Positions 1 to 45,390 of a DNA stretch of 45,390 nt are shown here, piece by piece. The notes beneath the pieces were generated by a model that searched no databases, had not been told where the DNA came from, and worked only from the letters and a program-made list of their open reading frames with translations. Numbering within the stretch: the first letter of the stretch is position 1; the number at the start of each line of letters is the position of its first letter. Made by a program: the position numbers and the translations under genes. Origin of the DNA: a virus (Duplodnaviria; Caudoviricetes); IMG/VR virus record IMGVR_UViG_3300042363_000712, positions 1-45,390 of that record. The stretch is one strand, 5' to 3'.

Positions 1-27
1 GAGGGACCATCCCTCCACCCGCAGGCA
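1..27. repeat. Terminal direct repeat from circular assembly overlap (copy at 45364-45390)
   Basis: gagggaccatccctccacccgcaggca is identical at both ends, which suggests a complete circular or circularly permuted assembly. Confidence 0.9.
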
Positions 28-42
28 CTAGTCCCATTCTGA

Positions 43-468
43 TTAGAACGGAACATCTTCCCCAACCAAGGAAGAAGACATGGCATCCTGAGCAATCTGT
101 TCGGCAGCAGCCACAACAGAAGACTGCTCCGTATTGAACAACATGTTGTGCCCAATAGCAGACGCCGTCAACTCAGCAGTCGTACCACTACGACCAGACG
201 CATCAGTCCATTGACGGATAATGACACTACCCGCCACAACCACAGGCTGACGCATCTTGACACCTTGCATCACATTCGTAGCCAACTGGCCATACGCAGA
301 CACTGTGTACCAAGACGTATCAAAAGTTTCCCATTCATTAGTTGCGGGATTTTCACGCCGATGATTCACAGCAACACGAAACGATGCAACAGGAATACCA
401 GCTTTAGTTACACCCTCACGTGGGTCTGAACCAACCCAACCTTCTATAGCAATATTTACAGTCATCAT
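43..468 (-). CDS. ssb: Single-stranded DNA-binding protein (actinobacterial type)
   Basis: OB-fold motifs (G..GSDP, VASFRVAVNHRR, TSWYTVSAYGQLA, QPVVVAG, ELTASAIGH), acidic DVPF tail, AGGAG RBS. Confidence 0.9.
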   Translation of the reverse strand: MMTVNIAIEGWVGSDPREGVTKAGIPVASFRVAVNHRRENPATNEWETFDTSWYTVSAYGQLATNVMQGVKMRQPVVVAGSVIIRQWTDASGRSGTTAELTASAIGHNMLFNTEQSSVVAAAEQIAQDAMSSSLVGEDVPF

Positions 469-493
469 ATTCTCCTAACTTATTTAGTGAGAG

Positions 494-530
494 GAAAAAC
501 GCCCCTCGCTTGTCGGGGGGGCGTTTTTTC
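494..530. terminator. Rho-independent terminator-like hairpin, bidirectional
   Basis: gaaaaacgcccctcg...cggggggcgttttttc: GC stem flanked by A and T tracts. Confidence 0.65.
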
Positions 531-537
531 TGAAGTC

Positions 538-984
538 TTACTTATTTAACAATTGTTGAATTCTGTATCTATATTTGTTATGCACACTTTCGTTAACCAG
601 GGTCCGACAATCCCAACAAAACAGCCACGGCAAAAATCCATCAGCGGTACGCACAACAAACATTGCGCGCAAGCCATGCCTGTTTTTACGCACATACTGA
701 TTACATAAAGCACAAACACCTTGTTGTTTATTTTCCATTTCATCAGTCGATGCCATAGATGCTACCTCAGCCTCAACCTGCATATTGAAATCAACAGGTA
801 CACATTCTTTCTTGTACCTTTGTTGATGCGCAACACTACAACGGAAACGTTTTACTGTTTCACCAGTCTTGTTGATTTGCTTATATGTGTACACATCAAC
901 AGTTCGGTCACAGGCTGCACAGTAGCCTTGATACGAATTATTTACGGTTATACATATCGTACTTTTGTCAATTTTGTGTTTCAT
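538..984 (-). CDS. Endonuclease VII-like Zn-finger protein, catalytic motif apparently degenerate
   Basis: QQGVCALC...LFCWDC spacing resembles endonuclease VII; N-terminal CAAC...C..H; GAAAGG RBS. Confidence 0.55.
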   Translation of the reverse strand: MKHKIDKSTICITVNNSYQGYCAACDRTVDVYTYKQINKTGETVKRFRCSVAHQQRYKKECVPVDFNMQVEAEVASMASTDEMENKQQGVCALCNQYVRKNRHGLRAMFVVRTADGFLPWLFCWDCRTLVNESVHNKYRYRIQQLLNK

Positions 985-1012
985 AATACCCTTTCATTTT
1001 ATCCTAATAAAC

Positions 1013-1217
1013 CTATACTATTATACTAGTTATGAGCTTACATCCCTGCAACCACCAGAATAGTATAATAGTATATAAGTATAAGTATAAAATGGACACT
1101 TTTTACAGTCCATCATAATTCTGTAAATAGGTTATACAAACGACTATATTTGTAATATAAAACGACCTAAAAAACAGCACCCAATTATCCTTATACATCT
1201 ATACTAATTATACTAGT
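1013..1217. promoter_or_regulatory. AT-rich intergenic region with three TAGTATAAT(T)AGTATA motifs (promoter, operator or unwinding element)
   Basis: Perfect 15-bp inverted pair at 1014-1028 and 1061-1075, near-copy at 1199-1217, each containing TATAAT; TATAAG tandem at ~1075-1090. Confidence 0.55.
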
Positions 1218-1311
1218 CACAAAAACCCACCAAGATAGCTCCACCCAGCCCCCACGTAAGGCGCCAAAAAAAGTGGGGGCAGAGCCGAAAACGACCCCAC
1301 CCCCACACGTC

Positions 1312-1866
1312 CTAAAACAGGACAGGAGCAGTACGAGGAATAAACCTACGTACCAAACGACGAGACTCAGAAACGCCAAACTTCTCAGCCTGCGCAACAA
1401 CATAACGAACCCAACGGTCCAAACCAGACTCAACAGCAATCACAGCAGACGGAACCGTAGAATCCATACCCCAATGCTCAGACTCAGCATCAAAGATACT
1501 CTGCGCCCACCGAAAATTAGCAGCAACAACCCGCTTCTCATCAGTAAACACGTTATCCTCCCACCCAATCTCGACATGCAATGGCATCATCAGTGCCTTA
1601 GCGTAAACAGAGTTACTTTTCTGCTCACGCGCAACACGCAACATGTGACCTGCCATGCGAGACACGCCACGCACCGTACGGCCAACACCATCACGACCTT
1701 TCTCAGAAGGAAGAACAAACTGCACACGAACATTCTCAGGACCGCCATGCGCAGCAACAGTTTCCGCGAAAAAACCCAACATGGTTTTCCGCACAAACTC
1801 ATAAGCCTCATCATCAATAACACGAGACCCAACAACAACACAACGAACAATAGGAACACTAGACAT
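1312..1866 (-). CDS. Hypothetical protein
   Basis: ATG at 1866 overlaps the end of the upstream gene; codon bias matches neighbours; the ORF-track start at 1986 is probably too long. Confidence 0.6.
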   Translation of the reverse strand: MSSVPIVRCVVVGSRVIDDEAYEFVRKTMLGFFAETVAAHGGPENVRVQFVLPSEKGRDGVGRTVRGVSRMAGHMLRVAREQKSNSVYAKALMMPLHVEIGWEDNVFTDEKRVVAANFRWAQSIFDAESEHWGMDSTVPSAVIAVESGLDRWVRYVVAQAEKFGVSESRRLVRRFIPRTAPVLF

Positions 1867-2326
1867 CAGAATCACTCCAATCAACAACCTCAACAGTCTT
1901 TTCATAAACCTTCTGGAGTTCCGCATAGTTATCTTCAACGAAATCACTACCCGAAACTTGAGTAGAAGCAAACAACTCCCACCCACGACGAGTCACGCGC
2001 TCTTCAGCAGACTCGCTAGCACCCGCCATGTCTTCCAACGACAGGACAAAATCTTCATCATTGAGCTTCTGCAAACGCGACATAACATCATCACGCGTAC
2101 ACTCAAAACAGACAACCTCATCAAACTTAAAACATGCAGAAGCAGTCTTGAAATGAAGAATGAAATCAGTAATCAAATTAGGTGTAACAGAGGTCGCATA
2201 AAAAGGCCTCTGATACGCCGGAACAAACTGACTCAACACAACTTCCTCTTGAGTCGCAATAGCCTGAGACACCACAAACCGAAGATGCTCACAATGCATA
2301 CACACATTATTAATAAAGCGGGACAT
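1859..2326 (-). CDS. Hypothetical protein with two CxxC motifs
   Basis: AGGAG RBS; CMHC and CFEC motifs. Confidence 0.7.
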   Translation of the reverse strand: MSRFINNVCMHCEHLRFVVSQAIATQEEVVLSQFVPAYQRPFYATSVTPNLITDFILHFKTASACFKFDEVVCFECTRDDVMSRLQKLNDEDFVLSLEDMAGASESAEERVTRRGWELFASTQVSGSDFVEDNYAELQKVYEKTVEVVDWSDSDV

Positions 2327-2360
2327 AACAACTCCTAACTAAATTATTAAATGCGACGAC

Positions 2361-2390
2361 GGATTGCCGACACACCTGTTCGGGCAATCC
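2361..2390. other. Hairpin ggattgccga...tcgggcaatcc
   Basis: Imperfect inverted repeat upstream of the 2326 gene. Confidence 0.5.
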
Positions 2391-2449
2391 GGCGTGCACC
2401 TGAGCAAAACACCTAACCCGACCATATATATACAGTTTTTAAAAAGTCA

Positions 2450-2634
2450 TCACAAAAAAAGACAAAATGAGAAAAAAAGTACCATAAGAGCGAAGACACG
2501 ACCCGCCAAGGGCGGTCGTCGGTGGTGGTGGCGACGCGGTTTGGTGGCCGTGCTGGCTTTCCTGCTGCGGGAGGGAAGCGGGTGAACGGGGCGCAGCCCT
2601 GTTTTTACGGTGTTTGTTTTTTATGTTTTTGTGA
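2450..2634. other. Candidate replication origin at the strand-skew switch point
   Basis: Hairpin acgacccgcc-aag-ggcggtcgt (2498-2519) with A-tracts on the left and T-tracts on the right; C+A to G+T skew flips here. Confidence 0.5.
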
Positions 2635-2642
2635 GGCACCAT

Positions 2643-2677
2643 AAAAATAGGGGGGCAGCCGAGGCCACCCCCCTATT
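2643..2677 (-). terminator. Rho-independent terminator ending the small-gene array
   Basis: Minus strand GGGGGGTGGC-CTCG-GCTGCCCCCC followed by TATTTTT, just after the stop at 2693. Confidence 0.75.
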
Positions 2678-2692
2678 CGGGTTTGTGTTAAG

Positions 2693-2911
2693 TTATGCGT
2701 TTTCGTATCGTCGGTCTTTGACGATGTGGAAGGTTTCGTTGTTGTCCCAGTAGCCGGTGAATTGTCCGGGTTCTGGGGTGAGGAACTCTGCATGTTTTTG
2801 TGCGAAGAGTTCTGTGGGCCATTCGTATGTTTGGATGGGCCCTGCGGAGTAGTTGAAGATTCCGCTTCGGTTTTGGACTGGCGATTCGTTGTATGGCCAG
2901 TTGTTGTTCAT
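2693..2911 (-). CDS. Small hypothetical protein (72 aa)
   Basis: AAGAAAGG RBS, preceded by a conserved hairpin and followed by a terminator. Confidence 0.75.
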   Translation of the reverse strand: MNNNWPYNESPVQNRSGIFNYSAGPIQTYEWPTELFAQKHAEFLTPEPGQFTGYWDNNETFHIVKDRRYENA

Positions 2912-2934
2912 GATGGTACCTTTCTTGTTAGTTG

Positions 2935-2976
2935 GGGGTGTGTTCCCCGCTTCGTAGAACGGGGGAACACACCTCC
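2935..2976. repeat. Hairpin repeat unit 1 (21-nt identity with 3361-3381)
   Basis: ggggtgtgttccccgcttcgt...ggggaacacac. Confidence 0.85.
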
Positions 2977-2982
2977 TGGTGA

Positions 2983-3339
2983 TTAGTGTGTGATACGTAT
3001 CACACGGTTGGGGATGTTAAGTTTTTTGCAAATGTCTATCATGTGTTTGCTACCCGGGGATTCGCCGTCCCAGAAGATGATGGCGTGGGTGCATTCTTTA
3101 GCCATTTCGGTGTTGCGCAGGTACCCCGCTTTTTTGCCGTGGGTTGCCCAGTCGGCAGGCATTTTGATAACGTTGTATCCGCGTGTTTCGGCGTAGCGTT
3201 CACCGAGTTGGTCTGCGCCTTTAGCTCCGCCTGAGATGATTGTGACGTCTTCTGTGGTGTTAGCTAGGACGTTGTTGAGTTTGGTTTCCATCCAACTGTA
3301 GTCGGTGAGTGTGCGACTTCCAGCAATGATGAGTTTCAT
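2983..3339 (-). CDS. SLOG-superfamily protein (DUF2493 / YspA-related)
   Basis: KLIIAGSR, IISGGAKGADQLGERYA, ADW..HGKKAGYLRN.EMA, FWDGESPGSKHMI; start corrected to the ATG after the AAGAAAGG RBS. Confidence 0.9.
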   Translation of the reverse strand: MKLIIAGSRTLTDYSWMETKLNNVLANTTEDVTIISGGAKGADQLGERYAETRGYNVIKMPADWATHGKKAGYLRNTEMAKECTHAIIFWDGESPGSKHMIDICKKLNIPNRVIRITH

Positions 3340-3360
3340 AACGTTTCCTTTCTTTAGGTT

Positions 3361-3402
3361 GGGGTGTGTTCCCCGCTTCGTTTTAAGGGGGAACACACAC
3401 CC
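3361..3402. repeat. Hairpin repeat unit 2
   Basis: ggggtgtgttccccgcttcgt...ggggaacacac, directly upstream of the SLOG RBS on the minus strand. Confidence 0.85.
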
Positions 3403-3406
3403 ACAG

Positions 3407-3628
3407 TTACTTGTTGTTGGGTACTACGCATCCTGGGTCGTTGGGGTTCATATCTAGGCAGGGATACCCGCCGAAGATACATGGCATACACCTGTTGCCC
3501 GGGTCGCCGTCGCATTCGCAAGGCACTTGGAAGCTAGCGTCACCTGCACAGATGACGCAGTCAGCCCAGGGTCCGAACGGTTCGTGTTCGGCCCATGGTG
3601 CATAAACAGTGTTCTCGAATCTGGACAT
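3407..3628 (-). CDS. Small Cys-rich protein (73 aa)
   Basis: GAGAGGAAAG RBS; CVIC, CEC and CMPC motifs. Confidence 0.7.
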   Translation of the reverse strand: MSRFENTVYAPWAEHEPFGPWADCVICAGDASFQVPCECDGDPGNRCMPCIFGGYPCLDMNPNDPGCVVPNNK

Positions 3629-3648
3629 TACTTTCCTCTCTAGTTGGG

Positions 3649-3674
3649 GTGGGGGTAGCTTTCGCCACCCCCAC
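3649..3674 (-). other. GAAA-tetraloop hairpin upstream of an RBS
   Basis: Minus strand GTGGGGGTGGC-GAAA-GCTACCCCCAC followed by CCCAACTAGAGAGGAAAG. Confidence 0.65.
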
Positions 3675-3682
3675 GTAAACGC

Positions 3683-3835
3683 TTACGGTGCGTCAACCCA
3701 GGTTGGGTAGGGCTCAATAGAGTCCATGAAGTCGCCACTGCATCCATAGCAGTCGCATCCCGCATAGGCCAGTCCCTCCGTCACAGCGAAGTCCTCCTCC
3801 GCTGGGTTGTAGGTACATGTGGTGTTAGCGCTCAT
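3683..3835 (-). CDS. Acidic Cys-containing microprotein (50 aa), absent from the ORF track
   Basis: AAGGAGGTGA RBS then ATG; MSANTTCTYNPAEEDFAVTEGLAYAGCDCYGCSGDFMDSIEPYPTWVDAP*. Confidence 0.75.
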   Translation of the reverse strand: MSANTTCTYNPAEEDFAVTEGLAYAGCDCYGCSGDFMDSIEPYPTWVDAP

Positions 3836-3864
3836 CAGTCACCTCCTTACTACGTCAATCAACG

Positions 3865-3906
3865 AGGGGCAAGCCGCCGCCTCGCGGCAGCGGGCGGCTT
3901 GCCCTT
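3865..3906. other. Strong GC hairpin at the head of the small-gene array
   Basis: aggggcaagccgcc...ggcggcttgccctt. Confidence 0.6.
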
Positions 3907-4058
3907 GAAGCCCGTAACCATGTCGTGTCAGTACGCAACCGAGTCCACCCAAGGGGGTCAACCTCCTTGAAAATTTGGCATCTCAATTTCTGTGTATAAC
4001 CGTTTTTTGTGGTATCTTTAGTCTCATATTGTTTCGCTTATGTGTGGAAGGTGTTTCT

Positions 4059-4256
4059 GTGAGGGCTTTTTGTAAGCAGGATGAGGCGTTGTTGTTGGAG
4101 TTGCAGCATTATGTGACGTTGATGCGGTTGCGGGATTCGGGGCCGCGTTGGGATGTGTCTGCTGGTTTTCCGCGGTGGAGGTTGTTTCATTCTGGCGCTG
4201 GTGTTGTGTTGCGTCGTTTGCGTAAACGGTTTCGGGTGAAAGTTAATTCTGGTTAA
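4059..4256 (+). CDS. Small hypothetical protein
   Basis: GGAAGG RBS before GTG at 4059; stop overlaps the next ATG (TAATG). Confidence 0.5.
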   Translation: MRAFCKQDEALLLELQHYVTLMRLRDSGPRWDVSAGFPRWRLFHSGAGVVLRRLRKRFRVKVNSG

Positions 4257-4924
4257 TGCCTACTATTGAGTCGCATCCTTTGCGGATTGCGCGTATTCGT
4301 GCGGGTTTGTCTGCTGAACGGTTGGGTGGTTTGGCGGGTGTTTCGCGTGGTGCGGTGAATGCTTTGGAGCAGGGGCGTATTAAGCGTCCTCGTGAGGAGT
4401 TGGTTGTGGCGTTGGCTCGAGCTAATGGTGTTGCTCCTGAGTTGTTGTGGGGTTTGTATAATCGTTGGTTGGAGGGCTTTGAGTCGTCGTCTGTTGATGC
4501 GTGGCGTGAGGTGGGGGCGGTGTTGTCCGCTCGGGCTCGGGCGGTGTTGTCGTTGTCTCCTGATGTGGTGTTGCGGTATGGGTCGTTTTCGGCGTGGAGG
4601 CGTGAGATTCATCCGAGTGTGGCGGGTTTTGCGTCGTTGTTGCGTGTTTCGGCTACGTCGTTGCGGAGGTTTGAGCGTGGGGATGTGGGTATGCCGAAGC
4701 CGTTGGTGCGTGCTTTGTTGAATGTGTTGCGGTTGTCTGAGGATTATGTGGGGGCGTTGTTGTCGTTGGAGGGGGCGGACCCTGGTGATGTGGTGCGGGA
4801 GTTTTGGCGTGACCGTAAGCGGGTGCAGCGTCAGCGTGAGCGGTGGCGTGAGTCGGGGGATGTTCGTGGGTTTAGGTCGTTGAAGGACCCTGTGTCGATG
4901 ATTGGTGATGTTGATGTCGTCTGA
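4256..4924 (+). CDS. Transcriptional regulator with two XRE-type HTH domains
   Basis: LRIARIRAGLSAERLGGLAGVSRGAVNALEQG and SVAGFASLLRVSATSLRRFERG. Confidence 0.8.
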   Translation: MPTIESHPLRIARIRAGLSAERLGGLAGVSRGAVNALEQGRIKRPREELVVALARANGVAPELLWGLYNRWLEGFESSSVDAWREVGAVLSARARAVLSLSPDVVLRYGSFSAWRREIHPSVAGFASLLRVSATSLRRFERGDVGMPKPLVRALLNVLRLSEDYVGALLSLEGADPGDVVREFWRDRKRVQRQRERWRESGDVRGFRSLKDPVSMIGDVDVV

Positions 4925-5726
4925 TGTTGCTGATTTGCCTCCGTTTTCGGCGGGCATGTTGGATGTGGTGTTGCCGGGGTCTTCTCCTGTGGGTGTGGGG
5001 GTTGCGGGGGATGTGTTTGTTGCTGCGGTGAATGCTGCGTGGGTGTTGTGGTTGCGGGGTGAGCCTGTGACGGTGGGTGATATTGAGCGTGTTGCTGGTG
5101 CCGCTTTTGTGGGTGTTGATTTGGATTTGTTGCGGGGTGTGGTGGAGTCGGAGAAGTTTCGTGTGGCTTTGGAGTCTCGTGGTGTGGTGTTGGGGCGTGT
5201 TGATTCGGAGGGTTTGTCGGCGGAGATGGTGGCGTGTGTTCGCGCGTTGTCGGACCCTCAACCTGGGTTGACGGTTCGTGAACGTTTGAGGGGGGTTGGT
5301 GTTTCGTGGGAGCAGTATCAGGGTTGGTTGGGGTTTGGTCCGTTTCGTGAGGCTTTGACGAGGGCGTCTGAGCGGGGTTTGCGTGGTGCGGTGGCGTTGG
5401 CTAATTCGCGGTTGTTGGAGGGTGTGGATTCTGGGGATTTGCGTTCGGTGAAGTATTTGCATGAGTTGACGGGGTATTTTACGCCTGGGCGTCAGCAGGT
5501 GTTGGATGTGCAGCAGTTGGTGCGTGATGTGATGACGGTGGTGTTGCGTCGTGTTACTGACCCGGAGTTGTTGTTGGCGTTGGCTGGTGATTTTAGGGTT
5601 TTGCAGGAGCGTATGTTGGTGGGTGGTGATGGTGCTGGTTCGGGTGAGCGGGGCGCTGTTGTTGCTGGGTTTGGGGAGGTTCCTGGTATGATGGATTTGC
5701 CTGTGATTGAAAGTGATGGTGACTGA
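4914..5726 (+). CDS. HTH protein, possible terminase small subunit
   Basis: GVSWEQYQGWL..GPFREAL...GDLRSVKYLHELTG resembles phBC6A51-type HTH/TerS proteins. Confidence 0.45.
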   Translation: MSSDVADLPPFSAGMLDVVLPGSSPVGVGVAGDVFVAAVNAAWVLWLRGEPVTVGDIERVAGAAFVGVDLDLLRGVVESEKFRVALESRGVVLGRVDSEGLSAEMVACVRALSDPQPGLTVRERLRGVGVSWEQYQGWLGFGPFREALTRASERGLRGAVALANSRLLEGVDSGDLRSVKYLHELTGYFTPGRQQVLDVQQLVRDVMTVVLRRVTDPELLLALAGDFRVLQERMLVGGDGAGSGERGAVVAGFGEVPGMMDLPVIESDGD

Positions 5727-6715
5727 TGGCGACTACGCCTACAACTAAGTTGGGTATTCCGTTGCCTGTTGCGGGTTCGGGTGAACCGTTTACGGTTGCT
5801 GCTTACAATTTTGGTATTAATACTTTGGATGGTGCGGCTGGGTTTACTGTTTGCACTTCAGCGACTAGGCCGGGGTCGCCTTGGTTGGGTCAAGCAATTT
5901 TTGAGACGGATACGGAGCTTAGTTTTATTTGGAAGGGTTCTGCGTGGATGCCTGGTGGTGGTGGTGGGAGTATTGAGATTTCTGCTACGGCTCCGGCTGG
6001 TCCTGGTGAGGGTGATTTGTGGTGGGATTCTGATAACGGCAAGCTTTACATTTATTACAACGATGGGACGTCTTCGCAGTGGGTTGATGCTGCGGGTCCT
6101 TCGGTGGCGGTTCAGTCGACAGCGCCCACAGGGTATGAGGGCCAGTTGTGGTTGGATGACACTGACGGGTCTATGTACGTGTATTACACTGACCCTGGTG
6201 GGGGGTCTTCGTCTTGGATTGGCGCGGTGTCGCGGTCTGGTGGGATTCTTCAGGTTGTTCAAGCCGTCAAGACGGACACTTTTAGCACTACTTCTACATC
6301 TTTTACGGCGGTAACTGGCGCTTCAGTATCAATTACGCCAAGGTCTACAAGCAGCAAAATTCTTATTTTAGGAACTACATTTATTGGTTTTTCAGGCTCC
6401 ACTAACTCTCGTAGCGCTTTTGTCAGAGTTACTGGTGGTAACTCGGTCAGCTATGTTGGTGACGCGGCGGGTAGCCGTATTAGGGCTTTTGGTACTACGG
6501 GTGCCAGAGCCACTGATTACGGTATAAACACTGTCAATGGTTTTGCGTCTCTTTCTTACGTTGACTCACCTTCAACAACTAGCACGGTAACTTATCAGCT
6601 AGAGATGATGGTTACGGGTGACACTGGATATATTGGCAGGACAGGAACCGACACCGACGCAACTGGCTTTGGCCGTTTTCCAACTACTTTAATTGTTATG
6701 GAGGTGGCAGGCTAA
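5726..6715 (+). CDS. Tail fibre / receptor-binding protein
   Basis: N-terminal TTKLGIPLP anchor, two G(D/Q)LW.D...G..Y.YY.D repeats, GGILQVVQ...STTST...PRSTSSKIL C-terminal domain. Confidence 0.75.
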   Translation: MATTPTTKLGIPLPVAGSGEPFTVAAYNFGINTLDGAAGFTVCTSATRPGSPWLGQAIFETDTELSFIWKGSAWMPGGGGGSIEISATAPAGPGEGDLWWDSDNGKLYIYYNDGTSSQWVDAAGPSVAVQSTAPTGYEGQLWLDDTDGSMYVYYTDPGGGSSSWIGAVSRSGGILQVVQAVKTDTFSTTSTSFTAVTGASVSITPRSTSSKILILGTTFIGFSGSTNSRSAFVRVTGGNSVSYVGDAAGSRIRAFGTTGARATDYGINTVNGFASLSYVDSPSTTSTVTYQLEMMVTGDTGYIGRTGTDTDATGFGRFPTTLIVMEVAG

Positions 6716-7095
6716 TGGATATTTCTTTGATTCTTTCCCGTAAATACCCCGGTACTCAGTGGACTCTAAACGGCGACTCTTACGCCGGTCTAACTTGGTT
6801 GTCTGAGGGTGACGCACCTTCTGAGGCTGAACTACAGGCTGAGTGGGCTCAGGTTGAATACGAGGTTGCGTTTGAGGCTGTTCAGAAGCAACGGCAGGCC
6901 GCATACCAGGCCGAGTCTGACCCTGTGTTTTTTGATTACCAGCGTGGTGAGGCTTCTGAGGCTGAGTGGTTGGCGGCTGTTGAGGCTGTGAAGGTTTCTA
7001 ACCCTTACCCTGTTGTGGTTGTCGAACCTGATTTGTCTTTACGGCCAGCCGACCCTGTTGCAAACCCGTTACCTGAAGAGAAGGCGGCTAAATAA
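6715..7095 (+). CDS. Tail-fibre-associated (assembly chaperone-like) protein
   Basis: YPGTQWTLNGDSY.GLTW and RQAAYQAESDPVFF..QRGE motifs; translationally coupled to the fibre gene. Confidence 0.65.
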   Translation: MDISLILSRKYPGTQWTLNGDSYAGLTWLSEGDAPSEAELQAEWAQVEYEVAFEAVQKQRQAAYQAESDPVFFDYQRGEASEAEWLAAVEAVKVSNPYPVVVVEPDLSLRPADPVANPLPEEKAAK

Positions 7096-8012
7096 TGCCA
7101 CTTGATTTTCCTAACTCTCCTGTGGATGGCCAGTACTATGAGGGTTTTGCTTGGGATGCTACGGCGCAAGTTTGGCGTGTGCGTGGCGGCGCAAACAAAG
7201 CTCTTGGTTTGTCTGGGGGCACTGCGGTTACTTCTGGCGGTTTTGCGTATCAAACTTTTACGACGAGTGGCACTTTAGTTGTTACTACTGCTGGCCTGGT
7301 TGAGGCTTTGCTTGTTGGTGGCGGTGGCGGTGGCGGTAACGGTGGCGGTGGCGGTGGCGGTGGCGGTGGCGGTGTCAAGTATTACGCCAGCCTTTATTTG
7401 CCGGCTGGCAGCCACACTGTAACGGTTGGTGCTGGGGGTATTGACGACGTGGCTGGTAGCAGTAACGGTAAAGATTCAACAATCGGTAATTACGCTGTTG
7501 CGTATGGTGGTGGCAGGGGCGGCGGTAGCGCTTACGATACCTTTTATCCCGGTCACGGCAAGGGTTCAAACGGCGGAGGGTCTATTTATTTTGGTAATGG
7601 CTCTAGCCAAGAAGTAAATTCTTGGAACTTGGCTAACACTGGCGGTAACGGTACTTACATTCAATCTGGTGGCGGTGGTGGTGGTGCGGGTACTGCGGGC
7701 GCTAATGCCCCTGCGGGCCAAACTGGTGGGGCGGGCGGTTCCGGCACAAACACTTTTTCTGTTTGGGGTTTGGCTACAACTACTGGCCATAATGTTGGTG
7801 GTACTGTTTGGTTTGGTGGTGGTGGCTCTGGTGGCCCTTACAGCTCAAATACGACTTCTTCAGCACCGGGTTCTGGTGGCGGGGGGCAGAGTGTTAGTGG
7901 TGTGGGTCAAGACGGGCTTGCTAATACTGGTGGTGGTGGTGCTGGCAGTAGAAACACCAGTCAGGCCGGGCACGGCGGTTCTGGTGTTGTTATAGTGAGG
8001 GTGGCAATCTGA
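7095..8012 (+). CDS. Glycine-rich virion protein 1
   Basis: MPLDFPNSPVDGQ start; TFTTSGTL, LLVGGGGGGG and GGSGVVIVR motifs. Confidence 0.75.
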   Translation: MPLDFPNSPVDGQYYEGFAWDATAQVWRVRGGANKALGLSGGTAVTSGGFAYQTFTTSGTLVVTTAGLVEALLVGGGGGGGNGGGGGGGGGGGVKYYASLYLPAGSHTVTVGAGGIDDVAGSSNGKDSTIGNYAVAYGGGRGGGSAYDTFYPGHGKGSNGGGSIYFGNGSSQEVNSWNLANTGGNGTYIQSGGGGGGAGTAGANAPAGQTGGAGGSGTNTFSVWGLATTTGHNVGGTVWFGGGGSGGPYSSNTTSSAPGSGGGGQSVSGVGQDGLANTGGGGAGSRNTSQAGHGGSGVVIVRVAI

Positions 8013-8908
8013 TGCCTTTGAATTTTCCTTCTAGCCCTACTAACGGGCAGATTTACGAAAACTATTACTACGATTCTGCTAATACTGTGTGGCAGACTTT
8101 GGGCTCTAAGTTGGAGACAACAGCGAACATTAGTAATACGCCTACTGGTACTTACACGTCTGGCGGGGTGTCGTATAAGTATGTGACGTTTACGGTTGAT
8201 GGGACGTTGACGGTTACGCGGGCTGGTTTGTGTGACATTCTGGTGCTTGGTGGCGGTGGTGGTGGCGGATTTTCCGGTAGCAACAACCAAGGTGGCGGCG
8301 GTGGCGGCGGTGGCGGTCATTTGGCTCAGACTGTTTATATGCCGGCTGGTACGGCTACCGTTACTGTCGGTGCCGGTGGTAGGGGGAGTGCCCAACTCGC
8401 TCCCGGATTCAATGGGGGCGCTTCGGCATTAGGTTATTATGTTGCTCCAGGTGGCGGAGTAGGCGGAACTGCTGGCGCATCAACTTCTGTTCAGAGGAGC
8501 GCTTCTTCTGGTGGTTCTGGTGGCGGTGGCGCATCAACTGATGGCGTTCCTGGTGTGGGTGTTGCTTCCCTAGGTTTTCCGGGTGGTTCACCGGCAACTT
8601 TCGGTGGTGGCGGTGGTGGTGCTTCCGAGGCTGGTGGCACTGACGGTGACGGGCATGGTGGTGACGGAGCAACCTCAGACATAACAGGAACCTCTGTTGT
8701 TCGCGGGGGTGGCGGAAACGGTGGAGGCCAAACTGCGGCAACCACTGGTGGCGGTGGTGTTGGTGGGGCCGACGGTGGTAATAACCCTGGCGGTAACGCT
8801 ACGGCTAACACTGGCGGTGGCGGCGGTGGCGGCTGGCGTGAATCCTCTGGTGACCCTGCTGGCGGTAATGGTGGCTCGGGAATTGTTATTGTAAGATGGG
8901 TAGCATAA
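8012..8908 (+). CDS. Glycine-rich virion protein 2 (paralog of the previous gene)
   Basis: MPLNFPSSPTNGQ start; same architecture, ending GGSGIVIVRW. Confidence 0.75.
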   Translation: MPLNFPSSPTNGQIYENYYYDSANTVWQTLGSKLETTANISNTPTGTYTSGGVSYKYVTFTVDGTLTVTRAGLCDILVLGGGGGGGFSGSNNQGGGGGGGGGHLAQTVYMPAGTATVTVGAGGRGSAQLAPGFNGGASALGYYVAPGGGVGGTAGASTSVQRSASSGGSGGGGASTDGVPGVGVASLGFPGGSPATFGGGGGGASEAGGTDGDGHGGDGATSDITGTSVVRGGGGNGGGQTAATTGGGGVGGADGGNNPGGNATANTGGGGGGGWRESSGDPAGGNGGSGIVIVRWVA

Positions 8909-8927
8909 TGAGCGAAAGAGGTAACAA

Positions 8928-9521
8928 ATGAAACTATCCAACCCTGCCCCGCAGCGTCCGGTAACGTCACAGTATGGGTGGCGTATTCACCCGATTACTC
9001 ATAAGCGTGCGTTTCACCGTGGAACCGATTTTGGTGGCGTGTTTAACGTTTTGGCTGCCGCCCCTGGTGAGGTGGTGTATGTTGCCCCGGAGTGGGCGTC
9101 GTTGTCGCCTGCCGCTAAGAAACGTCAGTCTGGTGGGAACGTGGTTATTATTCGACACCAACGCGATTTGTTTACGGCGTATTATCATGGTGCCCGTCAA
9201 TCTGATTTGAAGGTGGGCGACCGAGTTAAAACGGCTGATGTTATTTATGTTGCTGGTTCGACTGGTGCGAGCACTGCCCCTCATTTGCATTTCGAAGTGA
9301 GGACTAAGCAGACGTGGGGGTCCGATGTGCCGCCTGACAGTTATTTCCAGGAGCCGGCACCTGTTAAGGTCACTGTTGATGGTGTGATGGGTGAGGCGAC
9401 ATGGAAAGCCATGCAAACCATTATGCGGTCTGAAGGCTATTATCAGGGTAAGATTGATGGTAAAGCAGGTAAGTTAACCGTTTCTGCTTTGCAGAAATAT
9501 ATTAACGATGGGAAGTTCTGA
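8928..9521 (+). CDS. Endolysin: M23 peptidase with a C-terminal peptidoglycan-binding-like domain
   Basis: HRGTD (HxxxD) and PHLHFE (HxH); VDGVMG.ATWKAMQ and IDGKAG..TVSALQ repeats. Confidence 0.9.
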   Translation: MKLSNPAPQRPVTSQYGWRIHPITHKRAFHRGTDFGGVFNVLAAAPGEVVYVAPEWASLSPAAKKRQSGGNVVIIRHQRDLFTAYYHGARQSDLKVGDRVKTADVIYVAGSTGASTAPHLHFEVRTKQTWGSDVPPDSYFQEPAPVKVTVDGVMGEATWKAMQTIMRSEGYYQGKIDGKAGKLTVSALQKYINDGKF

Positions 9522-9739
9522 TGCACGAGTTAACTGATTTTGTTAAGCAGGCTCAACGTTTTTCTAAAGCCATTGCTGCTGGTGTGGGTAGTGTTTTGGG
9601 GGCGTTGACGAGCGTGAGTTTTGAGCTGGGTGTGGAGTTAATTCCCGCTGAAGCTCAGAATGTTGTGGTGTTTGTGATTGCAGCGTTGACCGCGTTTGCC
9701 ACGTGGGCTGTACCAAATTTCACGCCCGACGGCAAATAA
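9521..9739 (+). CDS. Holin
   Basis: 72 aa with two hydrophobic segments, ends TWAVPN, coupled to the endolysin. Confidence 0.75.
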   Translation: MHELTDFVKQAQRFSKAIAAGVGSVLGALTSVSFELGVELIPAEAQNVVVFVIAALTAFATWAVPNFTPDGK

Positions 9740-9902
9740 ATTATTTTCGCTAGTTCCGTATAGTTTACAAATCTGCGTGTTTGCGCCGTTTAGGGTACTT
9801 TTTTGCTGTTGCAACGTGCCCTTGCCCCATTTTGTGTGTGAGCGCACAGAATTTGTACACTACCGTTTTACCACTTTATACGCTACCAAAATATCACTGT
9901 GG

Positions 9903-9947
9903 GATAAAACCCTTACTGCGAGCATGCTTGCTAGTAAGGATTTTATC
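9903..9947. other. Long imperfect hairpin (terminator or processing site)
   Basis: gataaaa-ccttact-gcgagc...gcttgc-agtaagg-ttttatc. Confidence 0.55.
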
Positions 9948-9971
9948 AATATAGTACAGAAACCATATTTC

Positions 9972-10052
9972 TCATTGACAGGAATCGCAGAGTAACGCTT
10001 CGGCTGGGTCGATGGGGCATGCTATTCCGCCAATAATCTCAATATCGTTCAT
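9972..10052 (-). CDS. 26-aa microprotein ending CPIDPAEALLCDSCQ, absent from the ORF track
   Basis: AGAAAG RBS-like sequence; MNDIEIIGGIACPIDPAEALLCDSCQ*. Confidence 0.65.
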   Translation of the reverse strand: MNDIEIIGGIACPIDPAEALLCDSCQ

Positions 10053-10096
10053 TTTGCTGCTTTCTGCGTTATGCTGGTGGTGTTGTTGAGGAATTT

Positions 10097-10834
10097 ATGA
10101 AAATACTTTTATTGGACCTTGAAACATCGCCCAACCTTGCCCATGTGTGGGGGTTGTGGAATCAAAACGTTTCTATTGGCCAACTGGTCAATTCCACTGA
10201 AGTTATTTGTTTTGGTGCCCGTTGGTATGGGGAACGTAAAGTCCATTTTAAATCAGTTCACCACGATGGTAAAGCCGACATGCTTAAATCTATACATGAA
10301 CTCATGGATGACGCTGATGCGATTGTAGGTTGGAACAGTGCCGGCTTTGATGTAAAGCATTTGTATCGCGAGTTTATTGAAAACGACATGTTGCCGCCGT
10401 CCCCTCATAAAGAGATTGATTTGATGCGGACGGCTAAGCAACGGTTTAGGTTCCCGTCAAACAAACTAGATTATGTGGCCCAAAAGTTGGGTATGGGTGC
10501 GAAGGTTAAGCATAGCGGTTTTGAGTTGTGGGTGAAGTGCATGGCTGGCGAGGATAAGGCGTGGGCCGAGATGAAGAAGTACCAGATTCGGGATGTGAAT
10601 CTTTTGGTGGGTTTGTATGAGAAGTTTTTGCCGTGGATTAAGAACCACCCGAATCGTGCTGTTATTGATGGTAGGCCGGAGGGGTGTATTAGTTGCGGGT
10701 CGGAGAATTTGCAGTCACGCGGTTTTGAAACGACGGGGGCTGGGCGGTATCGCAGGTTTAAGTGCACTGTTTGCGGTAAGTGGCAGCGGGGTTCTAAATC
10801 TGTGACGTCAGGTGTGTACCGTAACGTGGTGTGA
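10097..10834 (+). CDS. DnaQ/RNase H-like 3'-5' exonuclease with C-terminal Zn ribbon
   Basis: LLLDLET, GWNS.GFD, NKLDYVA, Y...DV motifs; CISC...CTVC. Confidence 0.85.
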   Translation: MKILLLDLETSPNLAHVWGLWNQNVSIGQLVNSTEVICFGARWYGERKVHFKSVHHDGKADMLKSIHELMDDADAIVGWNSAGFDVKHLYREFIENDMLPPSPHKEIDLMRTAKQRFRFPSNKLDYVAQKLGMGAKVKHSGFELWVKCMAGEDKAWAEMKKYQIRDVNLLVGLYEKFLPWIKNHPNRAVIDGRPEGCISCGSENLQSRGFETTGAGRYRRFKCTVCGKWQRGSKSVTSGVYRNVV

Positions 10835-11173
10835 CTAGCTTTTGTTGATGTCGCGTTCGTGTTTTGCGACTATGCGCCCTACGACGGCGAGTTGTTTTTC
10901 GGTTCTGTTGATGGCGTCGCGTAGTGAGCTGCCACCGTTGGGTAAAACTTCCATTTTAACAGTGTTGAGTGTTGTTTCCAGGTGTTCTAGTTTTTTTTCG
11001 ACTCGTTCAATGGTTTGGGGTAGCCCTCCGAGGGTGTTGCCTATTTCTACAGCTTTGGTGAGCATGGGCCATATTTTGTGAAACAGCATGATGAGGACAA
11101 TGATAGCGATGGCCGTGGTAATGACTAGTTGGCCGTACTCTTCCATAAAAACAATAAATTGTTGTTCGGTCAT
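10835..11173 (-). CDS. Membrane protein, DUF2746-like
   Basis: N-terminal transmembrane segment, coiled coil and PNGGSSLRDAI motif typical of actinophages; ATGA overlap with the upstream gene. Confidence 0.7.
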   Translation of the reverse strand: MTEQQFIVFMEEYGQLVITTAIAIIVLIMLFHKIWPMLTKAVEIGNTLGGLPQTIERVEKKLEHLETTLNTVKMEVLPNGGSSLRDAINRTEKQLAVVGRIVAKHERDINKS

Positions 11174-14100
11174 TGCTGTTCTTCTCGTTGTTGGTTGAGG
11201 AGGTTGCGTTGGAATCTGGCGTAACGTTCCTGTTGTTCTATTTGTGCGCTGCGCCAGAAACGTGATTTCTGGTCCCATTTTAACCCAGTAAGAAGATTAA
11301 ATGTTGTTCTTTGGCGTAACCATTCGATTTCTGCGGGTTCTAGCCCTCCGAAACTGTTGGCGTTGTAGTCGCGCGGTGCGAAGAGTCCGCGTTCGCTGAG
11401 GGGTGTGATGCCTGTAACGATGCTTTGGCGACTGAATCCGAGCGTGTCGGAAATTCTTTGACCCCAGTCTGTTATTTCTGGGCCGGGACCGCCTGATGAT
11501 ATTGCTGTGCCCGTGCTGCCTTCGATACCAAGTTTAAACACGGGGGATAGTTGCGGAACAATAAGTTTAGGTATTTCTGTCAGGTTGTACCTGATGTTTT
11601 CTTGTGCGGTCATGGTTTGGTCGATGCCGAACCCGCCAAAGAAAGTTTGGAACAAATCTAGTTGCGGGGAGTTCATGGCGATGCTTTGCACTTCACCGTA
11701 TTGGTCGTACCATGCTGGTCCGAGGATGTGTTCTTGTGCAAAAGCGGGGAGTCGGGGGTCGTTGGGCATGGGGTTTCCGGGAGCTTGCGGGTCGCCCCCC
11801 ATTGCCGCGGAGGCGCTCTGAATTGCTTTAGGAATTATGCCGAGGCGGTACGGGTCGTCAATGGTGGCCTCCATGATTCTGTTGAGGGCCACACGTTGCC
11901 ACGTGTAGAACAGGAATGCGCGTCGTTGGAAGGCCCGCTCGAATGGGGCAAGGGATTGTGCGGTGGGGTGCCATTCGAATATTTCTCTTTGAATGTAATC
12001 TTTTGCATCGTCGAGCGTTCTGAATACTTTTGGGGAGCGCGGGTTTGTTCCGCGGAGGATGCCCATGGCGTGTTGGAAACGGAACACGTTGTCGCGTGTG
12101 GATGCGAAGTGTCCGAGCCCACGGTTGGCGGCGATGATGGGGCTGACTACTTTTCGGAGTAGGTTTCCGTCTCTGACGAGTTGGCTGTTGCGGTACGTGT
12201 AGTCCTCAACAGTGTTGTTGGTCATTTTGATGCCGATACTTTCGAAAAAGTCGTGGATTTGAGCGGGCGTCATTTTCATGCCACGGCCGTCGCCGCCTTG
12301 GATTACTGTTTTGACGAGGTCTTTTGCGTCGTCGTCGGAGGTTTTGAATCCGAGTTCTTTGAAAATGTCCATTTCGCGGGTTTTGTTGTGGCGGAACCAT
12401 GAGGCAGGGTTTTTGCTGATGTCGCCGCCTGCTGCCAGGACGCGCAGGGCGTGGGCAAAGTTTTTGGGGTTGGATTCGCCGGCGATGATGTTCATTGTGG
12501 CTTCACCCATTGATGCGACAATGTGGTGGGATAGGGCCCATAGGGTGAGGAAGGATTTGATGCTTCCCTGGACCCGGTCGAACCAGTTGAGTACTTTGCG
12601 GCCGAATGTACTGTCTGGTTGGGTTTTAACACTGAACATGCGTTGCATGTTGGCCATTTGGCGCGCCATGTCGGGTGGGAAGTATTGGGTGGCGTCAAGG
12701 AATCTGGCAAGGTCGCCCGCGCCTTCACCGGTTTGGATGCGCACCCACTTTAATGCTTTTGCTTGGTCGGCGGTCATACCCGCTGCTTCGTGCCCGAAAC
12801 GTGAACTGAAGTCGCCGGCAAGGTTGGGCATGAGGGTGGAGTCGTAAATGGCTTGGTTAAGGCCCTTGAACAGGGTTAACCAGTCGGTGCCGCCGCCCTC
12901 TGGGCCGGCTTCGAGAACATCAACAATGAGTTTGTTGTACGCCGTTTCAATATCCCACCCGACAACGTTGCGGTCGCGTGGGGATAGGCGTGCTTTGCCC
13001 ACGGATGCGAGTTGTGTTTGGAACAGGTGCTTGTCAATCCATTTTGAGTCAAGACCTGTTCGGGCGATAGTGTTCGAGTCGAACAGGTGCCCGATAGACC
13101 AGAAGAACCCTTCCATGAACTGTTGCTGTTCTGGGGGGAGGCTGTCAACGAAAGCTTTTTTGGACTCTGGTGTTTTAAGTTTTGCGACACGGGTGAGCAA
13201 CCCTCCGATAACATCGGCGGGGATTTTCTTGAATTTGCGGGCGAGAGCCTCAAGGCGTACTTCTGTGGTGTTAATTACGGAGTCGGTGATGCTTTGCGCG
13301 CCAGTTCTTGCGGTGGCGATGTCTTGTTGGCCGGCGCGAACAGACGCGCGTAATTGGACTTCGGCCGCAGCGCCTTGGTTTTGGAAAGATTCAAGGTTTT
13401 GTGGCATTTCAGGGTCGAGGCTATCTTCGATACCTTTACCCATAATGTCGTCACCAATACGGTCATCGGTTTCCGTTTTTGCGCCGCCTATCGCCGGGCG
13501 CGTCTTCCCCCAACCCGTTTGCCCCGCATCACGCGCCGCCTCGTAGGCTGCGAGGGCGGCCTGATATCGTTGGTCAACCTCGTCGAAAGCGGCAAATGCT
13601 TCGTCCAATTCTTTGCCAGTAACACCGTCTGCTTCAAGGCGGAAGTACGCATCACCGAGCGGTTGCCTTTCGTATTCCAACCTGTCGGCTACCAGGCCAA
13701 GGGCGCGAACGGTGGGTGGTGACCCCGGCGTTTGCGGGGTGGCCTGCACAACAGGTTTACGCATTGTGTTGGGCTGTTGCGACACAAACTGCATAAGGTC
13801 TTGGGTTGTTTTAATACTGTAATCCGACATGTGCATGATTTCGCGGATAACGTTTTCGAGGGCCGTTTCGGTTGCTTCTGGCTTTAACGCCTGGTGCAGT
13901 TTGCCCAACAAATCTTGCACAGTAATGTTGTCCGCCATTTCGTAAGTGCTTTTGGCGGTCTCGGAGCGCACCGCGTTGGCGGCCTGCTTTTGTGTTGCGG
14001 GGGTTTCGGCTGCACGAGCCATGCGCTCGCCCACACGGGCACCGCTAATAGTGTTAGCACTCACGTTTTCTGCAATAACGCGTTCCAACGATTTGAGACT

Positions 14101-17100
14101 AATAAGTGATTCGAGGCTGCCCTTACCGTACCCCCGCTGCGCTAGTTCTTTTCTGAGCATGTCAACTGACCGCGTGAGGGCTTTGTTGACGTCGCCCGGG
14201 GTTGCATAAATGTTGTTGGCTACGTTTTCGACGGCGCGAAGAATGGGTTCAGAAATTTGTGAGCTGTTGCGTTCAGCCACGGCCACGGCAAGCGCCCCAG
14301 CGTTAATGTGACGTTGGTTAAGGTTTTTTACCACATCATCTGAGCCGATGCTGCGCGCAAGCATGGCAACAAGTTTCGAGGTGGGTGTGGATACGTCAGC
14401 AGTGATGTCGTCGGCGTAAGCTTTGCCGGCGGGAATTTTACCAATTTGGTATTTTATGAAGTCGTACAACCAGGCGATGCGGGTTGTTTCGTCCATGCCC
14501 GCCCCAGCCATTTTCATGGCCATGATGCCGCTTTCGGCAAGTACCGTTTGGGGGAAGGTGAGACCGTTAACTTTGTGTAGGTCGAGTGCTACACGGAAAA
14601 CGTCTTCGGGTAACCCCGTGCCGAGACCCGTTTTTGGGGTGGCGCTAATTGATGCGTCCATGACGTCAAGCCAACTGGTGTAGGAAAAGTCAACGTCGCC
14701 GGTTTCTCTGGGAACAATTTTGCCCCCAAAGGGCCGCATAACGGTTGTTTCAACAATTCCGCTTTCCCTGAGCAGTGCACGGAGGTCTCGGGACGCAATT
14801 ATGGTGGCGTTCCAGTTTTCGATGGTCCCCGGGGCAAATTTCTGGTCAATAACAGATTTTGCGGCCTTGTACGCCGTGTAGACAGCATTTTGTTGGTAGG
14901 TACGCCATCTTGTCCCAGGAACACGCTTCGTGGCTCCTTGGGACCCCAGACGGGCTATGGAGGCACTATACCCCGCAAGCGACGCCGCGCGGACCGCTTC
15001 GGCCTCCGTTTTGTTGATTATTTTAGCAATTTGGGCACTAGCGACCGCGCGGGTCTCTGTTAACAGTTTTGACGGGTTGGTGCCCTCTGCCATACGAGCA
15101 ATAACGTCACCATTAAGCAGCGTGTATTTGTTGATTGCATCAAACTGTGCAATTTCGCGTACTTTTGATTCTGTAAGCAAACCCTTTAATTGTGGTGTTT
15201 TAGATTTGATGTAATCGAACAATGCTTCGCCGCTAGATTTTTGTGCATCAAACTGAGTGTCACCCGTACCCCTGGCAATAACTTCGGCCGTTTTCTTCAA
15301 CCATGTAGGGTCAATGTTTTTGTGGTTAAGACTAAGTTCAGCAAAAATCTTTTCAACCTGGTCGATGTAGCCATCTAGACTTTCACTAGCTTCTAGCGAC
15401 TTGTATAGAGCGGAGTTGTATGTTTTTGCGGACGTGGCAAGCGTTTGTGCTGGTGGTGCGGTGTAACCGTACTCTTCGTTCCATTTTTTGAGGGTTTCGC
15501 CGGCGTTGCGTAAAACGGTTTCGGTTAGTCCCGCTTCGGCTTCAATTTCTACTGCAATTTTGGACTTGCCAGTTCGGAAGGGCGTATCAACAAAGTCATC
15601 AATTACCTTATTGAAGTTGACATTAATTTCCCCGCCTTTTAGCCCGCTCATGTTGTCGAGGATGCTGTTCCACAAAATGGGTCTAATGTTTGCTTTTAGG
15701 TCTTCCGGTATGCTCGCGGCGTCGAGTACGTTGTCAAGTGCGCCCCTGACGGGTTCCATGTTCACATAGGCAAGTTTTTCGGTAGTTTCGGCAAACGAAT
15801 TTTCTGACGGCAATGCCATGTCGGGAAAGTCTCTAAGAAAATCGACATCCGACCCTTCAACAATTTTTCCGTCAACCGTCATGTCGGGGATTGAGCGCCC
15901 CTGGTCGTATTTGAAAACTTCTACACCGCGCTGCCCTTGTAGCGTCCGCGTAAAGTCTTTAAACGTGTTTTTTGGCGCTTTGGCTGTAGTTCTGAAGCGT
16001 TGCGCGGCCTGCCGCAAAATGTCTGAAATGGTTTCGCTTTGTGTTTCTAGCGCCGCTCTTGTTTGAGCGATAACTTGTGTCGTGCCACGCCCCGATGTTT
16101 CGGACATTTCGCGTACGCTGGTTTTTTCGTACAACACTTTGGTTAATGCGGGTGTTTGTCGGTATTTCATCCCCGGAAGAATTTGCTCTAACCCCTCGTC
16201 GAGTTTTCGTGACAGTTTAAGGTTTTCTACCAAGTTTGCGGCGGATGCGGAAACGTCCCCCTCGGTGACTACTTTTACTAAAGTTTCTGGTTTGGTAATC
16301 CATGCGCCATCGGTGGCGCGACGACGGATGGGGTCATTTGCAACGTCTTCCAAAGAGGAGTATCGCCATTTGTCGCGCGATGTAAATGGTGCCCCCGGCT
16401 TGTCGCCCGCCAATTTTCTTCTCTCACCCAACGCGGCCGCTTGACCCAATTCGGCAATGGTGTTGCCGCGCTCTAGCCGTGCCGTTTGTCGCGCCTCAAG
16501 CTCCTTTACGAACGTCCCCCGCGTTTTCGCAACGTTTGTTTTAGCAAGCCCAGATTCTGCGTATGTTACAGCTCCTGCTTTACCATAAAAAATCTGTTTT
16601 TTCAACGGGTCGCCAAATTCTGCATAATCTTCACGGAAAATGCGCCCAAACATGTCCACACCAGCAGTGTCGTCGATTCTCCCGCCCAGTTCGTTGGGGA
16701 ATTTCATGTCACGCAATTTTTCAAAAGACTTAATGTAATTTGCGTAAGCCTCTTGGATTTTTGCGGCGTCAAACGGGGGGTTGTTTAAGCCCAATGCTTT
16801 AATAATTTTAATTGCACGAGGAGCAACGGCGGCGTCTGTTGCGGCAACGCGTTTTAACGAGTCAACCCAGTCATCTTTCTTTAATGGCACCCGCGCAAAA
16901 CCGACAACGTGGTCATAAATGTCGTCAAGGACCCGGGGAACGTTGGGCGCAACAAGCTCTTTCAGTCCAGCTTGTTTTAATGTTTTGCTCGCAGTTGTGG
17001 GGGTTCTTCCGACAATGGAGTCGGCACCCTTAAGGCCCTCACGGTTTGCTGTGGTGGCAAAGTTTTCGCCAGCATCCAGTACGCGCCGCAGCTCTTTTGA

Positions 17101-19326
17101 TGCGACAGCGGGGTCAATGCCAGCGTCAAGGTCCGCAATGGCCTTACCGGTACCACCCTGCAATGCTTTTGTTAAGTCAAACGCCGGGTCTTCAACAATG
17201 TCACCGAAAATGTTAACAAATTTGCCCAACTCGGTTGCCGTTTCGGGTATTTCAGCGGTTAGCGCTTGCGCTGGCAACACACCCGTTTCATCGATGCTTT
17301 GCCATGCCGTTTCGCCAACGTTGATGGGGCGCCCCATATCGTCCAAAGCCCCCACTTTGACAAGGCTTTCCTCATACGTCCTATTAAGGTTGTTGATAAT
17401 GGTGGAACGTTCAGTCGCATCGGCAGCTTCGGTACGTAAAACAAGTTCGCGGGCGCGTTGCGTATATCCCGGGATTTCTATTGGCAGTTCGGCAAGCGCT
17501 TTAATACCGTTGTACACACTGTCGGCACCCGCCTCAGCTATACCACCAACACGGTCCATGTACGCTTCTTGAATACCCGACCAGGCTTTGTTTGTTCCAA
17601 AAAGAATTTCTGTAAGGTTCTCGTCCGGCTCGAGAAGCATCCGATATTTTGCGCGTTCACTATTGGTATAAACGTCGTTTATGCCACTATCAACACTGTC
17701 AATGAACGCCTCAAAAATGCGGCTCCTTGCCGCCATTTCTGGGGCTTCTAACCCGGCAAGTTGAGGTTGGAACCCAACAGCAGCGTCAGCATCCGCAAGC
17801 TCATCAATAATTGTTTTTAGTTGACCGACTTGCTGGCTCGGCGTCTCTAACGGAACCTCCGCTACCTTTTCAGCAATTTTTGTTGCCACAGCAGGGTTGG
17901 GGATATTAGCAATAATGTTTTCGATAACATCCCCAATGCGTCTGTTAGACGGCAGGGTTTCTATAATTTCTTGGTACGCCTCAAAAGCTGCATCTTTTTG
18001 CGCTTGCGGAACATCGGGGTTGCGCATAATGTTTGTCAGCGAAGCCCCAGCATCCTCATACGTCGCTGTGGGTGGCAGGTTTAACGCACCTAGCGATGTT
18101 TTACCAAACGTGTTGTGCACACCAACCGGTGGCGGTGCAACACCGTCAGACATTGACGCCCACGGGTTAAAGTTTTGTTGCGTTTTGGGCGGTGCCGCTC
18201 CGTAAGCGCGTGTGCCAGCGGGCATTGGTTGGCTTGTAGTGCGGGGTTGAGCCCAGTAGCGGTCGCCGGTAGGTGAAGTCAAAGCGCCATAGTGCATGCG
18301 TTCTGCGGCGTTTAACCCGCCACCTTGCCCCAAATCGTCCACAATTTGTGTGATGTCTTGCGCCGTATAGTTAGTGGCGCGTTTTGTGCCCGAAGTGAAG
18401 GTGTTAACCGATTTGGCGAGCGCTTCAGCCGCAATCTGACCGCTGGCCACTTTAAAAAGGTCATCTAAAGGTATTTGTTGCCGTGCAGCAACACGGGCCA
18501 CACTGTCATATTGGCGTAGTTCTGCCCACTGGCGCAAACCAACAGGTTTTGGCCGCCCACTAAATTTGCCCACTTTGTATGCGGTTCCCTGGGCGCCTGA
18601 GTACACACCCTTTACGGCTGCTGGTACTTTTGCCGCGCCTTTTGCCGCCTGGGCGCCCCTGATGGCACCCCTTACCCCGGATACAAGAATTCCGCCAGGT
18701 ACGTAGGTGATGGGGTCGCCAAGGATATCTATTGCAAGACCTCCAGCGAACAATCCCGCCCGCTCACCAAAGCTTGCGTCTTCACGGTTTAACGCCTCTT
18801 TGCCCCGCGAAGTGAAATAATTGTTGATTACATCGGACCCCCACACAAGGTTGGGGTTTGTGTAGTCGCTGTTCCATGCGGCAGCAGCGCCGGCTTTCCA
18901 ATATTCTTGTTCGGGGGAAAACCCTGCTTCTGGTATGGCCGCTACGCCTTGTTCACGGTACGCTTGCCGAGCTTGTTCCATGTTTGCGCGACGGTCGGGG
19001 CCAAACGCACCCGTCATGCTGGTGGGGGCGCCTTCGTTGATTACTTTGTTAAGAACGTTGGATGTGCCGGCGGCACCAGCAAATATTTTGTTGAGGAAGC
19101 CTTCAACAGGGCTGACCCTTTGGTTATAGTTGGGGTCCTGTGGGTTCGAAGGTTGGACAAGGCGCGCCAAAGCGGGGCGCGAAAAAGAAGGGTCTCTTGC
19201 TGTGGTGGGCCGAGAGGATTGTGTGGGCCGGGGGGGGCGCGCTGGTGTTACGGGCGTATTTTTGGCACGTTCGATGAGTTCAAGGTACTCATCAATAGGG
19301 TTTTTATCTTTGTCTTCTGTACTCAT
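11170..19326 (-). CDS. Large internal virion (ejection) protein, 2718 aa
   Basis: Follows the tail genes; DPITYVPGG near the N-terminus and RRAFLFYTWQR near the C-terminus, as in large polyvalent/internal virion proteins. Confidence 0.65.
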   Translation of the reverse strand: MSTEDKDKNPIDEYLELIERAKNTPVTPARPPRPTQSSRPTTARDPSFSRPALARLVQPSNPQDPNYNQRVSPVEGFLNKIFAGAAGTSNVLNKVINEGAPTSMTGAFGPDRRANMEQARQAYREQGVAAIPEAGFSPEQEYWKAGAAAAWNSDYTNPNLVWGSDVINNYFTSRGKEALNREDASFGERAGLFAGGLAIDILGDPITYVPGGILVSGVRGAIRGAQAAKGAAKVPAAVKGVYSGAQGTAYKVGKFSGRPKPVGLRQWAELRQYDSVARVAARQQIPLDDLFKVASGQIAAEALAKSVNTFTSGTKRATNYTAQDITQIVDDLGQGGGLNAAERMHYGALTSPTGDRYWAQPRTTSQPMPAGTRAYGAAPPKTQQNFNPWASMSDGVAPPPVGVHNTFGKTSLGALNLPPTATYEDAGASLTNIMRNPDVPQAQKDAAFEAYQEIIETLPSNRRIGDVIENIIANIPNPAVATKIAEKVAEVPLETPSQQVGQLKTIIDELADADAAVGFQPQLAGLEAPEMAARSRIFEAFIDSVDSGINDVYTNSERAKYRMLLEPDENLTEILFGTNKAWSGIQEAYMDRVGGIAEAGADSVYNGIKALAELPIEIPGYTQRARELVLRTEAADATERSTIINNLNRTYEESLVKVGALDDMGRPINVGETAWQSIDETGVLPAQALTAEIPETATELGKFVNIFGDIVEDPAFDLTKALQGGTGKAIADLDAGIDPAVASKELRRVLDAGENFATTANREGLKGADSIVGRTPTTASKTLKQAGLKELVAPNVPRVLDDIYDHVVGFARVPLKKDDWVDSLKRVAATDAAVAPRAIKIIKALGLNNPPFDAAKIQEAYANYIKSFEKLRDMKFPNELGGRIDDTAGVDMFGRIFREDYAEFGDPLKKQIFYGKAGAVTYAESGLAKTNVAKTRGTFVKELEARQTARLERGNTIAELGQAAALGERRKLAGDKPGAPFTSRDKWRYSSLEDVANDPIRRRATDGAWITKPETLVKVVTEGDVSASAANLVENLKLSRKLDEGLEQILPGMKYRQTPALTKVLYEKTSVREMSETSGRGTTQVIAQTRAALETQSETISDILRQAAQRFRTTAKAPKNTFKDFTRTLQGQRGVEVFKYDQGRSIPDMTVDGKIVEGSDVDFLRDFPDMALPSENSFAETTEKLAYVNMEPVRGALDNVLDAASIPEDLKANIRPILWNSILDNMSGLKGGEINVNFNKVIDDFVDTPFRTGKSKIAVEIEAEAGLTETVLRNAGETLKKWNEEYGYTAPPAQTLATSAKTYNSALYKSLEASESLDGYIDQVEKIFAELSLNHKNIDPTWLKKTAEVIARGTGDTQFDAQKSSGEALFDYIKSKTPQLKGLLTESKVREIAQFDAINKYTLLNGDVIARMAEGTNPSKLLTETRAVASAQIAKIINKTEAEAVRAASLAGYSASIARLGSQGATKRVPGTRWRTYQQNAVYTAYKAAKSVIDQKFAPGTIENWNATIIASRDLRALLRESGIVETTVMRPFGGKIVPRETGDVDFSYTSWLDVMDASISATPKTGLGTGLPEDVFRVALDLHKVNGLTFPQTVLAESGIMAMKMAGAGMDETTRIAWLYDFIKYQIGKIPAGKAYADDITADVSTPTSKLVAMLARSIGSDDVVKNLNQRHINAGALAVAVAERNSSQISEPILRAVENVANNIYATPGDVNKALTRSVDMLRKELAQRGYGKGSLESLISLKSLERVIAENVSANTISGARVGERMARAAETPATQKQAANAVRSETAKSTYEMADNITVQDLLGKLHQALKPEATETALENVIREIMHMSDYSIKTTQDLMQFVSQQPNTMRKPVVQATPQTPGSPPTVRALGLVADRLEYERQPLGDAYFRLEADGVTGKELDEAFAAFDEVDQRYQAALAAYEAARDAGQTGWGKTRPAIGGAKTETDDRIGDDIMGKGIEDSLDPEMPQNLESFQNQGAAAEVQLRASVRAGQQDIATARTGAQSITDSVINTTEVRLEALARKFKKIPADVIGGLLTRVAKLKTPESKKAFVDSLPPEQQQFMEGFFWSIGHLFDSNTIARTGLDSKWIDKHLFQTQLASVGKARLSPRDRNVVGWDIETAYNKLIVDVLEAGPEGGGTDWLTLFKGLNQAIYDSTLMPNLAGDFSSRFGHEAAGMTADQAKALKWVRIQTGEGAGDLARFLDATQYFPPDMARQMANMQRMFSVKTQPDSTFGRKVLNWFDRVQGSIKSFLTLWALSHHIVASMGEATMNIIAGESNPKNFAHALRVLAAGGDISKNPASWFRHNKTREMDIFKELGFKTSDDDAKDLVKTVIQGGDGRGMKMTPAQIHDFFESIGIKMTNNTVEDYTYRNSQLVRDGNLLRKVVSPIIAANRGLGHFASTRDNVFRFQHAMGILRGTNPRSPKVFRTLDDAKDYIQREIFEWHPTAQSLAPFERAFQRRAFLFYTWQRVALNRIMEATIDDPYRLGIIPKAIQSASAAMGGDPQAPGNPMPNDPRLPAFAQEHILGPAWYDQYGEVQSIAMNSPQLDLFQTFFGGFGIDQTMTAQENIRYNLTEIPKLIVPQLSPVFKLGIEGSTGTAISSGGPGPEITDWGQRISDTLGFSRQSIVTGITPLSERGLFAPRDYNANSFGGLEPAEIEWLRQRTTFNLLTGLKWDQKSRFWRSAQIEQQERYARFQRNLLNQQREEQQ

Positions 19327-19372
19327 TACGTTCTTTCAGCTAAGGAGCTAAACGTGTTAATAATAATTTATT

Positions 19373-20494
19373 TTATCGGGTGCCGCCGGAACCGAACCAA
19401 CCTCCAGGTGTTACGGACACGCTGGGCTGCATAAACGAGCTAGGTATTGTCCATCCCAGGTCTTTTGCTGCTTCGAGTGCCGCAAGGTTTCCACCGTTTT
19501 GCAAGTATCTTGAGTAGCTACCGCCGGGGGCTGTCAACTCTTCGCCCAATTTTCTCAAATCTTCATCTGTAACATCGAGTTGGCGGGCACCGGATTCGCC
19601 AGAACTGGGTCGTTGTATAATCCCGCTTTGATAGAAACTTTCCATCATCAAGCTTTCAACAATGCCCGCTGGTAGGTCTGCGGCGGAACGCCCGCTACCT
19701 GTAGCCACCTGTTGAATTGCGCCCATAAGTTCTTGGGATTCGTTAGCGTCTAACATTTCAAGGTAATCGTTGTAACGGCTCAACAAATCCTGTTTTGCCA
19801 TAACACCAGTATCCAGGGCACCTTCATACGCTAGTTGCCCACGGGTTTGTTCCGCCGTGGATAACGCTCCCATAAGGCCCGACCAGTTGGCCCCGGTTCT
19901 GCCCATTTCACCAGTCTGGTAGTCAACCGTTTCGGTTAAATCTTCCATTGGGGTGGGGTCAATACCCAGTTCTGCGGCCTGTGCCGCACGTGCGGCGGCT
20001 TCTTCGTTAACCCGGGCGGCTGTTTCCTGCATGAGACGTTCCGTCTGGTCGGTTGCTCCCTCGCTGGCTACCGCAAAACGTTGTGCTGCTTGTTCTGGTA
20101 ATCCTTGAAGGGCGGAAGCGTACTGGTCGTACAGTTGCGTCATGTCTGCACGAGAAGAGCCGTAACGCCCTTCTGCTTGTTCACGCATGGCGTTGTAACG
20201 GTCGCGAACCTGTGGGCGGTTGTCAATGGTGCGCACACCGCCACCAGTACTCTGCCCCCAACCAAGAGCTGCCAAAACTTCCATTGGGTCGATTTGGGCA
20301 CCGTAGTTTACGGGCGCCCCCATTGCCGCCCCGGTTGTTGCGCCTCGGGTACGGGCGTTTTGGTTCCGCATTGCGGGTGTGTAGCTTTGGCGGTTGCGGG
20401 CACGTTGAGCGCCGCCATCGTAAACTGGGGGTGATGGCACAACCGGCGAGGTTGCGTCTTGTCTTCCTATGGTAAAGGCGTCAAGCCAGCTCAT
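19373..20494 (-). CDS. Putative internal virion protein
   Basis: Ala/Gln-rich, helical-looking; syntenic position. Confidence 0.55.
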   Translation of the reverse strand: MSWLDAFTIGRQDATSPVVPSPPVYDGGAQRARNRQSYTPAMRNQNARTRGATTGAAMGAPVNYGAQIDPMEVLAALGWGQSTGGGVRTIDNRPQVRDRYNAMREQAEGRYGSSRADMTQLYDQYASALQGLPEQAAQRFAVASEGATDQTERLMQETAARVNEEAAARAAQAAELGIDPTPMEDLTETVDYQTGEMGRTGANWSGLMGALSTAEQTRGQLAYEGALDTGVMAKQDLLSRYNDYLEMLDANESQELMGAIQQVATGSGRSAADLPAGIVESLMMESFYQSGIIQRPSSGESGARQLDVTDEDLRKLGEELTAPGGSYSRYLQNGGNLAALEAAKDLGWTIPSSFMQPSVSVTPGGWFGSGGTR

Positions 20495-20497
20495 GGT

Positions 20498-21304
20498 TTA
20501 CCAACCTAACGTGTTAATAATGTTTTGGTTGGAACGGCCGGCACTCTGGGCTCGCATCTGGTTTAGACCAGCCTGATACCTGTTGCCTTCGCCCACACCA
20601 CGCTGGCCCAGCAGGCCGTACACGTCGGCAAGCGCGTTATAGTTCTGGTCAAACAGGGCTTCCTGGGTAAAATTTTGTCCCGCCAGGGGGTTACGCCTAC
20701 CCAACTGTTGCCCAAGGTTTTGTTCACGCTGGTTGATTTGCCCAGCAGATTGTTCATAATCTTTAAGCAAATCTTCTAACCCTTGCTGGTATAAACCTGA
20801 CTGGCTAAGCCCTCTTGCCGCAAAATCTTCACCGGTGCGCTGCGAACCGCGTTCTCTCTGCTGGGTCCAATCGCGCCGGGTACGGTCAATGTCTTGGTAT
20901 CCTTGCTGGTTTTCAAACAACAGGTTGGCTAGTTGCTCTTGGAGGCTTACCTGCGCACCACCAGCACCGGAACGGAAGATAGCGTCCCTGCCAAACCAGT
21001 CCACGTCGCGCATGGAGCTGGGTCTACCATCGCCACCACCGGCCATGGGTTGGGTGGGCGCGGGCGTTGGCCCACCGCCACCGCCACCGCCACCGCGATT
21101 GCCGGCCGGGGCCCCTGGGGCTTCATAACCCGTGTAGCCGTAAGTTCCTGTGCGAGACGTAACAGGTTCACGAACGACGGGAGCGCCAGATACCACAGAC
21201 CCTCTTGACGGGGCGGGGGAAGCCGCGCCTGTGCTACCCCGCATTGCGGTTAGGGCCCCCGGCCTATATGCTGGCTGAAATCTCACAGCTCTATCATCAA
21301 CCAT
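20498..21304 (-). CDS. Putative internal virion protein
   Basis: FAARGLSQSGLY motif, Gln-rich; syntenic position. Confidence 0.55.
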   Translation of the reverse strand: MVDDRAVRFQPAYRPGALTAMRGSTGAASPAPSRGSVVSGAPVVREPVTSRTGTYGYTGYEAPGAPAGNRGGGGGGGGPTPAPTQPMAGGGDGRPSSMRDVDWFGRDAIFRSGAGGAQVSLQEQLANLLFENQQGYQDIDRTRRDWTQQRERGSQRTGEDFAARGLSQSGLYQQGLEDLLKDYEQSAGQINQREQNLGQQLGRRNPLAGQNFTQEALFDQNYNALADVYGLLGQRGVGEGNRYQAGLNQMRAQSAGRSNQNIINTLGW

Positions 21305-21307
21305 TGT

Positions 21308-21532
21308 TTAACCTCGTCTCATAGCGTTAGCGCTACCGTAAGCGCCTTTAGTGTTATCTTGAATCCATTTTAAATAAACTTGTTTCTTCAGACGATTACG
21401 CGCCTCCCGGTCAATATAACCACTAGGGTCAACCGGACCAGACGTTGCAGCTGAACTTGCGTTAGGGCCGTAACGTTTAACGCCGGCAGCATAAGAGTTG
21501 AAACCCGGTTGCCCGGAACCCGTCATGGGCAT
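21308..21532 (-). CDS. Small hypothetical (possibly virion) protein
   Basis: GGGAGA RBS; FNSYAAGVKRYG...TSGPVD..GY..R. Confidence 0.65.
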   Translation of the reverse strand: MPMTGSGQPGFNSYAAGVKRYGPNASSAATSGPVDPSGYIDREARNRLKKQVYLKWIQDNTKGAYGSANAMRRG

Positions 21533-21578
21533 AGTCTCCCCTTATCTTGTTAAGCGTTATTTATTATCATACAAGAAA

Positions 21579-23162
21579 CTATTGAATAATGTCAGAAATA
21601 CCACGTTTTAGCACAGCATGGATACTGAAAGCAACAACTCTTACAGGACCAGTAGCCGTTGTTCCATCGGTTGACAGCCTCACTTCGAACGATGCGCGCC
21701 TAAACCGCATGTCTCTTTGAAAAGTAACGTTAACCCTGTACGGGAGCAACGCGGGATACACCACATGGGTTTGCACGTCGGGGCTTTTAACAATAGGGAA
21801 ATCCCATGTGCCCAGCGCTAACTGGTCAAACGTATAACCCGCAAGGTCGTCCCACGAAACAATTAGTGACGTGAACTGGATAGGCGAAACAACACCGTAC
21901 ACGTCACGTGCCGTATAAACGTCTGCCGACCAGTAAAACAAGCGTTTCCACAAATCCGGGATATCGAAATCGAATGCTTTTGTTTCCGCTAAACATTCTA
22001 TTTCTTCAGTATTGCTGACAAGGTATGCGTCAACAAGTTGATACATTTTTTGTTTATTTGCCGTGTTAACACCCGTAATCCCAATGACCGTGTCCGGCGT
22101 TAAAGCGTCTTGTTTACGGGGCTTTAGCACCCCCCACGCAAATTCTGTGCTGGGCGACGACCATTGAGACCATGCACCTGTTTCTAAATCTAGGGCGTAA
22201 GTGCCTCCACCGAACCATACGACAGCACGTCGCCCAAACACTGTTAAAGCAGATTTAATGCTGAGTACGGCGGTAGATTTTGTTTGCACAAAACTTAGGC
22301 GACTAATGTCGTTAAGTGGGTAAAACTGGTACGAAACAAAACGGTACAACCGACCGTTGTTAAGAACCAGGTAAGAAAACTCGTATTCGCCAACACTATA
22401 TTTGTTGTCAGCCCCCACCGTGTTGTCTAGCAAATCTAGTGAGCCGTCGATGGGTGCGGACTGGTATTTAAAATAGTATGTGCTTTTGGTGCGGAAAATA
22501 AAAAGTTCGTTTGCGGCGGAAACTATTTTAGTGATAAACTGTCCGTCACCTTTTGAAACATCAAAATAGTTGTCGGGTTCCCAGTCGTTGATACTTGTTG
22601 CGCCCGGGCCCACCGTGGTAATGTTGGAAAAGTGTATGCGGCCTCGCTCGTGCCCCGAAACCCGCGAAATCATAAAAAACCGGGCTTTATATAGAACGAT
22701 TTGTTCGCCTCGAGGCATTGCGTTGGCACCGGCAGCTAGGGATGTGAAAGTGGTGCCGTTCCAGTAGCCCCCAGATTGGGTGCTAGAACATAGGTAAAGG
22801 TTGCCGCCCCACTGTGCAGCGCCAGTTGCTGCAAAGGTTGCTATTGCTGAAGTGTACGTATTTGTGTCCAAATTGTACAAATAGGTGTTGCCGTTACATG
22901 CAACAACAGCGTAACTAACCTCAACGGGGTCCGTATAAAAACCAAGAATGTCAATAGGTTGGTTTACCACTGGCGCTAACGCCAACTGTGTGATAGGTGG
23001 GCGTGACACAAGGGAGCCGTTAGCGTCAAGCTCAAAATTTATGAGACGGTGCAGTTCTTCATTATCAATAGTGGTAATGTCGGAAACGTTGTTCAGTCCG
23101 CCACTAAAAGTTTGAACAGTTATTCGTTCGCTGCGTGAACCCGTTACTTGACTTTCCGCCAT
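21579..23162 (-). CDS. Tail nozzle / tail tubular protein B-like
   Basis: FSGGLN start, N...D.NGSL..RP, beta-rich; follows the adaptor gene. Confidence 0.7.
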   Translation of the reverse strand: MAESQVTGSRSERITVQTFSGGLNNVSDITTIDNEELHRLINFELDANGSLVSRPPITQLALAPVVNQPIDILGFYTDPVEVSYAVVACNGNTYLYNLDTNTYTSAIATFAATGAAQWGGNLYLCSSTQSGGYWNGTTFTSLAAGANAMPRGEQIVLYKARFFMISRVSGHERGRIHFSNITTVGPGATSINDWEPDNYFDVSKGDGQFITKIVSAANELFIFRTKSTYYFKYQSAPIDGSLDLLDNTVGADNKYSVGEYEFSYLVLNNGRLYRFVSYQFYPLNDISRLSFVQTKSTAVLSIKSALTVFGRRAVVWFGGGTYALDLETGAWSQWSSPSTEFAWGVLKPRKQDALTPDTVIGITGVNTANKQKMYQLVDAYLVSNTEEIECLAETKAFDFDIPDLWKRLFYWSADVYTARDVYGVVSPIQFTSLIVSWDDLAGYTFDQLALGTWDFPIVKSPDVQTHVVYPALLPYRVNVTFQRDMRFRRASFEVRLSTDGTTATGPVRVVAFSIHAVLKRGISDIIQ

Positions 23163-23821
23163 TACAGGTCCTCAATCCGCACCGTAACCGAAGGATAAGT
23201 GCTCATTTGAACAACGTTTTCCTGATTTTCTAACAGGGTCATAGCGTTAACATACTCTTGCTGCTTGTACGACGCTGCTTCCCAGTTCTCATCCAACTGG
23301 TATGCCCGCGCCAAAACAAGGTCAACCACACGCTGGAAATAACGGTTGGGCACACTTAAAGTGTTTGTGAGCACCGTTAAATCTGTGGGTTGTTCCACAT
23401 AGTACATTCTCAAACCATTAGTAATGTTTTTGTTAGGTTTTGGAAAAATGTACACTTGGCCAGCGCGTTCGTACCAGATTGTGGGGATGCCTTCAGGCGA
23501 CCCCGACTCTGGCAGGTTGCTAAGGATATAACTTTGCGCTTCCTGAAAACTGTACGGCTCAAGGGGGACGCCGTCGTAATGCAAAGCCTCAATATATTGG
23601 ATATTTTGCGTGGGGTAAGTGTATAAATCTTGGCCTTTAATAACGTTTGTCTGGCTAGTTTCTTTAAGCAACGGGTTTTGGCTAACAATGTCCTGCTGCG
23701 CAAGATTAATCCAACCGAGGATATCAAAATCGTTTATTTGACGCCCGTCAGGGTCACCAAATTGTCTTTTTACCGCATCGGCAACTTGCGTGCCTGTACG
23801 GGTGAAAATTTCTGCGGGCAT
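23162..23821 (-). CDS. Head-tail adaptor / tail tubular protein A-like
   Basis: WINLAQQDI, YIFPKP and VPNRYF..VVD.VLARAY motifs. Confidence 0.7.
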   Translation of the reverse strand: MPAEIFTRTGTQVADAVKRQFGDPDGRQINDFDILGWINLAQQDIVSQNPLLKETSQTNVIKGQDLYTYPTQNIQYIEALHYDGVPLEPYSFQEAQSYILSNLPESGSPEGIPTIWYERAGQVYIFPKPNKNITNGLRMYYVEQPTDLTVLTNTLSVPNRYFQRVVDLVLARAYQLDENWEAASYKQQEYVNAMTLLENQENVVQMSTYPSVTVRIEDL

Positions 23822-23824
23822 GTT

Positions 23825-24214
23825 TTAGCTCCAACGTTTTTTATTAAGCTCGTATTTCATTCTCTCACGTTTTTCTTCTAAATCATCTGCGCGTCTGCGT
23901 TCCTCCAAAATATGGCGGGCATGCGTCAACGCATCAAACTTGTCAAGTTTTTTGCCAAACCGGTGCGTGTCCCACTCCCACACTTGGGCGATAATACGTT
24001 CGTCCAACATTGACTCCGAATAGTTTTTAATAATATATTCAGGTAGCCCCATGGGTTTATGTATTACCACAAAAGGTTTATCTGGCGCTTCTTTAATCCA
24101 CGGGTGCTCTGGTGGCAGTTTCTCTAGAAACAATTCATGATTGTAGTCGTTGAGGATTTGCGCAACAATGCGACCTTTTTCGGGTAAGTCCAAGTTTTTA
24201 AATAAAGTAACCAT
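23825..24214 (-). CDS. Hypothetical protein
   Basis: ATG just downstream of the capsid terminator; the ORF-track start lies inside the terminator region. Confidence 0.6.
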   Translation of the reverse strand: MVTLFKNLDLPEKGRIVAQILNDYNHELFLEKLPPEHPWIKEAPDKPFVVIHKPMGLPEYIIKNYSESMLDERIIAQVWEWDTHRFGKKLDKFDALTHARHILEERRRADDLEEKRERMKYELNKKRWS

Positions 24215-24230
24215 AACGTATAGGGTACAA

Positions 24231-24268
24231 GAAAAACCCCCCGCCAGGGTGGATGGCGGGGGGTTTTC
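24231..24268 (-). terminator. Terminator after the major capsid gene
   Basis: gaaaaacccccgcca...tggcggggggttttc. Confidence 0.8.
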
Positions 24269-24306
24269 GTATGGTTGTCGCATTGGACAACACGGAGGGG
24301 AAAGGT

Positions 24307-25548
24307 TTAGACCTCCGCGATACCGTACAGCTTACCATGAGCGTTGCGCCTGTAGGTAGTCAACTCCGAGTAGTTACGCATTTCGGCAATGAAGCCGTCG
24401 TAACCCGGAATCTTCTGCCAAGTGGCACCCTGCTCGTCAATCCACTCCCAACCAACGTTCGTGTTGAGAGCGAGTTCCTTGTCGTTCGGGAACCATGCGA
24501 CACCTGCTGGTGCGTCAAAGTCCGTCATCATGGGGATGTCACCGTAAGGCGTGGTGAAGGAAAGTCCTCCACTGACACCACCATTCATGTCAGGCTTGTT
24601 TACAAACTGACGCATTCCCTCAAGAGCGTTCCAGTACGCACGGTACACACCAGGGGTGGTGATGATACGCGTGGGCTTGGAACCCTTGCGGCGCACGTTC
24701 TGAACAACATTGTCGAGGTCCAACTCTGTTAGCACACCCGCACCGCTGGCGGTAGTAAGAACAGTAGAAGCCCAGTCGGGGTGAACCGTTGGGTCGATGT
24801 TGTACAGGGTTCCCGTGTTGTTAATAATGGCCTTAAAACCGGTCCATTCTTTCTTCCACGAGTTCGTGCCACCAGCGGCAGTGCGCGATGAACGAACGAG
24901 AACGTCGTTTACCGTCAGGGTACCAACCGAAGCATCAACCGTAATCTCTTTGGCGGCCGCGTTGATGGCGGTGACAGTGAGGTAGCTGGTGTTGCGTGGG
25001 GTTGGCACGGAAGCGCCAAGGGTTGACTGGTTCAGGATGTCGATACGCATACCAATGCTGATGTATGTGAGGTCATCGACATCAATAACCGTGAGTGCCG
25101 AGCCGGCTACGGTAACCTTTGCGAGGGTACCTGTTCCGTCACCATAAACCTGGCGGTTCATGTCCTTGGCAAGGTCAGACTTAAGACGGGTCATTTCCTC
25201 GCCCACGTAGTCCACGAAGGACTGGGGGTTGGTCTTGGCCTGGTACATAACCTGACCGGTACACTGAATGGCACCGTAGAGGCTCTTAAGCCCGGTGGTA
25301 CCACGTGCGTAAACCTGCTGACCAGCTGCTGGCAGCTGCTCAAGTTCGTTACGTGCACCAATACCGTGGTTGCGACCAAAGTGCGCAACGAATGCGACTC
25401 CAGCACCACCGACGTTAGTGATGTTCTTTGCGGTGCTCTTAATGTTTGTAAGAGCGGGTGTTTCGTTATTGATTTGCTCGTTTACACCATCGGAATAAAT
25501 CTGCTTGAGAATAGCAGTACCAATAGCAAGCGATACGCCATCAGCCAT
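24307..25548 (-). CDS. Major capsid protein
   Basis: 413 aa after the scaffold; LKQIY...VNEQIN, DMNRQVYGDGTG and RNAHGKLYGI; followed by a terminator. Confidence 0.85.
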   Translation of the reverse strand: MADGVSLAIGTAILKQIYSDGVNEQINNETPALTNIKSTAKNITNVGGAGVAFVAHFGRNHGIGARNELEQLPAAGQQVYARGTTGLKSLYGAIQCTGQVMYQAKTNPQSFVDYVGEEMTRLKSDLAKDMNRQVYGDGTGTLAKVTVAGSALTVIDVDDLTYISIGMRIDILNQSTLGASVPTPRNTSYLTVTAINAAAKEITVDASVGTLTVNDVLVRSSRTAAGGTNSWKKEWTGFKAIINNTGTLYNIDPTVHPDWASTVLTTASGAGVLTELDLDNVVQNVRRKGSKPTRIITTPGVYRAYWNALEGMRQFVNKPDMNGGVSGGLSFTTPYGDIPMMTDFDAPAGVAWFPNDKELALNTNVGWEWIDEQGATWQKIPGYDGFIAEMRNYSELTTYRRNAHGKLYGIAEV

Positions 25549-25639
25549 TTGTTTGTCCTTTTCTGTAGGCTATGTTTTGGTTATTTGGGTAGCCGTAAGG
25601 ACGGCCTCTAATAAGAGATTATCAGAGACTTACTAAATA

Positions 25640-25669
25640 AACATAATTAAATGAGCGTTTGCGTGTCAA
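25640..25669 (-). promoter_or_regulatory. Sigma70/SigA-like promoter upstream of the capsid gene
   Basis: Minus strand TTGACA-N18-TATGTT. Confidence 0.5.
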
Positions 25670-26016
25670 TATTTGGTGGATTTGGTGTCCGCACCCATTT
25701 TCATTGCAAGGTTTACGGCATCTGTTTTCTTTTTTTCGGGGGTGTCGTAGTTAATAAGCTCTTCAGCAATTGTAACAAAACGGCAACGACCGCCCGCCTC
25801 AACCTTGTCAACAATAATTGCACAGTCCTTACCGCCAGCATAAAACGAACAATTACCGCATTTAATGCCTTTGTCTTTGTCCTCGTTTTTTGCTGGCGGT
25901 TCGTACTGTACGTACACTCCAGGTGAAACACCAAACTTGCCGTGTTCTTCCACGACCTTCATTGTTGCGTCATGGAAAGCTTTTTCCTGAACGCTAAGTT
26001 TTTCGTAAGTTGGCAT
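25666..26016 (-). CDS. HiPIP-like 4-Cys protein
   Basis: VQY...KCGNCSFY....DCAIIVDKVEAGGRCRF. Confidence 0.6.
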   Translation of the reverse strand: MPTYEKLSVQEKAFHDATMKVVEEHGKFGVSPGVYVQYEPPAKNEDKDKGIKCGNCSFYAGGKDCAIIVDKVEAGGRCRFVTIAEELINYDTPEKKKTDAVNLAMKMGADTKSTKY

Positions 26017-26055
26017 TGTTCTTATTTCTTTGGCTTAGGGTATTTTGGTCCCATT

Positions 26056-26988
26056 CTACATCCCCCCCCCACCGGCTCCTAGACGCATCGCCAATTGCAA
26101 TGCTGCTTCCCTTCGTGCATCTTCTGTGTCCAAAACTAGGGGAGTCGATGGTGCCATGCCACTTCCAGAGCCCATAACCTTGGGCGGGCGCTGTGCCGCA
26201 AACTGTTGACGCAGTTTTGTTTCGTAATCTTTTAGTTCATGGAATGCACGAGTAACGCTGGGGTCGCCACCGGTTGAGGCGTTGGCCATTGCCCTCCGCA
26301 CCACTTCTTCTTTGTCAAAGTTGCCGTATTTCTTTTCAATCTCGCCAAGTTCTTTATCGAGAATTGCGCGGCCCTGTTGGCGGGCAATTTCTTCTTGCTG
26401 CATCTGGAAAGTTTGTGTCTGTTGCTGTTCCAGCACCGTAAGGCGCTGTTGCTGTTGCTCAATTGCCTGAAGAAGTTTTGTTTCTCGCTCGCTTGTTACC
26501 GCTTCCTCGTCTAAGCTCCACAGGTCAGCTTCTGGCGTTGACTTGGGGGCGGCGGTTGCAGCGGGCGCAGCTTGCTGTGACCATCCGTAGGTTTCGCCCA
26601 GCCCGTCGTAAAAACGTCGAGGGTCTTGTATTAGCGCTTGCTGTATCTGTATGGCAAGTTGCATATCGCGTGCGGAAATACCGTTGTCAAGGTATTCGCG
26701 GAATGGCTGGGTTTCGTCGAGGACGCGGTTGTATTGGCGTCGCCACTCTTCCACCATGGGCTTCATTTCTTCGTGAAGCGGTTCGGGTACCAGCGATTCA
26801 ACATCGGACCATCTAATTGGGATGGTGTCTTCTTCGATTTGCTCTACTGGCTCTTCGATGCTTTCGATAGGCTCGTCGTTCGGGTCCGGGATGGCCGCGC
26901 CGGCGGCGTCGTTAACTTTACCCTCCCACCCTTCAATTCCGCTAAGGTCAACATCATTAATGCTAGGGGTATCGTTTTGGTTACTCAT
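26056..26988 (-). CDS. Capsid scaffolding protein
   Basis: Acidic N-terminus, coiled coil, located between portal and capsid genes. Confidence 0.7.
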   Translation of the reverse strand: MSNQNDTPSINDVDLSGIEGWEGKVNDAAGAAIPDPNDEPIESIEEPVEQIEEDTIPIRWSDVESLVPEPLHEEMKPMVEEWRRQYNRVLDETQPFREYLDNGISARDMQLAIQIQQALIQDPRRFYDGLGETYGWSQQAAPAATAAPKSTPEADLWSLDEEAVTSERETKLLQAIEQQQQRLTVLEQQQTQTFQMQQEEIARQQGRAILDKELGEIEKKYGNFDKEEVVRRAMANASTGGDPSVTRAFHELKDYETKLRQQFAAQRPPKVMGSGSGMAPSTPLVLDTEDARREAALQLAMRLGAGGGGM

Positions 26989-27094
26989 AATGCTTACTAT
27001 ACATTAAAAGTATTAGCAAATGTCTTAAATTGGGCGGGTTTTGACAAAAAGTAAAATAGATGGGCGCCCAAATGTAAGACATAGTCTCATTTTG

Positions 27095-27379
27095 TTACCA
27101 CTTAATTTTGTCGGCCCAGTAAGCGGCAGACGTTTTACCCTTAGCAATATTTTTGCCATGACGCGCTTTAAACGACGCGCGCTTCTTCTTCATGCGGTCA
27201 GACTCGCCCGCCTTCGGTTTCCCAGCGGTACTTGCGCCCTGCTCACCGAAACGAATGGTGCGGGGCTTACCGTCAACTTCAACAACTACAACATGCGATT
27301 TACTGGGATGATTTGGGGTTCGTTTCGGTTGGTTGTAACCAGAAACCCCGGCTCTTGCCAAAGAACCTTCACCGGACAT
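27095..27379 (-). CDS. Basic conserved phage protein
   Basis: GYNQPKRTPNHP.KSHVV...IRFGEQG...SFKARH...SAAYWADK.KW, a motif familiar from aquatic phages. Confidence 0.75.
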   Translation of the reverse strand: MSGEGSLARAGVSGYNQPKRTPNHPSKSHVVVVEVDGKPRTIRFGEQGASTAGKPKAGESDRMKKKRASFKARHGKNIAKGKTSAAYWADKIKW

Positions 27380-27393
27380 TACTGTTTTCCTTA

Positions 27394-29592
27394 CTAAATA
27401 GGTGGCATTGCGCCATCGGTCATGTTGGGGGCTTGCATTTCGGGCAAAATAGCGCCAGGGCCATCAGAACCCATAGCGGGCTGTATGTTACCCGAGTGTC
27501 CAGGCTCATAGGCGCCACCAGGCTGAGGCCCACCAGTAGGCATCATGCCCATCATTCGAGCCATACGACGCGCCTTGTGCTGTGCAACGTGATTCGCAAT
27601 CTCATTTTGAAGCTCTGGTGGCAACAACTTATACGAAGCCCCCTTCTGCATCAACTCGTGAATTTCAATGTGCACATCATCGTTGTCCCACTCGTTAATG
27701 GGGATAACAGAAGGACGGGGTACCGGTTCTCCCGTCATTGGGTTAACTTCAACCTGACCCATTTGAATCTCCATTTGGTACTGCATGTCAGCCTGCATAA
27801 TTATTTCAGGCTGAATGTTTTTAAACTCGACATTCTCCTGCTGGGCTGCACGCTTGTCAATACCGCGACGAGTTGTCCACTGCTGCAACATTGGCATATC
27901 CAGAAGCTCAAAGCCTTCCTGCGGTGTCATGTAACCAAACTTCATAAAGTCCATAACGTTTGCCATACGGGCAGACTTCGACGACGGCAAAGCCGAGCCA
28001 GCTTCTATTCGAAGGTCTGTCGCCCGAGCAATATCAGCACCCTTCAACAGCAGGGCTTCATAACCACCATCTTCACCCGTGGCTTTAACCAAACGGGGAA
28101 TGTCCCAATAGGTGGCAACAAGCACTAGCGCTTGCCGAGCAATTTCTTCGACCGCGTGCTCTACGGCAAACACTGTGGGCTGCAAGTAAGAATCGTCACG
28201 TTCCTGCAAGTACGCGATTGCGGTTGCGGCGCTAACACCCGCTGGTGTCTGCCCACGCGAAACTTCATGCTGACCCGAGATGTCTTCAAAGTTTGCTTGC
28301 TGACGGTCATTAAACTGCACCACATAAGCTGGCAAATCCTGCAACGGCACCGGCGACGGGCGCTGGGCGTTGGGGCGCACAGGAATCCACAAACCAGGTT
28401 CGGTCGTAATCTTCTGTGGGACAACAGAACCCTCGTCAAACAACATCTGCGGTTTGCTGGTCCTGTTTTTTGCTTCAATAATTTGTGACTGAGTACGGTT
28501 GTATTCAATCTGCAAAGGAATTAAGTCACTAATGACCGATTCTGAATAAAACCGTCCCGTAGGAATGTGCGAAAGTTTTGAAAACGGATAGTCGCCGTGG
28601 GGGTACGGCAAACCGCTAAGCCCCGCCTGAATAATGCGCTGGTTAACAATCGTCACAAACCCGCCTTGTGGCAAAAGCTTTGTCGCGCCTGGTTTAATCC
28701 ACGCCTCAATCAGCAAAGCGCTTTCGGGGCGAGCGTCCTGGTTGGGTGTAATACCCATTTTTTGTGGCGAAAGAATATCGTCAATGTCACCGTCGGCAGA
28801 AATCTTAACCCCAGGGGGCAACACGTCTTCATACATTTGCTGAACCCACTCAATGGGCTTGTTGTACACACAGAAAACGTATGGTTGCTCTTGGATTTCT
28901 TCTTCAATTAAATCGGGAATAAGAATGTTAAACGGGCTTAACGCGGCAAACTTTACGTCACCGTACACGCCAGAAACCTTGTCGAACGCTGTGTCGTCCC
29001 AATAGGCTTTAAGGAACGCGTTGCCGGTGATGCTAAGCCAGAAAATACCACTGCTTAACGTTTTGTGAAAGTGAAGCCTGTTGTACAGAGACTCCCACAC
29101 TTGCTCACCAGCTCGAGCGGCAAAAACATCGTCATCGTCGTTGCTGGCTGGCATTACGCTGGCGGACGGTTTGGAGGATGTTAGTTTAGAGATTTCAGTT
29201 CGCACAATAGGGCGAACCTTGTTGACTGTGATTCTGGGTGTGTACTTGTCTAGTTTGGGTAGCGGAACGAGGCGGTCTTCGCTGCGATTCCATTCAACAT
29301 ACTGTTTACCCATGTAAAAAGAAAGGTTTGTGTACCATTGGCGTTCATAAGTTCTGCGAGCAGACCTCATAGTGTTGTATTGGCGCATCACCCAGGCGAC
29401 AAGTCTTTGGCCGTCTTCACTAGCGGAGAACTGTTTTACGCGGTCGGGGGAAAGAACTTTAGGGTTGATGTCGCTTTCGCGAACCTGTGTTTCTTCCGCC
29501 ATCTCTTCTGGCGTCTGCCCGGAACCCTTAACGGGTTCCATTTCGTTCAATCCCAGACTAATTTCTTTATCTAATGACCGCTGTGATGGCAT
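27394..29592 (-). CDS. Portal protein
   Basis: FYMGKQY, NKVRPIV, LIPLQIEYNR, DISGQHEVSRG and SAATAI..LQE motifs; downstream of TerL. Confidence 0.85.
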   Translation of the reverse strand: MPSQRSLDKEISLGLNEMEPVKGSGQTPEEMAEETQVRESDINPKVLSPDRVKQFSASEDGQRLVAWVMRQYNTMRSARRTYERQWYTNLSFYMGKQYVEWNRSEDRLVPLPKLDKYTPRITVNKVRPIVRTEISKLTSSKPSASVMPASNDDDDVFAARAGEQVWESLYNRLHFHKTLSSGIFWLSITGNAFLKAYWDDTAFDKVSGVYGDVKFAALSPFNILIPDLIEEEIQEQPYVFCVYNKPIEWVQQMYEDVLPPGVKISADGDIDDILSPQKMGITPNQDARPESALLIEAWIKPGATKLLPQGGFVTIVNQRIIQAGLSGLPYPHGDYPFSKLSHIPTGRFYSESVISDLIPLQIEYNRTQSQIIEAKNRTSKPQMLFDEGSVVPQKITTEPGLWIPVRPNAQRPSPVPLQDLPAYVVQFNDRQQANFEDISGQHEVSRGQTPAGVSAATAIAYLQERDDSYLQPTVFAVEHAVEEIARQALVLVATYWDIPRLVKATGEDGGYEALLLKGADIARATDLRIEAGSALPSSKSARMANVMDFMKFGYMTPQEGFELLDMPMLQQWTTRRGIDKRAAQQENVEFKNIQPEIIMQADMQYQMEIQMGQVEVNPMTGEPVPRPSVIPINEWDNDDVHIEIHELMQKGASYKLLPPELQNEIANHVAQHKARRMARMMGMMPTGGPQPGGAYEPGHSGNIQPAMGSDGPGAILPEMQAPNMTDGAMPPI

Positions 29593-29932
29593 CTAGGTCT
29601 TCCTTATCAATTTCTGTTTCGTCTGAGAACTCCCCAGCAAGTCGTGCTTCTTCCGCCGCTAAAGCATCGCCGGTGTAATAGCTGGTTGCATTACCGTAAG
29701 AATCGTTTTGAGTCTCACGTTGTTTTGCATAGCTTAATTCACTATAAGCCAAAGCGTCCCTACTTGCTAGTAGCCTTACCGTTTCTTCGAGATGTGACGA
29801 TAGGTACGATGTCATCTCCGTCACCGTTTTCGTCTCTCTCTTCAACAACCACATCATCATCCCTATCAGGGAAAACGTCACCAACGCTGACAAGATTATT
29901 GATAGTGTCAATAGAAAGTTGTTTGAGTCCAT
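29567..29932 (-). CDS. Membrane-anchored hypothetical protein
   Basis: N-terminal transmembrane segment LLTLSIILSALVTFSLIGMMMWLL; fills the gap to the portal gene. Confidence 0.55.
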   Translation of the reverse strand: MDSNNFLLTLSIILSALVTFSLIGMMMWLLKRETKTVTEMTSYLSSHLEETVRLLASRDALAYSELSYAKQRETQNDSYGNATSYYTGDALAAEEARLAGEFSDETEIDKEDLDAITAVIR

Positions 29933-30245
29933 TGAGCATTCCTTCGACTGCTTCGGGGATTCGACTAATTGCCGATTCCAGATTTTCGATTTTTTTGTTT
30001 GCTTCAATAAGTTCCGTTTTAAGTTTGTTTAATTCTTCATTCATTTCGGAACGTGGGACATAGTTAAACTGTTCCGCTAACCATTTCATTCCTATATCGG
30101 AAACGTATAGGTGACCGTAGTTGGGTAAATCCTGCCCCAAATCTAATGCTGGCAACTGGTTGTTGCTGTTGGGGTTGTTTGTAATAATGCATCTCTGTGG
30201 GTATTTCTCCATCACATCTATGAATTTTGCCCTGCCGCTAACCAT
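29760..30245 (-). CDS. Hypothetical coiled-coil protein
   Basis: AAGGAG RBS; coiled-coil segment. Confidence 0.7.
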   Translation of the reverse strand: MVSGRAKFIDVMEKYPQRCIITNNPNSNNQLPALDLGQDLPNYGHLYVSDIGMKWLAEQFNYVPRSEMNEELNKLKTELIEANKKIENLESAISRIPEAVEGMLNGLKQLSIDTINNLVSVGDVFPDRDDDVVVEERDENGDGDDIVPIVTSRRNGKATSK

Positions 30246-30288
30246 AAGTACTCCTTAAATGTTATGAGTATAATGATACACCAAAATG

Positions 30289-31878
30289 CTACTCTACTCC
30301 CGTAAAATCCGCTGAAGACGTGCCAGCAGAAATTTTAGTCCAAGGGCTCATAGCTCGAGTGTTGCGTCTTTCAAGTTCTGTGCGCCACGAATACGCCACG
30401 TCAAGCAACCCCTCCGCATACTCTGTTTTGTCCTCGCTTACACCCTCATAATCTTCAGGTTTCAAATCAGGCATAAACGTCATCAGATAGCGCAAAGCGT
30501 CAGTAGTGTGGTCGTCTTTTTCTCGCTGCCCCTCCGGCTGATTTTTCATGGCAGCAATTTTTTTGTTTACAAACCTGTTTTGTTTAGCGCCTTTAAGTTC
30601 TCTAATTGTGTTGTGGCATTCACGAAGAATAGTTAGGAAAGGCTTACCTGTCTTAGGGTTCATTTTCAGGTACTGCATAATCTTGTTAATGCCCACCTCT
30701 TTTTGGCGAGGTATCCCGTCAACGTTAATGTAAATACCGTGTTTGGCGTATTCGCTAATAATGCTTTCGCCTGTAATACCGCTGCGCTGTTTCATGGCCG
30801 GGTCGCCCGTGACCATATAGGGGGTGCAGTTTAATTCAGCGTTTATCTGATTTATTGCTGTTGCGTGGTCCGCAACGGTTGCGTTCGCTTGGTAATACTC
30901 GCGAATAACAGTTAGGCCGCCTTTAATGTCTGCGGCAATCCACAACCACGCTGTCGGGTTGTTAATCCCGTGGTCGCCCGTCAAGTACACGCGCATACGG
31001 TTGGGGTCAAACTCGTATTCTTCTAAAACTTGATTTGCGTGGGTAATCTCTTTAAAGTCTTTGTACAAAGCGCCAGAGATTGCCAAATATTCTCCACCAA
31101 AACGAACCGCTTTGTTTTCTTGGTCCATGTTGCCAAAAATGCGGTCCAACGCTTCTTTCTGCAAATACGGGTTTTCGTCTGTACGCATTTGTATTAAACC
31201 AATGCGGGGGATGCGCCCGTTTTCTAAATCCTCAAAATAAGGCTGGTACAGGTCGTCATAAATCCATTCCATACCAGCAACAGGTGTTTCACTAATCCAC
31301 CAAAAACCATCTGTGTCCAACAACCTCATCTGACACTCATCAAAAATAACTTTCGGGCACTCCTCATCGAAGTGAACAAAATGGCGTGACGTCCCAGCAA
31401 ACTTATCCAAGTCCTGGTCTTGCGACATGAACTCAACAAAAGACCCATCCCTTAACGTCAGCGTGTGCTGTTGCGCCGAGTAACTGCGGTCCCACGAGCT
31501 TTCAACAAGAAACTCTTTAGGCATGTACTGTTTGTACAACGGTAAAATGATTTTGTCCACACCGTTTAAAAAGTCAACACAAACAACACGCCCACGAACC
31601 TGCCCCGTTAAGTTCGGCCGGTATGGATGCGTTTTTGTCAAATACCAGATAGCTTCAACAACCGAAGCAACAGATTTACCCGACCGGTTACCCGCAACAA
31701 ACAATCGTTCTTTGTTTTGTAACTTATGAAACTCTTCCTGTTTGGGGTGCGGTTTATACGCGTACACGTTAGGTTGCCGCGCCTGCTGCAACAACGTTTC
31801 TTCAAGCTGTTGCACAATATCAAGCATGTCAATGGGCTCAGCTTTTGCCGTACTTGCCCGGGGCGCCCTATGTGACAT
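30289..31878 (-). CDS. terL: Terminase large subunit
   Basis: PHPKQ..FH, Walker A AGNRSGKS, Walker B VHFDEE, GDHGINNPTA and DDHTTDALRY. Confidence 0.93.
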   Translation of the reverse strand: MSHRAPRASTAKAEPIDMLDIVQQLEETLLQQARQPNVYAYKPHPKQEEFHKLQNKERLFVAGNRSGKSVASVVEAIWYLTKTHPYRPNLTGQVRGRVVCVDFLNGVDKIILPLYKQYMPKEFLVESSWDRSYSAQQHTLTLRDGSFVEFMSQDQDLDKFAGTSRHFVHFDEECPKVIFDECQMRLLDTDGFWWISETPVAGMEWIYDDLYQPYFEDLENGRIPRIGLIQMRTDENPYLQKEALDRIFGNMDQENKAVRFGGEYLAISGALYKDFKEITHANQVLEEYEFDPNRMRVYLTGDHGINNPTAWLWIAADIKGGLTVIREYYQANATVADHATAINQINAELNCTPYMVTGDPAMKQRSGITGESIISEYAKHGIYINVDGIPRQKEVGINKIMQYLKMNPKTGKPFLTILRECHNTIRELKGAKQNRFVNKKIAAMKNQPEGQREKDDHTTDALRYLMTFMPDLKPEDYEGVSEDKTEYAEGLLDVAYSWRTELERRNTRAMSPWTKISAGTSSADFTGVE

Positions 31879-32437
31879 CTGGTAAATCCACTTTCGCAAA
31901 CGCTGAAATTCGGTCTATTTGTTCTTCACCGAAACTATCTATTGGATTACCAATATACCGCGCCCCCATTGCGGCAAGAAACATGGCATCGGCCGCGTTG
32001 TCATCTATAACCAACTTTTCGCCAAACATTACTATTGCCGAGGCGACCACCATGTCCTTTTTAGCGTTCCCTTTACCCGTAGCGTATTTAGCCCTAGACG
32101 TTGGGGGCACAATCATTACATGTTTCTGACCCGTGTGTGATTGTGTCAAATATATTTGATGACGTATCAGCCACCACAAACCAGCCAGCATGTGAGAGTT
32201 TTTGCCACCGCTGCTAAACGCCGCCCCCTCCATAACAACAAGGTCGCCATCCCCCAACATGCTAAGGATGTCACGGACCTCCGACACGATATAATTAAGG
32301 CGTGAGTGTTCTGTTAGTTTGTTAGACAGAACATCAACTGTTAGCCACTCATAAACTTGCGGTGCGCTAACCTCTAATAAAGCTAACCCTGTTCCCCGTA
32401 GGGACGGGTCAATACCCAATATTTTCACCATAAACAC
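31868..32437 (-). CDS. ruvC: RuvC-like Holliday junction resolvase
   Basis: ILGIDPSLRGTG, VVMEG, KYATGKGNA.K and DDNAADA. Confidence 0.9.
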   Translation of the reverse strand: MFMVKILGIDPSLRGTGLALLEVSAPQVYEWLTVDVLSNKLTEHSRLNYIVSEVRDILSMLGDGDLVVMEGAAFSSGGKNSHMLAGLWWLIRHQIYLTQSHTGQKHVMIVPPTSRAKYATGKGNAKKDMVVASAIVMFGEKLVIDDNAADAMFLAAMGARYIGNPIDSFGEEQIDRISAFAKVDLPDVT

Positions 32438-32460
32438 ATCATTACATAGACGGGCAAAAA

Positions 32461-33219
32461 ATGGTTAACCCCACGGAACAACCGGATAATACTCAAAAGA
32501 AAAAACTTGAACAAGTTGAGTTGTTTCGGCAAGGTATTGCGGGCAACACACCCGAGAAGCCGCCCGCGTCACGTTACATTAATTGGTTTCATTCGCAAGC
32601 GCCCTATCGTGCGCCCACAGATTTGCACCACCAGTTGGGTAAGAACTCGTGGGATGCTGCCCCTGGCAACCACACCCACGAGTTAGATGAGTTATCGGAT
32701 GTGGCAATAACGACGCCCACATCGGGGCAGGTGTTGCAGTTGTCTGGTGGACAGTGGGTTAACTCGAGCATTGCCGGCTTTACTCCTACGTATCGTGGTC
32801 AGTTGTCGCGCACTACATCCGGCACTGTCACTGGTTTAACTTTAAATACTTATAAAACAACGGGGTTGACGGGGACGCTTGACACAGCAACAACAACCGG
32901 CATGGTATTGGGGACCACTGACACGCTCGCTTTAAAGAATTCTTCAGGAAGTACACGCATTTTTCGTGTGTACGCTTCTGCTGACGCAAAAGCGGGAAAC
33001 AACGAAGTTTTGGGTATCAGACTTGCCGTTAACGGTGTGACAATTGCTGCTAGCGAGTGTCGTGCTTTTGAAGGGTCTGCCCACCAGTTTGCAAAACTTG
33101 TTACTAATTGGATGGTGTCTCTTAACAACGGTGACGAAATAGCTTTGTTTATTGCTAACCACAGCAGCACTACAAACATTGTGATAGACCGTTGTCGAAT
33201 AGTTGCTCTTAGCGTTTAA
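32461..33219 (+). CDS. Isolated putative virion fibre or decoration protein
   Basis: HHQLG...DAAPGNHTH, LDELSDVAI.TP.SGQVL....GQWVN fibre repeat, beta-sandwich-like C-terminus (VSLNNGDEIALF). Confidence 0.6.
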   Translation: MVNPTEQPDNTQKKKLEQVELFRQGIAGNTPEKPPASRYINWFHSQAPYRAPTDLHHQLGKNSWDAAPGNHTHELDELSDVAITTPTSGQVLQLSGGQWVNSSIAGFTPTYRGQLSRTTSGTVTGLTLNTYKTTGLTGTLDTATTTGMVLGTTDTLALKNSSGSTRIFRVYASADAKAGNNEVLGIRLAVNGVTIAASECRAFEGSAHQFAKLVTNWMVSLNNGDEIALFIANHSSTTNIVIDRCRIVALSV

Positions 33220-33923
33220 ATGTCAGCACCATGACGTCGCGCCTCTTCACGCCGCAACGCATCTTCCTCGTACACAATTTTGTCGTCAGCCTTAGTAAAC
33301 GGGTCGTGGTCAAGATAGCTTCCTTCCGGCAAGAAAGGGACTGAAGCGTTTACTGTACCGTCGCCGTTAGTTGGGCGGGGGCCATAATGCGGGTCGTTTT
33401 TGGCATGCCATTGGTTGTGGCACCAGTCACAAATTCGATGCAAGTTTGTGACAAGCACATTATTTAACGTGTTCTTGTCTGGGCCGTGATGCCTGTCTGA
33501 TGCTGGCCTCCCCGGGCAGCCAATAATGGGTGTTATACCACCGCCAGCTTTTTCCAACCAAGCCCATTCACACACCATCCCAGCAGGTATGGGTGCTGTT
33601 TTTGCTGCAATTTTACGGCCAGATGATAAGGGGTCCTTATAATCGTTAGGTGATTTTGTTCCCTGGAAATCGTCAATGTAAGTTTCAAAATCGTCGCCGT
33701 CGTTCTCGCCGTCAAGATAGCTTCCATCCGTTGTAAGGAGTCCCCCCAGTTGCTTTTTTTTAATCATGAACTCGTAACGCTCAAAATTTCCACCACAACA
33801 ACACGCAATCCACTCAAAATTGCTTTCGCCAAAATTAAGCCAAAAATTAATACATTCATCATGATGGCCTAAACGGCAACTTAAACACACGTCATCCAAA
33901 TCGGCAACGCTAGTCTGTTTCAT
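33216..33923 (-). CDS. Cys-rich HNH-like nuclease
   Basis: DRHHGPDKNTLNN...NLHRICDWCHNQWH; N-terminal CLSC...H.EC; ATG at 33923 overlaps the primase 3' end. Confidence 0.6.
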   Translation of the reverse strand: MKQTSVADLDDVCLSCRLGHHDECINFWLNFGESNFEWIACCCGGNFERYEFMIKKKQLGGLLTTDGSYLDGENDGDDFETYIDDFQGTKSPNDYKDPLSSGRKIAAKTAPIPAGMVCEWAWLEKAGGGITPIIGCPGRPASDRHHGPDKNTLNNVLVTNLHRICDWCHNQWHAKNDPHYGPRPTNGDGTVNASVPFLPEGSYLDHDPFTKADDKIVYEEDALRREEARRHGADI

Positions 33924-36432
33924 ACAAACCCATCCCAGTAATATTTTGGCCCTTTTTGTTTTTATCCCGCACAATAGGCAACCTATGCGTAAGCTCCCTA
34001 ATTAACTGCGTTCGAGAAAACGGTTGCTCCGATTCTTTAAGACACCAAGCCTTATAGTTATTAAACAACTCCCCAGAAGAAACACCCATATACGGGTTAA
34101 TCATTACACGTTCTTCAATGAACTGCGCAATATGGTCTTCTTCGAGCTGATACTCCTTTGTCGCAATCATTACACTTTCTGGCTCTGCCAACTTGTTATT
34201 ACTTAACACACGCTGCGCACCTTCAACCATCCACTGTAAAATACCAGGACCCTCAGCTTTAACAAGCTTTTGAGACAACTCTTTATCCTGTTTTTCTGGT
34301 GGGATTGTTACACCGAAATTGATTTTACGCACACGACGCCAAAACCCTTCACCACCAGCAGACACTTTAGGCAAATGATTCATAGCCAAAACTAACGTAT
34401 GAGTTGGTTTGAAATCAAAAAAGTTTTTACCAATCAACCGTGCAGAAATAGTATCTCCACCAGTTAACATTTTAACTCGCGATTCGTTGAACCGACCATC
34501 TGGGCGCGTCTCTGACCCAATAGCTAAACGGGCTCCACGCAAACGCGCAATTTCGGTCGAATGTTCTTGATGACCTTTTTCTAACAAAAAGTTTTCTGGC
34601 ATTTGCGCAACATAATCACCTAACAAACCCGACGCAACTTCTAAAATTGTTGATTTACCATTAGCGCCAGTACCCACAAACAACGGCAAAATATGATGCA
34701 AAGACTCACCAATTAAAGCCAAACCAAAAATTTCTTGCACATACTCAATACGTTCTTTATCAACAATAATTGTTTCCAAAAACTCATCCCACATGGGCGT
34801 ATCAGTTTTCTTAGGCGCAACATTAGTTTGTTTAGTATGCCTATCTTTAAACGGGTCGGCTGCCCGCAAAGACCCATCCTCTAAATTAATAATTCCATTA
34901 GGCGTACACAACTCTCGAGAAACAGAGTCCAGCTCTCGAGCAGCACACACTAGCTCCGGTTCAGACTGTGCCAAATCAATAGCAGCTTTAATTGGCCCAG
35001 CACCCAAAGAACGTTTAGCCCACCGTAAAACATGCTCAGAAGGATTATCCGCAGCAAACTTATAACACACATCAATAGCCGCTTGCACAATACGTTTGCG
35101 CTCATCAATTACATATCGGTTACCGTCCCACACATGCCACCCCACATTGGGCACAAAAATAAATTCACCTAAAATACTTGCAGCTAACCTTGTTGCATTA
35201 GCAGAATCCGTGAAAGCAAACGACTCTTGCTGAAACGAAACCTCCTGTAACACTGTAGATTCCTTTGTTGAACTACCCAACGAAGGGTGCAACGTTATTA
35301 GATTGTCGCTGGAAATATTTCCTTCGTTGGGCGATTCTTTTGGGAGGTTCGACACAGCGCGTAACTCTCCCAAACGGTGAGTGTGATAACCAACTGCTTG
35401 CGCCAATTTGCTTTCGTCAAACGTCGAGACGAGGACCTTGCCCCAGACAAACGCGGACTCAACCTCTCGTGATGTAAGAACACGAGGGTTTTCGCCATGT
35501 TCGATAATAGACGTAAACTTATCGCGTAACAATAAAACAAGTTGTTCATAAGTTTCCTCCGTAATGCAACCATTTCTGGCTGCTGCTTCAATTTTTACAG
35601 CCTTACCTACCATCCAAGGATGGCGAGCCCTAGGGCTTGACTTCGTAATTTCATCAACCAAAGTAGACGACCACGTACAATCGTGCTCTGCTGGTTGCCA
35701 CTCGTCTGGTGGCGACACAATAATAAACTCGTCAACTAAACTATCGTCCTGTGTGAAACCATAACTAGTTAACACGTCTTCAATAACTTCTAACGACAGA
35801 GGCGAACACCCGTCAATGAAAGCGATTTTAGTTAACACTGGGCTATCTGGCACTTTATAGTTTTTAGTACCAGGCGCACGCAACACCCTTGGTAAATCAT
35901 ATACGGGGTCAACATAACCTCCATAAATACTAGCTACACGCTGCACAAGCATGCCCCAACGTTTTAGCATGCCGGTCATATACGGCCGGTTATTATCTGT
36001 CACATTAGCCTCATCAACAATCCAATACGGTTGAAGACCATAACCAGACATAACAACAGCAACAGGATTTGAATTCAACATGCCTGACAACATGTCAATA
36101 ACACGCATTGCCGAATCAATATCTTTTAAACCAGAATCTTTGAAATCTAAATCTGCCCACAAAGCTTTAACACGAGAAACCTGCGAAGCATTACCCCGAC
36201 CCGCAGTAGTCGGAGCCAACGCCTTAACCTCATTAATCATCACATACACATTATTTTGCTGAGCATCTAACGAAGCAGCAAACGTATCCGCAAACAACAA
36301 CTTAACGTGGCGAGTGTTCCATACTCCGTTACCGTTGAAATAAGAAATAGCAACAGATTCATTAACATCATGACCCAAATGCTCGTGCAAATCTTTAATA
36401 GGCGTTTTACTGTTTGACCAATTTAATGACAT
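33910..36432 (-). CDS. Primase-helicase (RepB'-like primase fused to D5/P4-family SF3 helicase)
   Basis: ALWADLD, SGYGLQPYW and DLPRVLRAPGT.NYK primase motifs; TDSANA, GTGANGKST, LTGGDTISAR and GFWRR helicase motifs. Confidence 0.9.
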   Translation of the reverse strand: MSLNWSNSKTPIKDLHEHLGHDVNESVAISYFNGNGVWNTRHVKLLFADTFAASLDAQQNNVYVMINEVKALAPTTAGRGNASQVSRVKALWADLDFKDSGLKDIDSAMRVIDMLSGMLNSNPVAVVMSGYGLQPYWIVDEANVTDNNRPYMTGMLKRWGMLVQRVASIYGGYVDPVYDLPRVLRAPGTKNYKVPDSPVLTKIAFIDGCSPLSLEVIEDVLTSYGFTQDDSLVDEFIIVSPPDEWQPAEHDCTWSSTLVDEITKSSPRARHPWMVGKAVKIEAAARNGCITEETYEQLVLLLRDKFTSIIEHGENPRVLTSREVESAFVWGKVLVSTFDESKLAQAVGYHTHRLGELRAVSNLPKESPNEGNISSDNLITLHPSLGSSTKESTVLQEVSFQQESFAFTDSANATRLAASILGEFIFVPNVGWHVWDGNRYVIDERKRIVQAAIDVCYKFAADNPSEHVLRWAKRSLGAGPIKAAIDLAQSEPELVCAARELDSVSRELCTPNGIINLEDGSLRAADPFKDRHTKQTNVAPKKTDTPMWDEFLETIIVDKERIEYVQEIFGLALIGESLHHILPLFVGTGANGKSTILEVASGLLGDYVAQMPENFLLEKGHQEHSTEIARLRGARLAIGSETRPDGRFNESRVKMLTGGDTISARLIGKNFFDFKPTHTLVLAMNHLPKVSAGGEGFWRRVRKINFGVTIPPEKQDKELSQKLVKAEGPGILQWMVEGAQRVLSNNKLAEPESVMIATKEYQLEEDHIAQFIEERVMINPYMGVSSGELFNNYKAWCLKESEQPFSRTQLIRELTHRLPIVRDKNKKGQNITGMGLYETD

Positions 36433-36448
36433 AACAATCTCCTAATGC

Positions 36449-36497
36449 AAACTGGCATCCGTTGGTAAAGCATGTTTATACCCACGGATGCCAGTTT
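36449..36497. promoter_or_regulatory. Long hairpin immediately upstream of the primase RBS
   Basis: Perfect 14-bp arms aaactggcatccgt / acggatgccagttt. Confidence 0.65.
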
Positions 36498-36510
36498 AGC
36501 CGTTAAGGAT

Positions 36511-37128
36511 TTAGAAAGGCAGAATACCTTTTAAATCATTGACAGGGATTTTGGATGCCGCGGAAATAACTTCTAGCGGCGTGTCCGGCGAAGTGGTGTG
36601 AATCTGATAAGCCATCTGGACCTGCTCATCAGTAAACGCAGGCTTACCACCAATGCTTGCAACAGCATCAGCAGCAGAACCCTTCATCGGACTAGTAGGC
36701 AACGAACGAGCGGGGGGGGCAACATACTCAGCCTTGTACAGCTTGATGTCAGAATACCCGCGCTGTGACGCTTTCTGCGTCGAAGTGTGAGTCACCGTTA
36801 ATGTGCCACCCTCCTGCAAACCATTGGAACCCAGCCCAGCATCAGCCAAACATTCACTGATAGCTTTCTGAATTGCCCACTTTGCATACAGCCGACGCTT
36901 ACCGTCATCATCATCAATCTCAGCATCTCGCTCATCGGTCTGCAAAGTATAGATGATTTGCTGTTTAGGGTTACCGTTCTTATCTGCCTGAACCTCACCA
37001 GTAGGCGAAGTAATAGGCGCAACCTCGGCATCAATCAAAACACCCGTGACAGAGTCACCGATGTTGTCGAACTTGACAATAGGTTGACGAGGACCACTCA
37101 ACAACATATTTGCATCATTGAATCCCAT
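36511..37128 (-). CDS. Phage ssDNA-binding-like protein
   Basis: KFDNIGDSVTG, LQTDERD..DDDG.RRLY, GGTLTV and KLYKAEY; PF C-terminus. Confidence 0.6.
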   Translation of the reverse strand: MGFNDANMLLSGPRQPIVKFDNIGDSVTGVLIDAEVAPITSPTGEVQADKNGNPKQQIIYTLQTDERDAEIDDDDGKRRLYAKWAIQKAISECLADAGLGSNGLQEGGTLTVTHTSTQKASQRGYSDIKLYKAEYVAPPARSLPTSPMKGSAADAVASIGGKPAFTDEQVQMAYQIHTTSPDTPLEVISAASKIPVNDLKGILPF

Positions 37129-37147
37129 TATTCATTTCTCCATTTCA

Positions 37148-37879
37148 TCATCTCAATAAAAGGTCATGGACAGGATTGTCCACGCCCGCGTACTGTTGAC
37201 AAGACAAACACCCAGGTAAAGGTGCATGCCTCTTCAACAGAACATCCCAACCAAGCTCTTCGGCCTGGTCAATATAATTTTCTAACTTTGCCAACGCGGT
37301 AATTGCTATCTGTTGCGAATACGGAAACACAATAGGCGCAGCGTCACGTAACAAATTATTTTTATTAGCAGGCAAAAACATTATTGCCACATCAGAAATC
37401 TTGTAACCTAACTTTTCCCAGCCCAACGCATACAAATGACCCTGGATTACATACTGGTTTTTAATCTCACCCTTATGGGCACGCTCCAACGTATCATCCC
37501 CAACAATTTTCCAATCAACAACTAAACCATGGCCATCGTTAGGGAAAAAAGCGTCACAGGAGCCACGCAAACGCAAATCCTTATACTCATGCACATCTAA
37601 CGAACGCTCAATAATAACCTCATCGCCAGAAGCCCAGCGAGACGAAAATTCTTCCGCTAAACCAGCATGAACATAAGTACCCAACTGCGCACGCCACGAA
37701 CCACCTTGTTGTTCTTTAGGCATCTTGGCTAACTTACGCAACACACAACGTTGACATGCCATCCCAACTTCAGACACACCAATTTCTACCTGACGGCCTC
37801 TATCCGTGATGCTAAACGAATCAATGACCTCTAACAAATTATCTGGTGTAACAATTTTAGGTAATCCTTCGACTGCCAT
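37148..37879 (-). CDS. Cas4-like PD-(D/E)XK exonuclease
   Basis: GVSEVG..CQRC, LGTYVH, GSCD...VVDWK, Q..LY and CLSC. Confidence 0.8.
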   Translation of the reverse strand: MAVEGLPKIVTPDNLLEVIDSFSITDRGRQVEIGVSEVGMACQRCVLRKLAKMPKEQQGGSWRAQLGTYVHAGLAEEFSSRWASGDEVIIERSLDVHEYKDLRLRGSCDAFFPNDGHGLVVDWKIVGDDTLERAHKGEIKNQYVIQGHLYALGWEKLGYKISDVAIMFLPANKNNLLRDAAPIVFPYSQQIAITALAKLENYIDQAEELGWDVLLKRHAPLPGCLSCQQYAGVDNPVHDLLLR

Positions 37880-39396
37880 TACACACCCAACCTTTCCAAT
37901 ATTTTACGTTCAAAATTAACATTACGCACACCGTCTAACAGATGCCGAGTTTCCTGATATATCTCATCGTTACGCGCACTAATGGTCATATCAATTGTAC
38001 CCCTAGACCTCAGACGCCAAATAGTAACCTGATGAATACGAGACACCCTATGCACTCTATCTTCCACCTGCTCCTGAATATCTGGATTAACAGGAATATC
38101 AACAAACACTAAATCATCTGCTGCATCTAAGTCAATACCCACACCCATACGAGCTGACAACAACACTACACGCAAATCAGAATTTACGTCTTGAAACTCG
38201 CGCTGAACACGCAAACGTTCTGCCTGAGAAACCTGCCCGGACAAAATTTCCGATTTGATACCAGCATTAGCTAACTCTGCTTTAAGCCACACTAACACAC
38301 GCGTAAACTGCGACGACACTACAACTTTGCCTAAAGGTTCATCATCCGCATCTGCATGCAAATTACGCGAACGCATCCAATCAATTAACCAATCGCGTTT
38401 AAGCGACTCGCCACCAACAATAGGCAACACTACGCCGTCATTAGACGTCCACGCACACACGGCGAACTGCGTAGCACGCAACGCAAACACCAACGCATTA
38501 CTTTCTGAACTGTCATCAGTATTAACAAACTCGTCAATAAAATCCTCGTAAGCTTGCAACAACGGCACACTAAACGGAACATCAACATCTACATACTGTT
38601 TATCGGGTAAATCTTGTGCAACCTCACGTTTAGTACGACGAATCATCAACACCTTATCTAAATGCTTCCAATTATCTGGAGCCCGCAAATGGCCAATCTT
38701 TAGCACATGAACCGTGCGACTAGGCAAATACATAGGAACACGCCACGTAAAAAACGTACGCTCTAACCAATCTTGATACTGAACAAGTTTAGGACCCAAC
38801 TGTTTGGGTAACAAAAACCGCCATGTACCAAACCGATAATACAATTTACCTCTGTCGGGGGTACCAGAAATAGCCAGACGCAACACGTCAGACGACTCTC
38901 CATTCAACGCATACAAACCCCGCCAAAACTGCGTAGCATCCCACGGACGGTCATATTGCATTGGCAACACAGCATGCGACTCATCAACTAAAATAGCTAC
39001 TGGACGCAGCGCATGCAACGACGGCAAATGAGGCACATCTTTTGGCGTAACACCAACAGAATCATGATTAGTAACAATCACATTAGGCATATCGTCACGT
39101 ACAGACACACTAATGCGCTTATCCCGTTGTTTACGCGAACCAGAAAAGCCATCAACAAAATTAACCTCCGGCATATATTTGCGGATAGTTGGACCCCACG
39201 CAGTATCACATGTAATCAGAGGTGCGACCACCAGGGCAACAGCCCCAGCAGTCAACACCCCCGACAACTCCAACGCACCCAAAGATGTAAACGTTTTGCC
39301 CAAACCTGGCTGGTCTGCCAACAACATACGTTTACAATCAGCAATACGCTCGGCTGCAACCCGCTGATATGGTTTTAACATCTCAGCAATCATCAC
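37879..39396 (-). CDS. SNF2-like SF2 helicase
   Basis: LKPYQ, LADQPGLGKT, VDESH, SGTP and QVEDRVHR. Confidence 0.9.
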   Translation of the reverse strand: MMIAEMLKPYQRVAAERIADCKRMLLADQPGLGKTFTSLGALELSGVLTAGAVALVVAPLITCDTAWGPTIRKYMPEVNFVDGFSGSRKQRDKRISVSVRDDMPNVIVTNHDSVGVTPKDVPHLPSLHALRPVAILVDESHAVLPMQYDRPWDATQFWRGLYALNGESSDVLRLAISGTPDRGKLYYRFGTWRFLLPKQLGPKLVQYQDWLERTFFTWRVPMYLPSRTVHVLKIGHLRAPDNWKHLDKVLMIRRTKREVAQDLPDKQYVDVDVPFSVPLLQAYEDFIDEFVNTDDSSESNALVFALRATQFAVCAWTSNDGVVLPIVGGESLKRDWLIDWMRSRNLHADADDEPLGKVVVSSQFTRVLVWLKAELANAGIKSEILSGQVSQAERLRVQREFQDVNSDLRVVLLSARMGVGIDLDAADDLVFVDIPVNPDIQEQVEDRVHRVSRIHQVTIWRLRSRGTIDMTISARNDEIYQETRHLLDGVRNVNFERKILERLGV

Positions 39397-39401
39397 AACC
39401 C

Positions 39402-39851
39402 TTACATCAAACGCAACGGGCGCGACGGAACACTCTGATACAAATCAGGGTAATCCGACGGCGGATACAACTCCTTAACAGCAGAAGTACGAATCCGCAC
39501 AGAACTCTCATGCTTTAACGAAATAACAGGCTCGTCACCCTCCGCCAAAGCAAGATATTGAGAATCCCCAACCATAGTTTCCAACACCGACTTGATTGCC
39601 GAATCACGTTCACCCAACAAACGTTTACTTGCACGAATTTCATACAACTCAGCAACCAACATTGCAGTCAACTCAGCATCTGACGCCACAACAACATCAG
39701 ACGGGTCAACAGGTTCAGGCGAAGAAACAAGCGGACGAGCCCGCTTAACTTCCTGCTTACCATGTGGCGTATTAACATACACCGGTTCCAAATCCAACTG
39801 CTCAGCATGCTGCTTAGCAGCATCCAACATTGCCCTAAATGAATCACTCAT
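39402..39851 (-). CDS. Hypothetical protein
   Basis: GGAGGG RBS before ATG at 39851, overlapping the upstream stop. Confidence 0.7.
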   Translation of the reverse strand: MSDSFRAMLDAAKQHAEQLDLEPVYVNTPHGKQEVKRARPLVSSPEPVDPSDVVVASDAELTAMLVAELYEIRASKRLLGERDSAIKSVLETMVGDSQYLALAEGDEPVISLKHESSVRIRTSAVKELYPPSDYPDLYQSVPSRPLRLM

Positions 39852-40413
39852 TACTACCCTCCGATTTATAACCATTAACCTGACCAAAAGTATCAAACTC
39901 AGCAAGCAACTCCTCAACAAGTTGACGAGTCTGCTCAGCCTTACTATCAACATCATAAGACTCCAACAAAGCCGGGTTCTTATCAACAACAGCATCAGTT
40001 AAACTGACACGTTGCAACTTATCTTTACGTTTTTTATCCGCTTTTTGTTTCTTACGCAAAGACTTATCCCGTTGCGCTTGCAACCTAGTCTGAAACTCTT
40101 CCAACTCCTCATTATCAGAAATCTCAAAAGAAACAGTTCTAGTGACCGCACCACCTTCTGCGACAGAAGAAGAACGTTCCTCAACACCACGCGTAGCAGC
40201 AGCATCAATAAACGCCAACACATCCGAATATTTATACCGAATCATGCCCCTAGTCTGACCAGGCGCAACAAACCGTTGAAACGGCAAATTAACCTCAGAC
40301 GACTGACGCCACAAATACAAAGTATTCGCATTAACATTAAGAATCTGCGACACTTCACCGGACGTCAACAGTTTGTCTTTACCAGACAACACATCATCAA
40401 CAAAATCATTCAT
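39844..40413 (-). CDS. MerR/Xis-type HTH DNA-binding protein
   Basis: LLTSGEVSQILNVNANTLYLWR...IRYKYSDV.AFI. Confidence 0.8.
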   Translation of the reverse strand: MNDFVDDVLSGKDKLLTSGEVSQILNVNANTLYLWRQSSEVNLPFQRFVAPGQTRGMIRYKYSDVLAFIDAAATRGVEERSSSVAEGGAVTRTVSFEISDNEELEEFQTRLQAQRDKSLRKKQKADKKRKDKLQRVSLTDAVVDKNPALLESYDVDSKAEQTRQLVEELLAEFDTFGQVNGYKSEGSNE

Positions 40414-40419
40414 CAGAAC

Positions 40420-40794
40420 CTACCCATCCTCAGCAGGAACCTCAACATGAGACTCCAACCAATCACGAATGACCTTTTCATCTTTAGACTCAATAAGTTT
40501 TAACAACTCATCAACAAAAGTCAACGTTGTTCTAACACTGTCAAAGAAATGCTTAGCCGCAAACGGTGCCAGCCCTTCCAACAGTTGCTCATGAAAAATG
40601 TGGCTTTTAGTATCAAAAACCACAGTCGTAGCAGAACGCAACAACATTTCAACAACATTACCTACACCGCCATACAACGAATAAATTGCGTCAACAGCGT
40701 TAACATCACCCTCTGTTTCCATTTGGATATTAGAAGGCGGACCATTACTATCATTATCTTTATGAATAGTAAGAACAATTTTTCTATCCGACAT
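40420..40794 (-). CDS. Hypothetical protein
   Basis: Tight operon packing; GAAAGG RBS. Confidence 0.7.
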   Translation of the reverse strand: MSDRKIVLTIHKDNDSNGPPSNIQMETEGDVNAVDAIYSLYGGVGNVVEMLLRSATTVVFDTKSHIFHEQLLEGLAPFAAKHFFDSVRTTLTFVDELLKLIESKDEKVIRDWLESHVEVPAEDG

Positions 40795-40796
40795 GA

Positions 40797-41588
40797 CTAA
40801 CCCTTTCCATTTGATTTAGTACCCCACCAACCAGCAACAGCAGCACGAGGAGTGTCGCTCTCATTGGGCATAGGCGGGATATTATAATTAGCGGAACCCG
40901 ACGCCCCACTAAAACCACTAGCACTTGCAGGTGCACCGCTAGCATCCCCAGGCATATCAGGAATACGTGTGCTGCCCCGAACAGTAGGCTCCCTGTCTAG
41001 AAAAAACAGGCCCTTAGCATCTTCATTACCCGCATGCATTTTAATACGCTTAAGATGCTCAGCATTGGTCGTATTGATGCAACCGACAGTTTTGATACCT
41101 AACGTATGAAAAGTAGCATTAATGTCATAATACTCTTCAACCATAAACGTCAACTGATTAGTACCCCGCAGCGTTCGCAGGTTGTCCCACCACTGGTCAC
41201 TAGTTGAGCTATTCCAATGCTCCAACAACTGACTACGATGTTGAGGTTCCCAATAGAACACCTCGAAGATTCCATCTAACGTAACATCCTCATACGCATT
41301 ACGCTTAGTAAGGAACGTCTCTGAATAGTGCCGATTGCCACTATCAGCCCAAACAACCTCTACAGTGTTATCTTCCGCTGACGTTGTTACCGTAGCAATA
41401 AACGGCCCGATGTCGTAAAAAACAAGTTTCTTATCATCATCGCTTTGATGAGAAGACAAACGTATTCGATACCAATGCTTACCTGTCTCGAACCCATTAA
41501 CTTTAAGCGTAAAAGCTTCAGTACGAAGGCCAGTCAACAAGTCAAATGTATTTCTAGCTACAGCGCTACTAGCAATAGTTCTATCCAC
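40797..41588 (-). CDS. Hypothetical protein
   Basis: 263-aa ORF; GAAAGG RBS. Confidence 0.7.
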   Translation of the reverse strand: MDRTIASSAVARNTFDLLTGLRTEAFTLKVNGFETGKHWYRIRLSSHQSDDDKKLVFYDIGPFIATVTTSAEDNTVEVVWADSGNRHYSETFLTKRNAYEDVTLDGIFEVFYWEPQHRSQLLEHWNSSTSDQWWDNLRTLRGTNQLTFMVEEYYDINATFHTLGIKTVGCINTTNAEHLKRIKMHAGNEDAKGLFFLDREPTVRGSTRIPDMPGDASGAPASASGFSGASGSANYNIPPMPNESDTPRAAVAGWWGTKSNGKG

Positions 41589-41659
41589 AACACATCACAC
41601 CCTTTCTAAATAAAGAGCGCCCCACGGTGAAGTCACTTAAAACCCGTGGGGCGCTCAGC

Positions 41660-42517
41660 CTAAACACCAAAATCATCAGGATTAATATCAGCAAACGCTT
41701 CTTGAAGATTAATGGCAGCATCATTACGTGCCTCCTCCAACAACCTGAAACACAAATCAGGTTTGGGAGACACAACCGAAGGACGCACATGCAAACCAGA
41801 CATACGCTCATCAACGGTTTCCATACCCTGCTCAGCAGCACCTTCATTAGCTTTAGCGAAGTCCATAATTGTTGACGCAATAAACTCTTTACCAGCTTCC
41901 GTCATACAACTACTGATAAACGGGTCAGCAATACCTTCGCTCAACGCTTCATGCAACGAAAAAGTAATAGGAACAACAGCTTTTTCATTGAAATCCCACA
42001 TCAACAAATGAAGATTAGGAATAGCAGCAATCTTGTTACCATCCGTTCCATCAGACGTATACACACGCTTATACAACACCTTACGATTTTGCGTAAACGT
42101 ATCCTCGGGCAACAACTTCTTGCCACCTTGCTTTGGCGGTTCTGACTCTGTAACTTCTTCGTCAATGAACGCTGTAATCAATTTGTTATAAAACGCTTCA
42201 TACTCCTCAACACTCGTTTTATCATCATTGAACAACTCTTCCAGTAACTTTGTTTGCAGCAAAAGATTTTGCAACGCTTCTTCTGCGGCATTAAGAATAG
42301 GAGAAGCATCATCATCATCCTCGGCTTGGCTACGCCATGTTGCGCCAGCGTTTTCCATAACAGCAATCAACTTTTGAATATCTTCTACACTATTTTTTTG
42401 CAACGCCTCAACTAAATGCTCCTGCAACGTACCCATAATTTGCGAATACAGTTTAGCCACACGTTCCTGCGCCTTAACAATGCGCGCATCTTCTCCGAAA
42501 TTAATATCTTTACTCAT
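41660..42517 (-). CDS. Hypothetical acidic protein
   Basis: 285-aa ORF; AGGAG RBS. Confidence 0.75.
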   Translation of the reverse strand: MSKDINFGEDARIVKAQERVAKLYSQIMGTLQEHLVEALQKNSVEDIQKLIAVMENAGATWRSQAEDDDDASPILNAAEEALQNLLLQTKLLEELFNDDKTSVEEYEAFYNKLITAFIDEEVTESEPPKQGGKKLLPEDTFTQNRKVLYKRVYTSDGTDGNKIAAIPNLHLLMWDFNEKAVVPITFSLHEALSEGIADPFISSCMTEAGKEFIASTIMDFAKANEGAAEQGMETVDERMSGLHVRPSVVSPKPDLCFRLLEEARNDAAINLQEAFADINPDDFGV

Positions 42518-42525
42518 TACAACTC

Positions 42526-43458
42526 CTAATCTAGTTCTAACAGATACACGGTAGAGAAATCAGTGGCTGACGAATCATGGATAACATCAACTAACTTATC
42601 TCGTAGTTTATCGAACTCCTTGTCTACCTCTGTAATGTCAGACGAAGACTGGTGCCCAATAAAAATAGTTAAACCATCTGCCGGGTCGGCAGTATATGCG
42701 GACTTCATGGCGGTAGTGAAATCGGCCGGATGGCCATACCCACTAGACCACGTTTCTGATTGCTCAGACACAAGAAAACAAACACGACGCAAAAAGTCGC
42801 TATGCCCTACAACAGCAATATCGTTAAGGTCAACCATCTCATCATAATCTTTTAACACAATTTCGACATGAGCAGTATGCGTTGACTCAAACGCTGTAAT
42901 ACGGCAGCGAACATTCTGATTTTCTAACCAATCCACTAACCGTAACAACCTTTTTTGCTTAGCAATAATTGCCTCGCTCTGAACGGTGGCACTAGCCGAC
43001 ACGTTCATAATAAGATTGACTGTTAAGTTAGACGGGTTGCCGTTATGAGCTACACCAAAACATTCTGGTGCACCCTCTAGAAACTTACCAATATCTAAAT
43101 AATCACCTGTAACATCAAACGTTACATCTTTGCCAATAGCTTCTTCTGCCGTGAGCATAAGGTTATCTTCTTTAAAAGCACGCACACTACGAGGATTATT
43201 TTTGAAAACCTCCAACGTTTCAAGCAGCGAACCAAACTGTTGAAACCCGTCACGACCAGAATCGTCAGACGATTTAGCTTGCAGCGGCCGCCAATTAAGT
43301 TGCGAGATGGCAGTCCACAACGCTTTGAGAGAACCAAAGTAACCGACAAGCGTATTGCGTTTAACATATTTTAATACTCGATGGTCAGCAATCTGTTTAC
43401 CAACAAAATAGTTGATACCACGACGCACATTTTCTAACTCATTAACTTTAATAATCAC
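42526..43458 (-). CDS. VWA-like partner of the AAA ATPase
   Basis: DVTGDYLDIGKFLEGAPEC, NVSASA and H.DFLRR; start moved to GTG at 43458 after GAAAGG. Confidence 0.6.
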   Translation of the reverse strand: MIIKVNELENVRRGINYFVGKQIADHRVLKYVKRNTLVGYFGSLKALWTAISQLNWRPLQAKSSDDSGRDGFQQFGSLLETLEVFKNNPRSVRAFKEDNLMLTAEEAIGKDVTFDVTGDYLDIGKFLEGAPECFGVAHNGNPSNLTVNLIMNVSASATVQSEAIIAKQKRLLRLVDWLENQNVRCRITAFESTHTAHVEIVLKDYDEMVDLNDIAVVGHSDFLRRVCFLVSEQSETWSSGYGHPADFTTAMKSAYTADPADGLTIFIGHQSSSDITEVDKEFDKLRDKLVDVIHDSSATDFSTVYLLELD

Positions 43459-43484
43459 AACAACACCTTTCATATAAATGATGA

Positions 43485-43793
43485 CACCGGCTGGCAGCAT
43501 GCCTGTTCTGACATACTGACCAGCCGGTGCGGCAACAACCAAAACAAACCTAGGCTAGAGGAACTTGCTAACACGTTCCGTCACCCCATTTGTCGTTTAT
43601 TGCATGCATTACAGAAAGCACAAAGGGTTTCTGCAACTTTGCTCACCGAAGCTAGTGGTACATAGCGAGTGTGTTATCCAAGACATAACAAAGGTTTGTT
43701 TCCATCGAACGGCGGCACTATCGAACACATCCCGCACCATAATCGGTTTACAACCTGGGTAGCGCAATTTCTGGACAACAGTGCTTTCTGTTC
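43485..43793 (-). ncRNA. Candidate structured RNA (unassigned)
   Basis: Three long-range complementary pairs plus local hairpins in a 335-nt intergenic gap. Confidence 0.4.
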
Positions 43794-45152
43794 TTATTCA
43801 ATTAAAAATGGGACTTCAGGCAAACTATCTTGATTTTCCCGAAGATACTTATTCATACTTGGACGGAAATCCCAGTCATTATGGAAAAGCTGAAACACTA
43901 AACCATTACGAACTTCATAAAGATTAGTGTCATCATCATTTTTAGTAACCAGATACAACACTAACGATTTAAGTTTAGTGTCCTCATCTGTATGATTAAG
44001 CAACTGGTCAACACTGGTTTTAATGTTGTCATCAAGTTTTTCGAAATCCACACGCAAACCACGCCGCTGCTCTAACGTCAACAACACATTCCATGCAGCT
44101 GGCACACTGTCACAAGCATCATACGTTTCTGCCAACTTGTTCCAATTACTAGCATTACTGTTATCCGTAAGCAACTTGTCAATAATGTCCAAATTGTTGC
44201 GCCAACGAGTATGACACTCAACATGCAAATCACGTTTATGTTCAGCACCAAACTGATGCAATAACGCCATATGCAACACATCATTGAAATCCATACCATG
44301 AGATAGCAACAAAGAGCCCCGCTGTGTAGCTCGAGGCGACACAACAACACGCAACTCTTGGTCGTTAACAAACGAACGAACATAACGCACAATGTCTAGC
44401 CATGCTGCACCATATTTACCTACAGCAAGACTCTGTTCGAGGTTTTCGTCAATATCCCACGACAACACAACAAAACGGTCCAACGTTGCAGCATCCAACT
44501 GATTACGACCAACATATTGGCGGGAAGCACCCAAACCAAACGTGTTAGCAGACGCAACCATGCGGAACTTGTCATGTCTACGAATCATTCCATCTGGGAA
44601 CGACATGTAATTGTTAGCCAAAGCAGCATTGAGCTGGATAAGAACATTACTGTTACCAGCATCAATTTCGTCTAACAAAAACAACCCACCATGCTCATAC
44701 GCGTTACGAAACACGGTACGCACATAGTTTTGCATAGCATCCATGTAGCCAATAATGTCTGACTTAGATGTTTGAGCACCAACACTCATGGCATAAAAGT
44801 CAAGACCCATAGCATTTGCGACTTGCTCTGCTGCATGCGATTTGCCAGTACCAGCAGGACCCACCAACATCACAGGCGTATTAGCATGCACAACTCTAAT
44901 CAAATGCTCAAAGTTTTTATGCTGAATTCCATCCAAGGTTGGGCTAACAAAATCGTCATAAACAATATGAATTGGACGCGACTGATTAACAGCCTCTTCC
45001 AACTTTTTAACTTTTTGTGCAACACGACGGTCAATCTTAGCTGTCACAGATTTTAGAACATCCTCACTAATCTGGTCAAACATAGATAGCACAGCATCCG
45101 CTTTAGTCTTGGTTTGCGTAGTACGCGTTACCTTAACTGTCTCCACTGTCAT
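43794..45152 (-). CDS. AAA+ ATPase (MoxR/CobS-like)
   Basis: GPAGTGKS, LLDEIDAG, ASANTFG and RNQLDAATLDRF. Confidence 0.9.
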   Translation of the reverse strand: MTVETVKVTRTTQTKTKADAVLSMFDQISEDVLKSVTAKIDRRVAQKVKKLEEAVNQSRPIHIVYDDFVSPTLDGIQHKNFEHLIRVVHANTPVMLVGPAGTGKSHAAEQVANAMGLDFYAMSVGAQTSKSDIIGYMDAMQNYVRTVFRNAYEHGGLFLLDEIDAGNSNVLIQLNAALANNYMSFPDGMIRRHDKFRMVASANTFGLGASRQYVGRNQLDAATLDRFVVLSWDIDENLEQSLAVGKYGAAWLDIVRYVRSFVNDQELRVVVSPRATQRGSLLLSHGMDFNDVLHMALLHQFGAEHKRDLHVECHTRWRNNLDIIDKLLTDNSNASNWNKLAETYDACDSVPAAWNVLLTLEQRRGLRVDFEKLDDNIKTSVDQLLNHTDEDTKLKSLVLYLVTKNDDDTNLYEVRNGLVFQLFHNDWDFRPSMNKYLRENQDSLPEVPFLIE

Positions 45153-45327
45153 AATGTGTTTCCCTTCTGTTTATATATTCATATTCACTAGTGTTTACAT
45201 ACCATTCAATAAACTCTGTCAAGCGAGCGTTCTCGTTTTCCAATTCACGAACTAACACAAGAACCCACAAAGATAGCAACAAAGCCACCATGATAAGACC
45301 GAACGTAATCCACAATGCAATAGTCAT
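45133..45327 (-). CDS. Small membrane protein
   Basis: GAAAGG RBS; N-terminal transmembrane segment. Confidence 0.7.
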   Translation of the reverse strand: MTIALWITFGLIMVALLLSLWVLVLVRELENENARLTEFIEWYVNTSEYEYINRRETHYDSGDS

Positions 45328-45350
45328 AATAAGATTCCTTTCACACGTTG

Positions 45351-45388
45351 AAAACCTGCGGGGGAGGGACCATCCCTCCACCCGCAGG
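45351..45388 (-). terminator. Terminator downstream of ssb, spanning the circular junction
   Basis: Minus strand CCTGCGGGTGGAGGGATGGTCCCTCCCCCGCAGG followed by TTTT. Confidence 0.65.
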
Positions 45389-45390
45389 CA

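What the first reader, a model, noticed from the sequence alone, without database searches (positions are those of the whole stretch)
1..45390. Genome-wide graded G+T/C+A skew consistent with bidirectional strand-displacement replication
Seen: the + strand is very C+A-rich from ~1270 to 2500 and increasingly so from ~33 kb to 45 kb. It is very G+T-rich from ~2510 to 13 kb and looks near neutral around 19-31 kb. The bias ignores gene orientation: minus-strand genes at 2693-3339 and 10835-13000 are G+T-rich on +, while minus-strand genes at 1312-2326 are C+A-rich on +. It fades within the single 2718-aa gene. Known: single-stranded DNA accumulates C>T and A>G changes, and the IncQ plasmid RSF1010 uses RepB' primase at two ssi hairpins for bidirectional strand displacement. 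Inference: two displacement forks leaving ~2510 would keep each displaced strand single-stranded longest near the origin and least at the antipode (~25.2 kb), giving this polarity and gradient. The phage encodes a RepB'-like primase-helicase and two SSB-like proteins but no polymerase.
Basis: partly seen in the sequence, partly recalled or inferred. Interest (0 to 1): 0.85.

Follow-up and report, generated by a model that had tools for sequence, protein, structure and literature searches.

The report
End-anchored strand gradient in a phage
In this lake-water bacterial virus each DNA strand is almost pure G and T at freely changing positions near its start and fades steadily to C and A towards its end; the gradient likely starts at the chromosome's repeated ends and likely records long single-stranded exposure during copying, yet most relatives with the same copying enzyme lack it.

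Summary
At four-fold sites the + strand runs from about +0.9 (G+T) right of 2509 to -0.5/-0.85 at 34-41 kb. A linear gradient beats any step by 80-190 AIC units. It ignores gene strand, appears in both transition pairs at two-fold sites, and crosses zero near 26.4 kb after strand correction.

New here: the break is probably the physical left end of a linear genome with a ~1.44-kb direct terminal repeat (2510-3950). Contig depth is raised there in 6 of 8 runs, one motif marks both borders, and the cultured relative Jasmine has its repeat at this position.

The RSF1010 reading is only partly supported. The primase is RepB'/S-2L-like but fused to a D5/SF3 helicase, and may itself be the polymerase. 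Only 6 of 24 syntenic relatives with this primase show the gradient, on scattered branches. True displacement replicons (phi29, PRD1, 3 IncQ plasmids) are flat. A linear gradient also arises from ordinary forks with dispersed termination.

Best reading: replication from the terminal repeats with long-lived displaced strands, visible only in some lineages (0.45). A new variant of the mitochondrial/N-domain type of gradient.

The parts
1..45363 (.). Genome-wide sawtooth keto (G+T vs C+A) gradient; each strand is G+T-rich in its 5'-proximal part when the genome is opened at about 2510
   Evidence: slope +1.27 +- 0.06 logit at four-fold sites; +1.88 G/A and +1.05 T/C at two-fold sites
2503..2517 (+). 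Skew break (2509) inside a short GC-rich quasi-palindrome; likely left physical end / terminase cut (inferred)
   Evidence: a run X4 contig begins at 2534 with doubled depth; hairpin stability not above shuffles
2510..3950 (.). Probable direct terminal repeat, about 1.44 kb, carrying small minus-strand genes including a SLOG protein (2983-3339)
   Evidence: raised contig depth in 6 of 8 runs; two runs have contigs ending at 3948; position matches Jasmine's 1330-bp repeat
3945..3959 (+). Second copy of the border motif, same orientation; likely inner border of the repeat (inferred)
   Evidence: exactly 2 matches in the window (pattern derived post hoc); not found with up to 1 mismatch at equivalent places in 26 loci of relatives
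4256..4924 (+). HTH gene with extreme skew: 168 of 177 synonymous third positions are G or T
   Evidence: orthologues L266 166/166, L290 167/167, L284 157/158; Pfam HTH_31
4917..5726 (+). phrog_33113 HTH-like protein conserved in all Jasmine-like phages tested; positional marker of the left end (terminase small subunit is a guess)
   Evidence: four-fold skew +0.95
10097..10834 (+). Stand-alone DnaQ-like 3'-5' exonuclease; possible proofreading partner (untested)
   Evidence: phrog_403, RNase_H_2
10835..19326 (-). Minus-strand genes whose coding strand is C+A-rich near the break and neutral further on; the internal control against coding-strand bias
   Evidence: 3' part of the giant gene: NNY C 138 of 157, NNR A 94 of 111
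33910..36432 (-). AEP primase(-polymerase) of the RepB'/S-2L group fused to a D5/SF3 helicase and winged-helix domain
   Evidence: phrog_2478, D5_N, DUF5906, TIGR01613; fold Z 17.0 S-2L PrimPol, 13.7 RepB', 25.1 SaPI5 and vaccinia D5; motifs
43..468 (-). Single-stranded DNA-binding protein
   Evidence: PF00436 E 8e-16
36511..37128 (-). phrog_1911 protein beside the primase, also in TM4 and GMA4; SSB function not confirmed
37148..39396 (-). Cas4-like exonuclease and SNF2 helicase of the conserved replication/recombination module
31868..32437 (-). RuvC-like resolvase

Best explanation
The genome carries a graded strand asymmetry in both transition pairs that likely starts at a direct terminal repeat (about 2510-3950) and likely records long single-stranded exposure of each strand's 5'-proximal part during replication that would begin at both repeats. 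Shown: the gradient, its polarity, its break, its independence of gene strand and of neighbouring base, and its recurrence at the same place in some relatives. Inferred: the virion DNA is linear with this repeat; the AEP-D5 primase-helicase starts forks in or beside the repeat (at both ends of the monomer, or at each junction of a circle or concatemer); the second strand is primed late or not at all, so the displaced strand waits for the opposite fork and gains C>T and A>G in proportion to the wait. Inferred and unexplained: the footprint shows only in lineages where slow replication, weak SSB cover or weak host repair let the damage be fixed.
For: Linear shape with zero at 26.4 kb, the antipode of the repeat being 25.9 kb. 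Two-fold sites carry the gradient in G/A and T/C in 5 of 5 strong genomes tested, so it is transition-driven and not an amino-acid effect. Amplitude near the break is near-saturating (166/166, 167/167, 157/158 sites in three orthologues). Against flat lineages, the C>T-type excess is +2.6 logit on + at the left and -1.4 at the right, and the A>G-type excess is +1.6 at the left and about 0 to -1 at the right, the order expected of deamination (PMC3269015, passage). Slopes are 0.83-1.67 in all 16 neighbour classes, so no motif-specific deaminase is indicated. The break lies just upstream of the HTH gene in G014, G016, G028, G029, G034-C146 and L284, mostly with a near-neutral stretch about 1-1.7 kb wide, as expected of a repeat present at both ends. 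Depth inside versus outside 2510-3950: X3 17-24 vs 6-9; X4 25 vs 9-15; X5 9.9 vs 3-7.7; X8 9.5 vs 4-5.9; X6 and X7 21-22 vs 6-18. GMA4 (+0.72) and BetterKatz (+0.27), siphoviruses with this primase, have the break at their record ends. No PolA in 24 of 24 primase-bearing records.
Against: 18 of 24 syntenic relatives with the same primase and module are flat (slopes -0.29 to +0.28). The strong label needs at least 4 changes on a quick primase tree. No gene family separates 6 strong from 16 weak genomes. Association with this primase is not significant: 7 of 25 vs 0 of 7, Fisher p 0.30. Known displacement replicons are flat: phi29 -0.16, PRD1 -0.14, pTC-F14 +0.12, pA114-Q1 -0.21, p14178 -0.37. 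3 of 5 siphoviruses with this primase show no coherent gradient (TM4, TPA4, MalagasyRose). Run X1 shows no depth rise (one 7.2-kb contig at 21.1 against 22.5 next door), X2 is only weakly consistent, and contig depth is not a copy number. In the window the left part of the repeat is not neutral (SLOG: NNY C 25/27, NNR A 18/18 on the coding strand). By my recollection of deamination rates (no call), spontaneous adenine deamination is slow, so saturated A>G needs very long exposure. Exponential decay fits as well as or better than linear in G014, G028 and G029.
Confidence: 0.45

Rival explanations
1. Ordinary coupled leading/lagging forks start at the terminal repeat, but the two forks (or neighbouring origins in a concatemer) fire out of step and meet at dispersed sites. 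Average fork direction then changes linearly, as in skew N-domains.
For: Same polarity and linear shape. PMC4729899 (passages) describes upward skew jumps with linear decline from progressive inversion of fork direction. A primase fused to an SF3 helicase can prime a lagging strand (established knowledge of P4 alpha and poxvirus D5, recalled). True displacement controls are flat.
Against: It needs a leading/lagging asymmetry large enough to leave 166 of 166 sites G/T, beyond what I recall for coupled bacterial forks. It does not by itself explain on/off lineages.
Confidence: 0.22
2. The gradient comes from polymerase errors, not damage. The phage primase-polymerase copies the first part of each strand with G-T wobble errors (G for A, T for C) and is replaced by, or corrected like, a more accurate host enzyme at variable distance.
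For: The best fold match of the AEP domain is S-2L PrimPol (Z 17.0), shown to be a polymerase and the only one found in S-2L (PMC8065100, passages). A mobile-element PrimPol is error-prone with Mn2+ (PMC11724360, passages). Both transitions are affected without context preference. Exponential fits are better than linear in G014, G028 and G029.
Against: The C>T-type excess is at least as large as the A>G-type. Linear fits as well as exponential in the window and G016. Flat relatives carry the same enzyme. No activity data.
Confidence: 0.15
3. One reading: a circular replicon with an internal RSF1010-type origin (two ssi hairpins on opposite strands) at about 2510, unrelated to packaging ends.
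For: RepB'-like fold and motifs. The border motif resembles an IncQ1 oriV hairpin core (11 of 13 bases). The motifs are quasi-palindromic and could be read from either strand. A nascent-strand bubble could also raise depth.
Against: The two motif copies are in direct orientation, 1.44 kb apart, at the borders of the raised-depth zone. They are not conserved in relatives and fold no better than shuffles. No RepA/RepC or iteron array. IncQ plasmids themselves are flat (3 of 3).
Confidence: 0.1
4. Transcription-linked deamination from divergent promoters near the break, with long read-through that fades with distance.
For: The transcription switch lies near the break, and a constant coding-strand term of +0.35 exists.
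Against: Minus-strand genes at 2693-3339 and 10.8-13.3 kb are strongly biased the wrong way for their own transcription. This would need dominant antisense read-through 10 kb into late genes. The break is 1.4-1.7 kb from the strand switch.
Confidence: 0.04
5. End resection before recombination or concatemer formation exposes single strands near the termini.
For: The break is at a probable terminus, and a Cas4-like exonuclease and a resolvase are encoded.
Against: 5'-3' resection leaves 3' tails and predicts the opposite polarity. The gradient spans more than 15 kb on each side.
Confidence: 0.03

Closest known systems
Vertebrate mitochondrial DNA replication gradient
   Same: Graded C>T and A>G excess on the strand left single longest, strongest at third codon positions (PMC3269015, abstract start and passage).
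   Different: Two-sided sawtooth on a 45-kb phage genome, probably anchored at a terminal repeat; single-stranded intermediates not shown; present in only some sister lineages.
IncQ (RSF1010) strand-displacement replicon
   Same: RepB'-type primase fold and motifs; same predicted polarity (mechanism from PMC6925257, passages).
   Different: Fused D5/SF3 helicase instead of RepA; no RepC or iterons; no confirmed ssi pair on opposite strands; 3 of 3 IncQ plasmids tested have no gradient.
Skew N-domains of the human genome
   Same: Upward jump followed by a linear decline of G-C and T-A skew (PMC4729899, passages).
   Different: Scale is 45 kb rather than megabases, and amplitude is near saturation at synonymous sites.
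End-initiated displacement in adenovirus, phi29 and PRD1
   Same: Same geometry (5'-proximal strand displaced from both ends). A graded skew in adenovirus is recalled from Grigoriev 1999, of which I saw only the reference title in PMC3269015.
   Different: No terminal protein or PolB here; direct rather than inverted repeats; phi29 and PRD1 are flat by the same test.
Cyanophage S-2L PrimPol, NrS-1 polymerase, SaPI5 primase-helicase
   Same: AEP plus SF3-type helicase in one chain; no other polymerase detected.
   Different: 15% identity or less; activity untested; their genomes were not examined for skew.
Arthrobacter cluster AV podoviruses (Jasmine), Shocker, DS1
   Same: Capsid, portal, terminase, adaptor, giant protein and phrog_33113 homologues; Jasmine has a 1330-bp direct terminal repeat just upstream of that gene.
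   Different: They use PolA with a different primase/helicase and have no gradient (0 of 7 such genomes).

Membership tests
IncQ/RSF1010 replicon | RepB'-type primase | tested here: met
   Z 13.7, rmsd 3.3, 176 aligned to 3H25; motifs II and III align by eye with RepB' of L263. Pfam and hhalign (probability 1.8) gave no match.
IncQ/RSF1010 replicon | Separate RepA helicase plus RepC and iterons | tested here: not met
   Helicase is a fused D5/SF3 domain; no RepA/RepC hits; no iteron array among the 20 largest repeat families in 900-4300
IncQ/RSF1010 replicon | Two ssi hairpins on opposite strands at the origin | tested here: inconclusive
   Two quasi-palindromic motifs in direct orientation 1.44 kb apart; weak folds; short resemblance to an IncQ1 hairpin
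IncQ/RSF1010 replicon | Leading-strand-only synthesis with ssDNA intermediates | not testable with these tools
   Needs replicating DNA
mtDNA-type single-strand-duration gradient | Graded skew at synonymous sites independent of gene strand | tested here: met
mtDNA-type single-strand-duration gradient | Both C>T and A>G, with C>T saturating first | tested here: inconclusive
   Both present; C>T-type excess at least as large as A>G-type against flat lineages, but baselines come from other lineages
Skew N-domain (dispersed termination) | Upward jump then linear decline of GC and TA skew | tested here: met
Skew N-domain (dispersed termination) | Coupled forks with linearly changing directionality | not testable with these tools
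   Needs Okazaki-fragment sequencing
S-2L/NrS-1-type replicative PrimPol-helicase | AEP domain with acidic motifs I and III fused to an SF3 helicase | tested here: met
   D94, D96 and D179 invariant in 40 sequences; Z 17.0 to 6ZP9, 19.0 to NrS-1 6K9C
S-2L/NrS-1-type replicative PrimPol-helicase | Sole replicative polymerase, with demonstrated activity | not testable with these tools
   No other polymerase among 49 ORFs scanned; activity needs an assay
Jasmine-like (cluster AV) podoviruses | SU10-type capsid, portal, adaptor and terminase set | tested here: met
Jasmine-like (cluster AV) podoviruses | Linear genome with a direct terminal repeat | tested here: inconclusive
   Raised contig depth in 6 of 8 runs, border motif and synteny; no raw reads
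Jasmine-like (cluster AV) podoviruses | PolA plus separate primase/helicase | tested here: not met
   Absent from the window and from 24 of 24 primase-bearing relatives

The most novel reading that the evidence does not exclude
A widespread family of actinobacterial podoviruses replicates a 42-46 kb genome with a single RepB'/S-2L-like primase-polymerase-helicase by strand displacement from both direct terminal repeats, with no terminal protein and no Okazaki cycle: an adenovirus-like geometry in a tailed phage. The resulting mutational gradient is switched on and off between sister lineages by a host or ecological factor, can drive every synonymous site of end-proximal genes to G or T, reshapes their proteins, and marks genome ends from sequence alone.
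Probability: 0.25. Interest if true: 0.85.

Novelty: new variant of a known kind. Interest (0 to 1): 0.62.

Why it matters
The family offers a natural experiment on a long-standing question: what makes replication strand asymmetry, and how large it can get. Syntenic phages with the same replication genes range from flat to near-saturating gradients. If the mechanism is right, it adds an undescribed replication mode for tailed phages with direct terminal repeats and gives a sequence-only marker of genome ends in uncultured phages. It also warns that such gradients can distort protein composition (GT-rich-codon residues 0.29-0.42 of the HTH protein in skewed lineages against 0.24-0.27 in flat ones) and hence phylogenies. 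GMA4 is a cultured phage with this primase and a clear gradient, so the mechanism can be tested at the bench.

Tried and rejected
Coding-strand or amino-acid explanation: rejected (strand-only AIC 8940 vs 8464; gradient within one gene; two-fold sites). Step-like leading/lagging skew: rejected (AIC 8545-8653; a step is worse than the linear fit in 5 of 5 strong genomes).

A 'weak reverse gradient' in flat relatives looked real at four-fold sites, but its G/A and T/C parts have opposite signs and two-fold sites disagree. It is a GC-content trend. Junctions of 'linear' IMG/VR contigs near the HTH gene (G014, G018) were first taken as termini. G018 has a 265-nt end overlap and G014 is a 90% fragment, so they are not counted.

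A gene gained or lost with the gradient: none found among 890 BLAST clusters. Host NucS loss: the one binned genome holding a skewed phage has NucS, and the one holding a flat phage had no match but is of unknown completeness; binning is weak evidence. Motif-specific deaminase: not indicated. Conserved origin or terminus motif across relatives: not found.

A single-sequence fold of the primase domain failed (pLDDT 38) and was not used. hhalign of RepB' to the alignment gave nothing. Only the primase tree finished, as a quick tree; capsid, terminase and portal trees did not run. RSF1010 itself, two other IncQ plasmids and phage BPs were not in the collections; pA114-Q1, p14178, pTC-F14, GMA1 and D29 were used instead. 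GMA1 (-0.24) and D29 (-0.07) show no positive gradient. No raw reads exist among the 24 runs listed, so termini could not be mapped.

Literature searches for a phage gradient of this kind found none; most subscription papers are outside the library.

Full report
WHAT THE WINDOW IS. The window is a complete circular contig with a 27-nt end overlap. It encodes an SU10-type capsid, portal, adaptor and terminase, tail fibres, an M23 endolysin and a 2718-aa protein. The closest cultured capsids are Cellulosimicrobium phage DS1, Arthrobacter cluster AV phages and Microbacterium phage Shocker, at 35-39% identity. Jasmine is a podovirus with a 1330-bp direct terminal repeat (PMC5513430, passages). All 24 runs listed as holding the DNA are lake or freshwater metagenomes. 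An actinobacterial host is inferred.

THE OBSERVATION. Cumulative G+T-A-C is lowest at 2509. At four-fold sites the + strand is +0.92/+0.95 at 4256-5726, about +0.5 to 11.2 kb, near zero from 16 to 27 kb, and -0.46 to -0.85 at 34-41.6 kb. A linear term plus a coding-strand term gives AIC 8464. A step at the antipode gives 8653, the best free step 8545 and strand alone 8940. The trend holds within the giant gene (p 1e-8) and across 30 minus-strand genes (rho -0.72). One gene of 46 was read out of frame; later calls used automatic or corrected frames and gave the same slope (1.26-1.27). With strand corrected, zero lies at 26.4 kb. Two-fold sites show slopes of +1.88 (G/A) and +1.05 (T/C), so transitions drive it. 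The profile is not monotonic at the right end, and 3400-3950 is neutral.

WHERE THE BREAK IS. Four lines point to a genome end. First, contig depth. Inside about 2510-3950 against outside it is 17-24 vs 6-9 in X3, 25 vs 9-15 in X4, 9.9 vs 3-7.7 in X5 and 9.5 vs 4-5.9 in X8, with 21-22 for contigs mostly inside vs 6-18 outside in X6 and X7. X5 and X8 both have contigs ending at 3948, and X4 has one starting at 2534. X2 is weakly consistent and X1 shows nothing. That is 6 of 8 runs laid, out of 24 listed, and the tool warns that contig depth is no copy number. Second, one 14-15 base motif occurs exactly twice, at 2503-2517 and 3945-3959, in direct orientation. The pattern was built from these two sites, but the sites were found independently. 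Third, the phrog_33113 gene starts about 960 nt inside the 3950 border; its homologue in Jasmine (2092-2901, E 2e-15) starts about 760 nt inside that phage's repeat. In Shocker the distance is 3.7 kb, so this synteny is loose. Fourth, in G014, G016, G028, G029 and L284 genes just upstream of the HTH gene are near neutral (-0.15 to +0.19) between flanks of -0.5 to -0.9 and +0.8 to +1.0, as expected for DNA present at both ends. In the window this plateau is only partial. I put the terminal repeat at about 0.75.

THE REPLICATION GENES. The 840-aa protein has an AEP domain and a D5/SF3 helicase with a winged-helix end. A model built on 40 sequences (pLDDT 81) matches SaPI5 primase-helicase and vaccinia D5 (Z 25.1), NrS-1 (19.0), S-2L PrimPol (17.0, rmsd 2.6, 177 aligned) and RepB' (13.7, rmsd 3.3, 176 aligned). 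Motifs II and III resemble those of RepB' from an IncQ1 plasmid. S-2L PrimPol is a polymerase, the only one found in that phage, and is structurally linked to RepB' (PMC8065100, passages). 'RepB'-like' is therefore fair, but 'no polymerase' is unsafe. One SSB is confirmed; the second candidate has no family. A DnaQ-like exonuclease, a Cas4-like nuclease, an SNF2 helicase and RuvC are present. None of 24 primase-bearing records has PolA.

RELATIVES. I analysed 24 complete or largely complete syntenic genomes with this primase: G001, G002, 21 of the 23 further records (G015 and G027 not fetched), and one contig from a binned genome. Six show the sawtooth with the break upstream of the HTH gene: G014 1.56, G016 1.85, G028 0.74, G029 0.71, G033 0.82 and G034-C146 0.95. 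Eighteen lie between -0.29 and +0.28; several are near-duplicates. Fragments from the window's own clade mostly agree (G009 falls from about -0.1 to -0.96; G010 is weaker and uneven). In the HTH orthologue, 166/166, 167/167 and 157/158 synonymous positions are G or T in L266, L290 and L284, while L267, L285 and L294 are milder. Seven genomes of the same virion family without this primase are flat, but 7 of 25 against 0 of 7 is not significant (p 0.30). On a quick primase tree the strong label needs at least 4 changes, and no gene family tracks it. Among five siphoviruses with this primase, GMA4 (+0.72) and BetterKatz (+0.27) are coherent with breaks at the record ends; TM4, TPA4 and MalagasyRose are not (TM4, BetterKatz, TPA4 and MalagasyRose read over 50 kb of 51-56 kb).

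CONTROLS AGAINST THE READING. phi29 (-0.16), PRD1 (-0.14) and the IncQ plasmids pTC-F14 (+0.12), pA114-Q1 (-0.21) and p14178 (-0.37) show no positive gradient. Displacement replication thus does not always leave this mark. A linear decline between skew jumps also arises from changing fork direction with ordinary forks (PMC4729899, passages). A concatemer with an origin at each repeat has that geometry. Shape alone cannot decide.

MECHANISM. Polarity (5'-proximal parts G+T-rich) fits displacement or leading-strand bias and excludes 5'-3' end resection. Antisense bias in minus-strand genes argues against transcription. Near-saturating amplitude, both transitions, a C>T-type excess at least as large as the A>G-type and no neighbour preference favour long exposure of a displaced strand, as in mitochondria (PMC3269015, passage). 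I commit to forks starting at the terminal repeats with late or absent second-strand priming (0.45). Rivals are dispersed termination of coupled forks (0.22), polymerase error with hand-over (0.15), an internal RSF1010-type origin (0.10), transcription (0.04) and resection (0.03). The gradient, break and lineage pattern are shown. The repeat, the initiation site, single-strandedness and the on/off factor are inferred.

NOVELTY. Graded replication skews are known from mitochondria, N-domains and, by recollection, adenovirus. Six library searches found no description in a tailed phage; the library lacks most subscription papers, and no supplements were read. All papers cited were seen as search listings and selected passages only. 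Verdict: real, extreme and lineage-switchable, a new variant of a known kind, with the mechanism not settled. Interest 0.62.

Noticed in passing
window 3354 (runs X2, X3, X4): A second allele with about 308 extra bases at the 3354-3398 repeat, at depth 10-12, close to that of the reference allele; suggests gene-cassette gain or loss between repeated elements in the probable terminal repeat.
   Followed up: no
window 2928-2972 and 3354-3398; 2651-2672 and 3651-3672: Repeated GC-rich hairpin elements lie between the small minus-strand genes of the repeat zone; possibly terminators, processing sites or cassette borders.
   Followed up: no
window about 3960-4010; L266, L274, L284, G014, G016: A conserved element upstream of the HTH gene (TTGAA...TCAA inverted repeat followed by TGTATAACCGTTTT in the close clade); candidate late promoter, operator or packaging signal.
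   Followed up: partly
window 995-1210: AT-rich region with imperfect inverted repeats (995-1028/1061-1094) upstream of the early genes; candidate early promoter or unwinding element.
   Followed up: no
HTH region of L265-L292: Strain-level differences in the first 1.5 kb after the HTH start are mostly G/T (515 of 920 over 8 non-independent pairs), as expected where A and C are purged from synonymous sites.
   Followed up: partly
window 4253-4957 and 4872-5462 (-): Long antisense shadow ORFs rich in H, T, P, Q and R, a by-product of the extreme skew rather than genes.
   Followed up: partly
whole window: GC content also falls from about 0.55 at 4-9 kb to about 0.42 at 40-44 kb, so the two arms are not mirror images; NNR sites in early genes are far less shifted than NNY sites.
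   Followed up: partly
window 42526-45152: MoxR-like AAA ATPase next to a DUF7192 protein, kept in the window's clade (G009, G010, L284).
   Followed up: no
G004: A Jasmine-like genome with neither this primase nor a PolA match; replication module unidentified.
   Followed up: no
L300 (Gordonia phage GMA1): Coherent but weak negative gradient from the left end (four-fold -0.43 in the first twelfth), the reverse of GMA4 on the same host.
   Followed up: no
P0058, P0060, P0061: The same AEP domain occurs fused to AAA_25/DnaB-type helicases instead of D5.
   Followed up: no

What the first reader, a model, noticed from the sequence alone, without database searches (positions are those of the whole stretch)
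43459..43793. Candidate novel structured RNA (pseudoknot or conformational switch) between the AAA and VWA-like genes
Seen on the minus-strand RNA, in order: A=ACAGAAAGCAC (43791-43781), B=GGUGCGG (43738-43732), C=AAACAAACCU (43701-43692), A'=GUGCUUUCUGU (43621-43611), C'=AGGUUUGUUU (43551-43542), B'=CCGCACC (43532-43526). A/A' (11 bp), C/C' (10 bp) and B/B' (7 bp) are perfect complements, and A/A' crosses the nested B-C/C'-B' helices. B' overlaps the 5' arm of the hairpin CACCGGCUGG...CCAGCCGGUG (43529-43485) just upstream of the VWA RBS. Local hairpins (UGUUAU...AUAACA, GGAAC...GUUCC) and two GUUCGAU T-loop-like motifs are also present. A 335-nt gap is anomalous in this dense operon. Inference: a large pseudoknotted ncRNA or a riboswitch/attenuator controlling the downstream replication operon.
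Basis: partly seen in the sequence, partly recalled or inferred. Interest (0 to 1): 0.78.

Follow-up and report, generated by a model that had tools for sequence, protein, structure and literature searches.

The report
New folded RNA in freshwater phages
The 335-base gap between an ATPase gene and its partner gene in a lake phage carries an RNA fold whose base pairing is kept in related phages and matched no family in the Rfam RNA library; it is likely a new small RNA gene cut out of the phage's early messenger, but neither its expression nor its job has been shown.

Summary
The three complements exist, but the proposed pseudoknot or switch does not hold. In two homologous gaps (L070, L071; about 60-63% identical to the window) A/A' and B/B' break. 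C/C' is kept by compensatory changes.

A nested 11-helix fold is supported instead: 99% of cells paired, 16 of 76 pairs changed on both sides, 0 of 500 shuffles as high (three sequences only). It has a 5' hairpin, a long rod closed by C/C', a short hairpin and a 20-bp 3' hairpin. It folds on the mRNA strand, starts at the ATPase stop codon and ends 8 nt before the vWA ribosome-binding site. The only conserved crossing helix is new: loop GAACA with bulge UGUUC (invariant, unproven).

Rfam gives no credible match, and there is no conserved ORF. A distant phage (L001) likely keeps the 5' domain. More distant AAA-vWA pairs have small ORFs or almost nothing at this site.

Best reading (0.42): a new ~315-nt non-coding RNA gene, co-transcribed and processed, acting as a protein-binding decoy or scaffold. 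Main rival: a cis element tuning AAA:vWA output (0.28). Expression is untested.

The parts
43794..45152 (-). MoxR/CobS-like AAA+ ATPase gene (452 aa); its stop codon abuts the RNA
   Evidence: Pfam AAA_5 E 1e-18; phrog_249 E 3.5e-59
43480..43793 (-). Whole conserved structured RNA, about 315 nt, 11 supported helices
   Evidence: folds -120 kcal/mol on this strand against -91 on the other; 13-23 G-U and 0 A-C pairs among 76
43707..43793 (-). Domain 1: long 5' hairpin. P1a 43793-90/43710-07, P1b 43784-76/43723-15, UC/UU 2x2 loop, CA/UG, GAA bulge, P2 43767-60/43739-32, P3 43755-53/43747-45. Invariant GUUGUCCAGAA and GUGUUC
   Evidence: helices 1-4, 100% of cells paired, two-sided changes in each; invariant runs; same layout in L001 with a 21-nt insert
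43703..43706 (-). P0 5' arm; pairs with 43483-43480 and closes a four-way junction
   Evidence: 2 of 4 pairs changed on both sides, all cells paired; but probability 0.0 in the window's own ensemble
43541..43702 (-). Domain 2: rod closed by C/C' (43702-43692 with 43551-43541), with invariant GCUAUGUAC, AGCUUCG (changed in lake strains) and GUGACG, and apical hairpin 43637-43608 that holds A'
   Evidence: C/C' is a 15-20 bp helix in L070 and L071; helices 6-9; the interior is only about 55% identical between homologues and its inner pairings are uncertain
43531..43540 (-). Short hairpin GGU-NNNN-GCC at the junction
   Evidence: 3 invariant pairs; no covariation
43484..43530 (-). Domain 3: 20-bp hairpin with invariant loop AGAACA (43509-43504)
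   Evidence: 100% of cells paired, 3 pairs with two-sided and 5 with one-sided change; ensemble probability 0.98
43723..43727 (-). UGUUC in domain 1; candidate pseudoknot partner of GAACA (43508-43504)
   Evidence: the only conserved non-nested all-Watson-Crick helix of 5 bp; column-shuffled mean 0.13; invariant, so no covariation
43464..43471 (-). Shine-Dalgarno GAAAGGUG of the vWA gene, outside the conserved fold
   Evidence: sequence; unpaired probability 0.7-0.8 in L070, 0.5-0.8 in L071, 0.1-0.75 in the window
42526..43458 (-). DUF7192 vWA-fold gene (310 aa from GTG 43458)
   Evidence: PF23822 E 1.4e-15; homologues start MIIKV/MLIKV; model residues 145-300 match vWA domains, e.g. NorD VWA 9qh8_G Z 6.5, rmsd 6.0, 160 aligned

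Best explanation
The gap carries a conserved three-domain RNA fold of about 315 nt that is likely a free-standing non-coding RNA gene of the phage's early region: it would be transcribed inside the ATPase-vWA messenger, cut out at its long helices by host nucleases, and act as a compact decoy or scaffold that binds a protein through its invariant loops. Shown: the fold, its strand, its boundaries, its conservation, and the lack of a conserved ORF. Inferred: co-transcription (no promoter consensus in or just before the gap, no U-tail terminator); compaction by the GAACA/UGUUC loop-bulge pairing; processing; action in trans; and the partner, for which the adjacent AAA-vWA pair or a host protein are candidates.
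For: Fold:
- Nested model on three homologues: 99.1% of 228 cells paired, 16 of 76 pairs changed on both sides, 0 of 500 shuffles as high; slid controls 32-51% paired.
- Each homologue folds better than all of 100 shuffles (z -4.0, -5.0, -2.6).
- The sense strand is 30-63 kcal/mol more stable than the antisense strand.
- Invariant runs of 6-14 nt sit at loops and junctions, while fourfold-degenerate sites of the vWA gene are only 34 of 61 and 26 of 54 identical.
- No ORF is conserved, and the gaps are 335, 340 and 337 nt, so frames differ.

Self-contained module:
- The fold starts at the first base after the AAA stop and closes 8 nt before the Shine-Dalgarno, leaving it outside the conserved fold.
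- The site is an accessory slot. In 6 of 6 more distant AAA-vWA loci examined (L007, L008, L009, L011, L015, L072) it holds small ORFs or at most about 100 nt. Two cultured Rhizobium phages have two small ORFs there. The pair is therefore expressed without this RNA elsewhere.
- L001 (vWA 48% identical) keeps domain 1 element by element, with G-C to A-U and changed P2 pairs plus a 21-nt insert (motif pair in 2 of 2000 shuffles), inside a 460-nt gap.
- Phage-borne large ncRNAs of unknown function are established (GOLLD, ROOL; PMC12286853, passages).
Against: - No transcript data were seen, so expression, ends and processing are unshown.
- Only three alignable sequences, two from one assembly. 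The structure was derived from them, and the shuffle control ignores relatedness.
- The RNA was found only at this one gene position, directly upstream of the vWA gene, which fits a cis element equally well.
- In the window's own ensemble P0 (0.0) and the UGUAC/GUGACG helix (0.0075) do not form; forcing them with C/C' costs 14 kcal/mol. Strain changes in that part are not cleanly compensatory.
- The covariance models do not find the gaps of L001 or L006, and pairwise alignment z is 1.2 or less. The L001 gap folds at z -1.4 and the L006 gap at z -0.65. The motif tolerance used for L001 was set after seeing it.
- The pseudoknot rests on five invariant pairs (about 0.13 expected by chance).
Confidence: 0.42

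Rival explanations
1. A cis-acting mRNA element: a processing site and 3'-exonuclease barrier or polarity element that stabilises the AAA cistron and lowers vWA and downstream output, matching a ring of six AAA subunits to less vWA partner.
For: Always in the sense strand between the same two genes (5 of 5 close-clade loci with both genes in view have a 310-460 nt gap). 15-21 bp helices are plausible double-strand nuclease sites (inference). CobS works as a closed hexamer with the CobT VWA domain at its pore (10.64898/2026.10.09.757910, abstract).
Against: Relatives express the pair without any such element. One hairpin would do this job; a four-way junction with invariant internal loops seems more than it needs (inference).
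Confidence: 0.28
2. A nascent-RNA antitermination element (put, EAR or conAn2 type) that makes RNA polymerase read through the long minus-strand run of replication and virion genes.
For: It lies near the head of a run of same-strand genes of more than 30 kb. conAn2 is a 383-bp intergenic region that exerts antitermination (PMC8191782, abstract and section 22).
Against: Terminator-like sites downstream are barely above chance (29 found against 22.0 +/- 3.8 in shuffles). The clear excess lies upstream (16 against 4.2). No sequence likeness to such elements was found in Rfam.
Confidence: 0.1
3. A riboswitch or conformational switch controlling vWA translation or termination, for example a cobalamin-type sensor given the CobS/CobT-like genes.
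For: Invariant loops; position 5' of an RBS; loop AACAG can pair with the UUGUU spacer before the start codon in all three homologues (5 bp with one G-U). The 3' part loosely recalls a B12 box (from memory).
Against: A/A' and B/B' are not conserved. No Rfam riboswitch match even at E up to 10. The B12-box-like bases lie in a covarying hairpin. No U-tail terminator at the 3' end. The Shine-Dalgarno is mostly free in homologues.
Confidence: 0.08
4. A decayed or selfish insert (remnant of an intron or other mobile RNA) whose pairing is kept only so that the messenger stays harmless.
For: Optional at this site; gap lengths of 310-460 nt; the L006 gap shows no likeness and no folding signal.
Against: Two-sided changes in 7 of 11 helices and invariant loops among homologues about 60% identical. 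No intron family match. The vWA gene has its own RBS and the frames differ, so no splice fusion.
Confidence: 0.06

Closest known systems
ROOL and GOLLD large ornate RNAs of phages and prophages (PMC5737381, PMC12286853; passages read)
   Same: Phage-borne, non-coding, multi-junction fold defined by covariation, few invariant bases, possible kissing contact, function unknown.
   Different: About 315 nt against an average of 581 nt (ROOL) and over 800 nt for many GOLLD; one junction and at most one pseudoknot against six junctions and three pseudoknots (ROOL); no tRNA gene in this genome; no Rfam match.
conAn2 antitermination RNA of pLS20 (PMC8191782) and HK022 put RNA (PMC9378689, search listing only)
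   Same: Intergenic sense-strand RNA of a few hundred bases near the head of a long operon of a mobile element, directly after a gene's stop codon.
   Different: No ConAn1-like partner was identified; no excess of downstream terminators; no sequence match; activity untested.
Phage cobST-like AAA+/vWA gene pair (PMC8651126, passages; phrog_249)
   Same: The flanking genes are a MoxR/CobS-like ATPase and a vWA-fold protein, a pair widespread in tailed viruses.
   Different: The vWA partner is the short DUF7192 type with a degenerate MIDAS-like motif (NVSAS in the window). No RNA between such genes was found in the papers searched.
Cobalamin riboswitch
   Same: Lies upstream of a CobT-like gene; loose likeness of GCCGCAC and GUCAGAA to the B12 box (recalled).
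   Different: No Rfam match; the like bases are in a covarying hairpin; the core four-way junction motifs were not seen.

Membership tests
Any Rfam 15 family (4227 models) | Score at or above the family's gathering threshold | tested here: not met
   0 matches in the window at gathering; at E up to 10 only two plus-strand chance hits of 20 and 14 bits; 0 at E up to 1 in L070, L071, L006, L002, L005
ROOL / GOLLD | Length of about 580 nt or more with six multistem junctions and several pseudoknots | tested here: not met
   315 nt, one four-way junction, one candidate pseudoknot; sizes from PMC5737381 and PMC12286853
ROOL / GOLLD | Assembly into RNA-only multimers | not testable with these tools
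   needs mass photometry or cryo-EM
tRNA / tmRNA | Cloverleaf or tRNA-like domain with tag frame | tested here: not met
   ARAGORN found 0 genes in the window, L001, L002 and L004; the GUUCGAU motifs lie in helices
Cobalamin riboswitch | Match to the Rfam cobalamin models; single-stranded B12 box | tested here: not met
   the like bases are paired in domain 3
Riboswitch / attenuator (kind) | Conserved mutually exclusive fold that hides the RBS or forms a terminator | tested here: inconclusive
   A/A' and B/B' not conserved; no U-tail terminator; only an invariant 5-bp loop-spacer option
Riboswitch / attenuator (kind) | Ligand-dependent structural change | not testable with these tools
   needs probing
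Group I / group II intron | Catalytic core (P7 guanosine site, or domain V) and interruption of a gene | tested here: not met
   no Rfam intron match; both genes are whole, with their own stop and RBS; gap lengths differ modulo 3; core motifs compared by eye from memory only
RNA antitermination elements (put, EAR, conAn2) | Confers read-through of downstream terminators in cis | not testable with these tools
   terminator count near chance is only indirect
Small protein-coding gene | ORF conserved among homologues | tested here: not met
   six-frame translations of three gaps share no open frame; frame-shifting indels
vWA domain (downstream gene) | Rossmann-like vWA fold | tested here: met
   model pLDDT 78.7; the 50 listed matches are dominated by vWA domains, best Z 7.1, rmsd 3.6, 135 aligned; Z under 8 is middling

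The most novel reading that the evidence does not exclude
The RNA is the nucleic-acid partner of the flanking phage AAA+/vWA motor: a three-part ribonucleoprotein (ATPase ring, vWA adaptor, folded RNA held by a loop-bulge kiss) made early in infection to remodel or decoy a host target. It would be the first RNA component of a MoxR-vWA machine.
Probability: 0.1. Interest if true: 0.85.

Novelty: new member of a known kind. Interest (0 to 1): 0.55.

Why it matters
Large structured RNAs of unknown function are rare and have often turned out to have unusual biochemistry. This one costs a compact 45-kb phage over 300 bases, keeps its shape while its sequence drifts by 40%, and sits inside the widespread but unexplained phage AAA+/vWA (cobST-like) gene pair. 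At about 315 nt it is easy to transcribe, probe and image. It gives a direct test of whether RNA has a part in what these phage ATPase pairs do, or in how their subunits are dosed.

Tried and rejected
Rejected readings:
- A small ORF, an N-terminal extension of vWA (frames differ between the window and L071/P0005), or an AAA-vWA fusion.
- tRNA/tmRNA. RNase P, SRP, T-box, group I/II intron, Y RNA and cobalamin riboswitch were compared by Rfam and by eye from memory; none fits. No Ro60 chain is among the 50 fold matches listed, which does not exclude kinship.

Searches that led nowhere:
- Motif scans of viral contigs: 47 loci for the domain-3 motif, best 20 bits against 87-96 for true members; 1 locus each, both inside or antisense to other sequence and unrelated; 13 loci, of which one is the L001 gap and the other 12 look like chance, 10 of them over long frames.
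- blastn of the gap against 50,697 phage records: no match.
- The vWA protein alone found no relative in viral contigs. The one metagenome scan, run with the AAA protein alone, gave 2 loci, so most of the 58 vWA relatives could not be read as DNA.
- Sequencing runs: no RNA holder listed among 24 runs; this says nothing about expression.
- Promoter scan at chance level (9 found against 8.2).
- Sequence search of solved structures with the vWA profile: best E 0.14. The protein atlas gave only DUF7192 clusters.
- The first structure string given for my model had three helices out of register (85.3% paired); it was corrected from the RNAalifold columns.

Literature: searches gave no description of this RNA. 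Six motifs were not found in the supplements of PMC10690425, but 3 of 6 held files were not searched and 3 more were unreadable. A piece of this RNA could be among those 10,006 candidates (29-151 nt for the IMG/VR set).

Full report
Setting. The window is a complete 45,390-base virus record with direct terminal repeats, held by lake and freshwater DNA runs (23 of 24 listed rows). It encodes a terminase, portal, major capsid protein, primase, helicase and RuvC. Its primase is closest, at about 35% identity, to those of mycobacteriophages, so an actinobacterial host is a guess. The finding lies on the minus strand between a MoxR/CobS-like AAA+ gene (43794-45152) and a DUF7192 gene. That gene most likely starts at GTG 43458 behind GAAAGGUG, because homologues begin MIIKV or MLIKV. 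Its predicted structure has a vWA fold at residues 145-300.

The observation. Three perfect helices of at least 10 bp occur where 0 of 500 shuffles give two, and the region folds at z -4.0. But the ensemble gives A/A' a probability of 0.0009 and B/B' 0.0, against 0.72-0.99 for local helices that use the same bases. Forcing A/A' costs 7 kcal/mol, and forcing B/B' with C/C' costs 16.

Homologues. An alignment of 44 vWA proteins found two closer loci, L070 and L071, in genome contigs, and L001/L005 and L006 in viral contigs. The L070 and L071 gaps align with the window at 197 of 312 and 187 of 309 identical columns. In them A/A' pairs 7 of 11 and 6 of 11 positions and B/B' 5 of 7. C/C' is a 15-20 bp helix of different sequence in both.

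A nested model of 11 helices reaches 99.1% of 228 cells, with 16 of 76 pairs changed on both sides. None of 500 shuffles was as high, and slid controls gave 32-51%. This model was derived from the same three sequences, two of which come from one assembly, so the figures describe the fit and are not a probability. The fold is strand-specific: 13-23 G-U and no A-C pairs, and the mRNA strand is 30-63 kcal/mol more stable. Lake strains differ at 14-16 listed positions of the gap. These lie in the domain-2 interior and loops; one turns a U-G pair of P1b into U-A and one breaks the end pair of A/A'. None is listed in domain 3 or in the first 60 nt (two rows were not shown).

Anatomy. Domain 1 (43793-43707) is a long hairpin with invariant GUUGUCCAGAA and GUGUUC around a UC/UU loop and a GAA bulge. 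Helix P0 (43706-43703 with 43483-43480) closes a four-way junction. That junction carries domain 2 (rod closed by C/C', 43702-43541), a 3-bp hairpin, and domain 3 (20-bp hairpin, loop AGAACA). P0 and the invariant UGUAC/GUGACG helix are supported by the alignment but do not form in the window's own ensemble, so the domain-2 interior is uncertain. A search of all helices of 5 bp or more kept in the three sequences gave one crossing helix with five Watson-Crick columns, UGUUC (43727-43723) with GAACA (43508-43504). Column shuffles gave 0.13 on average. It is invariant and so only a candidate pseudoknot. The two GUUCGAU motifs lie in helices and are not T-loops. No ORF is conserved, and the gaps are 335, 340 and 337 nt.

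Wider family. L001 comes from a phage with a 65% identical primase and a 48% identical vWA protein, and has a gap of about 460 nt. Read by hand it keeps domain 1: P1b 6 of 6, CA/UG 2 of 2, P2 5 of 5, P3 3 of 3 pairs, with a 21-nt insert. The motif pair occurs in 2 of 2000 shuffles (tolerance chosen after seeing it). Against this, my covariance models do not detect it, pairwise alignment is at chance level, and its folding z is -1.4. L006 has a 310-nt gap without the motif and without folding signal. In 6 of 6 more distant AAA-vWA loci examined the site holds small ORFs or at most about 100 nt (L017 is cut, and L081's next gene was not confirmed as vWA, so both were left out). Two cultured Rhizobium phages have two small ORFs there, and mycobacteriophage UPIE has seven genes between the pair.

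How it most likely works. Shown: a conserved sense-strand fold that fills the gap from the AAA stop codon to 8 nt before the next Shine-Dalgarno, at a site that other phages fill with accessory ORFs or leave empty. Inferred: it is transcribed with the early messenger, since no promoter consensus lies in or just before the gap and no U-tail terminator ends it. Its long helices would let host nucleases release it, and its invariant loops would bind a protein. I put 0.42 on such a discrete RNA acting as a decoy or scaffold. I put 0.28 on a cis processing or stability element that doses AAA against vWA (CobS acts as a hexamer around the CobT vWA domain; 10.64898/2026.10.09.757910, abstract). Antitermination gets 0.10 (conAn2 analogy, PMC8191782, abstract and section 22; downstream terminators near chance), a riboswitch-like switch 0.08, and a relic 0.06. 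That a selected RNA structure exists I put above 0.9.

Comparison with what is known. Rfam 15 gives no credible match for the window or its homologues, ARAGORN none, and cultured phages no DNA match. In kind it resembles the orphan phage RNAs ROOL and GOLLD (PMC5737381 and PMC12286853, passages) but is about half the size of ROOL and simpler, so it is not a member. The flanking pair is the known phage cobST-like cluster (PMC8651126, passages). Seven paper searches gave no account of this RNA. Of PMC10690425 I read the first of five parts. Its supplements were only partly searchable, so overlap with its candidates is not excluded. Earlier AI notes of this scan report other uncatalogued RNAs beside AAA-vWA pairs in other phages. 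I did not test them, and they are leads only.

Verdict. It is a new family within a known kind (orphan structured phage RNAs). Function and expression are untested. Interest 0.55.

Noticed in passing
window 2928-2972 and 3354-3398 (a looser third hairpin near 3650-3675): Two 87%-identical copies of a 45-nt hairpin between small early genes (D9 and I2). Its GTGTTCCCC...GGGGAAC core recalls the start of a type I-E CRISPR repeat (from memory); it may be a processing site or a repeat mimic.
   Followed up: no
window 985-1311: AT-rich non-coding gap with a 34-bp imperfect inverted repeat (995-1028 / 1061-1094), two promoter-like sites and a strong terminator at 1306-1273: candidate early promoter or origin.
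   Followed up: no
window 1-4400: Terminator-like hairpins are in clear excess here (16 against 4.2 +/- 2.0 in shuffles), and the minus strand changes from A/C-rich to G/T-rich near 2500 (by eye).
   Followed up: no
L001 2846-3303: 460-nt gap with about a dozen hairpins, a GCAA-tetraloop rod, and a possible 7-bp pairing between a loop GUGUCAG and CUGACAU (seen by eye). Hairpin loops holding AAACA (3136) and GAACG (3227) could be partners of UGUUU and CGUUC.
   Followed up: partly
L006 2194-2503: 310-nt AAA-vWA gap with a 16-bp long-range helix ending just before the RBS. It shares a 9-nt word with the cut-off gap of L002 but not the domain-1 core.
   Followed up: partly
window 32461-33219 (+): A lone plus-strand tail-fibre-like gene (phrog_24754) interrupts the minus-strand run between the primase region and RuvC.
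   Followed up: no
L070, L071 (G001): Two 4.2-kb contigs of this phage clade sit in an assembly titled as a Bacilli MAG; likely mis-binned phage DNA.
   Followed up: no
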